A stretch of 64,000 nucleotides of DNA from an uncultured Gammaproteobacteria bacterium (GTDB taxonomy: Bacteria; Pseudomonadota; Gammaproteobacteria; Xanthomonadales; Ahniellaceae), in contig CAZTNB010000001.1 of the NCBI GenBank assembly GCA_964614825.1, positions 338 through 64,337 of the forward strand, read 5' to 3'. The first letter of the stretch is position 1; each line of letters begins with the position of its first letter. This document shows positions 1 through 64,000 of the stretch, piece by piece. The notes beneath the pieces were generated by a model that saw nothing but the letters and a program-made list of their open reading frames with translations, was not told the DNA's origin and searched no databases. The position numbers and the translations under genes are program-made.

Positions 1-2240
1 ACGTCGGTTTCGTCGCGGGTGATGGCGACGGTGACCATGCGCGAGAGGTCGCTGGACATGCTCATCTGCGCGACCACGTTGCCGCCGTCGAGGCGGTTCA
101 CGCGCCGCGCCGTGGTCGGGCCGTCGTCGGCCTCCTGTGCCTGCATCAGCGGCGCATTCATCAGCCAGGACGCGTTGTCCTTGCCTTCCATCTCGAGATA
201 CCAGATGCCGTCGTCGCGCAGCACGAAGGCGTCCATGTTCCAGTAGCCGGCCAGCCACGACACGCGCCGTTCCTCGCGCGTGGCGAGGTCGAGCTTGAAC
301 AGGCCGCGGTCGGTTTCCTTGGTGTAGTAGATCGCGCCGTCGCCCAGCCAGTCACGCGGGTCGAAGCCGCCCGCGGTGGTCAGCTGCTCCGCGTTGGCGC
401 CGTCGGCGTCCATGCGCCACACCTGCCAGGCGCCCGAGCGGTCCGACGACGAGTAGATCGTGCGTCCGTCGCGCGAATACGAAGCCCAGCGCGTGCGCTC
501 GTCGTCGCGCGAGATCTTCTCCATGCGCGCGCTGGCGATGTCCACCCGCATCAGCTCGCTGCTGCCGGCGCTGCGCGCCACGAACAGCAGCGCGGAGCCG
601 TCCGGCGCCCACTGCGGGAAGGCCGGCTCGCGCTTGGACAGGCGGGTGAGCGGGAAGGCGCGGCCGCTGTCGAACTCGCGCAGCCAGACCTGCGGCTCGC
701 CGCTGCGGGTGGAGACGAAGGCCAGCAGCTTGCCGTCGGGCGAAATCGCCGGCAGGTACTCCGAGCGCGTCGAGGGTTCGACCAGCGTGCCGGCAATGCG
801 CTCGCCCCCGGCCCCGCGCGTCGGCGCGAACTGCATCAGCTGCGCCAGTTCGGTCTCGTTCTGCCACACCATCACCGCCGCGTGCCGCGCCACCGAGGGG
901 AAGGTGGCGGCGCTGGGCCCGAGTGCCACCGGCGTGCCGGTGGCGACGTCGATGCGATACAGCGCGTGCATGCCCTCGTGCGCGGAGGAGATCACCATCT
1001 GCGCGCTGTCGGGGTACCAGGCGTAACCGCGGATCGGCGCGCGCAGGTTGGTGATCTTGCGCGCGGTGCCGCCCGCGACCGGCATCACCCACAGGTCCGA
1101 ATACGGATAGGCGCCGCGCCGGAACGCGATCCACTTGCCGTCGGGCGATGAGCGCGGCTGCAGGTCGTCGTCGCCGACCGCGGCCGGGCCGTAGGCGATC
1201 GGCGTGATCGCGCCGCTGGCGAGGTCCAGCCGATGCACCGAACCGGCGGCGGTGGGGCCGAGCTTGTCGGCCTGCGTCGCGCGGCGGCACAGCAGCAGGC
1301 CGCTGCCGTCGCTGGTCCAGTCGATGTAGTCGATGGTGCGCTCGAAGCAGTCGCCCACGCTGCGCGCCTGCCCGCCCAGGGCCGGCATGACCTGGATCGT
1401 GCAATCGTCGCGCGACATGCGCAGGAACGCGATCTGCTTGCCGTCGGGCGACCAGGTCGGATAGGTGTCGGAGACGGTGTCCGGCGGGCTGGTGAGCGCC
1501 ACCGGATCGGCCGCGGCGTCGAGGCTGCGCAGCATCAGGCGCGAACTGCGGCCACCCTCCTCCACCGCCACGTACACCGCGGTGCTGCCGTCGGGCGACA
1601 GTGCCGGGAACTGCTCGCGGGTCGGATCGGAACTCAGCGCCACCGGCTGCGCCGGCGCCGGCGGTGGCGCCGTCAGCGCCACGGGCGGCGCGACCGAGGC
1701 CGCGGCATTCGCCACCGGCGACCGCGAACCGGCGTCGCGCTGCAACAGCGGCAGCGCCACGGCCAGCAGGGCCAGCCCGGCCAGCGTCGCCAGCAGCGGC
1801 CACGGCGCGCGCGCGGCCGGTTCCGGCGCGATCGGCGGCGCGGCGATCGTGGTGATCACCGGCACCGACGGCGGCGTCGGCGGGTCTTCGAGGATCTCCA
1901 CCGCCGCCAGCAGGCGGTAACCCACCTTGGGAATGGTCTCGATGATGCGTGGCGCGCGCGGATCGTCGTCCAGCGCGCGGCGCAGCTCGGTGATGGCGTG
2001 GGTGAGCACGTCGTCGGTCGGGAAGCCGTCGCGCCACACGATGCCGAGCAGGTCGTCGCGGCGCACCACGGTGGCCGGGCGCGCCAGCAACTCGCGCAGC
2101 ACCGCCATCGCCTTGGGCGTGAGCCGCACCTCGATGTCGCCGCGGGTCAGCCGGTTGGCCGGCGCATCCACGATCCAGCCGTGGACCCGCGCGTAGCGGA
2201 TGTCCGGCGTGCGGCGGATGAACTGGACGTTGGCGTTCAC
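1..2240 (-). CDS. Partial (3' end off the left edge) winged-helix CadC/OmpR-type transcriptional regulator with a TM segment and a C-terminal TolB-like beta-propeller
   Basis: Absent from the ORF track because it runs off the window. Hand translation from GTG at 2240 gives VNANVQFIRRTPDIRYARVHGWIVDAPANRLTRGDIEVRLTPKAMAVLRELLARPATVVRRDDLLGIVWRDGFPTDDVLTHAITELRRALDD..IETIPKVGYRL. A TM-like WPLLATLAGLALLAVALPLL follows, then repeated SPDG(K/S)xIAF / DLWV motifs. The minus frame has no ORF-track entry (no in-window stop) and the codons I translated at both ends are open; the middle was not checked codon by codon. Confidence 0.75.
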   Translation of the reverse strand, partial: MNANVQFIRRTPDIRYARVHGWIVDAPANRLTRGDIEVRLTPKAMAVLRELLARPATVVRRDDLLGIVWRDGFPTDDVLTHAITELRRALDDDPRAPRIIETIPKVGYRLLAAVEILEDPPTPPSVPVITTIAAPPIAPEPAARAPWPLLATLAGLALLAVALPLLQRDAGSRSPVANAAASVAPPVALTAPPPAPAQPVALSSDPTREQFPALSPDGSTAVYVAVEEGGRSSRLMLRSLDAAADPVALTSPPDTVSDTYPTWSPDGKQIAFLRMSRDDCTIQVMPALGGQARSVGDCFERTIDYIDWTSDGSGLLLCRRATQADKLGPTAAGSVHRLDLASGAITPIAYGPAAVGDDDLQPRSSPDGKWIAFRRGAYPYSDLWVMPVAGGTARKITNLRAPIRGYAWYPDSAQMVISSAHEGMHALYRIDVATGTPVALGPSAATFPSVARHAAVMVWQNETELAQLMQFAPTRGAGGERIAGTLVEPSTRSEYLPAISPDGKLLAFVSTRSGEPQVWLREFDSGRAFPLTRLSKREPAFPQWAPDGSALLFVARSAGSSELMRVDIASARMEKISRDDERTRWASYSRDGRTIYSSSDRSGAWQVWRMDADGANAEQLTTAGGFDPRDWLGDGAIYYTKETDRGLFKLDLATREERRVSWLAGYWNMDAFVLRDDGIWYLEMEGKDNASWLMNAPLMQAQEADDGPTTARRVNRLDGGNVVAQMSMSSDLSRMVTVAITRDETD

Positions 2241-2451
2241 GGTTCGCGCGCTCCGCGCTGTCTCCGCACCCGGATTAACTACAGCACTTTTCGTAGTTCA
2301 TTGCAACGGGGCGTTTCGCCGGCCCTGCGGCAGTCTCCGGCGCGGCGCGCGACCCGGCCAGTGCCGGAAGATGGGACGCGCCGCCGATCGGCGGCCCTTC
2401 GAACAAGGATGATTCGGGCCGGCGCAGCGTTGCATCGCTTCGGCGCAAGCC

Positions 2452-3414
2452 TCAGCGCACGTGGCGGAAGCGGTCCGTGGCCTCCAGCAGCTCATGCGCG
2501 ATGCCGGGCTCGAAGGCCGAGTGCCCGGCATCGGGCACCAGGCGGAAATCCGCCTCCGGCCACGCCCGGTGCAGGTCCCAGGCGCTGCGCGGCGGGCACA
2601 CGATGTCCCAGCGCCCCTGCACGATCACCGCCGGGACGTGGCGGATGCGCTCGACCTGGTGCAGCAGCAGGTCCTCGCGCTCGAAGAAGCCGCCGTGGAC
2701 GAAGTAATGGCACTCGATGCGGGCGAACTGCAGCGCATGCTCGTCGCTGTCGAAGGCGTTGACGTAGTCGGGGTTGTCGAGCAGGAAGCTGGTGCGCGCC
2801 TCCCACACCGCCCAGGCCCGCGCCGCCGCCACGCGCACGCCGCGGTCGGGATCGGTCAGGCGCCGGTGGTAGGCGCTCATGAGGTCGCCGCGCTCGGCCG
2901 CCGGGATCGGCGCCAGGTACTCCTCCCAGCGGTCCGGGAACATCTGGCTCGCGCCCCACTGGTAGAACCATTCGAGCTCCCAGCGCCGCAGCAGGAAGAT
3001 GCCGCGCAGCACCAGCGCGCTCACCGCCGCCGGATGCGCCTGCGCATAGGCCAGTGCCAGCGTGGAGCCCCACGAACCGCCGAACACCATCCAGCGCGAA
3101 ACGCCCAGGTGCGCGCGCAGGCGCTCGAGGTCGGCGACCAGGTCCCAGGTGGTGTTGGCCTCCAGCTCGGCGCTGGGCGTGGAGCGCCCGCAGCCGCGCT
3201 GGTCGTAGAGCACGATGCGCCAGTGCGCGGGGTCGAACAGCCGCCGCATCTTGGGGCTGGAGCCGCCGCCTGGCCCGCCGTGCAGGAACACCGCGGCCGG
3301 GCCCCTGGGGTTGCCGGACTGCTCGTAGTACAGGCGATGCAACGGCGATACCTGGAGGAACCCGGTGTCGTAGGGCTCGATCTCGGGGTACAGCGCGCGT
3401 CTTTCGATGGGCAT
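2452..3414 (-). CDS. pip: Proline iminopeptidase (prolyl aminopeptidase, alpha/beta hydrolase)
   Basis: ORF 2452..3528, trimmed to the internal ATG at 3414 (MPIERRALYPEIEPYDTGFLQV...). Contains HGGPGGG, the YDQRGCGRS motif and the GGSWGSTLALAYA nucleophile elbow typical of Pip. Confidence 0.9.
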   Translation of the reverse strand: MPIERRALYPEIEPYDTGFLQVSPLHRLYYEQSGNPRGPAAVFLHGGPGGGSSPKMRRLFDPAHWRIVLYDQRGCGRSTPSAELEANTTWDLVADLERLRAHLGVSRWMVFGGSWGSTLALAYAQAHPAAVSALVLRGIFLLRRWELEWFYQWGASQMFPDRWEEYLAPIPAAERGDLMSAYHRRLTDPDRGVRVAAARAWAVWEARTSFLLDNPDYVNAFDSDEHALQFARIECHYFVHGGFFEREDLLLHQVERIRHVPAVIVQGRWDIVCPPRSAWDLHRAWPEADFRLVPDAGHSAFEPGIAHELLEATDRFRHVR

Positions 3415-3552
3415 GCGACGGAAACCGGGACTCGACCGGCCCATCGTATCGCGTGCCCGGCCGCTGCCGCAGTCGCAGTCGAGCCGCCGTCCCTCGCCCC
3501 GTGAGGGCCCACTGCGTGGGCGACCCATGGCGCAGGGCGGCGGTGAAGCAAC

Positions 3553-3579
3553 GCGGCGCGACCGTCCTGGTCGCGCCGC
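3553..3579 (-). terminator. Candidate intrinsic terminator hairpin downstream of the TonB-dependent receptor gene
   Basis: 11-bp perfect stem gcggcgcgacc / ggtcgcgccgc with a 5-nt loop, about 35 nt after the stop at 3614. Only a weak T-run (GTTGCTTCA) follows on the minus strand. Confidence 0.4.
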
Positions 3580-3613
3580 GCCTCCGCCACGGGCGGGGGA
3601 TGGGATGCCCGTG

Positions 3614-6469
3614 TCAGAACTTCTGCGAATAGCTCACGTACCAGAAGCGGCCCGGCAGCTCGTACTGCGGGTCGAAGCTGTTGGCGAAGGCCGAGTACAT
3701 GACCGGCGGGGTCTTGTCGAACAGGTTGTTGATGCCCGCCGTGACGCGCGCGTTCCATGGCGCGTCCCACGAGCCCTGGATGTCGAAGTACCAGACGTCG
3801 TCGATCTCGTTCTCAGGCCCGCCGAAGGTGGGCGTGCCTGCCGGATCGGAGCAGACCTCCGGCTCGCCGGCCAGCACCGCCGAGGTGCAGGACTCGTCGA
3901 GCGCCGACAGGTAGCGCGCGCCGAAGGTCGCGCCCCAGTCGCCGTACTGCCAGTCGAGGTCGATGTTCGACTTGAGGCGCCACACCGGGAAGAACTGGAA
4001 GTAGTTGCCCACCACCGACAGCGGCCCCGAGCCCAGCGGGATCTCGGTGATGTACTCGCTGATGTAGGTGCTGGCCCAGTTGATGCGGAACTTGCCGTAG
4101 TCGGTGTCGAACCGGTAGTCGAAGGTGACGTCGTAGCCTTCCTGGGTCAGGGTGCCGTTGTTGGCCGCCAGCGCCAGCATGTCGAGGATGTCGCCGGAGG
4201 CCGGATTGCGCGTGATCAGCGCGCAGGAGCTCAGGGTGCTGTTGACGTAGCAGTCGGTGAGCAGGAACTGCGCGGTCGGCGCCGCGATCGTGTTCTCGAT
4301 CTCGATGTCGTACCAGTCGAGGTAGACGTCCAGCCCCTCGAGGTAGGACGGGCTGTACACCAGGCCCAGCGTCTTGGTGGTGGCGGTCTCCGGGGTCAGG
4401 TTCGGATTCGAACCCACCGTCGCGCGCACCTGCGAGTTGGCGATCTCGTAGCCCACCGGCACCGGGGCCACGCCGCCGATGCCGTTGTAGCAGTTGGCCG
4501 CCGGGGCCGGATTGAGCGCCAGGTTCGCCGCGTCGCAGGGGTCGGCGATGTCGGGGAACGAGTCCGCCTGGCCGCCGAACAGTTCGGTGATGTTGGGCGC
4601 GCGGAAGCCGTCGGCGTAGCTGCCGCGGACCAGCAGGTCGGAGATCGGCTTCCAGCGGAAGCCGATCTTCGGGTTGGTGGTGTCGCCGAACGACGAATAG
4701 TCCGAGTAGCGCGCGGCGACGTTGAACTCGACGATCTCGGCGCCGGGCAGGTCCTTGAGCACCGGCACGTTGAACTCGACGTAGAACTCGTCGACCGAGT
4801 AGCCGCCCTCGGTGGGCAGGCGCGCGTTGCCGGTGGTGAGGCCGGCGGCGACGAAGGCGTCGGGCGAGTCGTAGCCGGATTCGCGCCGGTACTCGTAGCC
4901 CGCGGCGAAGCCCAGCGGGCCGGCCGGCATCTCGAACAGGTCGCCGGTGATGTTGGCGGTGTAGTTGGTGCTCTTGTAGCCGCCGCTGTCGTGGATCACC
5001 ACCGACGCGTAGTCGAACATCTCCTGGGTGAAGCCGTCCGGCCCGCCGAGGAAGTTGAGCGGCACGCAGCCCGCGATCGGCGCGTCGGGCGTGCCGCAGG
5101 TGGGCACGCCGTCGGCGAGGAACGAGGGGCCCACGCCCTGGGCGAGGTTGCCGACGTTGTAGGCGCCGAAGTTGGTGTCGTTCTGCTCGCTCTCGTTGTA
5201 GATGTAGTTGACGTCCCACGAGAACGAGCGGTCCCACAGGTCGAAGGCGCCGTCGAAGCCGCCGGCGAAGTGGAAGGCGTCGACGTCCTGGTTGAAGCTG
5301 CGGCCGCGGCCCAGCGGGCGGAACTGCGAGCGCGTGATGTCCTGGCCGAAGGGGTTGTAGATGCTGTCGGCGGAGATGTTCACGCCGAAGGCGCCGCCGG
5401 CGCCCAGCGTGCCCAGCACGATCGGCGTCGGCGCCAGCAGCACCTCCGAATTGCGCTGGTTGTACAGCGCCTCGGCCCGGAAGCTGATCGAGTCGGTGAG
5501 GTCGTAGCGGCCCTGCGCATACAGGCCGACGCGCTCCTGCGGCGTCAGCAGGTAGTTGTCGGGGGCGAAGTTGTAGCCGTCGGTGGCGGTGCTGAACGGG
5601 CGGAAATCGCCGGCGGCGGTGCCGGGGCGTCCGTCGCTCAGCGTCAGCGTGCCGGCGCTGCCGTTGGGCAGGCGGTTGCCGGCGGGGCCGAAGCCGAAGC
5701 GGCCCTGCGGCGTGGTCGAGCTGGGGCCGCCCGGGTAGACCGTGCCCGACGGCAGGCCGTAGGTCGGCACCGCGCTGATGTCGCGGTCGCCGGCGCCCAC
5801 CTCCTCCTGCTTGGTGTAGGAGAGGTTGAGCACCACGCTGGCGCGCTCGGAGGTGCTGCCCAGGGTGAAGTCGTAGGCTTCGGTGCGGCCATCGCCCTGC
5901 TCGTACTCGCCGAGGTAGGCGTTCGCTTCCGCGCCGTCGTAGGTGTCGCGCGTGGTGATGTTGATCACGCCGGCGATGGCGTCCGAGCCGTAGATCGAGG
6001 ACGCGCCGTCCTTGAGCACTTCCACCCGCTCGACGATCGACAGCGGGATGGTCGACAGGTCGACGCCGGTGCCGATCACGCCGCCGCTGGCGCTCTGCAC
6101 CCAGCGCCGGCCGTTGACCAGCACCAGCACGCGGTTGGAGCCCAGGTTGCGCAGGTCGGCGCGGGTCTCGCCGTTGCCGCCGTTGTTGAAGGTGGTGTTG
6201 AGGGTGGCGCCGGCGCTGGTCAGCTCCTGCAGGATGTCGCCGACCGAGGTCAGGCCGGTGCGCTGCAGGTCCGCGCGCTCGATCACCAGCACCGGTTGCG
6301 AGGTCTCGATGTCGGTGCGCTTGATGCGCGAGCCGAGCACGGTGACGGTCTCCAGGGTCTCCGGCGCGTCCTGGTCCTGCGCCTGCGCCATCGGCGCGGC
6401 GACGACCGCGAGCGCGGCGGCGCCGTGCAGGGATCGCCGGATCGCGGCGCGTAGCGGGGTGGTTCTCAT
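3614..6469 (-). CDS. TonB-dependent outer-membrane receptor
   Basis: ORF 3614..7414, trimmed to ATG at 6469 (MRTTPLRAAIRRSLHGAAALAVVAAPMAQAQ signal peptide; SD GAGGAG upstream). Plug region ETLETVTVLGSRIKRTDIETSQP...VEVLKDGASSIYGSDAIAGVINI. C-terminal ...RFWYVSYSQKF ends in an aromatic residue. Confidence 0.9.
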   Translation of the reverse strand: MRTTPLRAAIRRSLHGAAALAVVAAPMAQAQDQDAPETLETVTVLGSRIKRTDIETSQPVLVIERADLQRTGLTSVGDILQELTSAGATLNTTFNNGGNGETRADLRNLGSNRVLVLVNGRRWVQSASGGVIGTGVDLSTIPLSIVERVEVLKDGASSIYGSDAIAGVINITTRDTYDGAEANAYLGEYEQGDGRTEAYDFTLGSTSERASVVLNLSYTKQEEVGAGDRDISAVPTYGLPSGTVYPGGPSSTTPQGRFGFGPAGNRLPNGSAGTLTLSDGRPGTAAGDFRPFSTATDGYNFAPDNYLLTPQERVGLYAQGRYDLTDSISFRAEALYNQRNSEVLLAPTPIVLGTLGAGGAFGVNISADSIYNPFGQDITRSQFRPLGRGRSFNQDVDAFHFAGGFDGAFDLWDRSFSWDVNYIYNESEQNDTNFGAYNVGNLAQGVGPSFLADGVPTCGTPDAPIAGCVPLNFLGGPDGFTQEMFDYASVVIHDSGGYKSTNYTANITGDLFEMPAGPLGFAAGYEYRRESGYDSPDAFVAAGLTTGNARLPTEGGYSVDEFYVEFNVPVLKDLPGAEIVEFNVAARYSDYSSFGDTTNPKIGFRWKPISDLLVRGSYADGFRAPNITELFGGQADSFPDIADPCDAANLALNPAPAANCYNGIGGVAPVPVGYEIANSQVRATVGSNPNLTPETATTKTLGLVYSPSYLEGLDVYLDWYDIEIENTIAAPTAQFLLTDCYVNSTLSSCALITRNPASGDILDMLALAANNGTLTQEGYDVTFDYRFDTDYGKFRINWASTYISEYITEIPLGSGPLSVVGNYFQFFPVWRLKSNIDLDWQYGDWGATFGARYLSALDESCTSAVLAGEPEVCSDPAGTPTFGGPENEIDDVWYFDIQGSWDAPWNARVTAGINNLFDKTPPVMYSAFANSFDPQYELPGRFWYVSYSQKF

Positions 6470-6585
6470 TGGAATGGCTCTCCTCGTAATCGTGGGCACA
6501 GCGTCGAGAGGTTGCACTGCTGGTGACGGGCAACGCGCGACGCCGCGAGGCGCCGCGCGTGCCACGATCGTCGGCCAGGGTTCCC

Positions 6586-7566
6586 TCAGGCGGGTTGCGG
6601 AACTTGCGCGGCGGTGGTGCGCGGATTGCGAATCCCCGCGCCCGCGCCCGCGTCCGGTGCCGGCTGCACGCCGCCGCGCGCCGCGCCGCGCAACTGCGTC
6701 GGCGCCACGCCGTAGTGCTGCTTGAACGAGCGCGCGAAGGCGCAACGGTTCTCGAAGCCCAGCGCGCGGCACACCTGGGTGACGCCGAGGCTGGTCGAGA
6801 GCAGCAACGTGCGCGCCGCCTCCATGCGCGCCGCCACCACGTGCTTGTGCGGCGTGTGGCCGAACACGTCGCGGTACACGCGCAGGAAATGCGTGGGCGA
6901 CAGCTTGGCGATGTCGGCCAGGCGCGCCAGCGAGCCCTCGGCGCCGATGCTGGCGCCGGAGTCGATGTGGTTGCGCACCCGCATCAGGCGCAGGAACAGC
7001 TGGCGCCGGTAGTGCGGCGAACGGCCCGGGCAGCGCTCGATGGCGGCGTCGTGGCCGGCCTGCGCGCGCAGCAGCATGGCGATGAGCTCGTCGACCGCGC
7101 GCAGCGCCGCCGCGGGGTCCTCGCCGCGCAGGGCCGCCTGCGCCACGCCGAGGAGCTGCGTGGCGAGCGCGGAGTCCGCGCGCAGCACCGCGGGGAACAA
7201 CAGTGGCGCCTCGAGGACCAGGTCGAACTCGCGGCGCGCGATGGCGCGCACGCGCTCGGGCGGCAGCAGCACGCCCACCAGGCTGGCGTCCTGGCCGGTG
7301 CCGGCCTGCACCGTCAGCCGGTTGCCGTGCTCGGCCACCAGCAGCTGGTCGGCCGCGAGCGTGAGGCGCAGGTCGCGCCCGAACAGGCGCGCCTGGCCGC
7401 GCACCGGCATCCACACCGAACCCGGCACCCAGCAGTTCCAGGTCAGCGCCGGCCGACCCTCGGACAGCAGCACGACCGCATCGCCCTGCGCGTACTCGCG
7501 GTAGTCGGCCTCGTCACGGAAGCTCGCCACCTCGCCTGCACCCACGATCCATCGCCGTAGTTTCAC
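6586..7566 (-). CDS. AraC/XylS-family transcriptional regulator
   Basis: ORF 6586..7704, trimmed to GTG at 7566, which is preceded by AAGGAG 8 nt upstream. C-terminal double HTH: LADIAKLSPTHFLRVYRDVFGHTPHKHVVAARMEAARTLLLSTSLGVTQVCRALGFENRCAFARSFKQHYGVAPTQ. Confidence 0.85.
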   Translation of the reverse strand: MKLRRWIVGAGEVASFRDEADYREYAQGDAVVLLSEGRPALTWNCWVPGSVWMPVRGQARLFGRDLRLTLAADQLLVAEHGNRLTVQAGTGQDASLVGVLLPPERVRAIARREFDLVLEAPLLFPAVLRADSALATQLLGVAQAALRGEDPAAALRAVDELIAMLLRAQAGHDAAIERCPGRSPHYRRQLFLRLMRVRNHIDSGASIGAEGSLARLADIAKLSPTHFLRVYRDVFGHTPHKHVVAARMEAARTLLLSTSLGVTQVCRALGFENRCAFARSFKQHYGVAPTQLRGAARGGVQPAPDAGAGAGIRNPRTTAAQVPQPA

Positions 7567-8012
7567 CGTCGCTGCTCCTTTCGTTGCGGAACTGGCGATG
7601 AGGGATAGGCGCGGGCGCGGCGAGCGTCCCGAGGGAGGGGCGAGTTGGGGGAGAGGAAGTGGCGAGGTCCGGGAGAGGTTTTTCCGAGGTGGTGGAAATC
7701 CCAATCGTGGCAGGGACTTGGCGCTGCAGCCCGGAAGTCATGCTGCGACGACGCGCGGGCGCGTCATGGGGCGCGAGGAGTGCTTCGCAGGCGTGGCAAC
7801 GGGGACGGGGCGCGCGCTTGGCGCCAGAACGCAGGACTTCAGTGCGGCGCGGGGGCGATCGGGGGGAAGCGGTGGGTGCGGGGCGGAGGGTCTTGGGGGG
7901 TGCGGCGATCGGAGCGGCGGGGCTTCGAGGCTCGCTGCGCTCGCGGCGACCGGGGGAGGCCGAGGCTTCGGTGGCTGCCGTACCGGGGGTTGGCACCTTG
8001 GGCTTCGCGAAT

Positions 8013-8089
8013 TGGTCGGGACGGTGAGATTCGAACTCACGACCCCCAGCACCCCATGCTGGTGCGCTACCAGACTGCGCTACGCCCCG
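8013..8089 (-). tRNA. tRNA-Pro (anticodon GGG)
   Basis: The reverse complement reads CGGGGCGTAGCGCAGTCTGGTAGCGCACCAGCATGGGGTGCTGGGGGTCGTGAGTTCGAATCTCACCGTCCCGACCA. It has a 7-bp acceptor stem, an anticodon stem CCAGC/GCTGG with loop AUGGGGU (GGG at 34-36), a T-arm GTTCGAATC and an encoded CCA. Confidence 0.92.
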
Positions 8090-8151
8090 ACGCTCGCGAA
8101 AGCCGCGGAATTGTACCCGAATCGGAAACGCCGGGGGATCGGCGGCGCCGA

Positions 8152-8508
8152 TCAGCGGCGCAGGATGTGCAGGACTTCCTCGAGTTCGAGGCGCACCTGC
8201 TTGACGATCTGGCCGGACATGCTGGTCTCGATCCGGCCCTGCTCGCCCTCGAGGCGCTGGCGCGCGCCGCCGATGGTGAACCCCTGTTCGTAAAGCAAGG
8301 CGCGGATCTGCCGGATCATCAGCACGTCGTGGCGCTGGTAGTAGCGGCGGTTGCCGCGGCGCTTGACCGGCTTGAGGTTGGGGAATTCCTGTTCCCAGTA
8401 GCGCAGCACGTGCGGCTTGACCGCGCAGAGTTCGCTCACCTCACCGATGGTGAAGTAGCGTTTGGCCGGAATGACCGGCAACTCGTTGTTGCTGCCCGGG
8501 TCGAGCAT
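8152..8508 (-). CDS. MerR-family transcriptional regulator
   Basis: 118-aa ORF with the N-terminal MerR HTH FTIGEVSELCAVKPHVLRYWEQEF...RRGNRRYYQRHDVLMIRQIRALLYEQGFTIGGARQRL. Sits directly downstream of ihfA. Confidence 0.85.
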   Translation of the reverse strand: MLDPGSNNELPVIPAKRYFTIGEVSELCAVKPHVLRYWEQEFPNLKPVKRRGNRRYYQRHDVLMIRQIRALLYEQGFTIGGARQRLEGEQGRIETSMSGQIVKQVRLELEEVLHILRR

Positions 8509-8543
8509 GTGCGGCCCCTGTGGACTTCAGTTCCCTGCCCGCT

Positions 8544-8846
8544 TCAGCCGACCCTGGGGCCGGAATACGCCTCGACACGGATCTTGAGCTTCTGCCCCGG
8601 CCGGAACGTCACCACCCGCCGCGCGGAGATCGGGATCTCCTCGCCGGTCTTGGGGTTGCGCCCCGGGCGCTGGTTCTTGCGCCGCAGGTCGAAGTTGCCG
8701 AAGCCCGACAGCTTCACCTGTTCCCCGCGCTCGAGCGCCTCGCGCACGACCTCGAAGAAGGCGTCGACGAACTCCTTCGCCTCGCGCTTGTTAAGGCCGA
8801 CGTTCTCGAACAAACGCTCGGCCATTTCCGCCTTGGTCAGCGCCAT
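8544..8846 (-). CDS. ihfA: Integration host factor subunit alpha
   Basis: The last 100 aa of ORF 8544..11426 read [91 protein letters not shown] at 8846. Confidence 0.95.
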
Positions 8847-8848
8847 CC

Positions 8849-11224
8849 TCAACCCCGTAGCTGGCCCCCGAAGCTTTCGGCGATCACCCTGACCACCGAG
8901 GCCACGATTCCATTGGCATCCTCGTCCGTTAGGGTGCGGGAATCGTCCTGCAAAATCAAGCCTATAGCGAGACTCCTTGCGGAATCGGGCAAACCTTTGC
9001 CGGCGTACTGGTCGAACAGCACCAGGCCGCGCAACCAGGGCCCCGCGGCCCCCCGGATGGCCCCTTCCAGGGCCGCCCAGGGCACCTGCCGGTCGACGAC
9101 GATCGCGAGGTCCCGGCGGACGGACGGCTGCCGGGACAGCTCGGTGGCGACCGGGATGGACCGCTCGGCCAGGGGCCCGACCTCGAGTTCGAAGGCCCAG
9201 GCGTCCTGCGGCAGGTCCAGGGCGGCGGCCAGTGCCGGGTGCAGCGCGCCGGCCACGCCGAGGACCGCGCCGCCGCGGACCACCTCGGCCGCGCGGCCCG
9301 GATGCAGCCACGGGCGTTCGGTGGGCCGGAAGGCGAATTCCGCGGCCGCGCCGGTGGTCGCCAGCAGCGCCTCCAGGTCGCCCTTGAGGTCGTGGAAATC
9401 CATGGCGCGGCGTGGTTCGCCCCACTGCTCGGCGGCGGCGCTGCCGATCGCCACCCCGGCGATGCGCTGCGTCTCCACCGGGCCGCCCGCGCCGGCGCTG
9501 AACGCATGGCCGAGCTCGAACAGGCGCACGCGCGTGGCCTGGCGCGCCAGGTTGCGCCGCAGCGCGTCGACCAGGCCCGGCAGCAGCGAGGTGCGCATCA
9601 CCGCCAGTTCCTGCGACAGCGGGTTGGCCAGCGCGATCGCGCCGGCCTCGAGTTGCCATTGGCGCAGCAACTCCGCGGCGACGAAGGCGAAGCACACCGC
9701 CTCGGAATAGCCGCGCGCGCGCAGCGCGTCGCGCAGCGCGGACTCGGGCACGCGGCCCTCGGCTTCGGGCACGAGCACCAGCGTGCCGCTGGGCGCGCGC
9801 ACCGGCACGGCGTCGTAGCCGTGCACGCGGATCACTTCCTCGACCAGGTCTTCCTCGATCGCGATGTCGAAGCGGCGCGAGGGCGGCGCCACGGTCCAGC
9901 CCTCGGCATGCGCCTCGACGCCGAAGCCCAGGCCGCGCAGGATCGATTCGACCCGCGCATCGGGCACGGACAGGCCCAGCACGCGCGCCAGGCGCGCGCG
10001 GCGCAGGCGCACCGGCGGGCGTTGCGGCAGGTGCGGCGCCGACACGGCTTCCACCACCGGGCCCGGCTCGCCGCCTGCGACCGCGACGATCAGTTCGGTC
10101 AGGCGCTCGATCGCGGCGCGCGGCAGCTGCGGGTCCACGCCGCGCTCGAAGCGGTGCGAGGCATCGGTGTGCAGGCCGAGCCGGCGCGCGCGGCCGATGA
10201 TCGCGTCGGGCGCGAAGTGCGCCGATTCCAGGAACAGGTCCGCGGTGGCGTCGGTGACGCGCGAATCCCAGCCGCCCATCACGCCCGCCAGCGCCAGCGC
10301 CTTGCGCTCGTCGGCGATCACCAGGAAGCCCTCGTCGAGCGCCACCTCGCGGCCGTCGAGCAGCTTGAGCGATTCGCCGGCGCGGCCGCGGCGCACGACC
10401 ACGGCGCCCTCGAGCCGCGCGTGGTCGAAGGCATGCAGCGGCTGGCCGAGCTCGAGCATCACGTAGTTGGTGCAGTCGACGATGGCGCTGATCGGGCGCA
10501 GCCCGGCCCGGCGCAGGCGTTCGGCCATCCACGGCGGCGACACCGCCCGCGCGTCGACGCCGCGCAGCACGCGGCCCACGTAGCGCGGGCAGCCCGCAGG
10601 CGCCTCGAGGCGGATCTCGCGCGTCGCGTCCATGCGCGCCGCCACCGCGGCCACCTCGGTCGCGACCGGTGGCAGGGCGAACAGCGCGGCGACTTCCGAG
10701 GCCAGCCCGCGCAGGCCCAGGCAATCGGGCCGGTTGGGCGTGAGCTTGAGCTCGATGCTGGCATCGGGCAGGTCGAGGTAGTTCGCCAGCGCCACGCCGA
10801 CCGGGGCGTCGTCCGGCAGCTCGAGCAGTCCGTCGGCGTCGGCACCGAGCCCGAGTTCGCGGCCCGAGCACAACATGCCGTTCGACTCGACGCCGCGCAG
10901 CGCGGCGCGGCGGATCTCGATCCCGCCCGGCAGCTTCGCCCCGACCATGGCCAGCGGCGCCTTGAGCCCGGCGCGCGCATTGGGCGCGCCGCACACGATC
11001 GTGAGCGGCTCGCCGCCGGCGCGCACGCGGCACACGCGCAGCTTGTCGGCGTTGGGATGCGGCTCGGCGCTCTCGACCTGCGCCACCAGCACGCCCTCGA
11101 GCCCGGCGCCCAGCGCCTCGACCGCCTCGACCTCGAGGCCGGCCATGGTCAGGCGCCGCACCAGCTCGTCGCGGTCGGCGGGCGGATCGATGAAGCTGCG
11201 CAGCCAGTTCTCGGAGAATTTCAT
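8849..11224 (-). CDS. pheT: Phenylalanine--tRNA ligase beta subunit
   Basis: ORF 8849..11266, trimmed to ATG at 11224 ([15 protein letters not shown]...). 791 aa with tRNA-binding, B3/4, B5 and FDX-ACB-like segments. Lies downstream of pheS. Confidence 0.95.
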
Positions 11225-11287
11225 CGGCTCTGGTTCTCGACTTCCGGTGCCATCCCACGCCCCCACCGGGAAGAGGGCACGGCGAAT

Positions 11288-12740
<1,453 letters not shown>

Positions 12741-12754
12741 GGGTCAGTCCTCCC

Positions 12755-12952
12755 TCACGCGTACGGCATCATGCGAGCGACGCGACCTGCGTCCTCGGCA
12801 CGAACATGGTTGGTGGCCCGAAGCCCGCGCTTACGCTTGGTGGACTTCTTGGTCAGGATGTGGCTCTTGAAGGCGTGCCCGCACTTGAACTTGCCGGACG
12901 CCGTCTTCCGGAACCGCTTGGCGGCGGCCCGGTTGGTCTTGATCTTTGGCAT
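12755..12952 (-). CDS. rpmI: 50S ribosomal protein L35
   Basis: The last 65 aa of ORF 12755..13111 read [68 protein letters not shown] at 12952. Confidence 0.95.
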
Positions 12953-13143
12953 GACTGCAAAACTCCGTTGATCGATCTTCGTGACTGAGCCGAGCGGCGG
13001 GGCGACCCGCACTTTCCTTCCTGCTCGGTTCGGCTTGTGTGGCAGGCCGCGAGGCCCGCCTGCTCCATCGCGATCCCGTTTCCGGGACCGCCTGCTTGCA
13101 ACCTTCCCCACGAGGGGGAAGTGCGACGCGGGGTGGCGTGGCG

Positions 13144-13692
13144 CTACTTACGCTTCGGCGCCACCATCATGATCATCAAGCGCCCTTCCATGCGGGGGAA
13201 CTGCTCGATGGTCACTTCGTCCTTCAGGTCCCCTTCCAGGCGCCGCGCCATGGCCATGCCGAGTTCGGTATGGGCCATCTCGCGGCCGCGGAAGCGGATG
13301 TTGATCTTGACCTTGTCGCCTTCGGCAATGAAACGGCGCAGGTTGCGCAGCTTGATCTGGTAATCGCCCTCGTCCGTCGTGGGACGGAACTTGAGTTCCT
13401 TGATCTCCTGCTGCTTCTGCTTCTTGCGCGCCGCGTTGGCCTTCTTCTGCGCCTCGAACTTGAACTTGCCGTAATCCATGATCCGGCACACGGGCGGATC
13501 GGAGTTCGGCACGATCTCGACCAGGTCCAGCCCGAGTTCCTGCGCCATGTTGAGCGCCTCGTCGCGGCTGAGCACGCCGACCTGCTCGCCATCCGCGCCG
13601 ATCACGCGCACGCGCGGAACCCGGATCTCCAGATTGCGCCGATTGCCTTTATTTTCCGTAGCGATTCGTGTGTCCTCTGATGCCCGATGCAC
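13144..13692 (-). CDS. infC: Translation initiation factor IF-3 (start uncertain; probable non-AUG start at 13665)
   Basis: ...[64 protein letters not shown]...[12 protein letters not shown]. The maximal ORF starts at GTG 13692 with no SD. An in-frame ATC at 13665 has AGAGGA 7 nt upstream (see findings). Confidence 0.93.
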
Positions 13693-13713
13693 GAAGGGCC
13701 GTGGCGTTGCGCC

Positions 13714-15621
13714 TCAGCCCTTCACCGATTCCGATTGCAGGCGTTCCGCGAACTGGGCCGGCGTCATCGAGCCCAGGTCCTCCCCGGAACGCGCGCGCAC
13801 CGCGACGGTGCCGTGCTCCTTCTCGCGGTCCCCGACCACGAGCAGATACGGCACCTTCTGCAGGGTGTGCTCGCGAATCTTATATCCGATCTTCTCGTTG
13901 CGCAAATCCGACTCGACCCGGAAGCCTTGATTTGCAAGGTTTTTCCGAACCGCATCCGCCCATTCGGCCTGGGCGTCGGTGATGTTCATGGCGACCGCCT
14001 GCACCGGGGCCAGCCAGGTCGGCAGGTTTCCGGCGTGGTGCTCGATCAGCATGCCGATGAAGCGCTCCAGCGAGCCGACGATGGCCCGGTGCAGCATCAC
14101 CGGGGTTTTCCGGCTCGAATCCTCGGTCACGTACTCGGCCCCGAGGCGCCCGGGCATGAAGAAATCGACCTGCATGGTGCCCACCTGCCAGGCCCGGCCC
14201 AACGAATCCTTGAGGTGGTATTCGATCTTGGGCCCGTAGAAGGCACCCTCGCCCGGCAACTCGTCCCATGGCGTCTCACAGGCCCTGAGACCGCCCCGGA
14301 GCATGTCCTCGGCGCGCGACCACTGGGCGTCGTCGCCGATGCGCTTGTTCGGGCGCAGCGCGATCTTGAGCGAAATCTCGCTGAAGCCGAAGTCGGCGTA
14401 GACCGCCATGGCCTGGCGGTGGAAGGCCACCACCTCGGACTCGATCTGCGCCTCGGTGCAGAAGATGTGGCCGTCGTCCTGGGTGAAGCCGCGCACGCGC
14501 AGCAGGCCATGCAGGGCGCCCGAGGGCTCGTTGCGGTGGCAGGCGCCGAATTCGCCGTAGCGCAACGGCAGGTCGCGGTAGCTGTGCAGGCCGTGGTTGT
14601 AGATCTGCACGTGGCCGGGGCAGTTCATCGGCTTGACCGCGTAGTCGCGGTTCTCCGACGCGGTGGTGAACATGTTGTCGCGGTAGTTGTCCCAGTGGCC
14701 GGTCTTCTCCCACAGCGACTTGTCGAGGATCTGCGGGCAGCGCACCTCGTGGTAGCCGTTGGCGCGGTAGACCCGGCGCATGTACTGCTCCACCACCTGC
14801 CAGATGGCCCAGCCCTTCGGGTGCCAGAACACCAGGCCCGGGCCCTCCTCCTGCATGTGGAACAGGTCCAGCGCCTTGCCGATCTTGCGGTGGTCGCGCT
14901 TCTCGGCCTCTTCGAGCAGGGTGAGGTAGGCCTTGAGGTCCTTGTCGGACAACCAGGCCGTGCCGTAGATGCGCTGCAACTGCGCGTTCTTCTGGTCGCC
15001 GCGCCAGTAGGCGCCGGACACGCGCATGAGCTTGAACGCGCCGAGCTTGCCCGTGCTGGGCACGTGGGGGCCGCGGCACAGGTCGATCCATTCGCCCTGC
15101 CCGTACAGCGAGATCTCCTCGCCGGGCGGGATGATGTCGTCGATGATCGCGGCCTTGAAGGTCTCGCCCTTGTCCTTGAAGAAGGCGATGGCGGCGTCCT
15201 TGGCCATCACGCTGCGCGTCACCGGCAGCGACTCGGCCACGATGCGGCGCATCTCGTCCTCGATCCGGCCGAGGTCCTCCGGCGTGAACGGCGTCTCGCG
15301 CGCGAAGTCGTAGTAGAAGCCGTTCTCCACCACCGGGCCGATCGTGACCTGGGTGTCGGGGAACAGGCGCTGGGTGGCCTGGGCCAGCAGGTGCGCGGTG
15401 GAATGGCGCACGATGTCGAGCGCGTCGGCGTGCTTGACGGTGACGATCTCCAGCGCCGCGTCGCGCGCGATGAGGTGCGAGAGGTCGACCAGCTTGCCGT
15501 CGACCTTGCCGGCGAGGGCGGCCTTGGCCAGGCCCGGGCCGATGCTGGCGGCGATGTCGGCGACGGACACGGCCGCGTCGAATTCGCGCTGGCTGCCGTC
15601 GGGGAGCGTGATCTTGATCAT
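13714..15621 (-). CDS. thrS: Threonine--tRNA ligase
   Basis: 635 aa starting [15 protein letters not shown] (TGS domain). Second additional domain motif [10 protein letters not shown]. Class II core: [32 protein letters not shown]. Anticodon-binding C-terminus. Confidence 0.97.
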
Positions 15622-15661
15622 GGAGTCCTGCCTGCGCCGGCCGCGAGGGGTGGCGGCGGGC

Positions 15662-15694
15662 GCTGGAAACGAAAAAGGGCGCCGAGCGCCCTTT
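15662..15694 (-). terminator. Intrinsic terminator-like hairpin inside the thrS 5' leader
   Basis: The minus strand reads AAAGGGCGC-TCG-GCGCCCTTT followed by TTCGTTTCC (9-bp stem, 3-nt loop, U-rich tail). It lies about 40 nt upstream of the thrS ATG and 115 nt downstream of the preceding gene. Confidence 0.6.
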
Positions 15695-15720
15695 CGCGGG
15701 TGGCCCAGCCGGTGGGTGCT

Positions 15721-15744
15721 TCAGGCGGTGGTGGTAGTGCTCAT
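15721..15744 (-). promoter_or_regulatory. Candidate Thr-codon leader mini-ORF (M-S-T-T-T-T-A-stop) upstream of thrS
   Basis: ATG AGC ACT ACC ACC ACC GCC TGA read directly on the minus strand, 26 nt upstream of the terminator stem. No recognisable SD, so this is speculative. Confidence 0.3.
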
Positions 15745-15808
15745 GTGCGCACACTGGGCCGGCGGTTGCCCGCGGGCCACCTCGTCGCAAGGTCCGGACG
15801 CGCCTAGA

Positions 15809-16936
15809 TTAGCGCACCGGCGCCGCGGCAGGCGAGCGCGCACCCGCGGCGGCGCCGTGGCCGGCCGGCGTCCGCGGCGCCCGCGAGGCATAGCCGAACC
15901 ACTCCGGCACCGCGGTCATCGCGGCGAACACCTCGAGGCTGGTGGTGCGCTCCACCGGCAACCGGCGCAGGCCGTAGCGGTCCAGGCGTCGCGGGTCGTT
16001 GCTGCCGGCCAGGTAACTGCAGCCGGCGACGTAGCCGGCGGCGCGCGCCACCGCCACCACGCGCTCGTCCCAGGCATCGCCACCTCCCACCGGATAGGAA
16101 ATGACGCTGGCCGGCTTGCCGAGGGCGCGCCCGATCGCATTGCGCGAGCCCACGATCTCCGCCTGCAGTTCGGCGTCGTCGAGCTTGGCCAGCATGCGAT
16201 GGCCCACCCCGTGCGAGCCGATCTCCATGCCGCCCTGGTCCATCTCGCGCAGCTGGTCCCAGGTCATGGGACGGCAGTCGGGCACCGGCCCGATCCGGGG
16301 CATGGCGCAGGCCAGCGCCAGGCGGTCGATCACCCGGATCTGGGCGTCGTCGTCGAGCGCCTTGAGCTTCGAGATCAGCGCCTGCGCCAGGCGCTGGCGG
16401 TCGCGCAATGCGGACGGCAGGGTCCCGGCGTGCCCGAGTTCGGGGATGTCGATCGCCGCCACGGTGGCGGCGCTGAGCACGTGCACGAACCAGTCGTAGT
16501 GGTACGGCAGGCCGCTGTCGATGTAACCGGTGGAGACGAAGAAGGTGGCCGGCACGCCCAGATCGCGCAGGATCGGGTACGCCACCCGGTAGTTGTCGTC
16601 GTAACCGTCGTCGAAGGTCACCACCAGCGCGCCGCGCGGCAGCACCTCGCCGGCGTCGAGCAGCGCCATCGCTGCGGCCAGGCCCATCGGCGCGTAGTGC
16701 CGCCGCACGTGCTGCATCTGCGCGCGGAAGCCGGCCGCGTCGGCGCTGAGCAGTTCGGGGTCGAAGCGGAATCGCCCGGCGTCGATGCGGTCGACCACCC
16801 GGTGGTAGGCCAGGATGCGCAGGTCCGGCCGCAGCAGGCGCCGGCCGTGACGCAGCGCGGGCAACAGGCCACTGCGCGCGACCGCCGTCGCGAGGCGCTC
16901 GCGCTTGCCCGGGACGTGGTCGGCGGGGTCGCTCAT
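15809..16936 (-). CDS. Polysaccharide deacetylase family protein (NodB-homology domain)
   Basis: 375 aa: ILAYHRVVD...ALVVTFDDGYDDNYRVAYPILRDLGVPATFFVSTGYI...GMEIGSHGVGH. Paralogous to the CDS at 62044..63063. Confidence 0.85.
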   Translation of the reverse strand: MSDPADHVPGKRERLATAVARSGLLPALRHGRRLLRPDLRILAYHRVVDRIDAGRFRFDPELLSADAAGFRAQMQHVRRHYAPMGLAAAMALLDAGEVLPRGALVVTFDDGYDDNYRVAYPILRDLGVPATFFVSTGYIDSGLPYHYDWFVHVLSAATVAAIDIPELGHAGTLPSALRDRQRLAQALISKLKALDDDAQIRVIDRLALACAMPRIGPVPDCRPMTWDQLREMDQGGMEIGSHGVGHRMLAKLDDAELQAEIVGSRNAIGRALGKPASVISYPVGGGDAWDERVVAVARAAGYVAGCSYLAGSNDPRRLDRYGLRRLPVERTTSLEVFAAMTAVPEWFGYASRAPRTPAGHGAAAGARSPAAAPVR

Positions 16937-17038
16937 CGGGGCGGATTATTGCAGCGCGGGCACCGGTCGCCGCAAGGCGATTGACCGCCGGCGCCGGCGC
17001 GGTAGCCTCTGTCGCTCATCCGGGTCAGGGGGAACCGC

Positions 17039-18049
17039 ATGGACATGCGGCGCGCGGGAGAGGAACGAGCCGATTCAGCGCCGCTCGCGCGGCGCGGCTT
17101 GCGCGGCTGGGCGCGCCACTGGCGGGTCAAGGGCGTGATCCAGAAAGTGCTGGCGGCGGTGCCCGGCGGCACCGGCGCCAACGACTGGCTGCAACGCCGG
17201 TTCGGCGGCCTGCGCGATCCGGCCGCGAACTTCGACGCCAAGGTCGGCGACTGGCTGGGCCTGATGGGCCTGCTGCGCGCGGCCGGGGTCGCTTCGGTCG
17301 CCGGCCGCGAACTGCTCGAGATCGGCACCGGCTGGTACCCCACCAGCCCGCTGCTGTTCGCGCTGGCCGGCGCGCGCACGTGCCACACCTACGACATCTC
17401 GCGCCACCTGGACGGCGCCATGACCCGGCGCCTGCTGGTGCACCTCGAGCGCCACCTCGACGCCGTCGCCACCGCGGCCGACCGCGACCCGGCGGACGTG
17501 CGCGCGCTGTACCGGCGCCTGCTCGACACGCGCACCGACGCGGACCTGCTCGGCACCGCGGGCATCGTCTACCACGCGCCGGCCGATGCCGCGCGCACCA
17601 CCCTGCCCGACGGCTCGATCGACGTGGTGTTCTCCAACAGCGTGCTCGAGCACGTCGAGCCGGCGCTGCTGCCCGGCCTGCTGCGCGAGTCGCGTCGGTT
17701 GATCGGCGCGCGCGGCGTCAGCCTGCACGCGGTGGCCTGCAACGACCACTATGCGCACTTCGACCGCGCGATCTCCTTCGTGCACTACCTGCAGTTCGAC
17801 GCCCGCCAATGGCGCAAGTGGAACAACGCGCTCAACTACCAGAACCGCCTGCGCGCGCCGGACTTCATCGCGATGGCCCGCGACGCGGGCCTCGAGATCA
17901 TGCACGAGGAGCGCGCGGTGCGACCGGGATCACGCGAGGCGCTGGCATCGATGCGCGTCGCGCCCGAGTTCGCCGCCTATTCCTTCGACGACCTGGTGGC
18001 GACCACGGTCAACTTCGTGGCGCGGGGCGCGCCGCCAGGAACCTCCTAG
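17039..18049 (+). CDS. Class I SAM-dependent methyltransferase
   Basis: 336 aa with motif-I-like LLEIGTGWYP and SIDVVFSNSVLEHV. Good coding-like composition. The exact start (M1 or M3) is uncertain. Confidence 0.75.
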   Translation: MDMRRAGEERADSAPLARRGLRGWARHWRVKGVIQKVLAAVPGGTGANDWLQRRFGGLRDPAANFDAKVGDWLGLMGLLRAAGVASVAGRELLEIGTGWYPTSPLLFALAGARTCHTYDISRHLDGAMTRRLLVHLERHLDAVATAADRDPADVRALYRRLLDTRTDADLLGTAGIVYHAPADAARTTLPDGSIDVVFSNSVLEHVEPALLPGLLRESRRLIGARGVSLHAVACNDHYAHFDRAISFVHYLQFDARQWRKWNNALNYQNRLRAPDFIAMARDAGLEIMHEERAVRPGSREALASMRVAPEFAAYSFDDLVATTVNFVARGAPPGTS

Positions 18050-19038
18050 CGCGCGGCGAGTCCGGTCGATTCCGCATCGACCTCGAAGACCCAGGTCGCA
18101 TACGGGAGGAACAGGTCCGCAGGCAGTCCAAGCGCCGTGCACGCGGCCTTGAAGCCACGATTGCCCGCGCCCAGCACGCGCGCCAGCCGATCGCGCCCGC
18201 GCTGCCGCAGGCGTACCGCCAGCTTGTCGATCGAGTTGAAGCGGTTCTGCGCCGAAAGGTCCACCACGCGCCGATGGTCATCCAGTACCCAGCGCCGCAA
18301 CTCCAGCCACGTCGGCCCGTACGGCTTGTTCTGCGCGATGCAGTGACGCCGACGCAGGCGCGGCAGTAACAGGCCCGTGTAGTAGTCGCGCGGGAACAGG
18401 CCGTTCTCGGCCGATATCACCAGCAGCCCCGCCGGGCGCAGCAGCCGCACCCAGTCCCTCACATGGTCCTGGCGCCGGTCGGGTATGAACTCGAGCACCG
18501 AATTGACGATCACGCGGTCGAACAGCCGGTCGGGAAACGGCAGGCCGGGCCGTGCGTCCACCCGTTGCAGATGCAGTTGGTCCGGTGGCACGCCGAAGTA
18601 TTCGGCACGATGCCGGCACGCCTGGAGAGATTCGGGTGTCGGGTCCACCGCGGTCACCTGCGCCCCGACCAAGGCCAATGCCACCGCGAGCGCGCCCGTG
18701 CCGCACCCGACTTCGAGCACGGCGGTGCCGGACACGCCGTAGTGCCGCTGAAGGGGATCGACCAGGTTGACCGCGTGCTCACGAATGCGCTCGAACTCGC
18801 GCAGGGTATCCAACTCCCGCTGCCTCGACTGGATGGGATCGGTCGACTGCTCCCAGGCCCGCGCGGCATAACCGTGCCCGGAGGCGACGTAGATGTCCTG
18901 GCGCGACGCCCCGGCGTGAATCGCTGCCCGGAACGCGCGAAAGGCCGGATCGTCGGTATCGGTGGGGCGCAGGCGTGCGGCCAGCGGCTCGAGTTCCGCT
19001 GTCGTCGCGGCCGGTCCGGGCGACTTCCTGGAAGCCAT
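18046..19038 (-). CDS. Class I SAM-dependent methyltransferase
   Basis: 330 aa: VLEVGCGTGALAVALALVGAQVTAVDP (motif I), FDRVIVNSVLEFI, LRPAGLLVIS. Last gene of the minus-strand Wzy-Wzx operon. Confidence 0.85.
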   Translation of the reverse strand: MASRKSPGPAATTAELEPLAARLRPTDTDDPAFRAFRAAIHAGASRQDIYVASGHGYAARAWEQSTDPIQSRQRELDTLREFERIREHAVNLVDPLQRHYGVSGTAVLEVGCGTGALAVALALVGAQVTAVDPTPESLQACRHRAEYFGVPPDQLHLQRVDARPGLPFPDRLFDRVIVNSVLEFIPDRRQDHVRDWVRLLRPAGLLVISAENGLFPRDYYTGLLLPRLRRRHCIAQNKPYGPTWLELRRWVLDDHRRVVDLSAQNRFNSIDKLAVRLRQRGRDRLARVLGAGNRGFKAACTALGLPADLFLPYATWVFEVDAESTGLAAR

Positions 19039-19139
19039 TCGCCTGGCAAACGCAGAAACGCGCGCAATCCCGCCACGGATTCACCGGCAGGCGTGCGGAT
19101 GCCCCCTTGGACGCCGACTGCGCCGGGATGCTGGGCCAG

Positions 19140-20255
19140 TTAGGCCCGGTAGGCCGACTCGTATCGCGCGGCCATGGCCGGGATCGAGGCCGACGCCAGC
19201 GCCCAATCGCGCCCGGCCCGGCCCATGTCGCGGGCGCGCGCGGGATCGGCCAGCAGTGCCGCGAGGGCATCCGCGAGGCGCTGCGGATCGCGTGCCGGCA
19301 CCAGCAGGCCGTTGATGCCGTTGCGCACGATCTCGCCGTTGCCGCCCACGTCGGTGGCGACGATGGGCAGGTCGGCGGCGCAGGCTTCGAGCAGTGCGAT
19401 CGAGTAGCCCTCGGTCAGCGAGGACATGGCGTAGAGATCGAGGCCCGCGAGCAGGCGCGGTACGTCGCTGCGGTCGCCGAGCAGGATCACCCGGTCGGCG
19501 ACCCCCTCCGAGGTCGCGGCGGCCTCCACCTCGGCACGCAGGGCGCCATCGCCGATCCATGCCAGCGCGGTCGCCGGATGGCGCTCGCGCACCATGCGAA
19601 AGGCCCGCACCAGCGACACCGGATCCTTGGCCCAGTTGAGGCGCCCCACGGCGCCGATCAGCCGCGTGCCTTGCGGCAGGCCCAGTTCGCGCACCAGGGC
19701 CGCGCGCGCCGCGTCGTTGGCGGGTTCGAAGGCATCGAGGCGGATGCCGTTGGGGATGGCGACCACCTTGGCGGCGGGAATCAGGCCCTGCGCCAGCACC
19801 TCGCGGCGCGCCGCCTCGCACACCGTGACCACCACGTCGGTGCGCGACAGCGCGCGGCGGAACAGCCACTCGCGCCGGCCACCGGGCTGCTGCACCCCCA
19901 TGCCATGGCGGGTGTTGATCGTCCGGCGGACGCCGAGGCCCAGCGCCGCCGCGACCGCGTGGTAGTGCGCAACCGCATTGTGGGTGTGCAGCACCTGCGT
20001 GCGGTGCCGGCGCAGGTGGCCGCGCAGCCGCGCGATGGCGACCAGGTCGAGCCCGCCGCGCTTGCCGCAGGCATGGACCGGGACGCCGGCCGCGGCGAGT
20101 TCGCCGGCCAGCGAGCCGGCCTCGAACAGGCACACGACCTCGCAATCGTGACCCAGCCCGCGCTGCGCGCGCACCAGGTCGATGACCACGCGTTCGAGCC
20201 CGCCGCGGTTGAGGTTCTCGACGACGTGGCTGATGCGCAGCGGCGCGTGGCTCAT
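19140..20255 (-). CDS. Glycosyltransferase family 4 (GT-B, retaining type)
   Basis: ORF 19140..21500, trimmed to ATG at 20255 (MSHAPLRISHVVENLNRGGLERVV...). C-terminal YAMSSLTEGYSIALLEACAADLPIVATDVGGNGEIV. ATGA overlap with the upstream gene. Confidence 0.88.
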   Translation of the reverse strand: MSHAPLRISHVVENLNRGGLERVVIDLVRAQRGLGHDCEVVCLFEAGSLAGELAAAGVPVHACGKRGGLDLVAIARLRGHLRRHRTQVLHTHNAVAHYHAVAAALGLGVRRTINTRHGMGVQQPGGRREWLFRRALSRTDVVVTVCEAARREVLAQGLIPAAKVVAIPNGIRLDAFEPANDAARAALVRELGLPQGTRLIGAVGRLNWAKDPVSLVRAFRMVRERHPATALAWIGDGALRAEVEAAATSEGVADRVILLGDRSDVPRLLAGLDLYAMSSLTEGYSIALLEACAADLPIVATDVGGNGEIVRNGINGLLVPARDPQRLADALAALLADPARARDMGRAGRDWALASASIPAMAARYESAYRA

Positions 20256-21610
20256 GCGATCTCGGACACGGTCACGCGGACCTTGCCCGAGGGCCCCAGC
20301 GGCAGCTCCTCGACCCGCTCGATCGCGAGCGTCATGCCCTCGCCCACCACCTTGCCGATCTGTTCGCGGCAGCGCCGCTCGGCGGCGGCGTCGAAGGCGG
20401 CGTCGGCGACCAGGCTGATGTCGAGCCGGTCGAGCTGGCGCTGGTGCACGCGGAAGCGCTTCACGCCCGGCGTGTCGTTGAACAGGAACGGGAAGAACTC
20501 GCCCGGCACCACGCGTCCATCGGGTGCGCGGATCGCGTCGAGCGTGCGGCCGACCACGCGCGCCAGCCGCGGCAGGCCGCGGCCGCAGGCGCAGGGCGTG
20601 GCCGGGCCGGGCACGGCGGTGTCGCCGTTGACGTAGCGCACGAACGGCATGCCGTAGTTGTGCAGGTCGGTCACCACCACCTCGCCGATCTCGCTGCCGT
20701 CGAGCGCCGGCTGGCGGTTCGCCACCTCCACCACCAGGTGGTCGGCGTTGACGTGCAGGCCTTCCTGCCGCTCGCACTGCGAGGCGACCAGCATGAACTC
20801 GCGGCAGCCGTAGGTGTTGTAGGCCTTGCAGCCGAAGGCGCGCTCGATCAGCTCGCGCTGGAAGTCGTGCAGCGCCTCGGCCGCCCCCAGTATCGACTGC
20901 GGGCTGTGCACCTTGCGCCCCTGCTCGAGCAGCCATTGCGCCAGGCGCACCAGCGGGTTGACGTAGCCCACGATGACGCGCGGCCGGTAGCGGTCGATCT
21001 CGTCGGCGTACTGCGCCATGTTGGCGCCCGACATGAGGTAGGTGTTGAGCACCTTGCGGCCGAACACGCGATGGTAGATGCCGTCCTTGATCCGATGCAG
21101 GTCGGTCGGCCCGTCCACCGGCGCGCCCCACAGGTACAGGGTGCGACGCCCCATGCGCGAACCGGCCCACCCGTAGCCGCGCCACATCACCGCGATGCGG
21201 CGTTCGAAGCTCTCGCGCGTGTAGCCCAGCCGCAGCGGCTCGCCGGTCGAGCCGCTGGTGCTCTTGTAGAGCATCCGGCCGCGCAGCGAGCGCGCGTGCA
21301 TGTCGTCGTAGTTGTCGCGGATGTCGCGCTTGGTCAGCACCGGCAGGCGCGCGTAGTCCGCCAGCGTGCGGATGTCGCCCGGCTCGATGCCGGCCTCGGA
21401 CCAGCGCCGGCGGTAGTACGGCACCTCGTTCCAGCAGTGGGCGAGCAGGCGCTGCAGCTTCTGCCACTGGATCGCGGCGATGCGCTCGGCCGGCAGCCAC
21501 TGGTCGCGCTCGTACTCGCGCAGGTAGCGCAGCGTGTGGCGACGGCGCAGCCCGCCCTCATAGAGCGGGAACAGCAGCTTGCGGAACAGGGACTCGTACA
21601 GGTCGCTCAC
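20252..21610 (-). CDS. PaaK/CapK-like adenylate-forming ligase (phenylacetate-CoA ligase / F390 synthetase family)
   Basis: ORF 20252..22879, trimmed to GTG at 21610 (VSDLYESLFRKLLFPLYE...). P-loop-like YKSTSGSTGEPL. 452 aa. GTGA overlap with the Wzx stop. Confidence 0.8.
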   Translation of the reverse strand: MSDLYESLFRKLLFPLYEGGLRRRHTLRYLREYERDQWLPAERIAAIQWQKLQRLLAHCWNEVPYYRRRWSEAGIEPGDIRTLADYARLPVLTKRDIRDNYDDMHARSLRGRMLYKSTSGSTGEPLRLGYTRESFERRIAVMWRGYGWAGSRMGRRTLYLWGAPVDGPTDLHRIKDGIYHRVFGRKVLNTYLMSGANMAQYADEIDRYRPRVIVGYVNPLVRLAQWLLEQGRKVHSPQSILGAAEALHDFQRELIERAFGCKAYNTYGCREFMLVASQCERQEGLHVNADHLVVEVANRQPALDGSEIGEVVVTDLHNYGMPFVRYVNGDTAVPGPATPCACGRGLPRLARVVGRTLDAIRAPDGRVVPGEFFPFLFNDTPGVKRFRVHQRQLDRLDISLVADAAFDAAAERRCREQIGKVVGEGMTLAIERVEELPLGPSGKVRVTVSEIA

Positions 21611-23160
21611 GTCGCCTCCCGGGCCGCCCTGCGGCCGGCCCATGCCAGCAGTCCGTCCAGCCCGGGCACGCGGCCCGACCCGATGCGCGCGAGCAGTTCG
21701 CGGATGTGCGCGATGTCGGCCACGCTCCAGCAGCCCAGCAACAGCGTCGCGAAGGCGTACGACAGCGAGACCACGACGAAGCCGGTGACGACCGCGGGCA
21801 ACGGATGCCCGATGTAGTGCGAAGGGAACGCGCACGCGGCGGCGATCGCGCCGGCACCGCCGATGCGCAGCAGGCGCGCCCACGGCAGGCGGGTGCCGCC
21901 GGTGCGCGCGCCGAACACGATCATCGCCGCGGCGCTGGCGATGGTCGCGACCGCATAGGCGGCGATCGCCCCATGCAGCCCGAAGCCGCGGATCAGCACC
22001 ACGTCCAGCCCGATCTTGAGCAGCCCGCACAGGAACACGATCGCCAGCACGATGTTCTGCCGCTCGGAGCTCATCAGCAGGCTCGACCCCCCCTGCGAGA
22101 CCACCGAGACCGACTTCGCGAACAGGATCACGGCGAAGGCCGGGGCGGCGGCCAGGTAGGCGTTGCCGTACAGCACCGCCATCACCGGCTCCGCGAACAG
22201 GACGCCGAAGGCCAGCAGCGGCATGGCCAGCAGCGCGAGGTAGGTGGTCGCGCCGACGAAGCGGCGGCCGGCGGCCTCGCGGCTCTGGCTCAGCGCGTTG
22301 GCCATCATCGGCAGCAGCAGGACGCCGAACACCCCTGGCACCAGCAGCGTGGCGCCGTCGGCCAGCTGGTAGGCGACCTTGAACTTGCCGGCCGCCGACG
22401 CGGTGTCGAGCAGGTTGAGGAACATCACCTCCACCTCGCTCGCGGTCACGTAAGTGATGATCACCATGACCGCGGTGATGCGCATGTGGCGCACGACCCG
22501 CGCGTGCAGCGACTCGGGCAGCGCCAGCCCCGCGGGGGATTCCGGCACCAGTCCGCCCGTCTGCCGGCTGGACACGAAATAGAACACCGCGCTGGAGACC
22601 GCGTACACGCCGAGGAAGCCCTCGACCGGCGCGCTGACCCACCACGCCAGCGCCACCAGCAGCAGGTTTGCCGGCGCCGCCACCGTGGCGATCACCGCGG
22701 TGGCGCGGAAGTGCTCGAAGCCCTTGGCGATGCAGACGTTGAACATGTAGTTGGCGCGCAACGCGGTGGACAGCGCCATGAGCAGGAACAGCAGCAGGTG
22801 GTTGAAGCCCGGCACGAGGTGGTCGCCGGCGAACCAGAACACCGCCGCGCCGGCCGCCAGCACGGCGACGAGGAACCACTGCTGCACGCGGCGCAGGAAG
22901 GCCAGCAGCGGCGCGATCAGCTCCGGGGTGCCGGCGCCGCGCAACTCGGCCACGAAGCGGATCACCGCGCCGGCGGTGCCGGCATTGACGATGGTCATGC
23001 TCACCGCGACCAGCCAGATGACGAGGCTGTACGCGCCGAAGCCGCCCGGCCCGAGGTCGCGCGCGATCAGGATCGAGGTCAGCATGCCGAGGAAATACTC
23101 GGTGTAGATCGCCACCGAGGTGAAGGCCGTGTTGCGCAGCGTGGTCGATCGCGTGTTCAT
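21607..23160 (-). CDS. Wzx-like polysaccharide flippase (MOP superfamily), copy 1
   Basis: ORF 21607..24546, trimmed to ATG at 23160 (MNTRSTTLRNTAFTSVAIYTEYFLGMLTSILIARDLGPGGFGAYSLV...). 517 aa, multi-TM. ATGA overlap with the Wzy-like stop. Confidence 0.85.
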   Translation of the reverse strand: MNTRSTTLRNTAFTSVAIYTEYFLGMLTSILIARDLGPGGFGAYSLVIWLVAVSMTIVNAGTAGAVIRFVAELRGAGTPELIAPLLAFLRRVQQWFLVAVLAAGAAVFWFAGDHLVPGFNHLLLFLLMALSTALRANYMFNVCIAKGFEHFRATAVIATVAAPANLLLVALAWWVSAPVEGFLGVYAVSSAVFYFVSSRQTGGLVPESPAGLALPESLHARVVRHMRITAVMVIITYVTASEVEVMFLNLLDTASAAGKFKVAYQLADGATLLVPGVFGVLLLPMMANALSQSREAAGRRFVGATTYLALLAMPLLAFGVLFAEPVMAVLYGNAYLAAAPAFAVILFAKSVSVVSQGGSSLLMSSERQNIVLAIVFLCGLLKIGLDVVLIRGFGLHGAIAAYAVATIASAAAMIVFGARTGGTRLPWARLLRIGGAGAIAAACAFPSHYIGHPLPAVVTGFVVVSLSYAFATLLLGCWSVADIAHIRELLARIGSGRVPGLDGLLAWAGRRAAREAT

Positions 23161-24416
23161 ACGGTCATCAACAGGACCTTGACCACGAGGTACAGCCCGA
23201 TCGCGCCGCCGATGCCGACCAGCGGCCACAGCCACAGGTCCTTGCCGAGCGGGAAGCGCGGCAGCGTGGGCACGCGCCGCCGCGCCTCGAGGTAGCAGCC
23301 CACGATCAAGCCGGTGAGCAGGTAGATCACCACGATGTAGGTGCGGCTGAGGAAGAACGCCGCGACCATGCAGCCGCTCAGCGACAGCAGCAGGGTGGAG
23401 GCGATGGCGCGGTCCTCGGCCGTGACCCCTTCGGGTGCGGCGGCGACCGGCGCGCGCAGGATGGCGAAGATCATGCGATAGCAGTAGGCAAGGAAGGCGA
23501 GCCAGACGGTGAAGCCGATGATGCCGGTCTCGGCCAGCACCAGCACGAAGGAATTGTGCGCGGTGAGGAAATGATAGTCGCTGAACTGGTTGGCGCCCAC
23601 GCCGAACACCGGGTTGGCGGCGAACATCTGCAGGCCCTCGTACCAGGCGTCGACCCGCCCGTAGGCCGAGGCCTCCTCGACGTCGAGCTGGCTCAGGCGC
23701 GAGGGCAGCAGCATCAGGCCGGCGAGACCCACCGCGCCGACGATCCCCGCGACCATCAGCCCGCGCCGGCGCCACAGGTGGATCACCACCAGCGACGCGG
23801 TGGCGAGCAGCGCGCCGCGCGAGTTGGTGAGGTAGATCGCATACAGGATCACCCCGGCCGCGGCCAGCCAGAACAGGCGGCGCAGGCCCATCAGGCCGCC
23901 ACGCCTGCTCAGCAGCAGCGCCATCGGCAAGGCGATCACGAACAGCATGCCGAGGTCGTTGGGGTCGTTGAAGATGCCCAGGTACTGGATGCGGCCGTCC
24001 TGGATCAGCGGCACGCCGGTCCAGCCGATGCCCTCTGCCTTCTGGTCGATGCCGTGGACCGCCGGCACCAGCGTGCACAGCACCAGGGTGGCCATCAGGG
24101 TGTAGGCGCGGCCGCGGTGGGTGATCGCGTTGGCGACCAGCACGAAGGCCGCGACGGTGGGGCCGAACTTGGTCAACTGGTCCACGGTGCCGCCGTACCA
24201 GCCGTTCATCGCCAGCGACAGCATGAGCACGAACAGGAAGGCGAACAGGAGCGGGAACTGCGGCGCGCCGAAGTCCTTGCGCCCGCCCAGGATCCACAGG
24301 CCGAAGGCCCCGGCCAGGGCGATCTGCAGCACCGGCACGCCCCAGTCCGCCAGCGCCGGGTACTCCTGCGGTCGCACGATGACGAGCGCGAGATAGAGCA
24401 GCACGAACAGGAACAT
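23157..24416 (-). CDS. O-antigen ligase/polymerase family membrane protein (Wzy-like)
   Basis: 419 aa, polytopic. YLTNSRGALLA, a large loop, then AHNSFVLVLAETGIIGF, typical of Wzy_C/O-antigen ligase proteins. Confidence 0.85.
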   Translation of the reverse strand: MFLFVLLYLALVIVRPQEYPALADWGVPVLQIALAGAFGLWILGGRKDFGAPQFPLLFAFLFVLMLSLAMNGWYGGTVDQLTKFGPTVAAFVLVANAITHRGRAYTLMATLVLCTLVPAVHGIDQKAEGIGWTGVPLIQDGRIQYLGIFNDPNDLGMLFVIALPMALLLSRRGGLMGLRRLFWLAAAGVILYAIYLTNSRGALLATASLVVIHLWRRRGLMVAGIVGAVGLAGLMLLPSRLSQLDVEEASAYGRVDAWYEGLQMFAANPVFGVGANQFSDYHFLTAHNSFVLVLAETGIIGFTVWLAFLAYCYRMIFAILRAPVAAAPEGVTAEDRAIASTLLLSLSGCMVAAFFLSRTYIVVIYLLTGLIVGCYLEARRRVPTLPRFPLGKDLWLWPLVGIGGAIGLYLVVKVLLMTV

Positions 24417-24718
24417 GCGGGATGCGGTCGCCGTGGGCAGCGTTGACGGGACGGCGGCGGGGTCGCCGCGCCGGGTCGCGGGGCGCGGCGCGGTGGGCCG
24501 TCGCCCGGCGGCTCGAGCGGCTGCAAAGGTACCACCAGCCCGCCACGACGCGGCAGCGGGCGGATGGGTCCGCGGTGGATGCGATTGTCGGTGGCGCCGG
24601 TCATAATGCCGGCCGGGGAAATCGCAATGCCTCCCGTTCGCGCAGCGGCCACCCCGGGCACCGGCTGGCGTCGCGGACCGGGGTGCTGTGCATCGAGAGG
24701 GGCGGCACGCAAGTGAAC

Positions 24719-25366
24719 ATGGGTCCGAGGCCGAGGAAGTTGCAGCTGCTGCGCTGGCTCCCGGGCGCGATCGTGAAGTCGCGCGGCCCGGCGCGCGGCA
24801 ATGCCATCTACCTCACCTTCGACGACGGGCCGCACCCCGAGTACACCCCGCGCGTGCTCGACGTGCTGGCGCGCCACGGCGCGCGCGGCAGCTTCTTCCT
24901 GATCGGCGAAAAGGTGCGGGCCCATCCGGACCTGGCGCGGCGCATCGCGGCCGAGGGTCATGCCATCGGCAACCATTCGAACTCGCACCCGGAGTTCCGC
25001 GCCATGACCCTGCCGCAGCAGGTGCGGGAGCTGGCGCTGGCCGACCTCGAGCTCGAGCGCATCGACGGCCAGCGCGACCACCTGGTGCGCACGCCGCGCG
25101 GCGCGCTGCCGGCGCGCCTGGTGCTGGACCTGGCGCGCCGCGGCCGGCCGATCGTGTTCTGGTCCTACGACACCCTCGACTACCGCCGCGGGCCGGCCGC
25201 CGAAGTGATCGAGATGATCCGGCGCGAACCGCCGCAGCCCGGCGACATCCTGCTGCTGCACGACGACGGGCCGGCGGTGATCGAGGTGCTGGAGGCGATG
25301 CTGCCGGAATGGGCCGCGCGCGGGCTGGCGCCGCGCGCCCTGCCCGCCTACCGGGACGCCGCATGA
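24719..25366 (+). CDS. Polysaccharide deacetylase (short NodB-domain protein)
   Basis: ORF 24422..25366, trimmed to ATG at 24719 (a GTG at 24713 is also possible). IYLTFDDGPHPEYTPRVLDVLARHGARGSFFLIGE...GHAIGNHSNSHP. Confidence 0.85.
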   Translation: MGPRPRKLQLLRWLPGAIVKSRGPARGNAIYLTFDDGPHPEYTPRVLDVLARHGARGSFFLIGEKVRAHPDLARRIAAEGHAIGNHSNSHPEFRAMTLPQQVRELALADLELERIDGQRDHLVRTPRGALPARLVLDLARRGRPIVFWSYDTLDYRRGPAAEVIEMIRREPPQPGDILLLHDDGPAVIEVLEAMLPEWAARGLAPRALPAYRDAA

Positions 25367-26550
25367 TCTGGCTGCTGCTGGTCCTGTTGGCCCTTGCCCT
25401 GGCGGCCGGCGCGCTGGCGCTGCTGCTGCGCTCGCGCAACATGCACCTGTGGATCGCGGACTACCTGCGGCGCCCGGCGCGGCCGCCGGTCGACGGCCCC
25501 ACCCACGTGATGTTCTGCTTCGTCGACCACTTCGAGCCCATGTGGGGCAAGGCCGACGCCGAGACCCAGCGCCGCCGGGTGGAGCGCTGGTGCCGCGACT
25601 ACCGGGCGCTGGCTTCGCGCCACCGCGACGCCGACGGGCGCCCGCCGCAGCACACCTTCTTCTATCCGGAAGAGGAGTACGTGCCGGAGTACCTCGACCA
25701 GCTCGCGGCGCTGTGCGCCGACGGCTACGGCGAGATCGAGGTGCACCTGCACCACGACAACGACACCGAGGCCAACTTCCGCGCCTCGGTGGCCCGCTTC
25801 CGCGACCTGCTGCACGCGCGCCACGGCGCGTTGCCGCGCGACCCGGCCACGGGCGAGCTGCGCTTCGGCTTCATCCACGGCAACTGGTGCCTCGACAACT
25901 CGCGCGCCGACGGCCGCTGGTGCGGGATCAACAACGAGCTGGTGCTGCTGCGCGAGCTCGGCTGCTACGCCGACTTCACCCTGCCCTCGGCGCCCAGCGA
26001 CACCCAGACCCGCACCGTCAACGCGATCTACTACGCGACCGACGACCCGCTGCGGCCGCGTTCGCACGATCGGGGCGAGCCCGTGCGCGCCGGCGGCCGG
26101 CCCAGCGGCGACCTGATGATCGTGCAGGGTCCGCTGGCGCTGAACTGGGCGCAGCGCCGCGCCGGCATCGTGCCGCGGATCGAGAACAGCGACGTGCGCG
26201 CCGCCAACCCGCCGACGCCGTCGCGGGTCGACGCCTGGGTGCGCACCGGCATCCACGTCGCCGGCCGCCCCGAGTGGGTGTTCGTGAAGGTGCACACCCA
26301 CGGCACCCAGGAGCGCGACATGGACACGCTGCTGGGCGATGCCATGCACGCGATGCACGACCACCTCGAGCGCGCCTACAACGACGGCAGCCGCTACGTG
26401 CTGCACTACGTCAGCGCGCGCGAGGCCTACAACATCATCAAGGCCGCCGAGGCCGGCAGGGGCGGCGATCCCGGCGCCTGGCGCGACTTCGTCCTGCCGC
26501 GGCCCTCGCATCGCGCGGCGGGCGCCCCGGCCGACGCGGCCGCCGGCTGA
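25363..26550 (+). CDS. Membrane-anchored conserved hypothetical protein (possible carbohydrate-esterase-like fold; function unknown)
   Basis: ORF 24688..26550, trimmed to ATG at 25363 (ATGA overlap with the NodB gene). N-terminal anchor MIWLLLVLLALALAAGALALLL. Motifs VMFCFVDHFEP, GEIEVHLHHDNDT, FGFIHGNWCLDNS, VKVHTHG. Confidence 0.7.
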   Translation: MIWLLLVLLALALAAGALALLLRSRNMHLWIADYLRRPARPPVDGPTHVMFCFVDHFEPMWGKADAETQRRRVERWCRDYRALASRHRDADGRPPQHTFFYPEEEYVPEYLDQLAALCADGYGEIEVHLHHDNDTEANFRASVARFRDLLHARHGALPRDPATGELRFGFIHGNWCLDNSRADGRWCGINNELVLLRELGCYADFTLPSAPSDTQTRTVNAIYYATDDPLRPRSHDRGEPVRAGGRPSGDLMIVQGPLALNWAQRRAGIVPRIENSDVRAANPPTPSRVDAWVRTGIHVAGRPEWVFVKVHTHGTQERDMDTLLGDAMHAMHDHLERAYNDGSRYVLHYVSAREAYNIIKAAEAGRGGDPGAWRDFVLPRPSHRAAGAPADAAAG

Positions 26551-26601
26551 TGCGCGCCGGCCGCGCGCGGCGCCGCTCGCGCTGAGCGCCGGAGCCCGCG
26601 C

Positions 26602-28125
26602 GTGAACGAGCGCCGGCGCACGCTGTCGAACACGGCCTGGTCGACCGTCGGCCTGTACGCCGAATACCTGCTCGGCCTCATCGCCTCGATCCTGATCGCG
26701 CGCGACCTCGGTCCGCACGAGATGGGCGTCTACAGCCTGGTGGTATGGATCGTGGCGATGGCGGTGGTGGTGGCGAACGCCGGCATCACCACCGCGGCGA
26801 TCAAGTTCGTGGCCGAGCTGCGCGGCGGTGGCCAGCAGGCGCTGGTGCCGGCGCTGGTGCAACGCCTGCGCGGACTGCAGCGGGCCATGCTCGCGGTGGT
26901 GCTGGTGGCGGTGGCGCTGGTGTACCTCGGCGCCGGCGCGCGCCTGATGCCGGACGTCGACGCCGGCCTGTTCGCCCTGCTGCTCGGCGCGGTCGCGCTG
27001 CGCGCGCCGTACATGTTCAACGTGTCGGTGGCCAAGGGCGCGCAGGACTTCCGCGGCACGGCGCTGGTCGCCGGCGTGGGCGCGGTGTCGAACCTGCTGC
27101 TGGTCGCGATCGCGTTCGCCAGCGGCGCGGCGCTGAACGTGTTCGTCGGCATCTACGCGGTGTCGAGCGCGGTGTTCTGGCTGGTCTCGCAGTGGTGCGC
27201 CGCGCGCGCCATCGGCGCGCCGCCGGCGACGCCGATGGCGCTGCCGCCGGCGCTGGAGGCGCGCGTGCGCCACCACCTGCGCGTGGTCGCCGTCACCATC
27301 GTGTTGAGCTCGGTCGGCGCCAGCGAGGTGGAGCTGCTGTTCCTGACCCTGCAGGGCCAGCCCGCGGCCGCCGGCCTGTTCAAGGTCGCCAATGCGCTGG
27401 CGCTGGGCGCCGCGCTGCTGGTGCCTGGCGTGGTCGGCCTGCAGATGCTGCCGCTGATGGCCAACGCCTACGGCCAGGGGCCGCAGGTCGCGGCGCGGCG
27501 CATTGGCACCGCCACGACCTGGCTGTTCCTGCTGGGTGCGCCCCTGGTGGCCTTCGGCGCCGTGTACTCCGCGCGCATCATCGAGCTGCTGTACGGGCCG
27601 GCGTACGCGCTGGCCGCGCCTGCGCTCGCCGGCCTGCTGGTCGCGCGCGTGGCCAGCACGCTGGGGCATGGCGCCTCGGCCTACCTGGTCAGCGCCGACC
27701 GGCAGACGGCGCTGATGGTGCTGACCCTGGTCTTCGGCGCACTGCGTTTCGCCGGCGCCTGGATCGGCATCCGCTACTTCGGGCTCGCCGGCGCGGTCGC
27801 CGCGGCGGCGGTGCTGGCGGTCCTCGGGTCCGGTTCGACGATCGCGCTGGCCCTTTACGAGACCGGGTCCGGCCTGCCGTGGGGCCGCCTGCTGCGCACC
27901 GCGCTGGCGGCGACCGCGGTCGCGCTCTGCACCTGGCCGCTGGCGCGCATCGACCCGGCGCTGGTCGCGCTGGCCGCCGGCGGACTCGCCTTCGCCGTGC
28001 TCTATCCGGCGGCGGTCCTGCTGCTGTGCTGCCTGAGCGCGGACGAGCGGGAGTTCGCCCGCGGGCTCTACGCGCGCCTCGGCGGCGACCGCCTGGCCGC
28101 GCTGTGGCGGCCGCGCCGCCGCTGA
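26602..28125 (+). CDS. Wzx-like polysaccharide flippase (MOP superfamily), copy 2
   Basis: 507 aa from GTG at 26602: MNERRRTLSNTAWSTVGLYAEYLLGLIASILIARDLGPHEMGVYSLVVWIVAMAVVVANAGITTAAIKFVAELRGGG. Clearly paralogous to copy 1 along its whole length. Confidence 0.85.
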   Translation: MNERRRTLSNTAWSTVGLYAEYLLGLIASILIARDLGPHEMGVYSLVVWIVAMAVVVANAGITTAAIKFVAELRGGGQQALVPALVQRLRGLQRAMLAVVLVAVALVYLGAGARLMPDVDAGLFALLLGAVALRAPYMFNVSVAKGAQDFRGTALVAGVGAVSNLLLVAIAFASGAALNVFVGIYAVSSAVFWLVSQWCAARAIGAPPATPMALPPALEARVRHHLRVVAVTIVLSSVGASEVELLFLTLQGQPAAAGLFKVANALALGAALLVPGVVGLQMLPLMANAYGQGPQVAARRIGTATTWLFLLGAPLVAFGAVYSARIIELLYGPAYALAAPALAGLLVARVASTLGHGASAYLVSADRQTALMVLTLVFGALRFAGAWIGIRYFGLAGAVAAAAVLAVLGSGSTIALALYETGSGLPWGRLLRTALAATAVALCTWPLARIDPALVALAAGGLAFAVLYPAAVLLLCCLSADEREFARGLYARLGGDRLAALWRPRRR

Positions 28126-28133
28126 GCCGCGGC

Positions 28134-29039
28134 TCAGGCCGGCGCGTGCGACACGCCGTTGTCGCGCACGCCGCGACCCAGCGCACGGCGCAGCAGTGCC
28201 CGCGCCGCGGCGTAGCCGCCCAGCACCGCCGCCTTGGCGCGGTCGCGCGCCGGCGAACGACCCACCGGGGCCGGTTCCAGGCCCAGGCGGCGCAGGCGCG
28301 CGTTGCCGCGGTAGAGCAGCTCGCGGCGGCGGGTGGCGTCGGTGTAGTACGTGAAGCTGACCGTGATCGAGGGCCCGTCGCCGTTCTCGACCATGTGCGG
28401 CGAGGTGGACGGCATGTAGCCGCCCATCCCCGGTTCGAGGTCGAACACGCGGGCGCGCGACCGGAAGGACTCGTCCCACACCACGCCCGCGCGCGAATGC
28501 TGGTCGTGGAACAGCTCCTGCCCGCGCTCCGACACCACCTCGCGATCGAAGGGATCCCAGGTGTAGAGGCGCTTGCGGCCGCGGATCTGCAGGATGAAAT
28601 TGTGCTCGTGGTCGATGTGGAACGGCGTCACCGCGCCGGGCGAACTGACGAAGATCCAGCCTCCCCGATAGCACATGCCGGGGTCGCGCGCCTCGACCAT
28701 GGGGCGCACCGAATCCAGCACCTCGTCGACCAGGCGCCGGTACACCGGATCGGCCTGCACGTTGAGCAGCGACATCCACGCCTTCGCCTGCGCGATGCCG
28801 GCCAGGGTCTCCTCGGCGCTGCGGCGATTCGGATGCAGCAGCGGGGCGTCGGCGAAGCTGCTGCCGGCGGTGGCCGCGTCGCTGTGGGTGCGCACCAGCT
28901 TGCGCGCCTCCAGGCGCCGCCCCAGTTCGACCAGCGCGTCGATCTGCAGCAGCGGGTGGTCGCGCAGGGCGTGCGTGACGGCCTGGATCCGCCACGGATC
29001 GAACGGTCCTTCCGCCGGGGAAACCAGGGCCTGCGCCAT
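28134..29039 (-). CDS. Cupin/JmjC-like putative Fe(II)/2-oxoglutarate-dependent oxygenase
   Basis: ORF 28134..29720, trimmed to ATG at 29039 (MAQALVSPAEGPFDPW...). HxD in TPFHIDHEHNF plus a distal His in STSPHMVENG. 301 aa. Confidence 0.7.
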   Translation of the reverse strand: MAQALVSPAEGPFDPWRIQAVTHALRDHPLLQIDALVELGRRLEARKLVRTHSDAATAGSSFADAPLLHPNRRSAEETLAGIAQAKAWMSLLNVQADPVYRRLVDEVLDSVRPMVEARDPGMCYRGGWIFVSSPGAVTPFHIDHEHNFILQIRGRKRLYTWDPFDREVVSERGQELFHDQHSRAGVVWDESFRSRARVFDLEPGMGGYMPSTSPHMVENGDGPSITVSFTYYTDATRRRELLYRGNARLRRLGLEPAPVGRSPARDRAKAAVLGGYAAARALLRRALGRGVRDNGVSHAPA

Positions 29040-29075
29040 GGCCGGCGATGATACGGCAGCTGTTATCCTGCGGCG

Positions 29076-29894
29076 ATGGGACTGATCGAGACCGGCGAGC
29101 GCATCGCGCGCAACGCCTGGCGGGTGCCCGTGCTGGGCCGCATCCTCGCCTGGGACTACGCGCGCAGCTTCGCCCGCATGCCGCCCAACCGCTTCCGCGG
29201 CGTGTACGCCAGCTTCGCCGAAGCCGAGCGCGCCATTCCCGCCGGCGCGCGCGTGGGCTACGACCACGTCGAGCTCGGCGGCATGTACCGCCTGCGGATG
29301 GAGAAGGCCTGCCAGAGCGACTATGCCGTGCTCTTCTGGCTGCGCCAGCTGGTCGACGCCGACACGCGGCTGTTCGATTTCGGCGGCCACGTCGGGGTGA
29401 GCTACCACGGCTGGAAGCGCTACCTCGGCTATCCGCCGGGCCTGCGCTGGCGGGTCCATGACGTGCCGGCGATCGTGGCCGAGGGCCGCGCGCTGGCGCG
29501 CGAGCGCGACAGCGCCGGACTGGAGTTCACCGACCGGCTGGAGGACGGCCGCGACTGCAACGTGCTGCTCGCCGCCGGCGCCCTCCAGTACGTGGACTTC
29601 GGCGTCGCCGAGCTGCTCGAGCGCATGGGCACGCGGCCACGGCACCTGCTGGTCAACAAGATGCCGCTGTACGAGGGCGAGACCTTCGTCACCGTGCAAT
29701 CGACCGGGCGCGCGTTCCATCCCTACCGCATTCTCAATCGCGACGAGTTCGTGCGCGGCGTCATCGCGCTGGGCTACCGCGTGGTCGACGACTGGAGCAA
29801 CCGCGAGCAGTACTGCCGCATCCCCTTCACCCGCGGGCGCGACATCGACGCCTACAGCGGCTACTACTTCGTGCGCGAGGACGCGCCGCGCTGA
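29076..29894 (+). CDS. Putative methyltransferase (resembles the LIC12133-type family seen in O-antigen loci); function is low confidence
   Basis: 272 aa: FRGVYASFAEAERAIP...LFDFGGHVGVSYH...LLAAGALQYV. Coding-like composition. Family assignment is from memory only. Confidence 0.6.
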   Translation: MGLIETGERIARNAWRVPVLGRILAWDYARSFARMPPNRFRGVYASFAEAERAIPAGARVGYDHVELGGMYRLRMEKACQSDYAVLFWLRQLVDADTRLFDFGGHVGVSYHGWKRYLGYPPGLRWRVHDVPAIVAEGRALARERDSAGLEFTDRLEDGRDCNVLLAAGALQYVDFGVAELLERMGTRPRHLLVNKMPLYEGETFVTVQSTGRAFHPYRILNRDEFVRGVIALGYRVVDDWSNREQYCRIPFTRGRDIDAYSGYYFVREDAPR

Positions 29895-29903
29895 GCGGTC
29901 CGC

Positions 29904-42655
<12,752 letters not shown>

Positions 42656-42659
<4 letters not shown>

Positions 42660-43465
42660 GGATTGAGCTCCTCGATCCGCCCCAGGATCGCCACGATCGC
42701 ATCCATCGGCACCACCGCCGCGTTGAGCGCGGCATCCGAATCCCAGGCGCCGCTGTCGGGCAGGTCGATCCAGCGCTGCGCCGGCCCGCCGGAAAGCTGC
42801 GCGCGCAGACGATCGAGCGGCGCCGAGGGCCGCACCGCCAGCACGGACAACTGCTCCGATTGCGGCAGTTCCCGCGCCAGGTCGACCCCCGCCATCGCCT
42901 GCGCCAGTGCCGGCGCGATCTCGCTGCCCAACGCTTCCGCCGGGATGCCCTGGCCGTCCACCGCCAGGCGATCGCGCCAGCCGGCGGCGCCCATTTCCTC
43001 CCGCAGGTAGGCGCGGTGCGCCTGCGCGAGGTCGCGCAGGTACTGCAGGCCGTCGACCACCGGATCCCACAGGACCAGGTGCCGCACGCGCAAGCCGCGG
43101 CGAGTGGTCGCGAGTGCCGCCAGGGTGGCGCCGAAGCGCAGACCGACCAGGACCAGGCGATCGACGCCCGATTCGCGGCGCAGCTCGGCCGCGGCGGCGA
43201 CGATGTCGTCGAGCCAGTCGTCGACGCCGAATTCGGCGTCGTCGCCGCCCGAATCGCCGGTGCCCGCGTAGTCGAAGCGCAAGGCCGTGTAGCCGGCCTG
43301 CTCCAGCCTGCCGGCCAGCACCCGATAGGTGCGGTGGGCGCGCGCGGCTTCCTCGCCGAAGGGATTGCACAGCAGCACGGCCGCGCTGCGCGCGCGCAGG
43401 CGTGCCGACTGGTGCAGGCCGGCGAGCAGCATGCGCCCGTTTGCCCCGAAGTAACGGATCGTCAT
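42656..43465 (-). CDS. Alpha/beta-hydrolase-fold protein lacking the canonical nucleophile (resembles exosortase-A-system-associated hydrolase-type proteins)
   Basis: ORF 42656..43888, trimmed to ATG at 43465 (MTIRYFGANGRMLLAGL...). Nucleophile-elbow position reads LVLVGLRFGATLA (G-L-R-F-G). No His in the last ~110 aa. 269 aa. Confidence 0.75.
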
Positions 43466-43526
43466 CGCGAAGGACCCTAGGCTATAGTCCGCCGCCACGG
43501 CTTGGCAATGCAGGGCGCGATCCCCC

Positions 43527-44453
43527 ATGGCGGCTGCGCGCGAGGCGATCCACGAGCGGGTGTTGCGCCTGGGCGACGACGGCCACCTGGTCGCGATCGC
43601 CACCGATCCGCCGGCCACGGGCGCGACGCCGACGGCGATCCTGCTCAACGCCGGCGTGCTGCACCGCGTCGGTCCCCACCGCCTGCACGTGCGGCTCGCC
43701 CGCAACCTGGCCGCGAACGGCATTCCGGCGGTCCGTATCGACCTCTCGGGCATCGGCGACAGCAGGCCGCTGCCCAGTGGCCTTGGCTTCCGCGCCAGCT
43801 CGGTTGCCGACGTGCGCGCCGCGATGGACCAGCTCGGCGGCACCACGGGCCGCTTCGTGCTGTTCGGCGTCTGTTCGGGCGCCGACAACGCGCTCGCCGC
43901 GGCCGAGGTCGATCCGCGCGTGGCCGGCCTGGTGCTGGTGGACCCGCCCGCGTATGCGACCGCCGCGTCGCGCTGGCGCCGGCACCGCGCAAGCGCGCGC
44001 GACCCGGCCTACCTGCTCGGGCTGCCACGCCGCATCGTCGCGGCCCTGGCACGGCGCGCGCGGCGCCTGTGGTCGACGACGGGCGCGTCGAAGGCCGGCC
44101 AGGAGCCGGCACCAGGGCGCAAGTCGCCGCCACTGCCGGACTTCAGGCGGCAGATGGAGGCCTTGCTCGGGCGCGGGGTGCGCATCCTCGCGATCTACTC
44201 CGGCGCGTTGGGCGATCGCTGCAACGGCCGCGACCAGTTGTTCGAGGCGTTGCCGGAATTGCGCGGCCGCATCGAACTGGAGTGGTTCGCGGATGCCAAC
44301 CACACGTTCACCGAGCGCTCGGCCCAGGCGGCGTTGCTCGACGTGGTGCTGGCCTGGTTCGAGCGCCATTTCAGCCCGTTCCCGCGCGCCACCGGCGCGG
44401 AGGCGCAGGTCGATGCAGAAGGACAACGCGAAAAGCGGCGCGGAACCGCCTAG
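43527..44453 (+). CDS. Alpha/beta hydrolase with a Cys at the nucleophile elbow
   Basis: 308 aa: AILLNAGVLHRVGPHRLHVRLARNLAANGIPAVRIDLSGIGDS. Elbow RFVLFGVCSGADNA (G-V-C-S-G). C-terminal ADANHTF is a candidate catalytic His. Divergent from the previous gene across a 61-bp spacer. Confidence 0.78.
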   Translation: MAAAREAIHERVLRLGDDGHLVAIATDPPATGATPTAILLNAGVLHRVGPHRLHVRLARNLAANGIPAVRIDLSGIGDSRPLPSGLGFRASSVADVRAAMDQLGGTTGRFVLFGVCSGADNALAAAEVDPRVAGLVLVDPPAYATAASRWRRHRASARDPAYLLGLPRRIVAALARRARRLWSTTGASKAGQEPAPGRKSPPLPDFRRQMEALLGRGVRILAIYSGALGDRCNGRDQLFEALPELRGRIELEWFADANHTFTERSAQAALLDVVLAWFERHFSPFPRATGAEAQVDAEGQREKRRGTA

Positions 44454-45211
44454 GCCGCTGCCTCGGCGACGAACCTGGCGCCGTCCCAGGCGACCCATCG
44501 TGTCGGCACCGGCGATGGCAGTCCGCCTGCGAGGGGCAGGCACAGCGCCCCCACATGGCCGGGCCCCACCGGCAACCACTCGAACCGCCAGCGACCCGCC
44601 GGGCCGTCGGCCTGGTCGCTCTCGACCAGGCGCGGACGTTCATCCGTGCCCTCGAGGTCGAAGCCGCAGCGGTCTGGCGCCCGCTCCAGGCCGACGCCGA
44701 TGGCCTTGAGGTAGGCCTCCTTGAGGGTCCAGAGCCGGGCGAAGCGGTGCGGCCGGCGCGCGGCGGGCAGGTCCAGGTACGCCGCCCGTTCGCGCGGCGA
44801 CAGGCAGGTCTGCACCAGTTCCGCCGCGACCTCGGTCCGCACCGGCTCCACGTCGACCCCGGGCCAGCCCTCGGCCGAGACCGCGCAGGCCACCAGGCCG
44901 GTGGTGTTCGCCACGCTGAAGCGCAGGGCCCGGGCGGCAGGTGGCGCCACGACCTCGGGGCGGCGGTGCCCGGCACGGGCGAACTCCAGCCGCGCCGGGT
45001 CAACCGCCGCATCGCCGGTAGCCCAGGCGAGCGCGAGGCGCTGCAGGGCGCGCGAGGCGGTCGCCAACTCGCGATCGCGGGCCTGGCGGAAGCGGCCGGC
45101 ATGGGCCAGGTCGGCGGCGTCGAGCAGGCCGGGGGCGTCCTGGCTGGCCACGGCCGCGGCCAGCCGCTCCGGCCGCGCCAGGTACACGCAAGGCAAGCGC
45201 GGCGCGGCCAT
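44450..45211 (-). CDS. Sfp-type 4'-phosphopantetheinyl transferase
   Basis: ORF 44450..46237, trimmed to ATG at 45211 (MAAPRLPCVYLARPE...). Motifs GVDVEPV and WTLKEAYLKAIG. 253 aa. Confidence 0.85.
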   Translation of the reverse strand: MAAPRLPCVYLARPERLAAAVASQDAPGLLDAADLAHAGRFRQARDRELATASRALQRLALAWATGDAAVDPARLEFARAGHRRPEVVAPPAARALRFSVANTTGLVACAVSAEGWPGVDVEPVRTEVAAELVQTCLSPRERAAYLDLPAARRPHRFARLWTLKEAYLKAIGVGLERAPDRCGFDLEGTDERPRLVESDQADGPAGRWRFEWLPVGPGHVGALCLPLAGGLPSPVPTRWVAWDGARFVAEAAA

Positions 45212-45496
45212 GGCGGGATGATAACGGCGCGCGGCCGACCGATCGCCGGCTGCATCTGGTAAATTTTGGGGTTGGGGGCTGCGCGGAGGGATTGCGCGCG
45301 GACCGGCGGCGGCACCGCTCGTGCCTGTCGTCGCAGTCCCCCGGGCCGGCCGCGTGCCGGGACCGGCGGGCACATCGCCTGGAGCGCGAGACGTGAGTTG
45401 CCAGTTGCACCCGAGGGGGCCATCGCCGTGCCGGCCGGCGCGCATGAGAGCTTGCGCGCCCCCTGCGCGGCGCCGGTGGCCGGCCGGGTCATCGCC

Positions 45497-46261
45497 ATGA
45501 ATGCCGGGTCCGGCGACGAACTGGTCAGCGTGGTGATGCCGGTCTACAACGCCGCGGCCTACCTCGCCGGTTCCATCGCCAGCGTGCGCGCGCAGACCTG
45601 GCCGCACTGGGAACTGCTGGCGGTGGACGACGGCTCGCGCGACGGCTCGCTGGAGCTGCTGCGCGAGCTGGCCGCGAACGACCCGCGCGTGCGTCCGCTG
45701 CCGCAGGCGCGCAACGCCGGCGTGGCGGCGGCGCGCAATGCCGGCATCGAAGCGGCGCGCGGCCGCTGGATCGCGTTCCTCGACAGCGACGACGCCTGGG
45801 AGCCGCGCAAGCTGGAGCTGCAGGTGGCGGACATGCGCGCGCGCGACCTGGCGATCAGCTACACCGCCTACCGGCGCATCGCCGAGGACGGCCGCCTGCT
45901 GTCCGAGGTGCGGCCGCCGGAGCGGGTCGACTACGCCGACATGCTGCGCAGCAACCACATCGGCAACCTCACCGGCATGTACGACCGCCGCCTGGGCGAC
46001 GTGCGCTTCCGCAAGGTCGGCCACGAGGACTACGTGTTCTGGCTCGAGCTGGTGCGCCGCGCCGGCGCCGCCGCCCGCGTCCCGCACGCGGAGCCGCTGG
46101 CGCGCTACCTGGTGCGCGGCGGCTCGGTCTCGGCCAACAAGCTGCGCGCGGCGCGCTGGCAGTGGCGCATCTACCGCGACATCGAGGGCATCGGCTGGCT
46201 GCGCTCGGCGCGCCTGATGCTGCACTACGGCTGGCACGCGCTGCGGAAGCGCGCCGGATGA
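45497..46261 (+). CDS. Glycosyltransferase family 2
   Basis: ORF 45266..46261, trimmed to ATG at 45497. VSVVMPVYNAAAYLAGSIASVRAQTWPHWELLAVDDGSRDGS...ARNAGIEAARGRWIAFLDSDDAW. Confidence 0.9.
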   Translation: MNAGSGDELVSVVMPVYNAAAYLAGSIASVRAQTWPHWELLAVDDGSRDGSLELLRELAANDPRVRPLPQARNAGVAAARNAGIEAARGRWIAFLDSDDAWEPRKLELQVADMRARDLAISYTAYRRIAEDGRLLSEVRPPERVDYADMLRSNHIGNLTGMYDRRLGDVRFRKVGHEDYVFWLELVRRAGAAARVPHAEPLARYLVRGGSVSANKLRAARWQWRIYRDIEGIGWLRSARLMLHYGWHALRKRAG

Positions 46262-47340
46262 GCGCCGCGGTCGCCGACGGCAAGATCCCCTCGCTCGACG
46301 GGCTGCGCGCGATCTCCATCGCGCTGGTCGTGATCGGCCACCTGCACGCCACCCGCGGCTTTCCCGAACTCGGCCTCGAACACATCCTGGGCGACTACGG
46401 CCTGCTCGGCGTGCGCGTGTTCTTCGTCATCTCGGGCTTCCTCATCACCACGCTGCTGCTGCGCGAGCTTGAGCAGTGCGGCCGCATCTCGCTGCGCGCG
46501 TTCTACGCGCGCCGCGCGTTGCGCATCTTCCCGGCCGCCTTCGCGTTCATCGGCGCCATGGCGCTTGCCGACTGGATCGGCTGGATCGACCTGCGCCGCG
46601 TGGACCTCGTCACGGCCGTCACCTACACCGTGAACTACCTGCCCGAGCCGGCGTGGGACATCGGCCACCTGTGGTCGCTGTCGGTCGAGGAGCAGTTCTA
46701 CCTGCTGTGGCCGCTGGCGCTGGCGCGCCTGGGCGCGCGCCGCGGCGCCTGGCTGGCGGCGGCATTCTTCATCGCCGCGCCGCTGGTGCGCACCGCGATG
46801 CGCCTTGGCTTCAGCGACAGCGCGCTGGAGGACCTGCCGATCTTCCCGGCCGTGTGCGACGGCATCGCGATCGGCTGCCTGTTCGCGATCGGGCGCGCCT
46901 GGCTGCTGCGGCAGGCGGCCTACGTGCACTTCACCGGTTCGGCCTGGATGCTGGCGCTGGTGCCGCTGATCTTCGTCATCCACCACCTGAGCTCGGGCTA
47001 CACCCTGGCGGACCTGCTCGGCCATCCGGTGATGCTGCTGGCGATCGCCACCATCGTCGAGGCCAGCACCCGCTGGCGCCAGGACCAGCTCGCCGCCCGG
47101 GTGCTGAACTGGCCGCCGCTGGTCTGGCTGGGCGTGCTGAGCTATTCGCTGTACCTGTGGCAGCAACCCTTCCTGGACCACCACACGCGCGCGCTGTACG
47201 CCTCGTTCCCGCTCAACCTGGCCCTGGCGCTGGCGCTGGCGATGCTGTCGTACTACACGCTGGAGCGCCCCTTGCTGCGCCTGCGCCAGCGCTACTCGCG
47301 GGTACGCCCGCAGCCGATGCCCGATGCCGGGGTCGTCTAA
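46258..47340 (+). CDS. Acyltransferase family 3 (OafA/YrhL-like O-acyltransferase), integral membrane
   Basis: ORF 46162..47340, trimmed to ATG at 46258 (ATGA overlap). IPSLDGLRAISIALVVIGHL...GVRVFFVISGFLIT...RRALRIFPA...WSLSVEEQFYLLWP. Confidence 0.9.
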   Translation: MSAAVADGKIPSLDGLRAISIALVVIGHLHATRGFPELGLEHILGDYGLLGVRVFFVISGFLITTLLLRELEQCGRISLRAFYARRALRIFPAAFAFIGAMALADWIGWIDLRRVDLVTAVTYTVNYLPEPAWDIGHLWSLSVEEQFYLLWPLALARLGARRGAWLAAAFFIAAPLVRTAMRLGFSDSALEDLPIFPAVCDGIAIGCLFAIGRAWLLRQAAYVHFTGSAWMLALVPLIFVIHHLSSGYTLADLLGHPVMLLAIATIVEASTRWRQDQLAARVLNWPPLVWLGVLSYSLYLWQQPFLDHHTRALYASFPLNLALALALAMLSYYTLERPLLRLRQRYSRVRPQPMPDAGVV

Positions 47341-47529
47341 GGCGCGTCCACCGATGCAGCGATCTGGTAGCTTTGCCGCTGGGGAATCCGCGGTCGGGCC
47401 CGCGGGGGCGACCGCCACCCGGCCCGCGGGCCGGAACATCGACGTCCACGACCGGCGCGGGGGCTTGCGCGCGGGTCGCGTGCGGCGTCGTCCACCCGGC
47501 CCGGATCCGGCGCAGTCGAAGGCACACGC

Positions 47530-48135
47530 ATGAACCTCAGGCGATTCCTGCAGAAGGCCGCGCGGCGCTCGTGGATGAAATACGCCATGCGCGGCGTGGG
47601 CGGCGCCGACAACTACGAGCGCCTCGACCTCGCCTACCAGGTGGCGGATCCCTGGCACATGGACTCGCCCGGCGAGCAGGCCCGCTTCGAGGGCACCAAT
47701 CGCCTGATCGAGCGCCATGTCGGCCGGGTCGGCTCGGTGCTGGAGCTGGGCTGCGGCGAGGGCCACCAGACCGAGTTCCTGGCGCGCTTGTGCGACCAGG
47801 TCCACGGCGTCGACGTCAGCCCCAAGGCGATCGAGCGCGCGCACAAGCGCCTGCCAAAGGCGCAGTTCGCCGCCACCGACATCTTCGGCCAGCCCTGGGG
47901 CGACGCGCCCGGCCGCTTCGACCTGGTGACCGCCTGCGAGGTGCTCTACTACGTCAAGGACATCGACGCCACGATCGCGCGCATGTCGCTGCTGGGCCGG
48001 CACTGCTTCGTGACCTTCTTCGCGCCGGCGCTGCGCCGCGTGGGGCCGCACCTCGACGCGATCCCCGGCCTGCGCAAGGACTGGATCGGCTACGGCAGCA
48101 CCGTGTGGCTGGCCTGCTGGTGGTCGCATGACTGA
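47530..48135 (+). CDS. SAM-dependent methyltransferase (NodS-like)
   Basis: 201 aa: DPWHMDSPGEQARFEGTNRLI...VLELGCGEGHQTEFLARLCDQVHGVDVSPKAIERA...FDLVTACEVLYYV. Confidence 0.85.
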   Translation: MNLRRFLQKAARRSWMKYAMRGVGGADNYERLDLAYQVADPWHMDSPGEQARFEGTNRLIERHVGRVGSVLELGCGEGHQTEFLARLCDQVHGVDVSPKAIERAHKRLPKAQFAATDIFGQPWGDAPGRFDLVTACEVLYYVKDIDATIARMSLLGRHCFVTFFAPALRRVGPHLDAIPGLRKDWIGYGSTVWLACWWSHD

Positions 48136-49324
48136 GGGCGACGCGGCGCTGCGCGACTGCGGCGTCATCTACTTCGGCAACGACTGGCAGGCCGAGAACC
48201 GCACCAGCAGCCACCACGTGGCCGCGCGCCTGGCGCGGCACCTGCCGGTGCTGTACGTGGACTCGCCGGGCCTGCGCGCGCCCAGTGCCAGCGGCCGCGA
48301 CTTCAGGCGCGCGCTGCGCAAGCTCGGCGCCGCGCTGCGCCGGCCACGCGAGGTCGCGCCCGGCCTGTGGCACTGCACGGTGCCGCAACTGCCGTTCCGC
48401 CGCGTGCCCGGCGTCGAAGCGCTCAACCGCTGGTTCGGCCGCTGGGCCGTGCGGCGGGCGCGCCGCGCGCTGCCGGCTCGACGCCTGGTCTCCTGGTTCG
48501 TGGTGCCGCACCCGGGCTTCCTGGCCGGGCGCCTGGGCGAGGCCCTGTGCGTGTACTACTGCATCGACGACTACGCTGCCCATCCGGGCGTGGATGCCGA
48601 GCTGATCGGACGCCGCGACGAGGCGCTGAGCCGTCGCGCCGACCTCCTGTTCGTGGCGCCGCCGGCGCTGCTCGAGGCCAAGCGTGCGCTCAATCCGAAC
48701 ACCGTGTACGCGCCGCACGGGGTCGACGTCGAGCTGTTCGGGCGCGCCGCCGATCCGGCGACCGCGATCGCCCCCGGCGCCGCCGGGCTCGCCCATCCGG
48801 TCATCGGCTACATCGGTTCCCTGCACGCCTGGATCGACCTCGAACTGATCGAGTGGCTGGCGCGGCAGCGGCCGGCATGGTCGTTCCTGTGCGTGGGCCA
48901 TGCCGCGGCCGACGTGTCCGCGCTCGCGGCACTGCCCAACGTGCGCCTCGCCGGGCCGCAGCCCTACGCGCAGCTGCCGCACTGGGCCCGCGCCTTCGAT
49001 CTCGCCATCATCCCCTACCGCCTCAACCGCCAGGTCGCCAACGCCAATCCGCTCAAGCTGCGCGAGTACCTGGCCACCGGCAAGCCGGTGGTCAGCGTGC
49101 GCAACGCCGAGATCGAGAAGTTCGCGCGCTGGGTCCGCATCGCCGACGGCCGCGAGCAGTTCCTCGCCGCGATCGAGGGCGCGCTGGCCGAGGATTCGCC
49201 GGTGGCCGCCGCCGAGCGCCGCGCCGCCGTGGCCGACCAGACCTGGGAGCGGCGCGTCGACGACGTGCTGGCGCGGGTGCGGGCGGCGCTGACACCGACC
49301 CCTGCCACTGCACGGAACGCCTGA
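48128..49324 (+). CDS. GT-B-fold glycosyltransferase (GT1/GT4-like, TuaH-like)
   Basis: 398 aa: VIYFGNDWQAENRTSSHHVA...VIGYIGSLHAWIDLELI...NPLKLREYLATGKPVVS. Its start overlaps the upstream stop by 8 nt (ATGACTGA). Confidence 0.8.
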   Translation: MTEGDAALRDCGVIYFGNDWQAENRTSSHHVAARLARHLPVLYVDSPGLRAPSASGRDFRRALRKLGAALRRPREVAPGLWHCTVPQLPFRRVPGVEALNRWFGRWAVRRARRALPARRLVSWFVVPHPGFLAGRLGEALCVYYCIDDYAAHPGVDAELIGRRDEALSRRADLLFVAPPALLEAKRALNPNTVYAPHGVDVELFGRAADPATAIAPGAAGLAHPVIGYIGSLHAWIDLELIEWLARQRPAWSFLCVGHAAADVSALAALPNVRLAGPQPYAQLPHWARAFDLAIIPYRLNRQVANANPLKLREYLATGKPVVSVRNAEIEKFARWVRIADGREQFLAAIEGALAEDSPVAAAERRAAVADQTWERRVDDVLARVRAALTPTPATARNA

Positions 49325-49328
49325 AGGA

Positions 49329-51407
49329 ATGTCCATGGAGTCCAAACCCGGCGGCAAGCTGCGCGTCGCCATCGTCGGCGCGGGCTACGTCGCCCGCCAC
49401 CACCTCGCGGCGCTGCGACGGCTCGATTTCATCGAGGTCGTGGCGATCTGCGACCTCGATCGGGAAGCGGCGCGCAAGCTGGCGGCCGAGCACGGCGTCG
49501 GCGCCAGCGGCGCCGGCCTGGCCGACGTGGCCGCCACCCGCCCGCAACTGGTCTACGTGCTGACGCCACCGGCCAGCCACGCGCCGATCGCGCTCGAGGC
49601 GCTGGACCTCGGCTGCCACGTGCTGGTCGAGAAGCCGATGGCCGAGACCGTGGCCGAGTGCGACGCGATGATCGCCAGGGCGCGCGAGAAGGGCCTCGCG
49701 CTCTCGGTCAACCATTCCGACCGCTTCGACCCGGTGGTGCTGGAAGCGCTGCGCATCGCGCGCTCGGGCCGCATCGGCGAGCTGGTTTCGGTCGAACTGC
49801 TGCGCGGCTCGGAGTATCCGCCCTACGGCGGCGGGCCGCTGCCGGCGCAGGTGCGGCAGGGCTCGTATCCGTTCCGCGACCTCGGCGTGCATGCGATCTA
49901 CACGATCGAGGCCTTCCTCGGTCCCATCGCCGGCCTGCAGGTCGAGTTCCGCGGCAGCGGGCGCGATCCCAACCTGCGCTACGACGAGTGGCGCCTGCAG
50001 GCGGCCTGCGAACCCGGCGACGCGCGCGCGCTCCTGTCGTGGAACGCGCGGCCGATGGAGAACCGCATCGTGGTGCGCGGCACCCGCGGCATGGTCGAGG
50101 CCGACCGTTTCCTGCAGATCTGCCGCGTGCACCGCGTGCTGCCGGGCCCGAAGTTCATCGGCATCCTGGTCGAGGCCTGGCGCAACGCGCTGCTCGACGT
50201 GTTCCGCGTGCCGTGGAGCGTGCTGCGCTTCGCCACCGGCCTGCTCAAGCCTTCGCCCGGGATCCAGGCCAGCGCCGCGGCCTTCGCCGGCGCGGTCCAT
50301 GCCGGCAACCAGCCGCCGGTGCCGCCCGAGGAAGGGCGTCGCGCGGTGGCGCTGCTGGAACCGGCCTGCGCGCCGGCCGATGCGCAGCGCAGCGCGGAAC
50401 TCGACGCGCGCTTCGCGCCGCTGGCGCCGGTCGACGCGCTGGTGACCGGCGCCGCCGGCTTCCTCGGCCGCGCGCTGGTGGCGGCCCTGCGCGCCCGCGG
50501 CCAGCGCGTGCGCGTGTTGCTGCGCAAGCCCGACGCCGCGCTGGCGCGCGACCCGGAGATCCAGGTCGTTTGCGGCGACCTCGGCGAACCCGCGATCGTC
50601 GACCATGCGGTGGCCGGCGCCGCGATCGTCTACCACGTCGGCGCGGCGATGCGCGGCGGACCCAAGGCCTTCGAGGCCGGCACGGTCTGGGGCACCCGCA
50701 ACGTGGTCGAGTCCTGCCGGCGCCACGGCGCGCGGCGGCTGGTCTACGTCAGTTCGATGAGCGTGTACGACCACGCCGGCCGCGATCCCGCACAGGCGAT
50801 GAACGAAGCCTCGGCGCTGGAGCCGCATCCGCAGCTTCGCGGCGCCTACACCCAGACCAAGCTCGTCGCCGAGGGCCTGGTCCGCGACGCCATCCGCGAG
50901 CACGGCCTGCCCGCGGTGGTCATCCGCCCGGGCCAGATCTTCGGCCCCGGCGCCGAGCGCACCACGCCCAACGGCGTGGTCGGCATCGCCGGGCGCTGGT
51001 TCGCGATCGGCGACGGCGAGATGACCCTGCCGCTGGTGTATCGCGACGACGTGGTCGACGCGCTGCTGCGCGCCGCCGAGGCGCCCGAGGCGGTCGGTGG
51101 CGTATTCAACGTGGTCGACGTCGAGCCCTGCACGCGAACCGAGTACCTGCAGCGCGCGAAGCGCCACCTCGGCGCCGAATTGCGCCTGGTGCGCATGCCG
51201 CTGCGGCTGTTCATGGCGCTGGCCTGGGGCGTGGAGCAACTGGGCCGCGTGCTCAAGCGCGACGTGCCCTTGACGCGCTATCGCGTGCGTTCGCTGCGCC
51301 CACTGGGCAACTTCGACCAGGCCGCCGCGCGCACGCGCCTGGGCTGGCAACCCCGCGTGGGCCTGCGCCGCGGACTCGACGCCACCTTCGGCCAGGCCGC
51401 GGACTGA
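49329..51407 (+). CDS. Fusion protein: N-terminal Gfo/Idh/MocA oxidoreductase plus C-terminal extended-SDR NAD-dependent epimerase/dehydratase
   Basis: N-terminus: LRVAIVGAGYVARHHLAAL...HVLVEKPMA. C-terminus: ALVTGAAGFLGRALVAAL...YVSSMSVY...YTQTKLVAE (YxxxK). 692 aa. The second ATG at 49335 has better SD spacing (AAGGAA-N5). Confidence 0.85.
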   Translation: MSMESKPGGKLRVAIVGAGYVARHHLAALRRLDFIEVVAICDLDREAARKLAAEHGVGASGAGLADVAATRPQLVYVLTPPASHAPIALEALDLGCHVLVEKPMAETVAECDAMIARAREKGLALSVNHSDRFDPVVLEALRIARSGRIGELVSVELLRGSEYPPYGGGPLPAQVRQGSYPFRDLGVHAIYTIEAFLGPIAGLQVEFRGSGRDPNLRYDEWRLQAACEPGDARALLSWNARPMENRIVVRGTRGMVEADRFLQICRVHRVLPGPKFIGILVEAWRNALLDVFRVPWSVLRFATGLLKPSPGIQASAAAFAGAVHAGNQPPVPPEEGRRAVALLEPACAPADAQRSAELDARFAPLAPVDALVTGAAGFLGRALVAALRARGQRVRVLLRKPDAALARDPEIQVVCGDLGEPAIVDHAVAGAAIVYHVGAAMRGGPKAFEAGTVWGTRNVVESCRRHGARRLVYVSSMSVYDHAGRDPAQAMNEASALEPHPQLRGAYTQTKLVAEGLVRDAIREHGLPAVVIRPGQIFGPGAERTTPNGVVGIAGRWFAIGDGEMTLPLVYRDDVVDALLRAAEAPEAVGGVFNVVDVEPCTRTEYLQRAKRHLGAELRLVRMPLRLFMALAWGVEQLGRVLKRDVPLTRYRVRSLRPLGNFDQAAARTRLGWQPRVGLRRGLDATFGQAAD

Positions 51408-51421
51408 GCGCGGGCCGCGGC

Positions 51422-52588
51422 ATGCGCATCCTGGTCGTCACCTCGCAGTTCCCGATCGCGGGCGATCCGCAGCGCGGCCGGCCGGTGTACCAGACCGTGC
51501 GCGAGCTGGCGCGGCTCGCCACGGTCAAGGTGGTCAATCCGGTCGCGACCTATCCAGCCTGGGCGCAACCGCGCAGCTACCTCGCGCGCGCGCCGGGTCC
51601 GAATCCGGTCGCGGCGGAGTGCGACGCCGAATGCCTGCCCTACCCGACCGTGCCGGTGCTGGCGCGGCCCCTCAACGGCTGGCTGTGTGCGCGCGCGATC
51701 GCGCCGGCGGCGGCGGCCTTCGCGCCCGACGTGGTGCTGTCCTACTGGCTCTACCCTGACGCCTGGGGCGCGCTGCGCTGGGCCCGCCGCGCCGGCCTGC
51801 CGCTGGTCGCGGGCGCGCGCGGCTCCGACATCCGCGTGCGCGATCCCGTGAGCCGCTGGCTCACCCGCGCGGTGGTGCGCGGCGCGCGGCGCCTGCTGGT
51901 GGTGAGCGCCGACCTCGGCCGCCTCGCGGTGCGCGACTACGGCGCCGATGCGGCGCGCGTGCGCGTGATCCCCAACGGTTGCGATGCGCGCACCTTCCAC
52001 CTGCGCGACCGCGGCGAGGCGCGCGCGGCGCTGGGCATCGACGACGCGGCCGAACTGGTGCTCTACGTCGGGCGACTGGTGCCGGAAAAGGGCCTGCGTG
52101 AATTGATCGCGGCCACCCGCAGCCTGGCGGCGCAACGGCCGCGCCTGTCCCTGGTGCTGGTCGGCGATGGGCCGATGCGCGGCGAAATAGAGGCCGCGCT
52201 GGCCGCATCGCCCTGCCCCGCCGTGCGCCTCGCGGGCCCGCAGCCGCCGCACTCGGTGGCGGGTTGGCTGGCCGCGTGCAACCTGCTCGCGCTGCCCAGC
52301 TATTCGGAGGGCCATCCCAACGTGCTGGTGGAAGCGCTCGCCTGCGGCCGGCCGGTCGTGGCGACGCCGGTGGGCGGCATCCCCGAGGTGGTCGACGAGG
52401 GTTGCGCGATCCTGGTCGCGCCGCGCACGATCGAGCCGCTTGCCGCCGGCATCGCGCAGGCGCTGGACCGGGCCTGGGACGAGCAGGCGCTGTCGCGGCG
52501 CTATTCGCGCGATTGGTCCGAAGTCGCCACCGATACGCTCGAGGCCTGCGCCGAGGCCATCGCCGACGCGCGGCCCGCCACGACCTGA
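51422..52588 (+). CDS. Glycosyltransferase family 4
   Basis: ORF 49658..52588, trimmed to ATG at 51422 (MRILVVTSQFPIAGDPQRG...). VGRLVPEKGLRELI...LALPSYSEGHPNVLVEALACGRPVVATPVGGIPEVV. Confidence 0.9.
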   Translation: MRILVVTSQFPIAGDPQRGRPVYQTVRELARLATVKVVNPVATYPAWAQPRSYLARAPGPNPVAAECDAECLPYPTVPVLARPLNGWLCARAIAPAAAAFAPDVVLSYWLYPDAWGALRWARRAGLPLVAGARGSDIRVRDPVSRWLTRAVVRGARRLLVVSADLGRLAVRDYGADAARVRVIPNGCDARTFHLRDRGEARAALGIDDAAELVLYVGRLVPEKGLRELIAATRSLAAQRPRLSLVLVGDGPMRGEIEAALAASPCPAVRLAGPQPPHSVAGWLAACNLLALPSYSEGHPNVLVEALACGRPVVATPVGGIPEVVDEGCAILVAPRTIEPLAAGIAQALDRAWDEQALSRRYSRDWSEVATDTLEACAEAIADARPATT

Positions 52589-52607
52589 ACCCGATACGAT
52601 CGCAGCC

Positions 52608-54545
52608 ATGTGCGGAATCGCCGGATTCGCCGGACCCTCCTCCACGCCAGCCGAGGATCGCGCCACCCTCGAGGCGATGATCCACACGCTGAGCCACCGC
52701 GGCCCCGACGGCTACGGCTACCGGGTCGAGCCGGGCGTCGGCCTCGCCCACGCGCGGCTCTCGATCATCGACCTAGCCACCGGCGACCAGCCGATCCACA
52801 ACCCGGCGCAGACGGTGTGGACGGTCTTCAACGGCGAGATCTTCAACTACGTCGAGCTGCGGGCCGAACTCGAGCGCCTCGGGCACCGCTTCTATACCCA
52901 TTCCGACACCGAAGTGATCGTGCACCTGTACGACCGCTACGGCGACGATTTCGTCCAGCACCTGAATGGCCAGTTCGCCATCGCGCTGTGGGACGGCGCG
53001 CGTCGCCGCTTCGTGCTGGCGCGCGACCGCGCCGGCATCCGCCCGCTCTACTACACCCGGGCCCGCTCGCGCCTGTGGTTCGGCTCCGAGGTCAAGGCGC
53101 TGCTGGCGGCGCTGCCCGAACGCGCGCGCCTCGACCCGCTGGGCCTCGCGCAGGCGCTCAACCTGTGGGCGCCGCTGGATCCCGACAGCGTGTTCGCGGG
53201 CGTGCAGAGCCTGCCGCCGGGCTGCCGCCTGAGCATCGAGGCCGACGGCCGCGAACAGCTCGTGCAGTACTGGGACTGGCAGTTCCCGTCGCCCGGCGGC
53301 CTGGAGTACGCGCGCTACGACTCCATCGATGCGGCCGCCGCCGACCTGCGCGAACTGCTGGTGGATTCGGTGCGGCTGCAATTGCGCGCCGACGTGCCGG
53401 TCGGCGCCTACCTCAGCGGCGGGCTGGATTCCTCGGGCATCGTCGCCCTGGTCCGCGGCTTCACCCGGACGCCGGTCCGCACCTTCTCGGTCGCCTTCGC
53501 CGACGCCGAATTCGACGAGAGCGGGCACCAGATGGCGATGGTGCGGCACCTGGGCACCGAGCACAGCACCATCCGCTGCGAACGCCGCGACATCGGCGCG
53601 CTGTTCCCCGAGCTGATCCGCCACACCGAGGCGCCGATCCTGCGCACCGGCCCGCTGCCGCTGATGATGCTGTCGAAGCTGGTGCGCCAGCAGGGCTACA
53701 AGGTGGTGCTCACCGGCGAGGGGGCCGACGAAGTGTTCGGCGGCTACGACCTCTACAAGGAAGCCAAGGTGCGGCGCTTCTGGGCGCGGCAGCCGGATTC
53801 GAAGTTCCGGCCGCTGCTGCTGCGCCGCCTGTACGGATACCTGGCCAATTCGCCGGTGGGCAACGACGCGCTGGCGCAGTCCTTCTTCGGCAGCGGCATG
53901 GAGCACCTGGGCCGCCCGATCTTCGCCCACGCGCCGCGCTGGGCCACCGCGCGCCGCGCGCTGGCCTTCCTCTCGCCGGCGATGCGCGCCAGCATCGGCG
54001 ACTGGGACCCGCTGCGCCTGGTCGAGTCGCGGCTGCCGGCGGCGATCTCGACCTGGGGACCGCTGGCGCGCGACCAGTACGTGGAGGCGAAGTCGCTGCT
54101 GGCCGGCTACCTGCTGTCCTCGCAGGGCGATCGCGTGGGCATGGCCAATTCCATCGAGGGCCGCTTCCCCTACCTCGACCACCGCCTGATCGAGTTCGCC
54201 AACCGCCTGCCCGAGCACTACAAGATCCGCGGCCTGCGCGAGAAGTACGTGCTGCGGCGCGCGCTGGCCGGCCTGCTGCCCGAGGAGATCCTCCAGCGCA
54301 CCAAGCAGCCGTACCGGGCGCCGGACAGCGCCAGCTTCTTCCACGACGGCGAGCCGCTCGACTACGTGGCCGACCTGCTCGGCGCCGAGCGCATCCGGGC
54401 CGCCGGCTATTTCGATGCCGGCGCGGTGGGCAAGCTGCTCGACAAGTGCCGCGCGGGCCGCGCCACCGGCTTCGCCGACAACCAGGCCTTCGTCGGCATC
54501 CTGTCCACGATGCTGCTGGACCAGCACTTCGTGCGGCGGGCGTAG
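52608..54545 (+). CDS. Asparagine synthase (glutamine-hydrolysing)-family amidotransferase
   Basis: ORF 52440..54545, trimmed to ATG at 52608. MCGIAGFAG (N-terminal Cys), RGPDG, HARLSIIDL, NGEIFNY, and the PP-loop-like YLSGGLDSS. 645 aa. Confidence 0.9.
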   Translation: MCGIAGFAGPSSTPAEDRATLEAMIHTLSHRGPDGYGYRVEPGVGLAHARLSIIDLATGDQPIHNPAQTVWTVFNGEIFNYVELRAELERLGHRFYTHSDTEVIVHLYDRYGDDFVQHLNGQFAIALWDGARRRFVLARDRAGIRPLYYTRARSRLWFGSEVKALLAALPERARLDPLGLAQALNLWAPLDPDSVFAGVQSLPPGCRLSIEADGREQLVQYWDWQFPSPGGLEYARYDSIDAAAADLRELLVDSVRLQLRADVPVGAYLSGGLDSSGIVALVRGFTRTPVRTFSVAFADAEFDESGHQMAMVRHLGTEHSTIRCERRDIGALFPELIRHTEAPILRTGPLPLMMLSKLVRQQGYKVVLTGEGADEVFGGYDLYKEAKVRRFWARQPDSKFRPLLLRRLYGYLANSPVGNDALAQSFFGSGMEHLGRPIFAHAPRWATARRALAFLSPAMRASIGDWDPLRLVESRLPAAISTWGPLARDQYVEAKSLLAGYLLSSQGDRVGMANSIEGRFPYLDHRLIEFANRLPEHYKIRGLREKYVLRRALAGLLPEEILQRTKQPYRAPDSASFFHDGEPLDYVADLLGAERIRAAGYFDAGAVGKLLDKCRAGRATGFADNQAFVGILSTMLLDQHFVRRA

Positions 54546-54564
54546 GCCGCGGCGCGGTCACGGG

Positions 54565-54595
54565 CCCGCGGTCGCCCACTCCGCGGGCGACCGCG
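54565..54595. terminator. Strong GC hairpin between convergent genes (candidate bidirectional terminator)
   Basis: 12-bp perfect stem ccgcggtcgccc / gggcgaccgcgg with a 7-nt loop. Lies between the asnB-like stop (54545) and the dehydrogenase stop (54623). No U-tract. Confidence 0.4.
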
Positions 54596-54622
54596 GCCGA
54601 TCGGATCGCGATGCCCCCGCGG

Positions 54623-55804
54623 CTACGGCGTCGTCTCGAGGGCCACCCGCAGCAGCTTGCCGCTGTCCGCATCGGTCAGCACGTAGAGGTACCCGTCCGG
54701 CCCCTGGCGCACGTCGCGAATGCGTTCGCGCAGCTGCACCAGCAGCCGCTCCTCGTGCACGATGCGGTCGCCGTCGAGCTCGAGGCGGATCAGCGCGCTG
54801 CCCGCGAGCGCGCCGATGAAGAGGTTGCCACGCCAGCCCGGCATGCGGTCGCCGGTATAGAAGGCCATGCCGCTCACCGCCGGGGATTTCTCCCAGTAGT
54901 AGTGCGGCGGCTCCATCCCCGGCGCCTCCTTGCCGGTCGAGCCCGGCACCGGCTGGCCCGAGTAGTCGACGCCGTGGGTGACGACCGGCCAGCCGTAGTT
55001 CTTGCCGGCCTCGGGGATGTTGATCTCGTCGCCGCCCATGGGACCGTGCTCGTGGGTCCACACGCGCCGCGTGGTCGGGTGCAACGCGATGCCCTGCATG
55101 TTGCGGTGGCCGGTGGACCAGATCTCCGGCCGCGCGTCGTCGCGGCCGACGAAGGGATTGTCGGCGGGGATGCCGCCGTCGGGCGCGATCCGCACCAGCT
55201 TGCCCTGCAGCGTCTCCAGCGACTGCACGCGCCCGGCCTGGCGGTTGTCGCCCTGCGTCACCCACAGCAGGCCGTCGTCGTCGAACAGCAGGCGGGTGCC
55301 GACGTGGGTGCCGGCCGAGAGCTTGGGCTCCTGCCTGTAGACCACCTGCAGGTCGGCCAGCGCATCGTTCTCCAGGCGCGCGCGCGCCACCGCCGTCCCG
55401 CACAGGTTGCCGCGCAGGCTGGGCTCGCAGTAGCCGAGGTAGACCAGGTGGTCGGAGGCGAACTGCGGTGAAATGGCCACGTCGAGCAGCCCGGCCTGGC
55501 CATCGACATACACCTTGGGCACGCCGCCGAGCGGCGCGGAGACGGCGCCATCGGCGCCGATCCGGCGCAGGAAACCCGGGCGCTCGGTCACCAGCATCGA
55601 GCCGTCGGGCAGGAAGGCCAGGCCCCAGGGGTGCGCGAGCCCGGTCACGAGCTCGGTGACCTTCACGCGGCCCTTCTCGCTGTCATAGGCCTTGGCCTCG
55701 GCCGCCGGGGCGGCCCGCGGCTGGCTGACCGGCTGGGGCGGCTGTCGCTGGCAGCCGATGGACAGGGCCAGGGCCAGGGCGACGAACAGCAGACCTCGGT
55801 TCAC
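54623..55804 (-). CDS. PQQ-dependent soluble sugar (aldose) dehydrogenase-like lipoprotein
   Basis: ORF 54623..56266, trimmed to GTG at 55804 (SD GGAGG upstream). Lipobox LALSIGC. GLAHPWGLAFLPDG, GLLDVAISPQF, GHRNMQGIALHP, GGDEINIPEAGKNYGWP. Confidence 0.85.
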   Translation of the reverse strand: MNRGLLFVALALALSIGCQRQPPQPVSQPRAAPAAEAKAYDSEKGRVKVTELVTGLAHPWGLAFLPDGSMLVTERPGFLRRIGADGAVSAPLGGVPKVYVDGQAGLLDVAISPQFASDHLVYLGYCEPSLRGNLCGTAVARARLENDALADLQVVYRQEPKLSAGTHVGTRLLFDDDGLLWVTQGDNRQAGRVQSLETLQGKLVRIAPDGGIPADNPFVGRDDARPEIWSTGHRNMQGIALHPTTRRVWTHEHGPMGGDEINIPEAGKNYGWPVVTHGVDYSGQPVPGSTGKEAPGMEPPHYYWEKSPAVSGMAFYTGDRMPGWRGNLFIGALAGSALIRLELDGDRIVHEERLLVQLRERIRDVRQGPDGYLYVLTDADSGKLLRVALETTP

Positions 55805-55960
55805 GGCTCCACCTCCGGCCGGACGACTGCGGGCCAAGATAGCGTCTGGCGCCGCGCGGGGGAACCTCCGCCAGAGCACGGCTCCGGCGGCCGGGCGACC
55901 GGGAACGGGCCCGGTTCGGGCATAATCGGCGTCTTCGCATCGGGGGAGTCCGCAGTGGCC

Positions 55961-56209
55961 ATGTCGCAACGCGCGCTGGTGAGGCAATTCATCCTCAAGA
56001 ACTTCCTCTTCACCGAGGACGAGGCCGCGCTGGCGGATGGCGACTCCCTGATCCGCTCCGGGGTGGTGGATTCCACCGGCGTGCTGGAGCTGATCACGCA
56101 CCTGGAGGAATCGCTGGGCATCCGCGTGCCGCCGGAGGAAATGGTGCCGCAGAACTTCGACTCGATCGACGCCATCTGCGCCTACCTCGCACGCAAGGTC
56201 CCGGCCTGA
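55961..56209 (+). CDS. Stand-alone acyl carrier protein
   Basis: ORF 55631..56209, trimmed to ATG at 55961. 82 aa. Phosphopantetheine-site-like SGVVDSTGVLELITHLEE. Confidence 0.8.
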   Translation: MSQRALVRQFILKNFLFTEDEAALADGDSLIRSGVVDSTGVLELITHLEESLGIRVPPEEMVPQNFDSIDAICAYLARKVPA

Positions 56210-56225
56210 TCCGCGCCGCCGTGCG

Positions 56226-57752
56226 ATGAGCATGCTGCCCGCGAAGCTCGCGCGGATCGCCGCCACCGATCCGGGCCGCGTCGCGCTGGTCGACGGCGAG
56301 CGGCGCGCGGGCTACGGCGACTTGTGGGACGCGGCGCGCCGCTTCGCCGCGGTGCTCGCCGCGCGCGGCGTCGGCGCCGGCGACCGCGTCGCGGTGCTGC
56401 TGCCGAACTGCATCGAGGCGGTGGTCGCCTGCTACGGCGCCTGGCTGGCGCGGGCCGTGATCGTGCCGCTCAACGTGCAGGCGCGGGCGCGCGACTATGC
56501 GGCGTGGCTGTCGCACGCGCAGCCGGCGCTGCTGGTGCACGAGGCCGGCAGCGCCGACGTCGCCGAGGCGCTGGCGGCGGCCGCGCTGGCGGGCCTGCCC
56601 TGCATCGAGGTCGGGTCTGGCGCCGGGTCCGGGAGCGCCTGGGACCCGGCGCTGGCGGCGGTGGCGCCGGTGCCGGCCGGCGCCGATCCCGCCGCCGACG
56701 AGCCCGCGCTGATCCTCTACACCTCCGGCACCACCGGCAGCCCCAAGGGCGTGCTGCTCTCGCATGGCAACCTCGCCGCCAACGTCGAGGCGATCGTCGC
56801 CTACCTCGGCCTGCGCGCCGACGACAGCATCGTCAGCGTGCTGCCCTTCTACTACTCCTACGGCGCCTCGGTGCTGCACACGCACCTGTCGGTCGGCGCG
56901 CGGGTCAGCCTGGCGCCGAACCTGGTGTTCCCGCACCTGGTGGTGGAGAGCCTCGCCCGCGAGCGCGCCACCGGCTTCTCCGGCGTGCCCTCGACGTACG
57001 CCCTGCTGCTCGACCGGGTCGACCTCGCGGCGCACGACCTCTCGTCGCTGCGCTACCTCACCCAGGCGGGCGGGCCGATGGCGCCGGCGCTGACGACGCG
57101 CGTGCGCGCCGCGCTGCCGCAGGCGCGGCTGTACGTGATGTACGGCCAGACCGAGGCCACCGCGCGCCTGACCTGGCTGCCGCCGGAGCAGCTGGACCGA
57201 AAGCTGGGAGCCGTGGGCATCCCGCTCGAGGGCGTGTCGCTGCAGGTGCGGCGCGAGGACGGCAGCGTCGCCGCCACCGACGAGCCGGGCGAAGTGTGGG
57301 TTCGCGGCCCGAACGTGATGCAGGGCTACTGGCACAACCCGCAGGCCACCGCCGAGGTCCTGCGCGACGGCTGGCTGCGCACCGGCGACCTCGGCCGGCT
57401 CGACGCCGACGGCTACCTGTGGCTGTCCGGCCGGCGCAGCGACATGATCAAGACCGGCGCGCACCGCGTGCACCCGCAGGACGTCGAGGAAGCGATCGCC
57501 GAGCTGCCGGCGGTGGCCGAGGTCGCGGTGGTGGGCGTCGACGACGCGGTGCTGGGCCAGGTGGTCAAGGCCTGCATCGTGCGCGCGGGCGAGCTCAGCG
57601 CGGACCAGGTCAAGGCGCACTGCCGCCGGCGCCTCGCGCCGTACAAGATCCCGAAGCACGTCGAGTTCCTGGCCGCGCTTCCGAAAACCGCATCGGGCAA
57701 GGTCCGGCGCGTCGAACTCATCGCACCAACGCCATCGCAGGGGGCACCGTGA
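56226..57752 (+). CDS. AMP-dependent acyl-CoA/acyl-ACP ligase (ANL superfamily)
   Basis: 508 aa: LILYTSGTTGSPKGVLLSHGNL, YGQTEA, WLRTGDLG, GRRSDMIKTGAHRVHPQDVE, PKTASGKVRR. Confidence 0.9.
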   Translation: MSMLPAKLARIAATDPGRVALVDGERRAGYGDLWDAARRFAAVLAARGVGAGDRVAVLLPNCIEAVVACYGAWLARAVIVPLNVQARARDYAAWLSHAQPALLVHEAGSADVAEALAAAALAGLPCIEVGSGAGSGSAWDPALAAVAPVPAGADPAADEPALILYTSGTTGSPKGVLLSHGNLAANVEAIVAYLGLRADDSIVSVLPFYYSYGASVLHTHLSVGARVSLAPNLVFPHLVVESLARERATGFSGVPSTYALLLDRVDLAAHDLSSLRYLTQAGGPMAPALTTRVRAALPQARLYVMYGQTEATARLTWLPPEQLDRKLGAVGIPLEGVSLQVRREDGSVAATDEPGEVWVRGPNVMQGYWHNPQATAEVLRDGWLRTGDLGRLDADGYLWLSGRRSDMIKTGAHRVHPQDVEEAIAELPAVAEVAVVGVDDAVLGQVVKACIVRAGELSADQVKAHCRRRLAPYKIPKHVEFLAALPKTASGKVRRVELIAPTPSQGAP

Positions 57753-58738
57753 CGCAACTGGACTGGAACGTACTCGATCTCGACTACGAGCGCGAAGCCA
57801 CGCGCATCGCCGCGCGGCTGCGCGAGATCGTCGGCCGCACGCTGCACCGGCGCGGCCTGGTCGTGGCCATTTCCGGCGGCATCGACAGCTCGACCTGCCT
57901 CGGCCTGGCGGTGCGTGCGCTGGGCCCGGACAAGGTCCATGCGCTGATCCTGCCCGAGCGCGATTCCAACGACGACAGCGCGGCGCGCGCGCGCATCCTC
58001 GCCGACCACCTGGGCGTGCGCACCCAGACCCACGACATCGAGCCGGCGCTGGCCGCGATCGGCTGCTACGAGCAGCGCGACGCGGCGGTGCGCCGCGCCC
58101 TGCCCGGCTACGGCCCCGGCTGGCGCTTCAAGATCGTGATCGCCGGCGGGCGCGAGGGTCGCATCAACTATTTCCGGCTGGTCGCCAAGGCGGCGGACGG
58201 CACCGACCACGACGTGCCGCTGCCGCTCAACGAGTACCTCACGATCGTCGCGGCGACCAACTTCAAGCAGCGCATCCGCAAGACCCTGGAGTACTTCCAC
58301 GCCGACCGCCTCAACTACGCCGTCACCGGCACGCCGAACCGGCTCGAGTACGACCAGGGCTTCTTCGTCAAGAACGGCGACGGCGCGGCCGACGTCAAGC
58401 CGATCGCGCACCTGTACAAGAGCCAGGTCTACGGCATGGCGCGCCACCTGGGGCTGCCGGAGCGGGTCTGCGCCGCGGTGCCGACCACCGACACCTACAG
58501 CCTGGCGCAGGGCCAGGACGAGTTCTACTTCGCCCTGCCCTACCGTTCGATGGACCTGGCGCTGTGGGCGCTCAACCACCAGGTGCCGGCGGCCGAGGTC
58601 GCGCGCGTGCTCGGCATCGGCGTGACCGAGGCCGAGGCGGTGTACGCCGACATCGAGGCCAAGCGTCGCACCACGCGCTACCTGCACCTGGCGCCGGTGC
58701 TGGCCGGCGAAGTCCCGGAGCTGGACCTGCACCCGTGA
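57749..58738 (+). CDS. NAD synthetase (NadE)-family PP-loop ATP pyrophosphatase, without a glutaminase domain
   Basis: ORF 56324..58738, trimmed to GTG at 57749 (GTGA overlap with the ligase stop). PP-loop VVAISGGIDSST. 329 aa. Confidence 0.8.
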   Translation: MTQLDWNVLDLDYEREATRIAARLREIVGRTLHRRGLVVAISGGIDSSTCLGLAVRALGPDKVHALILPERDSNDDSAARARILADHLGVRTQTHDIEPALAAIGCYEQRDAAVRRALPGYGPGWRFKIVIAGGREGRINYFRLVAKAADGTDHDVPLPLNEYLTIVAATNFKQRIRKTLEYFHADRLNYAVTGTPNRLEYDQGFFVKNGDGAADVKPIAHLYKSQVYGMARHLGLPERVCAAVPTTDTYSLAQGQDEFYFALPYRSMDLALWALNHQVPAAEVARVLGIGVTEAEAVYADIEAKRRTTRYLHLAPVLAGEVPELDLHP

Positions 58739-59784
58739 GCGCAGCGCCGCCCGTGTCGCCGTATGCGGTCGAGATCGGGGAGGTCGCACGCGACCGCGAC
58801 ACCCTGCTCGCGATCTGGCGCGGCAACCTCGGCGAGCCGGCGCGCATGGCGGCGAAGTACGACTGGTTCTATCGCGGCTGCCCCTACGGCGAGCCGCTGG
58901 TGTGCCTGCTGCGCCACCGCGAGAGCGGCGCCGCGGTGGGGGTCGCCGTCGCCGGCCCGCGGCGCATGCAGCTGGGCGCGCGCAGCCTGCGCGCGGGCGT
59001 GCTGGTCGACATGGCGGTGCTGCCGGAACACCGTAGCCTGGGCCCGGCGCTGGCCTTGCAGCAGGGCCTGATGCAGGCGGCGGCCAGCCGTTTCGACCTC
59101 GTCTATGGATTCCCGAACCCGAAGGCGGCACCGGTGTTCAAGCGCGTCGGCTACGCCGCATTGGGCGAGATGGTGCGCTACGCGCGCGTGCTGCGCCATG
59201 CGCGCTACCTGGCGCGGCGCATGCCGCGGCCGCTGGCGCGGCTGGCGGGCACGGCGGTCGACCTTGCCGTCGCCGCGCGCGATGCCTGGCGGCGGCGCGG
59301 CGATCCCGCGCTGCGGGCGCAGTGGATCGACCACCTGGGCGCCGACGCCGATGCGCTGTGGAGCGCCGGCACGCCCTCGCCCATGGCGCTGGCGGTGCGC
59401 GACAGCGCGCTGCTGGAGTGGCGCTTCGGCCACGGCCCGGAGTCGCGCGTGCGCTATCTGGAATTGCGCGACCCCGCCGACCGGTCGCTGCGCGCCTGGT
59501 TCGCCGGCGAGGTCGTGGATGGCATCCTGCACGTCGGCGACTACTGGTCGACCGACGCGGCGCAGGGCGTGGGGCGCGTGGCGGTCGACGCCTTGCTGCG
59601 GGCTGCCCGCCGCGCCGGTTACATTGCGGTCTCGGTGCAGCTGGCGGGCGCGCCGGTCGAAGCCGCGGGGTGGCTCGCCGCCGGTTTCACGGCGCGCGCG
59701 CGGCGACCGGTCTACGGTCGCTGGTTCGGCAAGGAAGCGGCGCCCGCCGGGCTGCACCTGACCGCCGTGGACGAGGACGAGTGA
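58735..59784 (+). CDS. GNAT-fold acyltransferase-like protein (two-lobed, FemAB/BioF2-like size)
   Basis: ORF 58564..59784, trimmed to GTG at 58735 (GTGA overlap). GVLVDMAVLPEHRSLGPALALQQGLMQAA...YGFPNPKAAPVFKRVGY. 349 aa. Confidence 0.65.
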   Translation: MSAAPPVSPYAVEIGEVARDRDTLLAIWRGNLGEPARMAAKYDWFYRGCPYGEPLVCLLRHRESGAAVGVAVAGPRRMQLGARSLRAGVLVDMAVLPEHRSLGPALALQQGLMQAAASRFDLVYGFPNPKAAPVFKRVGYAALGEMVRYARVLRHARYLARRMPRPLARLAGTAVDLAVAARDAWRRRGDPALRAQWIDHLGADADALWSAGTPSPMALAVRDSALLEWRFGHGPESRVRYLELRDPADRSLRAWFAGEVVDGILHVGDYWSTDAAQGVGRVAVDALLRAARRAGYIAVSVQLAGAPVEAAGWLAAGFTARARRPVYGRWFGKEAAPAGLHLTAVDEDE

Positions 59785-59825
59785 AACCCGCGCCGCGGCG
59801 ATCGCGGCGCCAGCGAGGATCCGCC

Positions 59826-62102
59826 ATGTCGACCCAACCGATGCGCGCGTTGTGTGGCCTCCTGCTGGCGCTGGGCGCGACCGCCGCGCCGGCGCAGCTA
59901 CCGCCCGAACCGTCGGGCCCGCATCCGCGCCTGTTCAACGAACCGGGCGTGCACGAGCGGCTGCAGGCGCTGGCCAAGACCCGCGGCAGCGCGGTGGCGG
60001 GCGCGGTGGCCGATTGCCGCGAGATCGCCGGCGCCCCGGGCCGCTTCGGCCGCGACGGCTACATGGGCCTGGATTGGGCGCGCTCGCTGCAGACCTGCCT
60101 GGTGGCCTGGCGCGCCACCGGCGAGGACAAGCATGCACAGACCGCGCTGGTCTACTTCAAGGCCCTGCTCGACGACCGCACCGAAGTCGGCGACGGCAAG
60201 GGTGGCGACAAGTCCGCCTCGCGCGACAGTGGCTATGCCATCCGCGCGCTGGGGCCGTACACCGCGCTCGCCTACGACTGGCTGCACGATCATCCCTCCG
60301 TGGACGACGCGCTGCGGGCGCGGGCGCGCCAGCGCTTCAAGGCCTGGACCGACTGGTACGTGAAGGAGGGCTACCGCGCCAGCCATCCCGGCAACAACTA
60401 CCACGCCGGCTATGTCGCCGCCGCCACCCTGATGGCGATCGCGCAGGGCGGCGAGGCCGGGCCGGACGGCGCCCGCCTGTGGCGCAAGGTGGTCGAGGAT
60501 GTCTTCGAGGAGCAACTGCTGCCGGCCGCGCGCGATGGCGTGCTGGCGGGCGGCGACTGGGGCGAAGGCTGGCAGTACGCGCCGTTGAGCGTGGCCGAGT
60601 ACGCGCTGTCGGCGCGCGCGGTCGCCGCGCAGGGACTGGACGTGGCGCCGATGGGCCAGTGGCTGGAGGACGTGCTGCTGCGGCATGTCTATGCCATGAC
60701 CCCGACCGGCGAGCGCACCGTGGTCGTGGGCGACACCCAGTCGGAGGTGCCGTACATCCGGGTCAACCGCCTGACCCTCGACGCCGTGGTGCTGGGCCCG
60801 GCGCCGCTGCGGGCGCGGCAGTGGGCGCGCGCCGAGATCGAGCGCATCGGCGACTTCAGCGACGACCTCAAGTACGTGCTGTACGCGGCGCTGGCCGAGG
60901 CCGAGGGCGTCGAGCCGGTGCCGTTCCCGCGCGACGAGGCGCCCAGGGCCTATTTCGCCTCCGGCACCTCGATCCTCTACGCGCGCTCGGGTTGGGACAA
61001 GGGCGCGATCTGGTTCGCGGCGTTCTGCTCGCCGACCATCGACGTCGACCACCTGCCGCCGAACGCCGGCAACTTCGTCCTCTCGCGCGGGCGCGACCAC
61101 GCGATCGTCGATCCCTCGCCCTACGGCAGCCTGTCGAGCCTCACCAGCAACGCGCCCGCGGTCGAGGCGCCGGGACAGCCCGACGGCTACGTGCCGAGCC
61201 AGGCCTTCTGGAGCCGCGACACCGGCTTCCGCTGGAAGCGGACCCTGCCGGGCGGGATGCTGCTGGCGCGCTGCGACTATGCCGACCAGTACCGCTTCCG
61301 CGACGTGCCGAGCCCGATCAAGCTGGCGCGGCGCGACTTCCTGCTGCTGCCTTGGCGCGACTCCGCCGGCGCCGAATCCGCCACCCTGCTGGTGCTCGAC
61401 CGCGCGCGCACGCGCGAGCCCGGCCACGGCCTGCACCTGCGCTTCCGCGCGCCGGTGGAGCTCGACCAGATCGGCAACGGCGGCGCCGGCAAGCTCAAGG
61501 ACAGCCAGGTCTCGATCCTGCGCCTGGCCGGCTCCGGCGGCGATGTCGAGGTCAAGCGCCAGGAGGGCGGCGACTGCTTCGACGACAAGCGCTACACGCG
61601 CGGCAACTGCGACGCGGCCCGCTTCGACATCGGCGAGGTGCGCGTGGTGGTCCCGGGCACCGACGCCGATGCGCTGTTCGAGATCGACGTGGCGCCGATG
61701 ACGACGACCACGCCCAAGGCCAGCGCATTGACCGCGACCGGCGGCCGCGCGTGGCTGCTCGAGCGCGACGGCAAGCGCTACGTGGTGGCCGAAGCCGCCG
61801 GCGACGGCGTGCTGACCTACAGCGCGCCCACGGCGGGCGCCACCCACGTGGTGCTGCCGGCGGCGGACGCCGGCGCCGGCAGCGTGGCGGTCGAAGTGTT
61901 GGCGGCCCTGGACGATTGCCGGGTCAGCGTCGGCGGCGATGCCGGCCGCAAGCTGCCCGGCAGGCCCCTGGTGTTCGCGACCGCCGCCGAATGCGCCGTG
62001 CAGGAGGTGCCCGCCAGCGAGGTGCTGCCCGACGCGCAGGGGATCAGGCGAGCAGGCGCTGCGGCCGCCGGAACAGGTACAGCGCCAGCCGGTCCGGCCT
62101 GA
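59826..62102 (+). CDS. Secreted heparinase II/III-like (alginate-lyase-superfamily) polysaccharide lyase
   Basis: ORF 59322..62102, trimmed to ATG at 59826. Signal peptide MSTQPMRALCGLLLALGATAAPAQ. N-terminal alpha/alpha-toroid-like part, then DVDHLPPNAGNFVLSRGRDHAIVDPSPYG. 758 aa. Confidence 0.7.
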   Translation: MSTQPMRALCGLLLALGATAAPAQLPPEPSGPHPRLFNEPGVHERLQALAKTRGSAVAGAVADCREIAGAPGRFGRDGYMGLDWARSLQTCLVAWRATGEDKHAQTALVYFKALLDDRTEVGDGKGGDKSASRDSGYAIRALGPYTALAYDWLHDHPSVDDALRARARQRFKAWTDWYVKEGYRASHPGNNYHAGYVAAATLMAIAQGGEAGPDGARLWRKVVEDVFEEQLLPAARDGVLAGGDWGEGWQYAPLSVAEYALSARAVAAQGLDVAPMGQWLEDVLLRHVYAMTPTGERTVVVGDTQSEVPYIRVNRLTLDAVVLGPAPLRARQWARAEIERIGDFSDDLKYVLYAALAEAEGVEPVPFPRDEAPRAYFASGTSILYARSGWDKGAIWFAAFCSPTIDVDHLPPNAGNFVLSRGRDHAIVDPSPYGSLSSLTSNAPAVEAPGQPDGYVPSQAFWSRDTGFRWKRTLPGGMLLARCDYADQYRFRDVPSPIKLARRDFLLLPWRDSAGAESATLLVLDRARTREPGHGLHLRFRAPVELDQIGNGGAGKLKDSQVSILRLAGSGGDVEVKRQEGGDCFDDKRYTRGNCDAARFDIGEVRVVVPGTDADALFEIDVAPMTTTTPKASALTATGGRAWLLERDGKRYVVAEAAGDGVLTYSAPTAGATHVVLPAADAGAGSVAVEVLAALDDCRVSVGGDAGRKLPGRPLVFATAAECAVQEVPASEVLPDAQGIRRAGAAAAGTGTAPAGPA

Positions 62103-63063
62103 AGCGGCCGTCGGCATCGGCCACGGCGGCAGTCTCGAAACCGAGCCGGCCGAGCAGCCAGCCCGGGGCCGGCGCGACCGGGTTGAGCGCCGGCACGCTG
62201 GTGAACACCAGCTCGTAGCCGGCCTCGCGCGCGCGCCGCGCGATGTCCAGGTCGTACTTGCCGTGCGGGAACGACATCGTGGCCGGGGCGCTATCCGCGG
62301 GCAGGCGCGCGGCGACCTCGGCCCGCGCGCCCGCCAGCTCCGCCTCCAGGTCATCGGACCGGGTCAGCGGCTCGTGGGTCTTGCCGTGCAGGCCGATCTC
62401 CACCCCGCCATCGCGCAGCTGCCCCAGCTCGGCGGCGCTGACCATGTTGCGCACGCCGTCGTCGAGCCGCGCCCCCAGCCGGGCCAGCACGCGCTCGCGC
62501 TGCGCCAGCGGCACCGACTCGAGTTCGGCGATCAGGCGTCGCAGCGACGCGTTGTCGTTGCCCGCCACCGGCGCCGCCGGATAGCCGCTTTCCACCAGCG
62601 CCTGGCGCAGGTCCTCCACCGGCAGGCTGCCGCGGCGCCAGGCCCCGACGATCTGCTCCTGGTAGAAGGGCTGGCGGCGGTCGACCGCGTCGGCCACCAC
62701 GAACAAGAGCCCCGGCATGCCGGCGGCGCGCAGGCGCGGCAGGGCGAACTCGACGTTGTCGGCCCAGCCGTCGTCGAAGGTGATCAGCAGCGCGCGCGGC
62801 GGCAGCGGCCCGCCGCCGCGCCGCGCCGCCAGCACCTGTGCGGCGGCGACCACGTGGTAGTGGCGGCGGAAGAAGTCCAGGCAGCGCGCGAACAGGTCGG
62901 CGGCCAGGGTGTAGTCGGGATCACAGCCCGCCCAGCGCGGATCGCGGGCGTCGAGCACGCGATGGAACATGATCACGGTGAGCGTCCGCCGGTTCCGCAG
63001 GCGGTGGTACAGCCCGAGCAGGCCGCTACCATAGAGCAGTTTCTTGACCAGATCCGACAGCAT
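62044..63063 (-). CDS. Polysaccharide deacetylase family protein (NodB-homology)
   Basis: ORF 62044..63294, trimmed to ATG at 63063 (upstream ATGs are also possible). LTVIMFHRVLD...ALLITFDDGWADNVEFALPRLRAAGMPGLLFVV...GVEIGLHGKTH. Paralog of 15809..16936. Confidence 0.82.
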   Translation of the reverse strand: MLSDLVKKLLYGSGLLGLYHRLRNRRTLTVIMFHRVLDARDPRWAGCDPDYTLAADLFARCLDFFRRHYHVVAAAQVLAARRGGGPLPPRALLITFDDGWADNVEFALPRLRAAGMPGLLFVVADAVDRRQPFYQEQIVGAWRRGSLPVEDLRQALVESGYPAAPVAGNDNASLRRLIAELESVPLAQRERVLARLGARLDDGVRNMVSAAELGQLRDGGVEIGLHGKTHEPLTRSDDLEAELAGARAEVAARLPADSAPATMSFPHGKYDLDIARRAREAGYELVFTSVPALNPVAPAPGWLLGRLGFETAAVADADGRFRPDRLALYLFRRPQRLLA

Positions 63064-63979
63064 GGCTCGCGACATCGACGTTTCCGCCATCATACCAACC
63101 TGGAACCGGCGCGAGCTGGTGCTGCGCGCGCTCGAAACGGTGCTGGCGCAGACGCTGCAGCCGCAGGAGATCATCGTCGTCGACGACGGCTCCACCGACG
63201 GCACCGGCGCCGCCATCGCGCAGCGCCACGGCGACCGCGTGCGCCACGTGTGGCAGGAGAACGCCGGCGTGTCGGCGGCGCGCAACCGCGGCATGGCGCT
63301 GGCGCGGGGGCGCTACCTGGCGCTGCTCGACAGCGACGACGAATGGCTCCCGGAGAAGACGCGCCTGCAGTTCGAGTTCCTCGAGGCGCGGCCGGACTAC
63401 GGCATGGTCCTGTGCGACGTGGTGCGCATGGATGCCGCGCACCGCGACATCGAGGTATTCCGGCGCCGCGAACTGATCCCCGAGGACGGCAGGGTGCTGC
63501 GCTGGGTGCTGCGCGAGCCGGCGCTGGTGCCGGCGTCGGTCATGCTGCGGCGCGAGGTGCACGCCGGGATCGGCGGCTTCGACACTGCGCTGGCCACGGG
63601 CGAGGACCTCGATTTCCACCTGCGCGTGGCCCGCAGCTGGCCGATCGGCATCGTCGAGCAGCCGCTGGTGCGGGCGATGCGCGGCCACGACGGCCTGTCC
63701 AGCCTGGCCCGCACCTACGACGACTACCTGCGCGTGATCGAGCGCGCGGTGGCGCTGGCCGCGGCCGAAGGCAGCGTGGACCAGGTTGACCGCGACGCCG
63801 CCCTTGCCGGGGCCTACCGCCGCAACGCGCGCGGACTGATCTTCCAGCGCCGCTGGGGCGAGGCGCTGGCGCTCGCGCGCAAGGCCTGGCGCCTGGAGCC
63901 CTCGCGCCGGGGCGAGTTGCTGGCGCTGCTGCCGCTCGCGGGCCGCCGCGCGCTGGGCGCGCTGCTGGGGCGCGGCTGA
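63062..63979 (+). CDS. Glycosyltransferase family 2
   Basis: ORF 63044..63979. Probable ATG at 63062 (MARDIDVSAIIPTWNRRELVLRALETVLAQTLQPQEIIVVDDGSTDGT...ARNRGMALARGRYLALLDSDDEW). Confidence 0.88.
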   Translation: MARDIDVSAIIPTWNRRELVLRALETVLAQTLQPQEIIVVDDGSTDGTGAAIAQRHGDRVRHVWQENAGVSAARNRGMALARGRYLALLDSDDEWLPEKTRLQFEFLEARPDYGMVLCDVVRMDAAHRDIEVFRRRELIPEDGRVLRWVLREPALVPASVMLRREVHAGIGGFDTALATGEDLDFHLRVARSWPIGIVEQPLVRAMRGHDGLSSLARTYDDYLRVIERAVALAAAEGSVDQVDRDAALAGAYRRNARGLIFQRRWGEALALARKAWRLEPSRRGELLALLPLAGRRALGALLGRG

Positions 63980-64000
63980 GCGCCGTTCAGCGCCGGCGCC

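Follow-up and report, generated by a model that had tools for sequence, protein, structure and literature searches.

A thiotemplate cassette in a putative XrtA/PEP-CTERM-type exopolysaccharide locus of a Xanthomonadales-like bacterium

The window is a 64,000-nucleotide stretch of bacterial DNA, of which the part from 15.8 to 64 kb was resolved into about 31 genes by codon-usage gene calling and Pfam and NCBIfam scans (Table 1). The glycan genes include two Wzx flippases, one Wzy_C protein, five glycosyltransferases (GTs), three NodB deacetylases and four methyltransferases (MTs), together with an AsnB-type amidotransferase, an acyltransferase-3 and a GFO/SDR fusion. They are accompanied by a 4251-aa NRPS-PKS with a phosphopantetheinyl transferase (PPTase) and a hydrolase pair, an ACP-ligase-NadE-GNAT operon, and a CapK-like ligase as activation systems. 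Nearly every item in the inventory of an earlier note on this DNA was reproduced in place, but its statement that every gene is glycan- or carrier-related was too broad, since the cupin and GSDH genes, g09 and g29 are neither. The lyase listed there is presumably g29, for which Pfam, NCBIfam and PDB searches gave no match even at E<=1. Bac_transf, Poly_export, a chain-length determinant, a tyrosine kinase and an outer-membrane barrel were not found in the window by tblastn (E<=1e-3), nor was MbtH by motif search or an efflux pump among the called genes; the earlier claim that a priming transferase, a Wza/Wzc pair, MbtH and an efflux pump are missing thus holds inside the window.

Table 1. Genes called between 15.8 and 64 kb of the window, with the basis of each assignment.
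Feature	Position	Strand	Basis
NodB1 polysaccharide deacetylase, PgaB-like N-terminal part	15809..16936	-	Pfam Polysacc_deac_1 2e-24
Methyltransferase a, Methyltransf_23	17039..18049	+	Pfam
Methyltransferase b, Methyltransf_11/25, CpaM/DVU_1556-like	18046..19038	-	Pfam, NCBIfam
GT4 glycosyltransferase (g04)	19140..20255	-	Pfam; best NCBIfam match XrtA-system stp2 TIGR03088
PaaK/CapK-like adenylate-forming ligase (CapK_C)	20252..21610	-	NCBIfam DVU_1553/PaaK-like
Wzx1, MOP-family flippase of core locus	21607..23160	-	Pfam Polysacc_synt 9e-08
Wzy_C-family polymerase or ligase (g07)	23157..24416	-	Pfam Wzy_C 1.6e-17
NodB2 CE4 deacetylase, NodB/PdaB-like	24683..25366	+	Pfam 1e-30
g09, membrane-anchored protein, conserved His/Asp motifs	25363..26550	+	sequence
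Wzx2, second MOP flippase	26602..28125	+	Pfam Polysacc_synt 4.8e-09
Cupin_8/JmjC-type 2-oxoglutarate oxygenase, FIH/JMJD5-like	28134..29039	-	domain-family matches
Methyltransferase, TIGR04325 (LIC12133) family	29076..29894	+	NCBIfam 203 bits vs cut-off 80
Hybrid NRPS-PKS, 4251 aa	29904..42659	-	Pfam domains
Alpha/beta hydrolase hyd2, hydr2_PEP-like	42656..43480	-	NCBIfam TIGR03101 5e-30, below cut-off
Alpha/beta hydrolase hyd1, hydr1_PEP-like, divergent from hyd2	43527..44453	+	NCBIfam TIGR03100 4.8e-23, below cut-off
Sfp/HetI-type PPTase	44450..45211	-	Pfam ACPS 5.8e-17
GT2, TuaG-like (g17)	45428..46261	+	Pfam, NCBIfam
Acyl_transf_3 membrane O-acyltransferase	46258..47340	+	Pfam 1.3e-26
NodS-like SAM methyltransferase	47530..48135	+	Pfam NodS 1.3e-17
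GT, Glyco_trans_1_4, TuaH-like	48128..49324	+	Pfam, NCBIfam
GFO/IDH/MocA oxidoreductase fused to SDR epimerase/dehydratase	49329..51407	+	Pfam
GT4, TuaC-like	51422..52588	+	Pfam, NCBIfam
AsnB-type glutamine amidotransferase (g23)	52677..54545	+	TIGR01536 469 bits, above cut-off
PQQ-type glucose/sorbosone dehydrogenase (GSDH)	54623..55804	-	Pfam GSDH 4.8e-134
ACP	55955-56209	+	Pfam/NCBIfam
AMP-ligase, ligase_PEP_1-like (g26)	56226-57752	+	Pfam/NCBIfam
NadE-like PP-loop amidase	57749-58738	+	Pfam/NCBIfam
GNAT-like protein	58753-59784	+	Pfam/NCBIfam
g29, 758-aa protein	59826..62102	+	no family or PDB match
NodB3, PgaB-like deacetylase	62044..63294	-	Pfam, NCBIfam
GT2 (g31), cut by window end	63062..63979	+	Pfam 8.5e-31

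NodB1 is the left boundary of the system; the related locus L085 stops at NodB1, with unrelated genes beyond. Methyltransferase a has a 68% orthologue at the same position in L085, and in many metagenome loci homologues at 44-50% lie within the ACP-ligase cassette. The CapK-like ligase, in whose homologues CapK_C (PF27533) is detected, shares an operon with WzyC, Wzx and GT4, and its gene overlaps g04 by 4 bp. Orthologues of the g04 GT4 occur at 58-72% in L085, L087 and L168-170, and those of Wzx1 at 49-65% in L085, L087, L168 and L170. NodB2 overlaps g09, also by 4 bp. Within the core locus, g09 is the most highly conserved protein: it has over 7000 homologues (74-94% identity), every one of them named hypothetical; Pfam and NCBIfam scans gave no match for it, and its AF2 model has a mean pLDDT of 60.6.

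On the right-hand side, the TuaH-like GT and the GFO/IDH/MocA-SDR fusion have orthologues in L168 and L170 (70-74% and 64-66%, respectively), and the TuaC-like GT4 closes the cassette in about 20 metagenome loci. The metagenome scan was anchored on NodB3. About 25 metagenome loci have kept the ACP-ligase-NadE-GNAT cassette (46-92% identity), the GSDH gene keeps its position inside the cassette in about 25 loci, and in L172 the cassette leads straight into NodB-WzyC-Wzx-CapK. Orthologues of g29 were found at 82-84% in L088 and L135, and distant homologues (23-27%) adjoin the system in L027/L073/L078 and L085.

The 26.6-45.2 kb block, in the order Wzx2-cupin-MT-synthetase-hyd2-hyd1-PPTase, is by its synteny a conserved cassette that appears inserted into the exopolysaccharide (EPS) locus. 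In the synthetase-free relatives L168, L169 and L170, a GT2 of the g17 type (64-66% identical to that of the window) directly follows g09, and therefore the cassette sits exactly at that junction. The same order, read from the PPTase to Wzx2, recurs in Lysobacteraceae and Kofleriaceae loci (L005-L023) and in L085. The gene found most often beside the synthetase is that of the PPTase (28 loci), and hyd2 (17-25 loci), hyd1 (16-28), the cupin gene (18-20, identity up to 81%) and the TIGR04325 methyltransferase (14-17) also accompany it; synteny of Wzx2 with the synthetase is conserved at 53-61% identity in L005, L006, L008, L010 and L085. The cupin protein is a candidate peptide hydroxylase. The two hydrolases resemble only generic esterases; hyd2 overlaps the start of the synthetase by 4 bp, and the likely start of hyd2 itself is 43465 or 43498.

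The synthetase has the domain order A(Val-like)-T-KS-AT(malonyl)-T-AMT-C-A(Gly)-T-C-A(Gly)-T, where AMT denotes an aminotransferase, as read from Pfam and the specificity codes, and neither a TE nor an R domain was found in the Pfam scan. The A-domain codes, compared with published reference codes (PMC12283262), are DALWFGGTF followed by DILQLGLVW twice. Specificity-code analysis rejected the first A domain as a fatty-acyl ligase and identified it as an amino-acid adenylation domain. The KS keeps its Cys-His-His triad and the AT its GHSVG/HAFH motifs, and four carrier serines as well as two HHxxxDG motifs are likewise intact. From this TE-less domain order, the product is predicted to be a 3,4-diamino-acyl-Gly-Gly. 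Judging by the domains and motifs, the enzyme would load a Val-like amino acid, extend it by one malonyl unit, let its in-line aminotransferase turn the beta-keto group into an amine, and add Gly and then a second Gly, which would give carrier-bound 3,4-diamino-5-methylhexanoyl-Gly-Gly, possibly hydroxylated and methylated.

Homologous synthetases were found in at least 582 genomes. In a comparison across relatives, as proposed earlier, 59 loci were usable, with a total flank of 5 kb or more; of these, 28, from several phyla, have polyprenyl-glycan machinery next to the synthetase (a flippase, Bac_transf, Wzy_C, PMT_2 or Wzc inside about 9-10 kb of total flank). Neighbour clustering placed Bac_transf in 16 synthetase loci, and its representative passes TIGR03013 (492 bits vs 393). 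No glycan genes lie near the synthetase in one subgroup of the family, from Flavobacteriales. With one and the same family of EPS loci the synthetases form three distinct junctions: between g09 and GT2 in the window; beside Bac_transf at the alaS end in L002, L003, L045, L047, L050 and L082; and directly upstream of NodB-WzyC-Wzx-CapK in Rhodanobacteraceae (L029-31, L040 and L087), where NodB1 orthologues come after the synthetase. The beta-helix gene of L003 is 65% identical to that of L095, which heads a NodB3-GNAT-NadE-ligase-ACP cassette. In Rhodanobacter, the synthetase heads one operon of overlapping genes with NodB-WzyC-Wzx-CapK-GT4; in L087, eleven genes from the synthetase through GT2 lie on one strand, with 4-bp overlaps at six consecutive junctions from WzyC onward. 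The synthetase-hyd2-hyd1 block of L090 lies about 3 kb from the right-hand cassette. The reciprocal test, anchored on CapK, recovered the same cassette in 3/3 places (two genomes and one Logan contig), with the synthetase in both of those long enough to show the upstream side.

L088 is the closest relative, with 81-96% identity over g23-g30 and 85% between its GT2 and that of g31. Just past this GT2, it encodes a TIGR03027 export protein (207 bits vs cut-off 180), a TIGR03007 chain-length determinant (389 vs 279) and a TIGR03013 priming transferase (494 vs 393). From this relative we infer that the priming and export genes lie just outside the window edge here as well, which is where the earlier note had suggested looking for them. 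This gene set argues for an XrtA/PEP-CTERM-type EPS locus. The best NCBIfam matches of g04, g07, g14 and g15 are XrtA-system families, which rank second for g23 and g26. Matches of window proteins to XrtA-specific families all stay below the curated cut-offs: the g04 GT4 scores 234 bits against 409 for TIGR03088, the AsnB protein 416 against 817 for the XrtA amidotransferase TIGR03108, and g07 falls below that of the exosortase-A-associated O-glycosylation ligase TIGR03097. No exosortase and no PEP-CTERM protein turned up in the stretches of sequence that were retrieved. The canonical XrtA EPS locus already has an ACP, ligase and hydrolase-1/2 cassette, and the hydrolase pair of the window corresponds to the pair found there. 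The glycan part of what had been presented as an unrecognised glycoconjugate system belongs to this locus family. As a whole, the window is best explained, with a probability only slightly above even (about 0.55), as most of an XrtA/PEP-CTERM-type, Wzx/Wzy-dependent EPS locus of a Xanthomonadales-like bacterium with an inserted accessory thiotemplate cassette, whose peptide would be joined to the polymer.

The earlier note had regarded absence of the block from otherwise identical glycan loci, or its location elsewhere, as a sign of an unrelated insertion. The block is indeed missing from very similar loci (L168, L170 and L172 have no synthetase within 10 kb), from which it follows that the polymer can be made without the peptide, and in other loci it is alaS-proximal. 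Because it re-joins the same EPS locus family each time, it is better read as a mobile accessory module than as an unrelated gene cluster. That the thiotemplate system and the glycan genes are functionally coupled, not chance neighbours, is well supported by gene order, namely the Wzx2 synteny, the recurrence in usable loci, the three junctions and the Rhodanobacter operon. Of what the earlier note proposed, priming of the glycan by the product is unlikely, because the predicted product is small, hydrophilic and without lipid and because L088 has a priming transferase and a Wza/Wzc-type set just past the window edge. Wzx2 could instead be a plain small-molecule efflux protein, as such export is possible for MOP-superfamily proteins. 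Since CapK stands in L172 without a synthetase next to it, the case for linking the two is weak.

In the proposed pathway, the hydrolase pair would take the peptide off the TE-less synthetase, and the peptide would be joined to the lipid-linked repeat unit, directly or after the CapK-like ligase has re-activated it. As acceptor, an amine freed by a NodB deacetylase is most plausible, or a uronic carboxylate attacked by one of the peptide's own amines; a dedicated peptidyl-to-sugar transferase was not identified. Wzx would flip the decorated unit, the Wzy_C protein would polymerise or ligate it, and the polymer would leave via the Wza/Wzc-type proteins placed just outside the window. The ACP-ligase-NadE-GNAT operon may be a second, core acyl-decoration route on the same polymer. 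In roughly half of the usable loci, sugar-polymer genes adjoin the related synthetase, and decoration of the polysaccharide by the peptide is therefore probable; from the gene neighbourhood, a covalent link is plausible. Such a decoration has not been described before.

The window has a G+C content of about 73%, and raw ORF lists were swamped by spurious frames. Genes were called with a GC3 and codon-usage log-odds model and annotated with Pfam and NCBIfam, giving 31 genes (g01-g31) from the start of the glycan locus to the right edge of the window. These agree almost item by item with the gene list of the earlier note. Its statement that every gene here is related to glycans or carrier proteins was too broad, as four genes are exceptions by annotation: a Cupin_8/JmjC oxygenase, a PQQ-type GSDH dehydrogenase and two proteins of unknown function. 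The "lyase" of that list (g29) gave no Pfam match at E ≤ 1, no NCBIfam match and no PDB sequence match, which leaves the name unsupported. Both MOP flippases pass Polysacc_synt (32.3 and 36.5 bits, cut-off 28.2) and one protein passes Wzy_C (64.1 bits, cut-off 31.7), a family that also takes in ligases, so its polymerase role is a predicted one. By these matches, the window carries both the flippase and the Wzy-type protein of a Wzx/Wzy-dependent pathway. The reported absence from the window of Bac_transf, Poly_export and chain-length determinant genes held in tblastn at E ≤ 1e-3, and the same search of the window detected no tyrosine kinase, OM barrel or PMT_2 gene. No MbtH motif was found in the window, in agreement with the first reading, which could find no MbtH-like protein there.

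The left 15.6 kb is a minus-strand housekeeping backbone, thrS-infC-rplT-pheS-pheT-ihfA-MerR-tRNA-Pro, an order typical of Xanthomonadales; in Xanthomonas the same arrangement precedes the gum (xanthan) cluster. In the window, an AraC regulator and a TonB-dependent receptor come after it instead, with the EPS locus on the side of thrS. Rfam and tRNA scans returned only the tRNA-Pro, outside the locus, and no riboswitch or island-boundary tRNA. A gene that runs off the left edge joins an OmpR-type winged-helix DNA-binding domain to PD40/WD40-like beta-propeller repeats.

Coordinates of the features discussed, in the window and in stretches fetched from relatives' genomes and metagenomes (L numbers)
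Sequence	Positions	Strand	Feature
Window	3-2240		winged-helix/beta-propeller fusion
Window	8013-8089	-	tRNA-Pro
Window	8013-15621	-	housekeeping backbone
Window	15809-right edge		glycan locus, g01-g31
Window	20252-21610	-	PaaK/CapK-like ligase (CapK)
Window	25363-26550		g09, family-less membrane-anchored protein
Window	26602-45211		cassette, Wzx2 to PPTase
Window	29904-42659	-	NRPS-PKS (synthetase)
Window	44450-45211		PPTase
Window	45428-46261		g17, GT2
Window	54623-55804		GSDH
Window	55955-59784	+	ACP-ligase-NadE-GNAT operon
Window	59826-62102		g29, large family-less protein
Window	62044-63294	-	NodB3
Window	63062-63979		GT2 (g31, truncated)
L027	1-2838		distant homologue of g29
L085	14785-16527		distant homologue of g29
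L088	955-1719		small DnaJ-domain protein
L088	6152-8081		NodB3/GT2 pair
L129-L132	~5313-7361		region of diguanylate cyclase and 496-aa ORF
L171	11179-13943		extra genes beside g09

The synthetase is a protein of 4251 aa with the Pfam domain order A-T-KS-AT-T-AMT-C-A-T-C-A-T. Its KS motifs (TACS, HGTAT, NVGH) are intact, as are the AT motifs GHSVG and HAFH, a malonyl signature; four carrier serines, two HHxxxDG motifs and the aminotransferase lysine motif are all present. With intact A, T, KS, AT and C motifs and the accompanying PPTase, it is predicted to be a functional hybrid NRPS-PKS. The protein has no starter C, TE or R domain and stops about 70 residues past its final carrier domain. Specificity positions were mapped to GrsA numbering using a reference segment that is internally consistent with the known positions. 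The A1 code, DALWFGGTF-K with Asp235 and Lys517, differs by one residue from the common Val code DALWIGGTFK (PMC12283262). A2 and A3 share the code DILQLGLVW-K, read by hand from the motifs and reproduced by a script, which is near the Gly code DILQLGMIWK (PMC12283262). Since A1 carries an amino-acid code, the loading domain is an amino-acid A domain and not a fatty-acyl ligase. This code, with the lack of a lipid-loading domain, led us to rule out an iturin-like lipopeptide or a lipid anchor like that of glycopeptidolipids. The FAAL/Cs starter and TE macrocyclisation of an iturin-type beta-amino fatty-acid lipopeptide synthetase are likewise missing from the line.

The assembly line would load a Val-like residue, extend it by C2, transaminate the beta-keto group and then add Gly twice. 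By KS-AT-T-AMT logic, the predicted product is a 3,4-diamino-5-methylhexanoyl-Gly-Gly thioester, which would be small and hydrophilic; in the flavipulchrins, such a unit carries out both the C2 extension and the installation of the beta-amino group (PMC12819058). The KS-AT(malonyl)-T-AMT unit followed by C-A-T modules is shared with the iturin/mycosubtilin and puwainaphycin/flavipulchrin lines. Unlike these, the line in the window starts from an amino acid instead of a fatty acid, so its product would be a beta,gamma-diamino acid and not a lipid, and it has just two Gly modules, no TE, no macrocycle and a glycan-locus context.

With each GTDB species represented by a single genome, relatives of the synthetase turned up in at least 582 genomes; 80 loci were fetched. 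Homologues of the T-AMT region number more than 1400, the best of them 67-79% identical. In the nearest clades the order is PPTase, hyd1 (an alpha/beta hydrolase, divergent), hyd2 (a second alpha/beta hydrolase), synthetase, TIGR04325 methyltransferase, cupin and Wzx, which holds in Lysobacteraceae (L005-L012) and Kofleriaceae (L013-L023 and L034) and is the window cassette in reverse. Because a flippase lies within this conserved order, one of the two window flippases is part of the synthetase cassette. When all flank ORFs were clustered de novo, the recurrent neighbours of the synthetase were the PPTase (28 loci), cupin (18 loci, plus 5 of a Bacteroidota type), hyd2 (17), hyd1 and Bac_transf (16 each), TIGR04325 methyltransferase and MOP flippases (14 each), PMT_2 and UDP-sugar dehydrogenase (5 each), Wzc (4) and GT2 (at least 4). 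With sensitive seeds, polyprenyl-glycan machinery was present within about 9-10 kb of total flank in 28 of the 59 loci that had at least 5 kb of total flank; the chance expectation is a few per cent, a general estimate and not an empirical control. Cultured carriers of the cassette include Rhodanobacter sp. BL-MT-08 (complete genome), Pseudoxanthomonas sp. CF125 and LjRoot125, and Pseudoxanthomonas sp. CP114978.1 is a complete cultured genome without it.

Cassette-type synthetases span Proteobacteria, Myxococcota, Bacteroidota, Gemmatimonadota and Planctomycetota. Across the fetched loci, the A-domain codes divide the family into two types, one with a Val-like starter followed by Gly or Gly-Gly (Proteobacteria, Myxococcota and one planctomycete) and one with a Pro-like starter (Bacteroidota and some Lysobacteraceae). 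In the Flavobacteriales subgroup, the fetched flanks of the synthetase held no glycan neighbours. The Flavobacteriales/Chryseobacterium branch (L055, L057, L062, L066, L067, L072, L077, L079, L081 and L084) combines the Pro-like starter with a mostly Val-like second module; a very large repeat-rich surface protein precedes the synthetase in six loci, and a PPTase and a RecD-like helicase follow it in most. The product of this branch may have a different fate.

Reciprocal comparisons were anchored on the CapK-like ligase, on NodB3 and on g09. A stretch reached through CapK at 76% identity (L085) reproduces window 15.8-43 kb gene by gene and then runs into unrelated genes past NodB1, which places the left boundary of the system at NodB1 and makes thrS a mere neighbour. 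In Rhodanobacter sp. BL-MT-08 (L087), synthetase, NodB, WzyC, Wzx, CapK, GT4, GT4, NodB, GT4, g09 and GT2 lie on one strand, with 4-bp overlaps at six successive junctions from WzyC on, which is the signature of a predicted single operon. The right-hand cassette, in the order GT4, AsnB, (MT), GSDH, ACP, ligase, NadE-like, GNAT, NodB3 and GT2, is kept in about 25 metagenome loci, and in L090 it lies about 3 kb from the synthetase-hyd2-hyd1 block. In L172, ACP-ligase-NadE-GNAT runs straight into NodB-WzyC-Wzx-CapK-CapK, an order that assigns the ACP-ligase-NadE-GNAT cassette to the core locus. Strict co-variation of CapK and the synthetase was rejected on the same stretch, in which CapK is present twice and no synthetase lies within 10 kb.

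A complete Pseudoxanthomonas genome (L168) and L170 share the core of the window at 48-78% identity: GT4, a GFO/SDR fusion and a GT; NodB, WzyC, Wzx, GT4, NodB, g09 and GT2; and the hydrolase pair, OM barrel, chain-length determinant and Poly_export. No synthetase or CapK lies within 21 kb in either of them. In both, g09 is followed directly by the equivalent of the GT2 g17, which makes the 18.6-kb cassette an insertion precisely at the g09/g17 junction. Three arrangements of the cassette with this EPS locus family are seen. In the window it sits between g09 and GT2, with the same order on the g09 side in L085; in L002, L003/4, L039, L045, L047, L050 and L082 it lies at the alaS end, beside a beta-helix protein, Bac_transf and PPTase; and in Rhodanobacteraceae it lies immediately upstream of NodB-WzyC. 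The beta-helix gene of L003 shares 65% identity with its counterpart at the head of the L095 cassette. Independent rearrangements that keep both gene sets together are a classical signature of functional coupling. The earlier note had held that absence of the block from otherwise identical glycan loci, or its presence elsewhere, would indicate a simple insertion of an unrelated cluster. Both do occur, in L168/L170 and in other relatives respectively, yet the EPS locus family is the same throughout; the reading that fits both the absence or relocation and the recurrent association is that the cassette serves the EPS pathway as an accessory module, both optional and mobile.

Two close relatives, L088 and L135, match window g22/g23-g30 at 81-96% identity in the same gene order, and the GT2 of L088 is 85% identical to the truncated g31. 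Past this GT2, L088 continues with an OM beta-barrel, a tyrosine kinase, a chain-length determinant, a short Poly_export protein, a DnaJ-like protein and a priming transferase. The chain-length determinant passes TIGR03007 (389 bits, cut-off 279), the Poly_export protein TIGR03027 (207, cut-off 180) and the priming transferase TIGR03013 (EpsB_2; 494, cut-off 393); the tyrosine kinase fails TIGR03018 (180, cut-off 231). TIGR03013 is also passed in L095, where the transferase heads the right-hand cassette (534 bits), and in L041, where it is beside the synthetase (492 bits). A priming transferase and OPX/PCP export proteins are present in L088, L168 and L170 and not in the window, and the missing parts very probably lie just outside it.

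These models point to the XrtA/PEP-CTERM (EpsH1-type) exopolysaccharide loci, reportedly described by Haft et al. in 2006 and defined by the TIGR03007/03013/03018/03027/03088/03097-03101/03108 set (Genome Property GenProp0652). For six window proteins, families of this system are the best or second-best NCBIfam match, all under the curated cut-offs, which no protein in the window reaches. They are the best match for GT4 (stp2, 234 bits vs 409), the Wzy_C-like protein (PEP_O_lig_1, 49 vs 188), hyd1 (hydr1_PEP, 82 vs 168) and hyd2 (hydr2_PEP, 105 vs 203), and the second-best for the AMP-ligase (ligase_PEP_1, 355 vs 592) and the AsnB amidotransferase (eps_aminotran_1, 416 vs 817). A search for PEP-CTERM tails in the ORFs of the window and of L001-L167 gave only two spurious matches, and no exosortase was present among the annotated neighbours in the fetched loci. 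The locus appears to be related to this EPS family and probably works like it, and we do not file it as a member. Both have a carrier protein and an adenylating enzyme together with a pair of unrelated alpha/beta hydrolases within an EPS locus. In canonical XrtA loci the hydrolase pair goes with the ACP, ligase and decarboxylase set (TIGR03098-03101 descriptions), whereas in the window it is tied to the NRPS-PKS and not to an ACP, ligase and PLP-decarboxylase trio, and the ACP and ligase pair comes with a NadE-like amidase and a GNAT and no decarboxylase.

Several further genes recur in these loci. The 395-aa g09 has the invariant His/Asp motifs FVDHFEP, HLHHDND, IHGNW and HTHGTQE and no Pfam family; its homologues in the databases, all "hypothetical", number more than 7000 at 74-94% identity within Xanthomonadales. 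It is better conserved than any surrounding enzyme and has the look of a metal-dependent enzyme that acts in the core EPS pathway. Its predicted structure (mean pLDDT 60.6) had no Foldseek match in the PDB at E ≤ 1e-3. For the proteins of unknown function, a permissive Pfam scan gave nothing useful, and g28 had no PDB sequence match. The large g29 and its counterparts in L027 and L085 are mutual distant homologues at 23-27% identity, and proteins of this type recur at system edges in different genera. Between AsnB and the ACP gene, but encoded on the other strand, lies the GSDH gene (Pfam GSDH, 4.8e-134); about 25 metagenome loci keep it there, which makes it a probable member of the pathway and not a passenger. 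NodB3 and the last GT2 are divergent ORFs whose 5' ends overlap by about 233 nt, as also in the 81-85% identical relative L088; either the annotation puts one start too far upstream, or both genes are driven from a control region that is unusually compact. Encoded on the opposite strand, a small DnaJ-domain protein adjoins the TIGR03013 transferase in L002, L035, L045, L050 and L088. Four of these five loci have it flanked by the transferase on one side and the synthetase or its cupin on the other, and in L088 the protein stands between the transferase and Poly_export. A TPR-GGDEF diguanylate cyclase gene directly precedes a 496-aa ORF in L129 and apparently also in L130 and L132, which are near-duplicates of it; this ORF sits where L095 has its priming transferase, an arrangement that hints at c-di-GMP control of the EPS locus family. 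A core locus from Dyella (L171) has a formyltransferase, an extra NodB and a FemAB-type Acetyltransf_6 beside g09, lending indirect support to amino-acyl or acyl decoration of deacetylated sugars as a theme of the family.

Taken together, we consider that the peptide decorates the EPS of this locus, with a probability of roughly 55%. The hyd2 gene is translationally coupled to the synthetase, and PDB sequence searches with the hydrolases returned generic alpha/beta esterases only; the pair would off-load the peptide from the TE-less synthetase. The cupin (weakly FIH/JMJD5-like) and the TIGR04325 methyltransferase would tailor the peptide, which would then be amide-linked to the lipid-linked repeat unit, either through an amine freed by NodB, possibly after re-activation of the peptide by CapK, or through the peptide's own amines and a uronic carboxylate. 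Flipping by Wzx, polymerisation or ligation by the Wzy_C protein and export would follow. The earlier note had also allowed that the peptide primes the glycan; the lack of a lipid on the peptide and the priming transferase in relatives make this unlikely. More tentatively, and with somewhat less confidence than for this locus, the compact thiotemplate cassettes of the at least 582 species genomes might in general make beta,gamma-diamino-acyl-(Gly)n peptides and plug into polyprenyl-linked glycan pathways.

The peptide could instead be a free, secreted, small cationic product (an antibiotic, signal or metal-binder) exported by Wzx2, a member of the MOP/MATE superfamily, its position in the EPS locus reflecting co-regulation with biofilm matrix genes or the tolerance of EPS loci for insertions. 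The cassette is indeed self-contained, with synthetase, PPTase, tailoring enzymes, release hydrolases and a transporter-like protein; similar glycan loci exist without it, its position varies between genomes, its Flavobacteriales members lack glycan neighbours, and the Rhodanobacter NRPS/T1PKS cluster has been reported only as an orphan BGC (PMC11596576). MATE-like export, however, leaves unexplained why TIGR03013 transferases, PMT_2, Wzy_C and Wzc recur beside the synthetase in several phyla, why the genes form a single translationally coupled operon in L087 and why relocations are always into the same EPS locus family; the hydrolase pair, moreover, is a hallmark of XrtA EPS loci and not of NRPS clusters. 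We regard a free product as unlikely.

Less probable still is another envelope acceptor, such as LPS core/lipid A, a surface protein or peptidoglycan, served in the style of O-glycosylation by a Wzy_C/WaaL-like or PMT_2-like transferase with a lipid-linked glycopeptide donor. The Wzy_C protein does match O-oligosaccharyltransferase/O-glycosylation ligase families (TfpM, 6.6e-11; TIGR03097), Kofleriaceae loci and L001 have PMT_2 (GT-C) genes right after the synthetase, and the Kofleriaceae-group flippase matches an O-glycosylation Wzx model. Against this, the window lacks PMT_2, an acceptor protein is not evident, and the chain-length determinant, tyrosine kinase, Poly_export and OM barrel of L088, L168 and L170 are of the type found with secreted or capsular polymers. 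That an unrelated NRPS-PKS island entered the glycan locus by chance would agree with the block being an insertion relative to L168 and L170, and a GC content of 0.72-0.76 throughout the window is neutral on the matter. Such an accident is very improbable given the recurrence in Lysobacteraceae, Rhodanobacteraceae, Kofleriaceae, Burkholderiales and Bacteroidota with differing gene orders, the presence of the synthetase in both L085 and L087, which were reached via CapK, and the operon fusion in L087.

Mycobacterial glycopeptidolipids offer a precedent for a cell-surface peptide-sugar conjugate made by an NRPS, GTs, O-methyltransferases and an acetyltransferase, with a lipopeptide aglycone, reductive release and MmpL export. 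The window similarly co-locates its NRPS with several GTs, methyltransferases and an acyltransferase, but has no lipid tail, R domain or MmpL, and its glycan side is polyprenyl-phosphate-based and Wzx/Wzy-dependent. In Nod-factor logic, a NodC GT2 and a NodB deacetylase act with N-acylation from a carrier protein and N-methylation by NodS. The NodB-type deacetylases, NodS-like methyltransferase, GT2 enzymes and carrier-bound acyl donors of the window resemble this set, which by analogy suggests deacetylation and then N-acylation of an amino sugar. Unlike for Nod factors, there is no NodA or NodC equivalog in the window, all matches being under the equivalog cut-offs, and the predicted product is a Wzx/Wzy-route polymer and not a lipo-chitooligosaccharide. 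A loose genetic precedent is a PKS/NRPS product, Collimonas carenaemin, whose activity depends on polysaccharide-type genes, namely a pyruvyl transferase and a separate Wzx/Wzy locus (PMC8313283); there, unlike in the window, the loci are unlinked, the assembly line is another one, the product is a diffusible antifungal and no gene order is shared. The Rhodanobacter cluster is known just as an orphan antiSMASH "NRPS, T1PKS" hit (PMC11596576). In the full text of the open-access literature, from which subscription journals may differ, we found no published NRPS-PKS tied to XrtA-type or Wzx/Wzy loci. The parts are of known kinds; what appears to be new is the way they are coupled, how widely this occurs and the predicted beta,gamma-diamino-acyl-Gly-Gly substituent.

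The chemistry of non-ribosomal peptides and the Wzx/Wzy assembly of polysaccharides are normally handled as separate fields. If the peptide does decorate the EPS, the coupling cassette would establish peptide-decorated EPS as a new kind of bacterial surface polymer, with cationic, possibly cross-linkable non-ribosomal peptide stems, in which a peptidoglycan-like logic is applied to a secreted polymer. It would also account for the orphan "NRPS, T1PKS" cluster for which genome-mining studies have repeatedly given no product, in Rhodanobacter and probably in Lysobacter, Pseudoxanthomonas and Kofleriaceae. To our knowledge, the XrtA hydrolase-1/hydrolase-2 and carrier-protein genes have had no assigned function since that system was defined; the carrier-protein/hydrolase-1/hydrolase-2 cassette would then serve the transfer of carrier-bound aminoacyl groups to polysaccharide. 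The cultured strains with and without the cassette provide natural genetic contrasts, and such a polymer would bear on the charge and cross-linking of the biofilm matrix, on phage and immune recognition and on metal binding.

Follow-up and report, generated by a model that had tools for sequence, protein, structure and literature searches.

A Cys-type alpha/beta hydrolase and its Arg-elbow paralog as candidate off-loaders of a thioesterase-less NRPS-PKS megasynthase

How does a peptide-polyketide assembly line that carries no release domain of its own let go of its product? The question is raised by an NRPS-PKS megasynthase found in the 64-kb window analyzed here (by window we mean the whole stretch of DNA), next to which lie the genes of two alpha/beta-fold proteins, H2 on the same strand and H1 divergent from it (Table 1). 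The domain order of the megasynthase is A-T-KS-AT-T-AMT-C-A-T-C-A-T, and Pfam recovered three AMP-binding, two Condensation and four PP-binding domains together with KS, AT and a class-III aminotransferase. The KS, AT, AMT and C motifs are intact, as is the Ser of all four carrier domains. Predicted specificities are Val-like for A1, malonyl for AT and Gly for both A2 and A3, so that the chain would be a short amine-rich peptide in which a Val-derived 3,4-diamino acyl unit is followed by Gly-Gly.

The Pfam scan of the megasynthase found no thioesterase (TE), reductase (R) or terminal C domain, these are likewise missing from some 20 homologs with a visible C-terminus, and no other release function was found in the megasynthase or among the window ORFs that were scanned. 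The protein ends in ...AAMPGAAAAPSMPEPASTRPGWLQRLRRWLGRGEA, with an amphipathic basic motif, G-[WF]-L-x-R-[LVF], that occurs at the same position in homologs of other phyla. Both the Pfam scan and the C-terminal sequence thus agree with the first-pass annotation, which had described a protein that stops after "T3" and a short basic tail with no release domain; its T3 is the third PCP, which becomes the fourth carrier domain once the PKS ACP is counted.

Table 1. Features of the window discussed in the text (position 1 is the first letter of the window)
Feature	Position	Strand	Details
Polysaccharide island	15809-64000	.	Deacetylases, Wzy/O-ligase-like protein, two Polysacc_synt flippases, GT2/GT4/GT1
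Cupin/JmjC-like protein	28134-29051	minus	Likely tailoring oxygenase
TIGR04325-family methyltransferase	29076-29894	plus	Convergent with megasynthase end
Megasynthase C-terminal tail past final T	29904-30014	minus	Basic, ~33-36 aa; ...RPGWLQRLRRWLGRGEA
TE-less NRPS-PKS megasynthase	29904-42659	minus	4251 aa
H2, putative alpha/beta-fold pseudo-hydrolase	42656-43465	minus	269 aa; ATG 43465, TGA 42656
H2 Arg110 codon, GLRFG elbow	43136-43138	minus	Aligned to esterase Ser
Sigma-70-like site	43459-43488	plus	Upstream of H1
Divergent intergenic region	43466-43526	.	61 bp between H2 and H1
H1, alpha/beta hydrolase	43527-44453	plus	308 aa; ATG 43527, TAG 44453
H1 Cys116 codon, GVCSG elbow	43872-43874	plus	Aligned to Ser nucleophile of solved esterases
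H1 Asp139 codon	43941-43943	plus	Invariant; candidate acid residue
H1 His259 codon, ANHTF	44301-44303	plus	Aligned to catalytic His
Sfp/HetI-type 4'-phosphopantetheinyl transferase (PPTase)	44450-45211	minus	253 aa; convergent with H1, stops share CTAG
TIGR03098-like ligase	56226-57752		354 bits (cut-off 592); 12 kb off, no ACP or decarboxylase

The nucleophile elbows were assigned by searching the H1 and H2 family profiles against PDB sequences. In H1, "GlCsG" lies over the "GLSMG" that holds the Ser nucleophile of solved Hydrolase_4 esterases (9pjb/9pir), and "anHtF" over the "gdHtF" of their catalytic His. The G-x-C-[S/A]-G motif is kept in 81 of 81 H1 sequences, taken from 80 species-level genomes of several phyla, and the AF2 model adopts an alpha/beta fold (pLDDT 81). 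By its elbow and His, H1 would be classed as a catalytic alpha/beta hydrolase. The candidate acid residue, Asp139, is invariant but located after beta6, and the family alignment has no invariant Asp after beta7, which counts against the off-loader reading. Direct reading of the sequences found no signal peptide in H1 or H2.

The profile of H2 places "GlrlG" over "GFSLG", again on the nucleophilic Ser of solved esterases of the Hydrolase_4 family. The last His of the protein is H150, the final 119 residues are His-free and "SDAALN" stands in place of the His loop; the model is nevertheless confidently alpha/beta (pLDDT 89). With neither nucleophile nor His, H2 is predicted not to be a catalytic alpha/beta hydrolase. 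By hhalign the two proteins are remote paralogs (97.8% probability, E = 9e-13), and the Cys of one and the Arg of the other share a single alignment column. The stop of H2 overlaps the GTG start of the megasynthase (42659-42657) as GTGA at 42656-42659, by which the two genes are translationally coupled. All of this bears out what had been read from the letters at first pass, namely a divergent hydrolase at 61 bp with a Cys elbow and ANHTF, and a neighbor with an Arg elbow, no C-terminal His and a GTGA junction; the proviso that a Ser nucleophile might turn up elsewhere finds no footing, as Cys and Arg both fall on the esterase Ser column.

The comparison set comprised, apart from the window, 80 loci from as many species-level genomes of several phyla. 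H2 adjoins H1 in every one of them (80/80). The pair is accompanied by this TE-less assembly line, visible at least as far as KS and AT, in 62 of these loci; a further 12 are short contigs that retain just the first A or A-T, and two retain only a terminal C/T fragment. About 20 loci of other phyla read megasynthase, terminal T, H2, H1, and type II loci read terminal T, (PPTase), H2, H1. Judged from this gene order, placement after the terminal T is that of a putative release enzyme. The family is large, with 2,167 protein clusters at E <= 1e-30 in a profile search of a 50%-identity library. Together with the gene fusions described below, these linkages support the proposal that the Cys enzyme and its apparently dead paralog serve the TE-less megasynthase in trans. 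The part of that proposal which did not stand is the word "degenerate": G-x-R-x-G is kept in 77 of 78 H2 sequences from the same 80 genomes and many further residues are invariant, and because of this the reading of H2 as a degenerate pseudogene was rejected.

Stand-alone alpha/beta hydrolases beside NRPS genes are often type II thioesterases (TEIIs), which would edit mis-primed or stalled carriers while the chain is released by another route, and H1 and H2 resemble them in being stand-alone alpha/beta-fold proteins beside a megasynthase, with a PPTase gene adjacent. However, a TEII is a single Ser-His-Asp subunit of the Pfam Thioesterase family that accompanies an assembly line with its own release domain. 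H1 and H2 share none of these features: H1 has Cys rather than Ser, H2 looks catalytically dead, neither matches Thioesterase (PF00975) with its G-x-S-x-G, and no other release function was found in the megasynthase or among the scanned window ORFs. Nor are TEIIs known to accompany simple ACP cassettes in EPS loci. On family membership and the absence of any other release domain, TEII identity was rejected, and we consider an editing role very improbable.

The Pfam matches of both proteins are limited to the generic families Hydrolase_4, Abhydrolase_1 and Abhydrolase_6. In NCBIfam, the best match of H1 is TIGR03100 (hydr1_PEP; 81.8 bits, model positions 13-273 of 274) and that of H2 is TIGR03101 (hydr2_PEP; 106.4 bits, 16-210 of 266), hypothetical equivalogs named "hydrolase 1/2, exosortase A system-associated". 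The HMM search that had been proposed for the pair therefore returned these families on top, yet both proteins score under the curated cut-offs (168.45 bits for TIGR03100 and 202.75 for TIGR03101). As in TIGR03100/TIGR03101, two divergent alpha/beta-fold proteins are encoded side by side, here 61 bp apart and adjacent throughout the comparison set. The partners differ: TIGR03100/TIGR03101 accompany a ligase/ACP/decarboxylase set, whereas in the window no TIGR03098/ACP/TIGR03099 set neighbors the pair, which adjoins a 4251-aa NRPS-PKS.

Among the ORFs scanned in the window there was no exosortase (xrtA) or PEP-CTERM gene. Several genes of the window are related, below threshold, to XrtA-system families (TIGR03088, 03097, 03098 and 03108), and in Lautropia a related pair adjoins a TIGR03013 XrtA-system glycosyltransferase. 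Homolog searches, including a plasmid tblastn and the Cupriavidus locus, gave matches that all belong to the branch studied here or to an amino acid-[ACP] ligase branch; only one of them, in the former (P0171, JGI), is named "exosortase A-associated hydrolase 2". Literature searches on exosortase, Haft 2006, carrier-protein ligases and DUF1839 found no functional study of the exosortase-associated hydrolases.

Double hydrolases with a hydr2-like N-domain and a hydr1-like C-domain occur in Azospirillum, Mycetohabitans, Shinella and P0385; at the elbows of the first three, the N-domain has R, R and G, respectively, and the C-domain always C. In the EPS locus of Shinella, the fused hydr2-hydr1 is followed by an ACP, a TIGR03098-like ligase (567 bits against a cut-off of 592) and a TIGR03099-like PLP decarboxylase (413 against 478). 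The hydrolase unit is found with three carrier supplies, namely NRPS-PKS lines, an ACP with the TIGR03098-like ligase and TIGR03099-like decarboxylase, and an ACP with an amino acid-[ACP] ligase. The first-pass annotation had stated that paired "hydrolase 1/2" genes accompany an acyl ligase, ACP and PLP enzyme in exosortase-A EPS loci, and had made co-occurrence of orthologous pairs with carrier-protein systems a condition of its proposal; the NCBIfam matches and the Shinella cassette uphold the former, and the 62 NRPS-PKS loci together with the small ACP cassettes uphold the latter. From the Shinella arrangement we therefore conclude that the megasynthase occupies the place of the small cassette.

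Two further fusions involve H1 on its own, which is joined to A-T-KS-AT in P0391 and to a Polysacc_synt_3 (Wzx-type) flippase in P0456, where the contig reads NRPS C-A-T, H2, H1::flippase, flippase, deacetylase, sulfotransferase, GT4. At 90% clustering each fusion stands as a singleton, and each could be an artifact of assembly or gene calling, which counts against the weight given to them. In the amino acid-[ACP] ligase cassettes, a DUF1839 protein lies beside the fused hydrolase. DUF1839 has been placed among the papain-like cysteine peptidases (PMC10318531). The DUF1839 protein could be the real transferase of these cassettes, which counts against a transferase role for H1/H2. It may be kin to the ACP-dependent acyltransferase BtrH.

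The left 15.7 kb of the window is housekeeping (thrS-infC-rplT-pheST etc.), and the remainder is a polysaccharide island that, besides the genes listed in Table 1, holds Acyl_transf_3, an AsnB-like amidotransferase, a GFO-epimerase fusion and ligases. This setting recurs. A MOP flippase directly follows H1 in 28 loci, at least one polysaccharide-type neighbor is present on the visible flank in 43 of 80, and in Variovorax the genes after H1 encode Wza, Wzc, a sugar transferase, GTs and a flippase. In about half of the loci, Pseudoxanthomonas included, the one visible flank has no polysaccharide gene, which counts against a functional tie.

The Pseudoxanthomonas flanks fit a simpler account in which H1, with H2, is a trans thioesterase or cyclase that hydrolyzes or lactamizes the T-bound chain, the free peptide leaves through the MOP exporter and the polysaccharide genes are unrelated. 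The MOP superfamily includes exporters of drugs and metabolites, the free amines of the predicted chain could cyclize, and a TE-less megasynthase tightly linked to the pair is what would be expected. However, the hydr2/hydr1 unit also serves small ACP cassettes inside EPS loci, the pair recurs with Polysacc_synt_3 flippases, deacetylases and sugar transferases in Myxococcota, Burkholderiales, Alteromonadales and Rhizobiales, and H1 is fused to a flippase in P0456; moreover, a universal Cys with a conserved dead partner would be unusual for a simple TE. We regard this account as rather unlikely.

The explanation that we favor, with moderate confidence, is that H2 and H1 together form a cytoplasmic, heteromeric, Cys-based off-loader or transferase that serves the final carrier of the megasynthase, with an undecaprenyl-linked glycan as the likeliest acceptor. 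The finished chain would pass from the last carrier domain to the H2+H1 enzyme, where Cys116 of H1, activated by His259, would attack the T-bound thioester to give an S-acyl enzyme, to be resolved by an acceptor nucleophile and not by water. H2 would be non-catalytic, and its fixed Arg, together with a basic surface that is conserved, would help to bind the phosphopantetheinyl carrier or the acceptor; the amphipathic tail of the megasynthase might anchor the terminal T domain to the membrane. Of the conceivable acceptors (glycan, lipid or water), the most likely would be an undecaprenyl-linked sugar repeat unit in the membrane, perhaps joined through an amine freed by one of the neighboring deacetylases. 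Transfer of the peptide would precede export by a Wzx-type flippase, and the outcome would be a polysaccharide with a cationic peptide side chain. Unloading of the peptide is the most likely role of the pair, and grafting onto a polysaccharide a possible further one. What the sequences show is the anatomy of the locus, the conserved residues, the linkage of the genes and the fusions, while the complex, the thioester chemistry, the structure of the product and the acceptor are predictions.

Alpha/beta-fold enzymes that transfer acyl groups, such as the PhaC PHA synthases, typically carry a Cys in the lipase box, as do Cys-containing NRPS TE domains; in both, a nucleophile other than water resolves the covalent S-acyl intermediate. 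H1 shares with them the Cys for Ser at the elbow and, by prediction, a thioester substrate, but it has no sequence kinship to them past the fold, and it is a stand-alone protein paired with a putatively dead paralog. Cys-type alpha/beta hydrolases can also merely hydrolyze, as does dienelactone hydrolase, and Foldseek comparison of both models with the PDB retrieved generic esterases, lipases and TE domains (TM ~0.5-0.7) with no specific analogue; both points count against a transferase.

The likeness to PhaC also admits a version in which the next unit, through its free amine, attacks the chain bound to the Cys, giving an exported diamino-acyl-Gly-Gly polyamide. H1 resembles PhaC in its alpha/beta fold and G-x-C-x-G lipase box, and the predicted unit has both a thioester and free amines. 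Nevertheless, in sequence this motif is all that H1 has in common with PhaC, to whose families neither H1 nor H2 has a Pfam or NCBIfam match, and polymerization would leave unexplained both the small ACP cassettes for single amino acids in which hydr2/hydr1 is used and the glycosyltransferase-rich context. It seems to us highly unlikely.

Transfer from a carrier to a glycopolymer, as in the off-loader that we favor, has precedents. DltABCD D-alanylates teichoic acids, and AlmEFG adds glycine or diglycine to the lipid A of Vibrio cholerae; as proposed here, an amino acid loaded on a carrier by an adenylating enzyme is handed by a dedicated transferase to a surface glycopolymer or lipid, which gains positive charge, and AlmEFG resembles our prediction also in that Gly or Gly-Gly is the transferred end (deduced here from the A-domain codes). 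The enzymes differ, DltB being an MBOAT, DltD SGNH-like and AlmG LpxL-like, whereas here a Cys alpha/beta hydrolase with a pseudo-enzyme would act on an NRPS-PKS chain. In the butirosin side chain pathway, in which BtrJ is the ligase, the PLP decarboxylase BtrK acts on an amino acid tethered to the ACP BtrI, and BtrH, an ACP:aminoglycoside acyltransferase, then moves the product to a sugar amine; this set is matched by the ligase, ACP, type III PLP decarboxylase and ATP-grasp beside the fused hydrolase of Shinella. BtrH, however, is papain-like and its acceptor is an aminoglycoside, whereas H1 is an alpha/beta hydrolase with a polysaccharide as its proposed acceptor.

A broader version would make the hydr2/hydr1 unit a general carrier-protein:glycan acyl or peptidyl transferase, which in this locus grafts diamino-acyl-Gly-Gly onto the undecaprenyl-linked repeat unit at the inner face of the membrane before Wzx flipping. 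It would extend to the exosortase-A hydrolases 1/2, and free amines on the polymer might even be the long-sought acceptor for protein attachment by exosortase. We hold this version tentatively and lean somewhat against it. The exosortase-A "hydrolase 1/2" proteins have so far been hypothetical, and this locus with its roughly 80 relatives gives them a candidate job, the unloading of carrier-protein thioesters. Should the chain go to a lipid-linked glycan, NRPS-PKS chemistry would be coupled directly to Wzx/Wzy polysaccharide assembly, and peptide-decorated cationic exopolysaccharides would be expected in Lysobacterales, Myxococcota, Burkholderiales and others; such grafting would define a class of non-ribosomal peptide-polysaccharide conjugates. 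For genome mining there is a caution, in that "orphan" TE-less clusters may yield no free small molecule.

Two genes at the distal end of the megasynthase also have counterparts elsewhere. The Cupin/JmjC-like protein is 76-77% identical to the product of an H2-adjacent gene in two Kofleriaceae loci, and the TIGR04325 family also flanks the Variovorax cassette.

The two alpha/beta hydrolases of the window, H1 (Cys at the nucleophile elbow) and H2 (its Arg-bearing paralog), lie as the first-pass annotation had placed them. ORF coordinates confirm the size of H2 and the GTGA in which its TGA stop overlaps the GTG start of an NRPS-PKS megasynthase, and H1 is divergent; the 61 bp between the two start codons include one sigma-70-like site upstream of H1. 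H1 and the PPTase gene converge and overlap by a few bases, since both stop codons fall inside a CTAG palindrome. The megasynthase contains three AMP-binding, two Condensation, KS, AT, class-III aminotransferase (AMT) and four PP-binding (T) domains, ordered A-T-KS-AT-T-AMT-C-A-T-C-A-T. As claimed earlier, a domain search of its 4251 aa found no thioesterase, reductase or terminal C domain; the protein ends with a T domain and then ...RPGWLQRLRRWLGRGEA.

Positions of the features discussed (window coordinates unless a locus is named)
Feature	Position	Strand	Basis or remark
H2, 269 aa	43465 to 42656	minus	ORF reading
H1, 308 aa	43527-44453	plus	ORF reading
Megasynthase, 4251 aa	42659 to 29904	minus	ORF and Pfam-type domain content
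Megasynthase tail motif	29904-30014	minus	G-[WF]-L-x-R-[LVF]
Sfp-type PPTase, 253 aa	45211 to 44450	minus	convergent with H1
CTAG palindrome	44450-44453		H1 and PPTase stops
Housekeeping genes	1-15720		
Wzx/Wzy-type polysaccharide island	15.8 kb to end		
Cupin/JmjC-like gene	28134-29051	minus	
Cupin/JmjC-like gene, Kofleriaceae L039	8072-9013		directly after H2
Cupin/JmjC-like gene, Kofleriaceae L040	~8083-8985		directly after H2
Second adenylating enzyme, NadE-like and GNAT-like genes	56226-59784	plus	
PaaK/F390-synthetase-like ligase	20252-21646	minus	
Coding-looking ORF, 394 aa	25366-26550	plus	no Pfam/NCBIfam match
Coding-looking ORF, 788 aa	59852-62218	plus	no Pfam/NCBIfam match
GFO/IDH/MocA oxidoreductase-epimerase/dehydratase fusion, 692 aa	49329-51407	plus	
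TonB-dependent receptor	3614-7513	minus	stop-to-stop ORF
AraC-type regulator	6586-7737	minus	stop-to-stop ORF

When the H1 and H2 family profiles were searched against PDB sequences, both elbows aligned with the Ser nucleophile of solved Hydrolase_4-type esterases ('GlCsG' of H1 with 'GLSMG', 'GlrlG' of H2 with 'GFSLG') and 'anHtF' of H1 with their catalytic 'gdHtF', which upholds the Cys and Arg assignments and the role given to the ANHTF His. The C-terminus of H2 is indeed devoid of His, the last one being residue 150, and an invariant W-x-S-D-A-A-L-N occupies the His-loop position. AlphaFold gave confident alpha/beta folds (pLDDT 81 for H1, 89 for H2), for which Foldseek found generic esterases and lipases and nothing more specific. 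The two are distant paralogs across their N-terminal 130 residues, C and R sharing one alignment column. Homolog searches returned hundreds of relatives at 45-90% identity for each, and a profile search of a 50%-identity library found 2,167 clusters at E-value <= 1e-30. Across 80 species-level genome loci, the H1 elbow G-x-C-[S/A]-G is present in 81/81 sequences and the H2 elbow G-x-R-[L/F/W]-G in 77 of 78, the lone exception having Gly. H1 also conserves His259, Asp139, Ser225 and a basic N-terminal motif (NAGVLHRVGPHRLHV), and H2 a comparable basic stretch, CNPFGEEAARAHRxYR. Since H2 keeps this stretch, the elbow Arg and many further residues, it is, judged from the alignments, a conserved pseudo-enzyme and not a decaying copy.

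The affinity to exosortase-A (XrtA)-associated hydrolases proposed at first holds: TIGR03101 and TIGR03100 (hydr2_PEP and hydr1_PEP) are the nearest families by sequence, but the pair falls below both curated cut-offs and no exosortase was found in the 64-kb window. Given both failed cut-offs, and since the window shows none of the XrtA context that defines these families, we file the pair as a related, NRPS-linked branch of these families, not as a member.

H1 and H2 adjoin in all 80 loci, and in 62 of them the assembly line of the window, A-T-KS-AT(-T-AMT-C...), flanks the pair and can be followed to KS and AT or further; 12 short contigs show the first A (or A-T) alone, and two more loci a terminal C/T fragment. 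In the type I layout, that of the window, the megasynthase and H2 diverge from H1 (Lysobacterales, Myxococcota, some Acidobacteriota). In type II, at 32-40% identity, the pair follows the megasynthase immediately past its terminal T domain, sometimes after a PPTase (Burkholderiales, Gemmatimonadota, Alphaproteobacteria, Alteromonadales and others), and every megasynthase of this layout likewise finishes on a T domain with no release domain behind it. Editing of the TEII type by the pair seems very improbable to us. Four loci have no NRPS in view (L039, L040, L065, L080), and in one of them (Lautropia, L080) the pair adjoins a TIGR03013 XrtA-system glycosyltransferase scoring above cut-off.

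The carrier-protein link suspected initially extends beyond NRPS-PKS lines, as the hydr2/hydr1 unit occurs with two further kinds of module. One, in a Shinella polysaccharide locus, combines ACP and ATP-grasp with an AMP ligase that scores 567 bits on TIGR03098 (cut-off 592) and a PLP decarboxylase that scores 413 bits on TIGR03099 (cut-off 478), and matches the ligase/ACP/PLP-enzyme cassette named in the first-pass annotation. The other (Azospirillum L083, Mycetohabitans L085 and probably Cupriavidus L084) comprises ACP, an amino acid-[ACP] ligase, an acyl-CoA dehydrogenase-like protein, DUF1839, which may be an alternative transferase there, and GH2/beta-mannosidase, and always terminates with a fused hydr2-hydr1. 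The element constant to all three modules is, from their predicted functions, a carrier-bound thioester.

Double hydrolases of ~600 aa, with an N-terminal hydr2-like and a C-terminal hydr1-like domain, were found in Azospirillum, Mycetohabitans, Shinella and a metagenome (P0385); in the three named genera the N-domain elbows read GLRLG, GLRAG or GFGLG and the C-domain ones GLCAG, GICSG or GRCSG, plus a His motif. In one metagenomic protein H1 is fused to A-T-KS-AT, and in another to a Polysacc_synt_3 flippase, on a contig with NRPS C-A-T, H2, H1::flippase, flippase, deacetylase, sulfotransferase and GT4. Being singletons, the fusions are weak evidence individually; jointly they point the same way, linking H2 to H1, and H1 both to the assembly line and to the flippase.

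The specificity positions of A2 and A3, read from core motifs, are DILQLGLVWK, the code that Stachelhaus et al. assign to glycine; those of A1 (DALWFGGTFK) are Val-like. KS keeps its C-H-H and AT its GHSVGE and HAFH (malonyl), and the lysine of AMT and the two HHxxxDG motifs are likewise preserved; with the A codes they predict that the last T should carry a 3,4-diamino-5-methylhexanoyl-Gly-Gly thioester, which the adjacent cupin/JmjC-like protein and methyltransferase may modify further. After the last T, many homologs from other phyla have a short basic amphipathic end, G-[WF]-L-x-R-[LVF]-x-x-x-[LG]; its G-[WF]-L-x-R-[LVF] part recurs in the window and at the megasynthase ends of L061, L062, L066, L067, L071, L072, L075, L078 and L082. 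This end presumably resembles the MinD membrane-targeting helix (KGFLKRLFGG), and could anchor the protein in the membrane or act as a helix on which H2/H1 dock.

The island around the pair contains deacetylases, an O-ligase/Wzy-like protein, two flippases, GT2/GT4/GT1, Acyl_transf_3, an AsnB-like amidotransferase and sugar-modifying enzymes. In Variovorax, a cassette of TIGR04325 methyltransferase, NRPS, PPTase, H2 and H1 leads into genes for Wza, Wzc, a sugar transferase, GTs and a flippase; a MOP flippase gene comes immediately after H1 in 28 loci, and flippase, deacetylase or AsnB-like genes lie downstream in type II loci. Type I loci show a single flank, the other 10 kb being filled by the megasynthase. 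At least one polysaccharide-type neighbour stands on the single visible flank in 43/80 loci (30/52 among those of at least 15 kb) and none on that of the Pseudoxanthomonas loci, so that the association is frequent, its universality not being proven.

On balance, we consider it probable that H1 and H2 off-load or transfer the chain in trans. Cys116 of H1, with His259 as base, would attack the T-bound thioester, and the acceptor would resolve the S-acyl-H1 intermediate; H2 would provide a binding surface, its fixed Arg close to the shared pocket. Neither protein has a signal peptide, which argues for a cytoplasmic reaction and so for a cytoplasmic or inner-leaflet acceptor. Given the flippase linkage, an undecaprenyl-linked repeat unit would fit best, possibly acylated on an amine that a deacetylase has freed; a glycan acceptor specifically carries roughly half of our confidence in the overall role. 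Plain hydrolytic or cyclising release, with a free peptide as product, is possible, if clearly less probable than trans transfer. A literature search found no published function for these hydrolases. The transfer we propose would follow a logic like that of Dlt and AlmEFG, which move carrier-bound amino acids to envelope polymers, and of the butirosin BtrI/J/K/H pathway, with a chemistry for H1 like that of PhaC and Cys-TE domains, Cys-type alpha/beta-fold acyl-transferring enzymes; polymerisation as by PhaC itself we regard as highly unlikely.

The cupin/JmjC-like gene is 76-77% identical to genes in two Kofleriaceae loci with no NRPS in view, an identity that, in a Lysobacterales-type window, suggests horizontal transfer of cassette parts. 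The ligase of the second adenylating group scores 354 bits with TIGR03098, under cut-off (top match, a fatty-acid-CoA ligase), and precedes a NadE-like ATP-pyrophosphatase (PRK00876, above cut-off) and a GNAT-like protein; these genes may be a further acylation module for the same polysaccharide. The PaaK/F390-synthetase-like ligase (DVU_1553 family, 158 bits, under cut-off) has a TIGR03088-like GT4 on one side and a flippase on the other. The 394-aa ORF has a 56%-identical homolog in a Piscinibacter locus (L065), and the NAD-dependent epimerase/dehydratase fusion is 92% conserved in a related MAG locus (L002). The TonB-dependent receptor and AraC-type ORFs overlap by ~900 bp, probably just because the receptor ORF, in DNA of high GC content, stays open far upstream.
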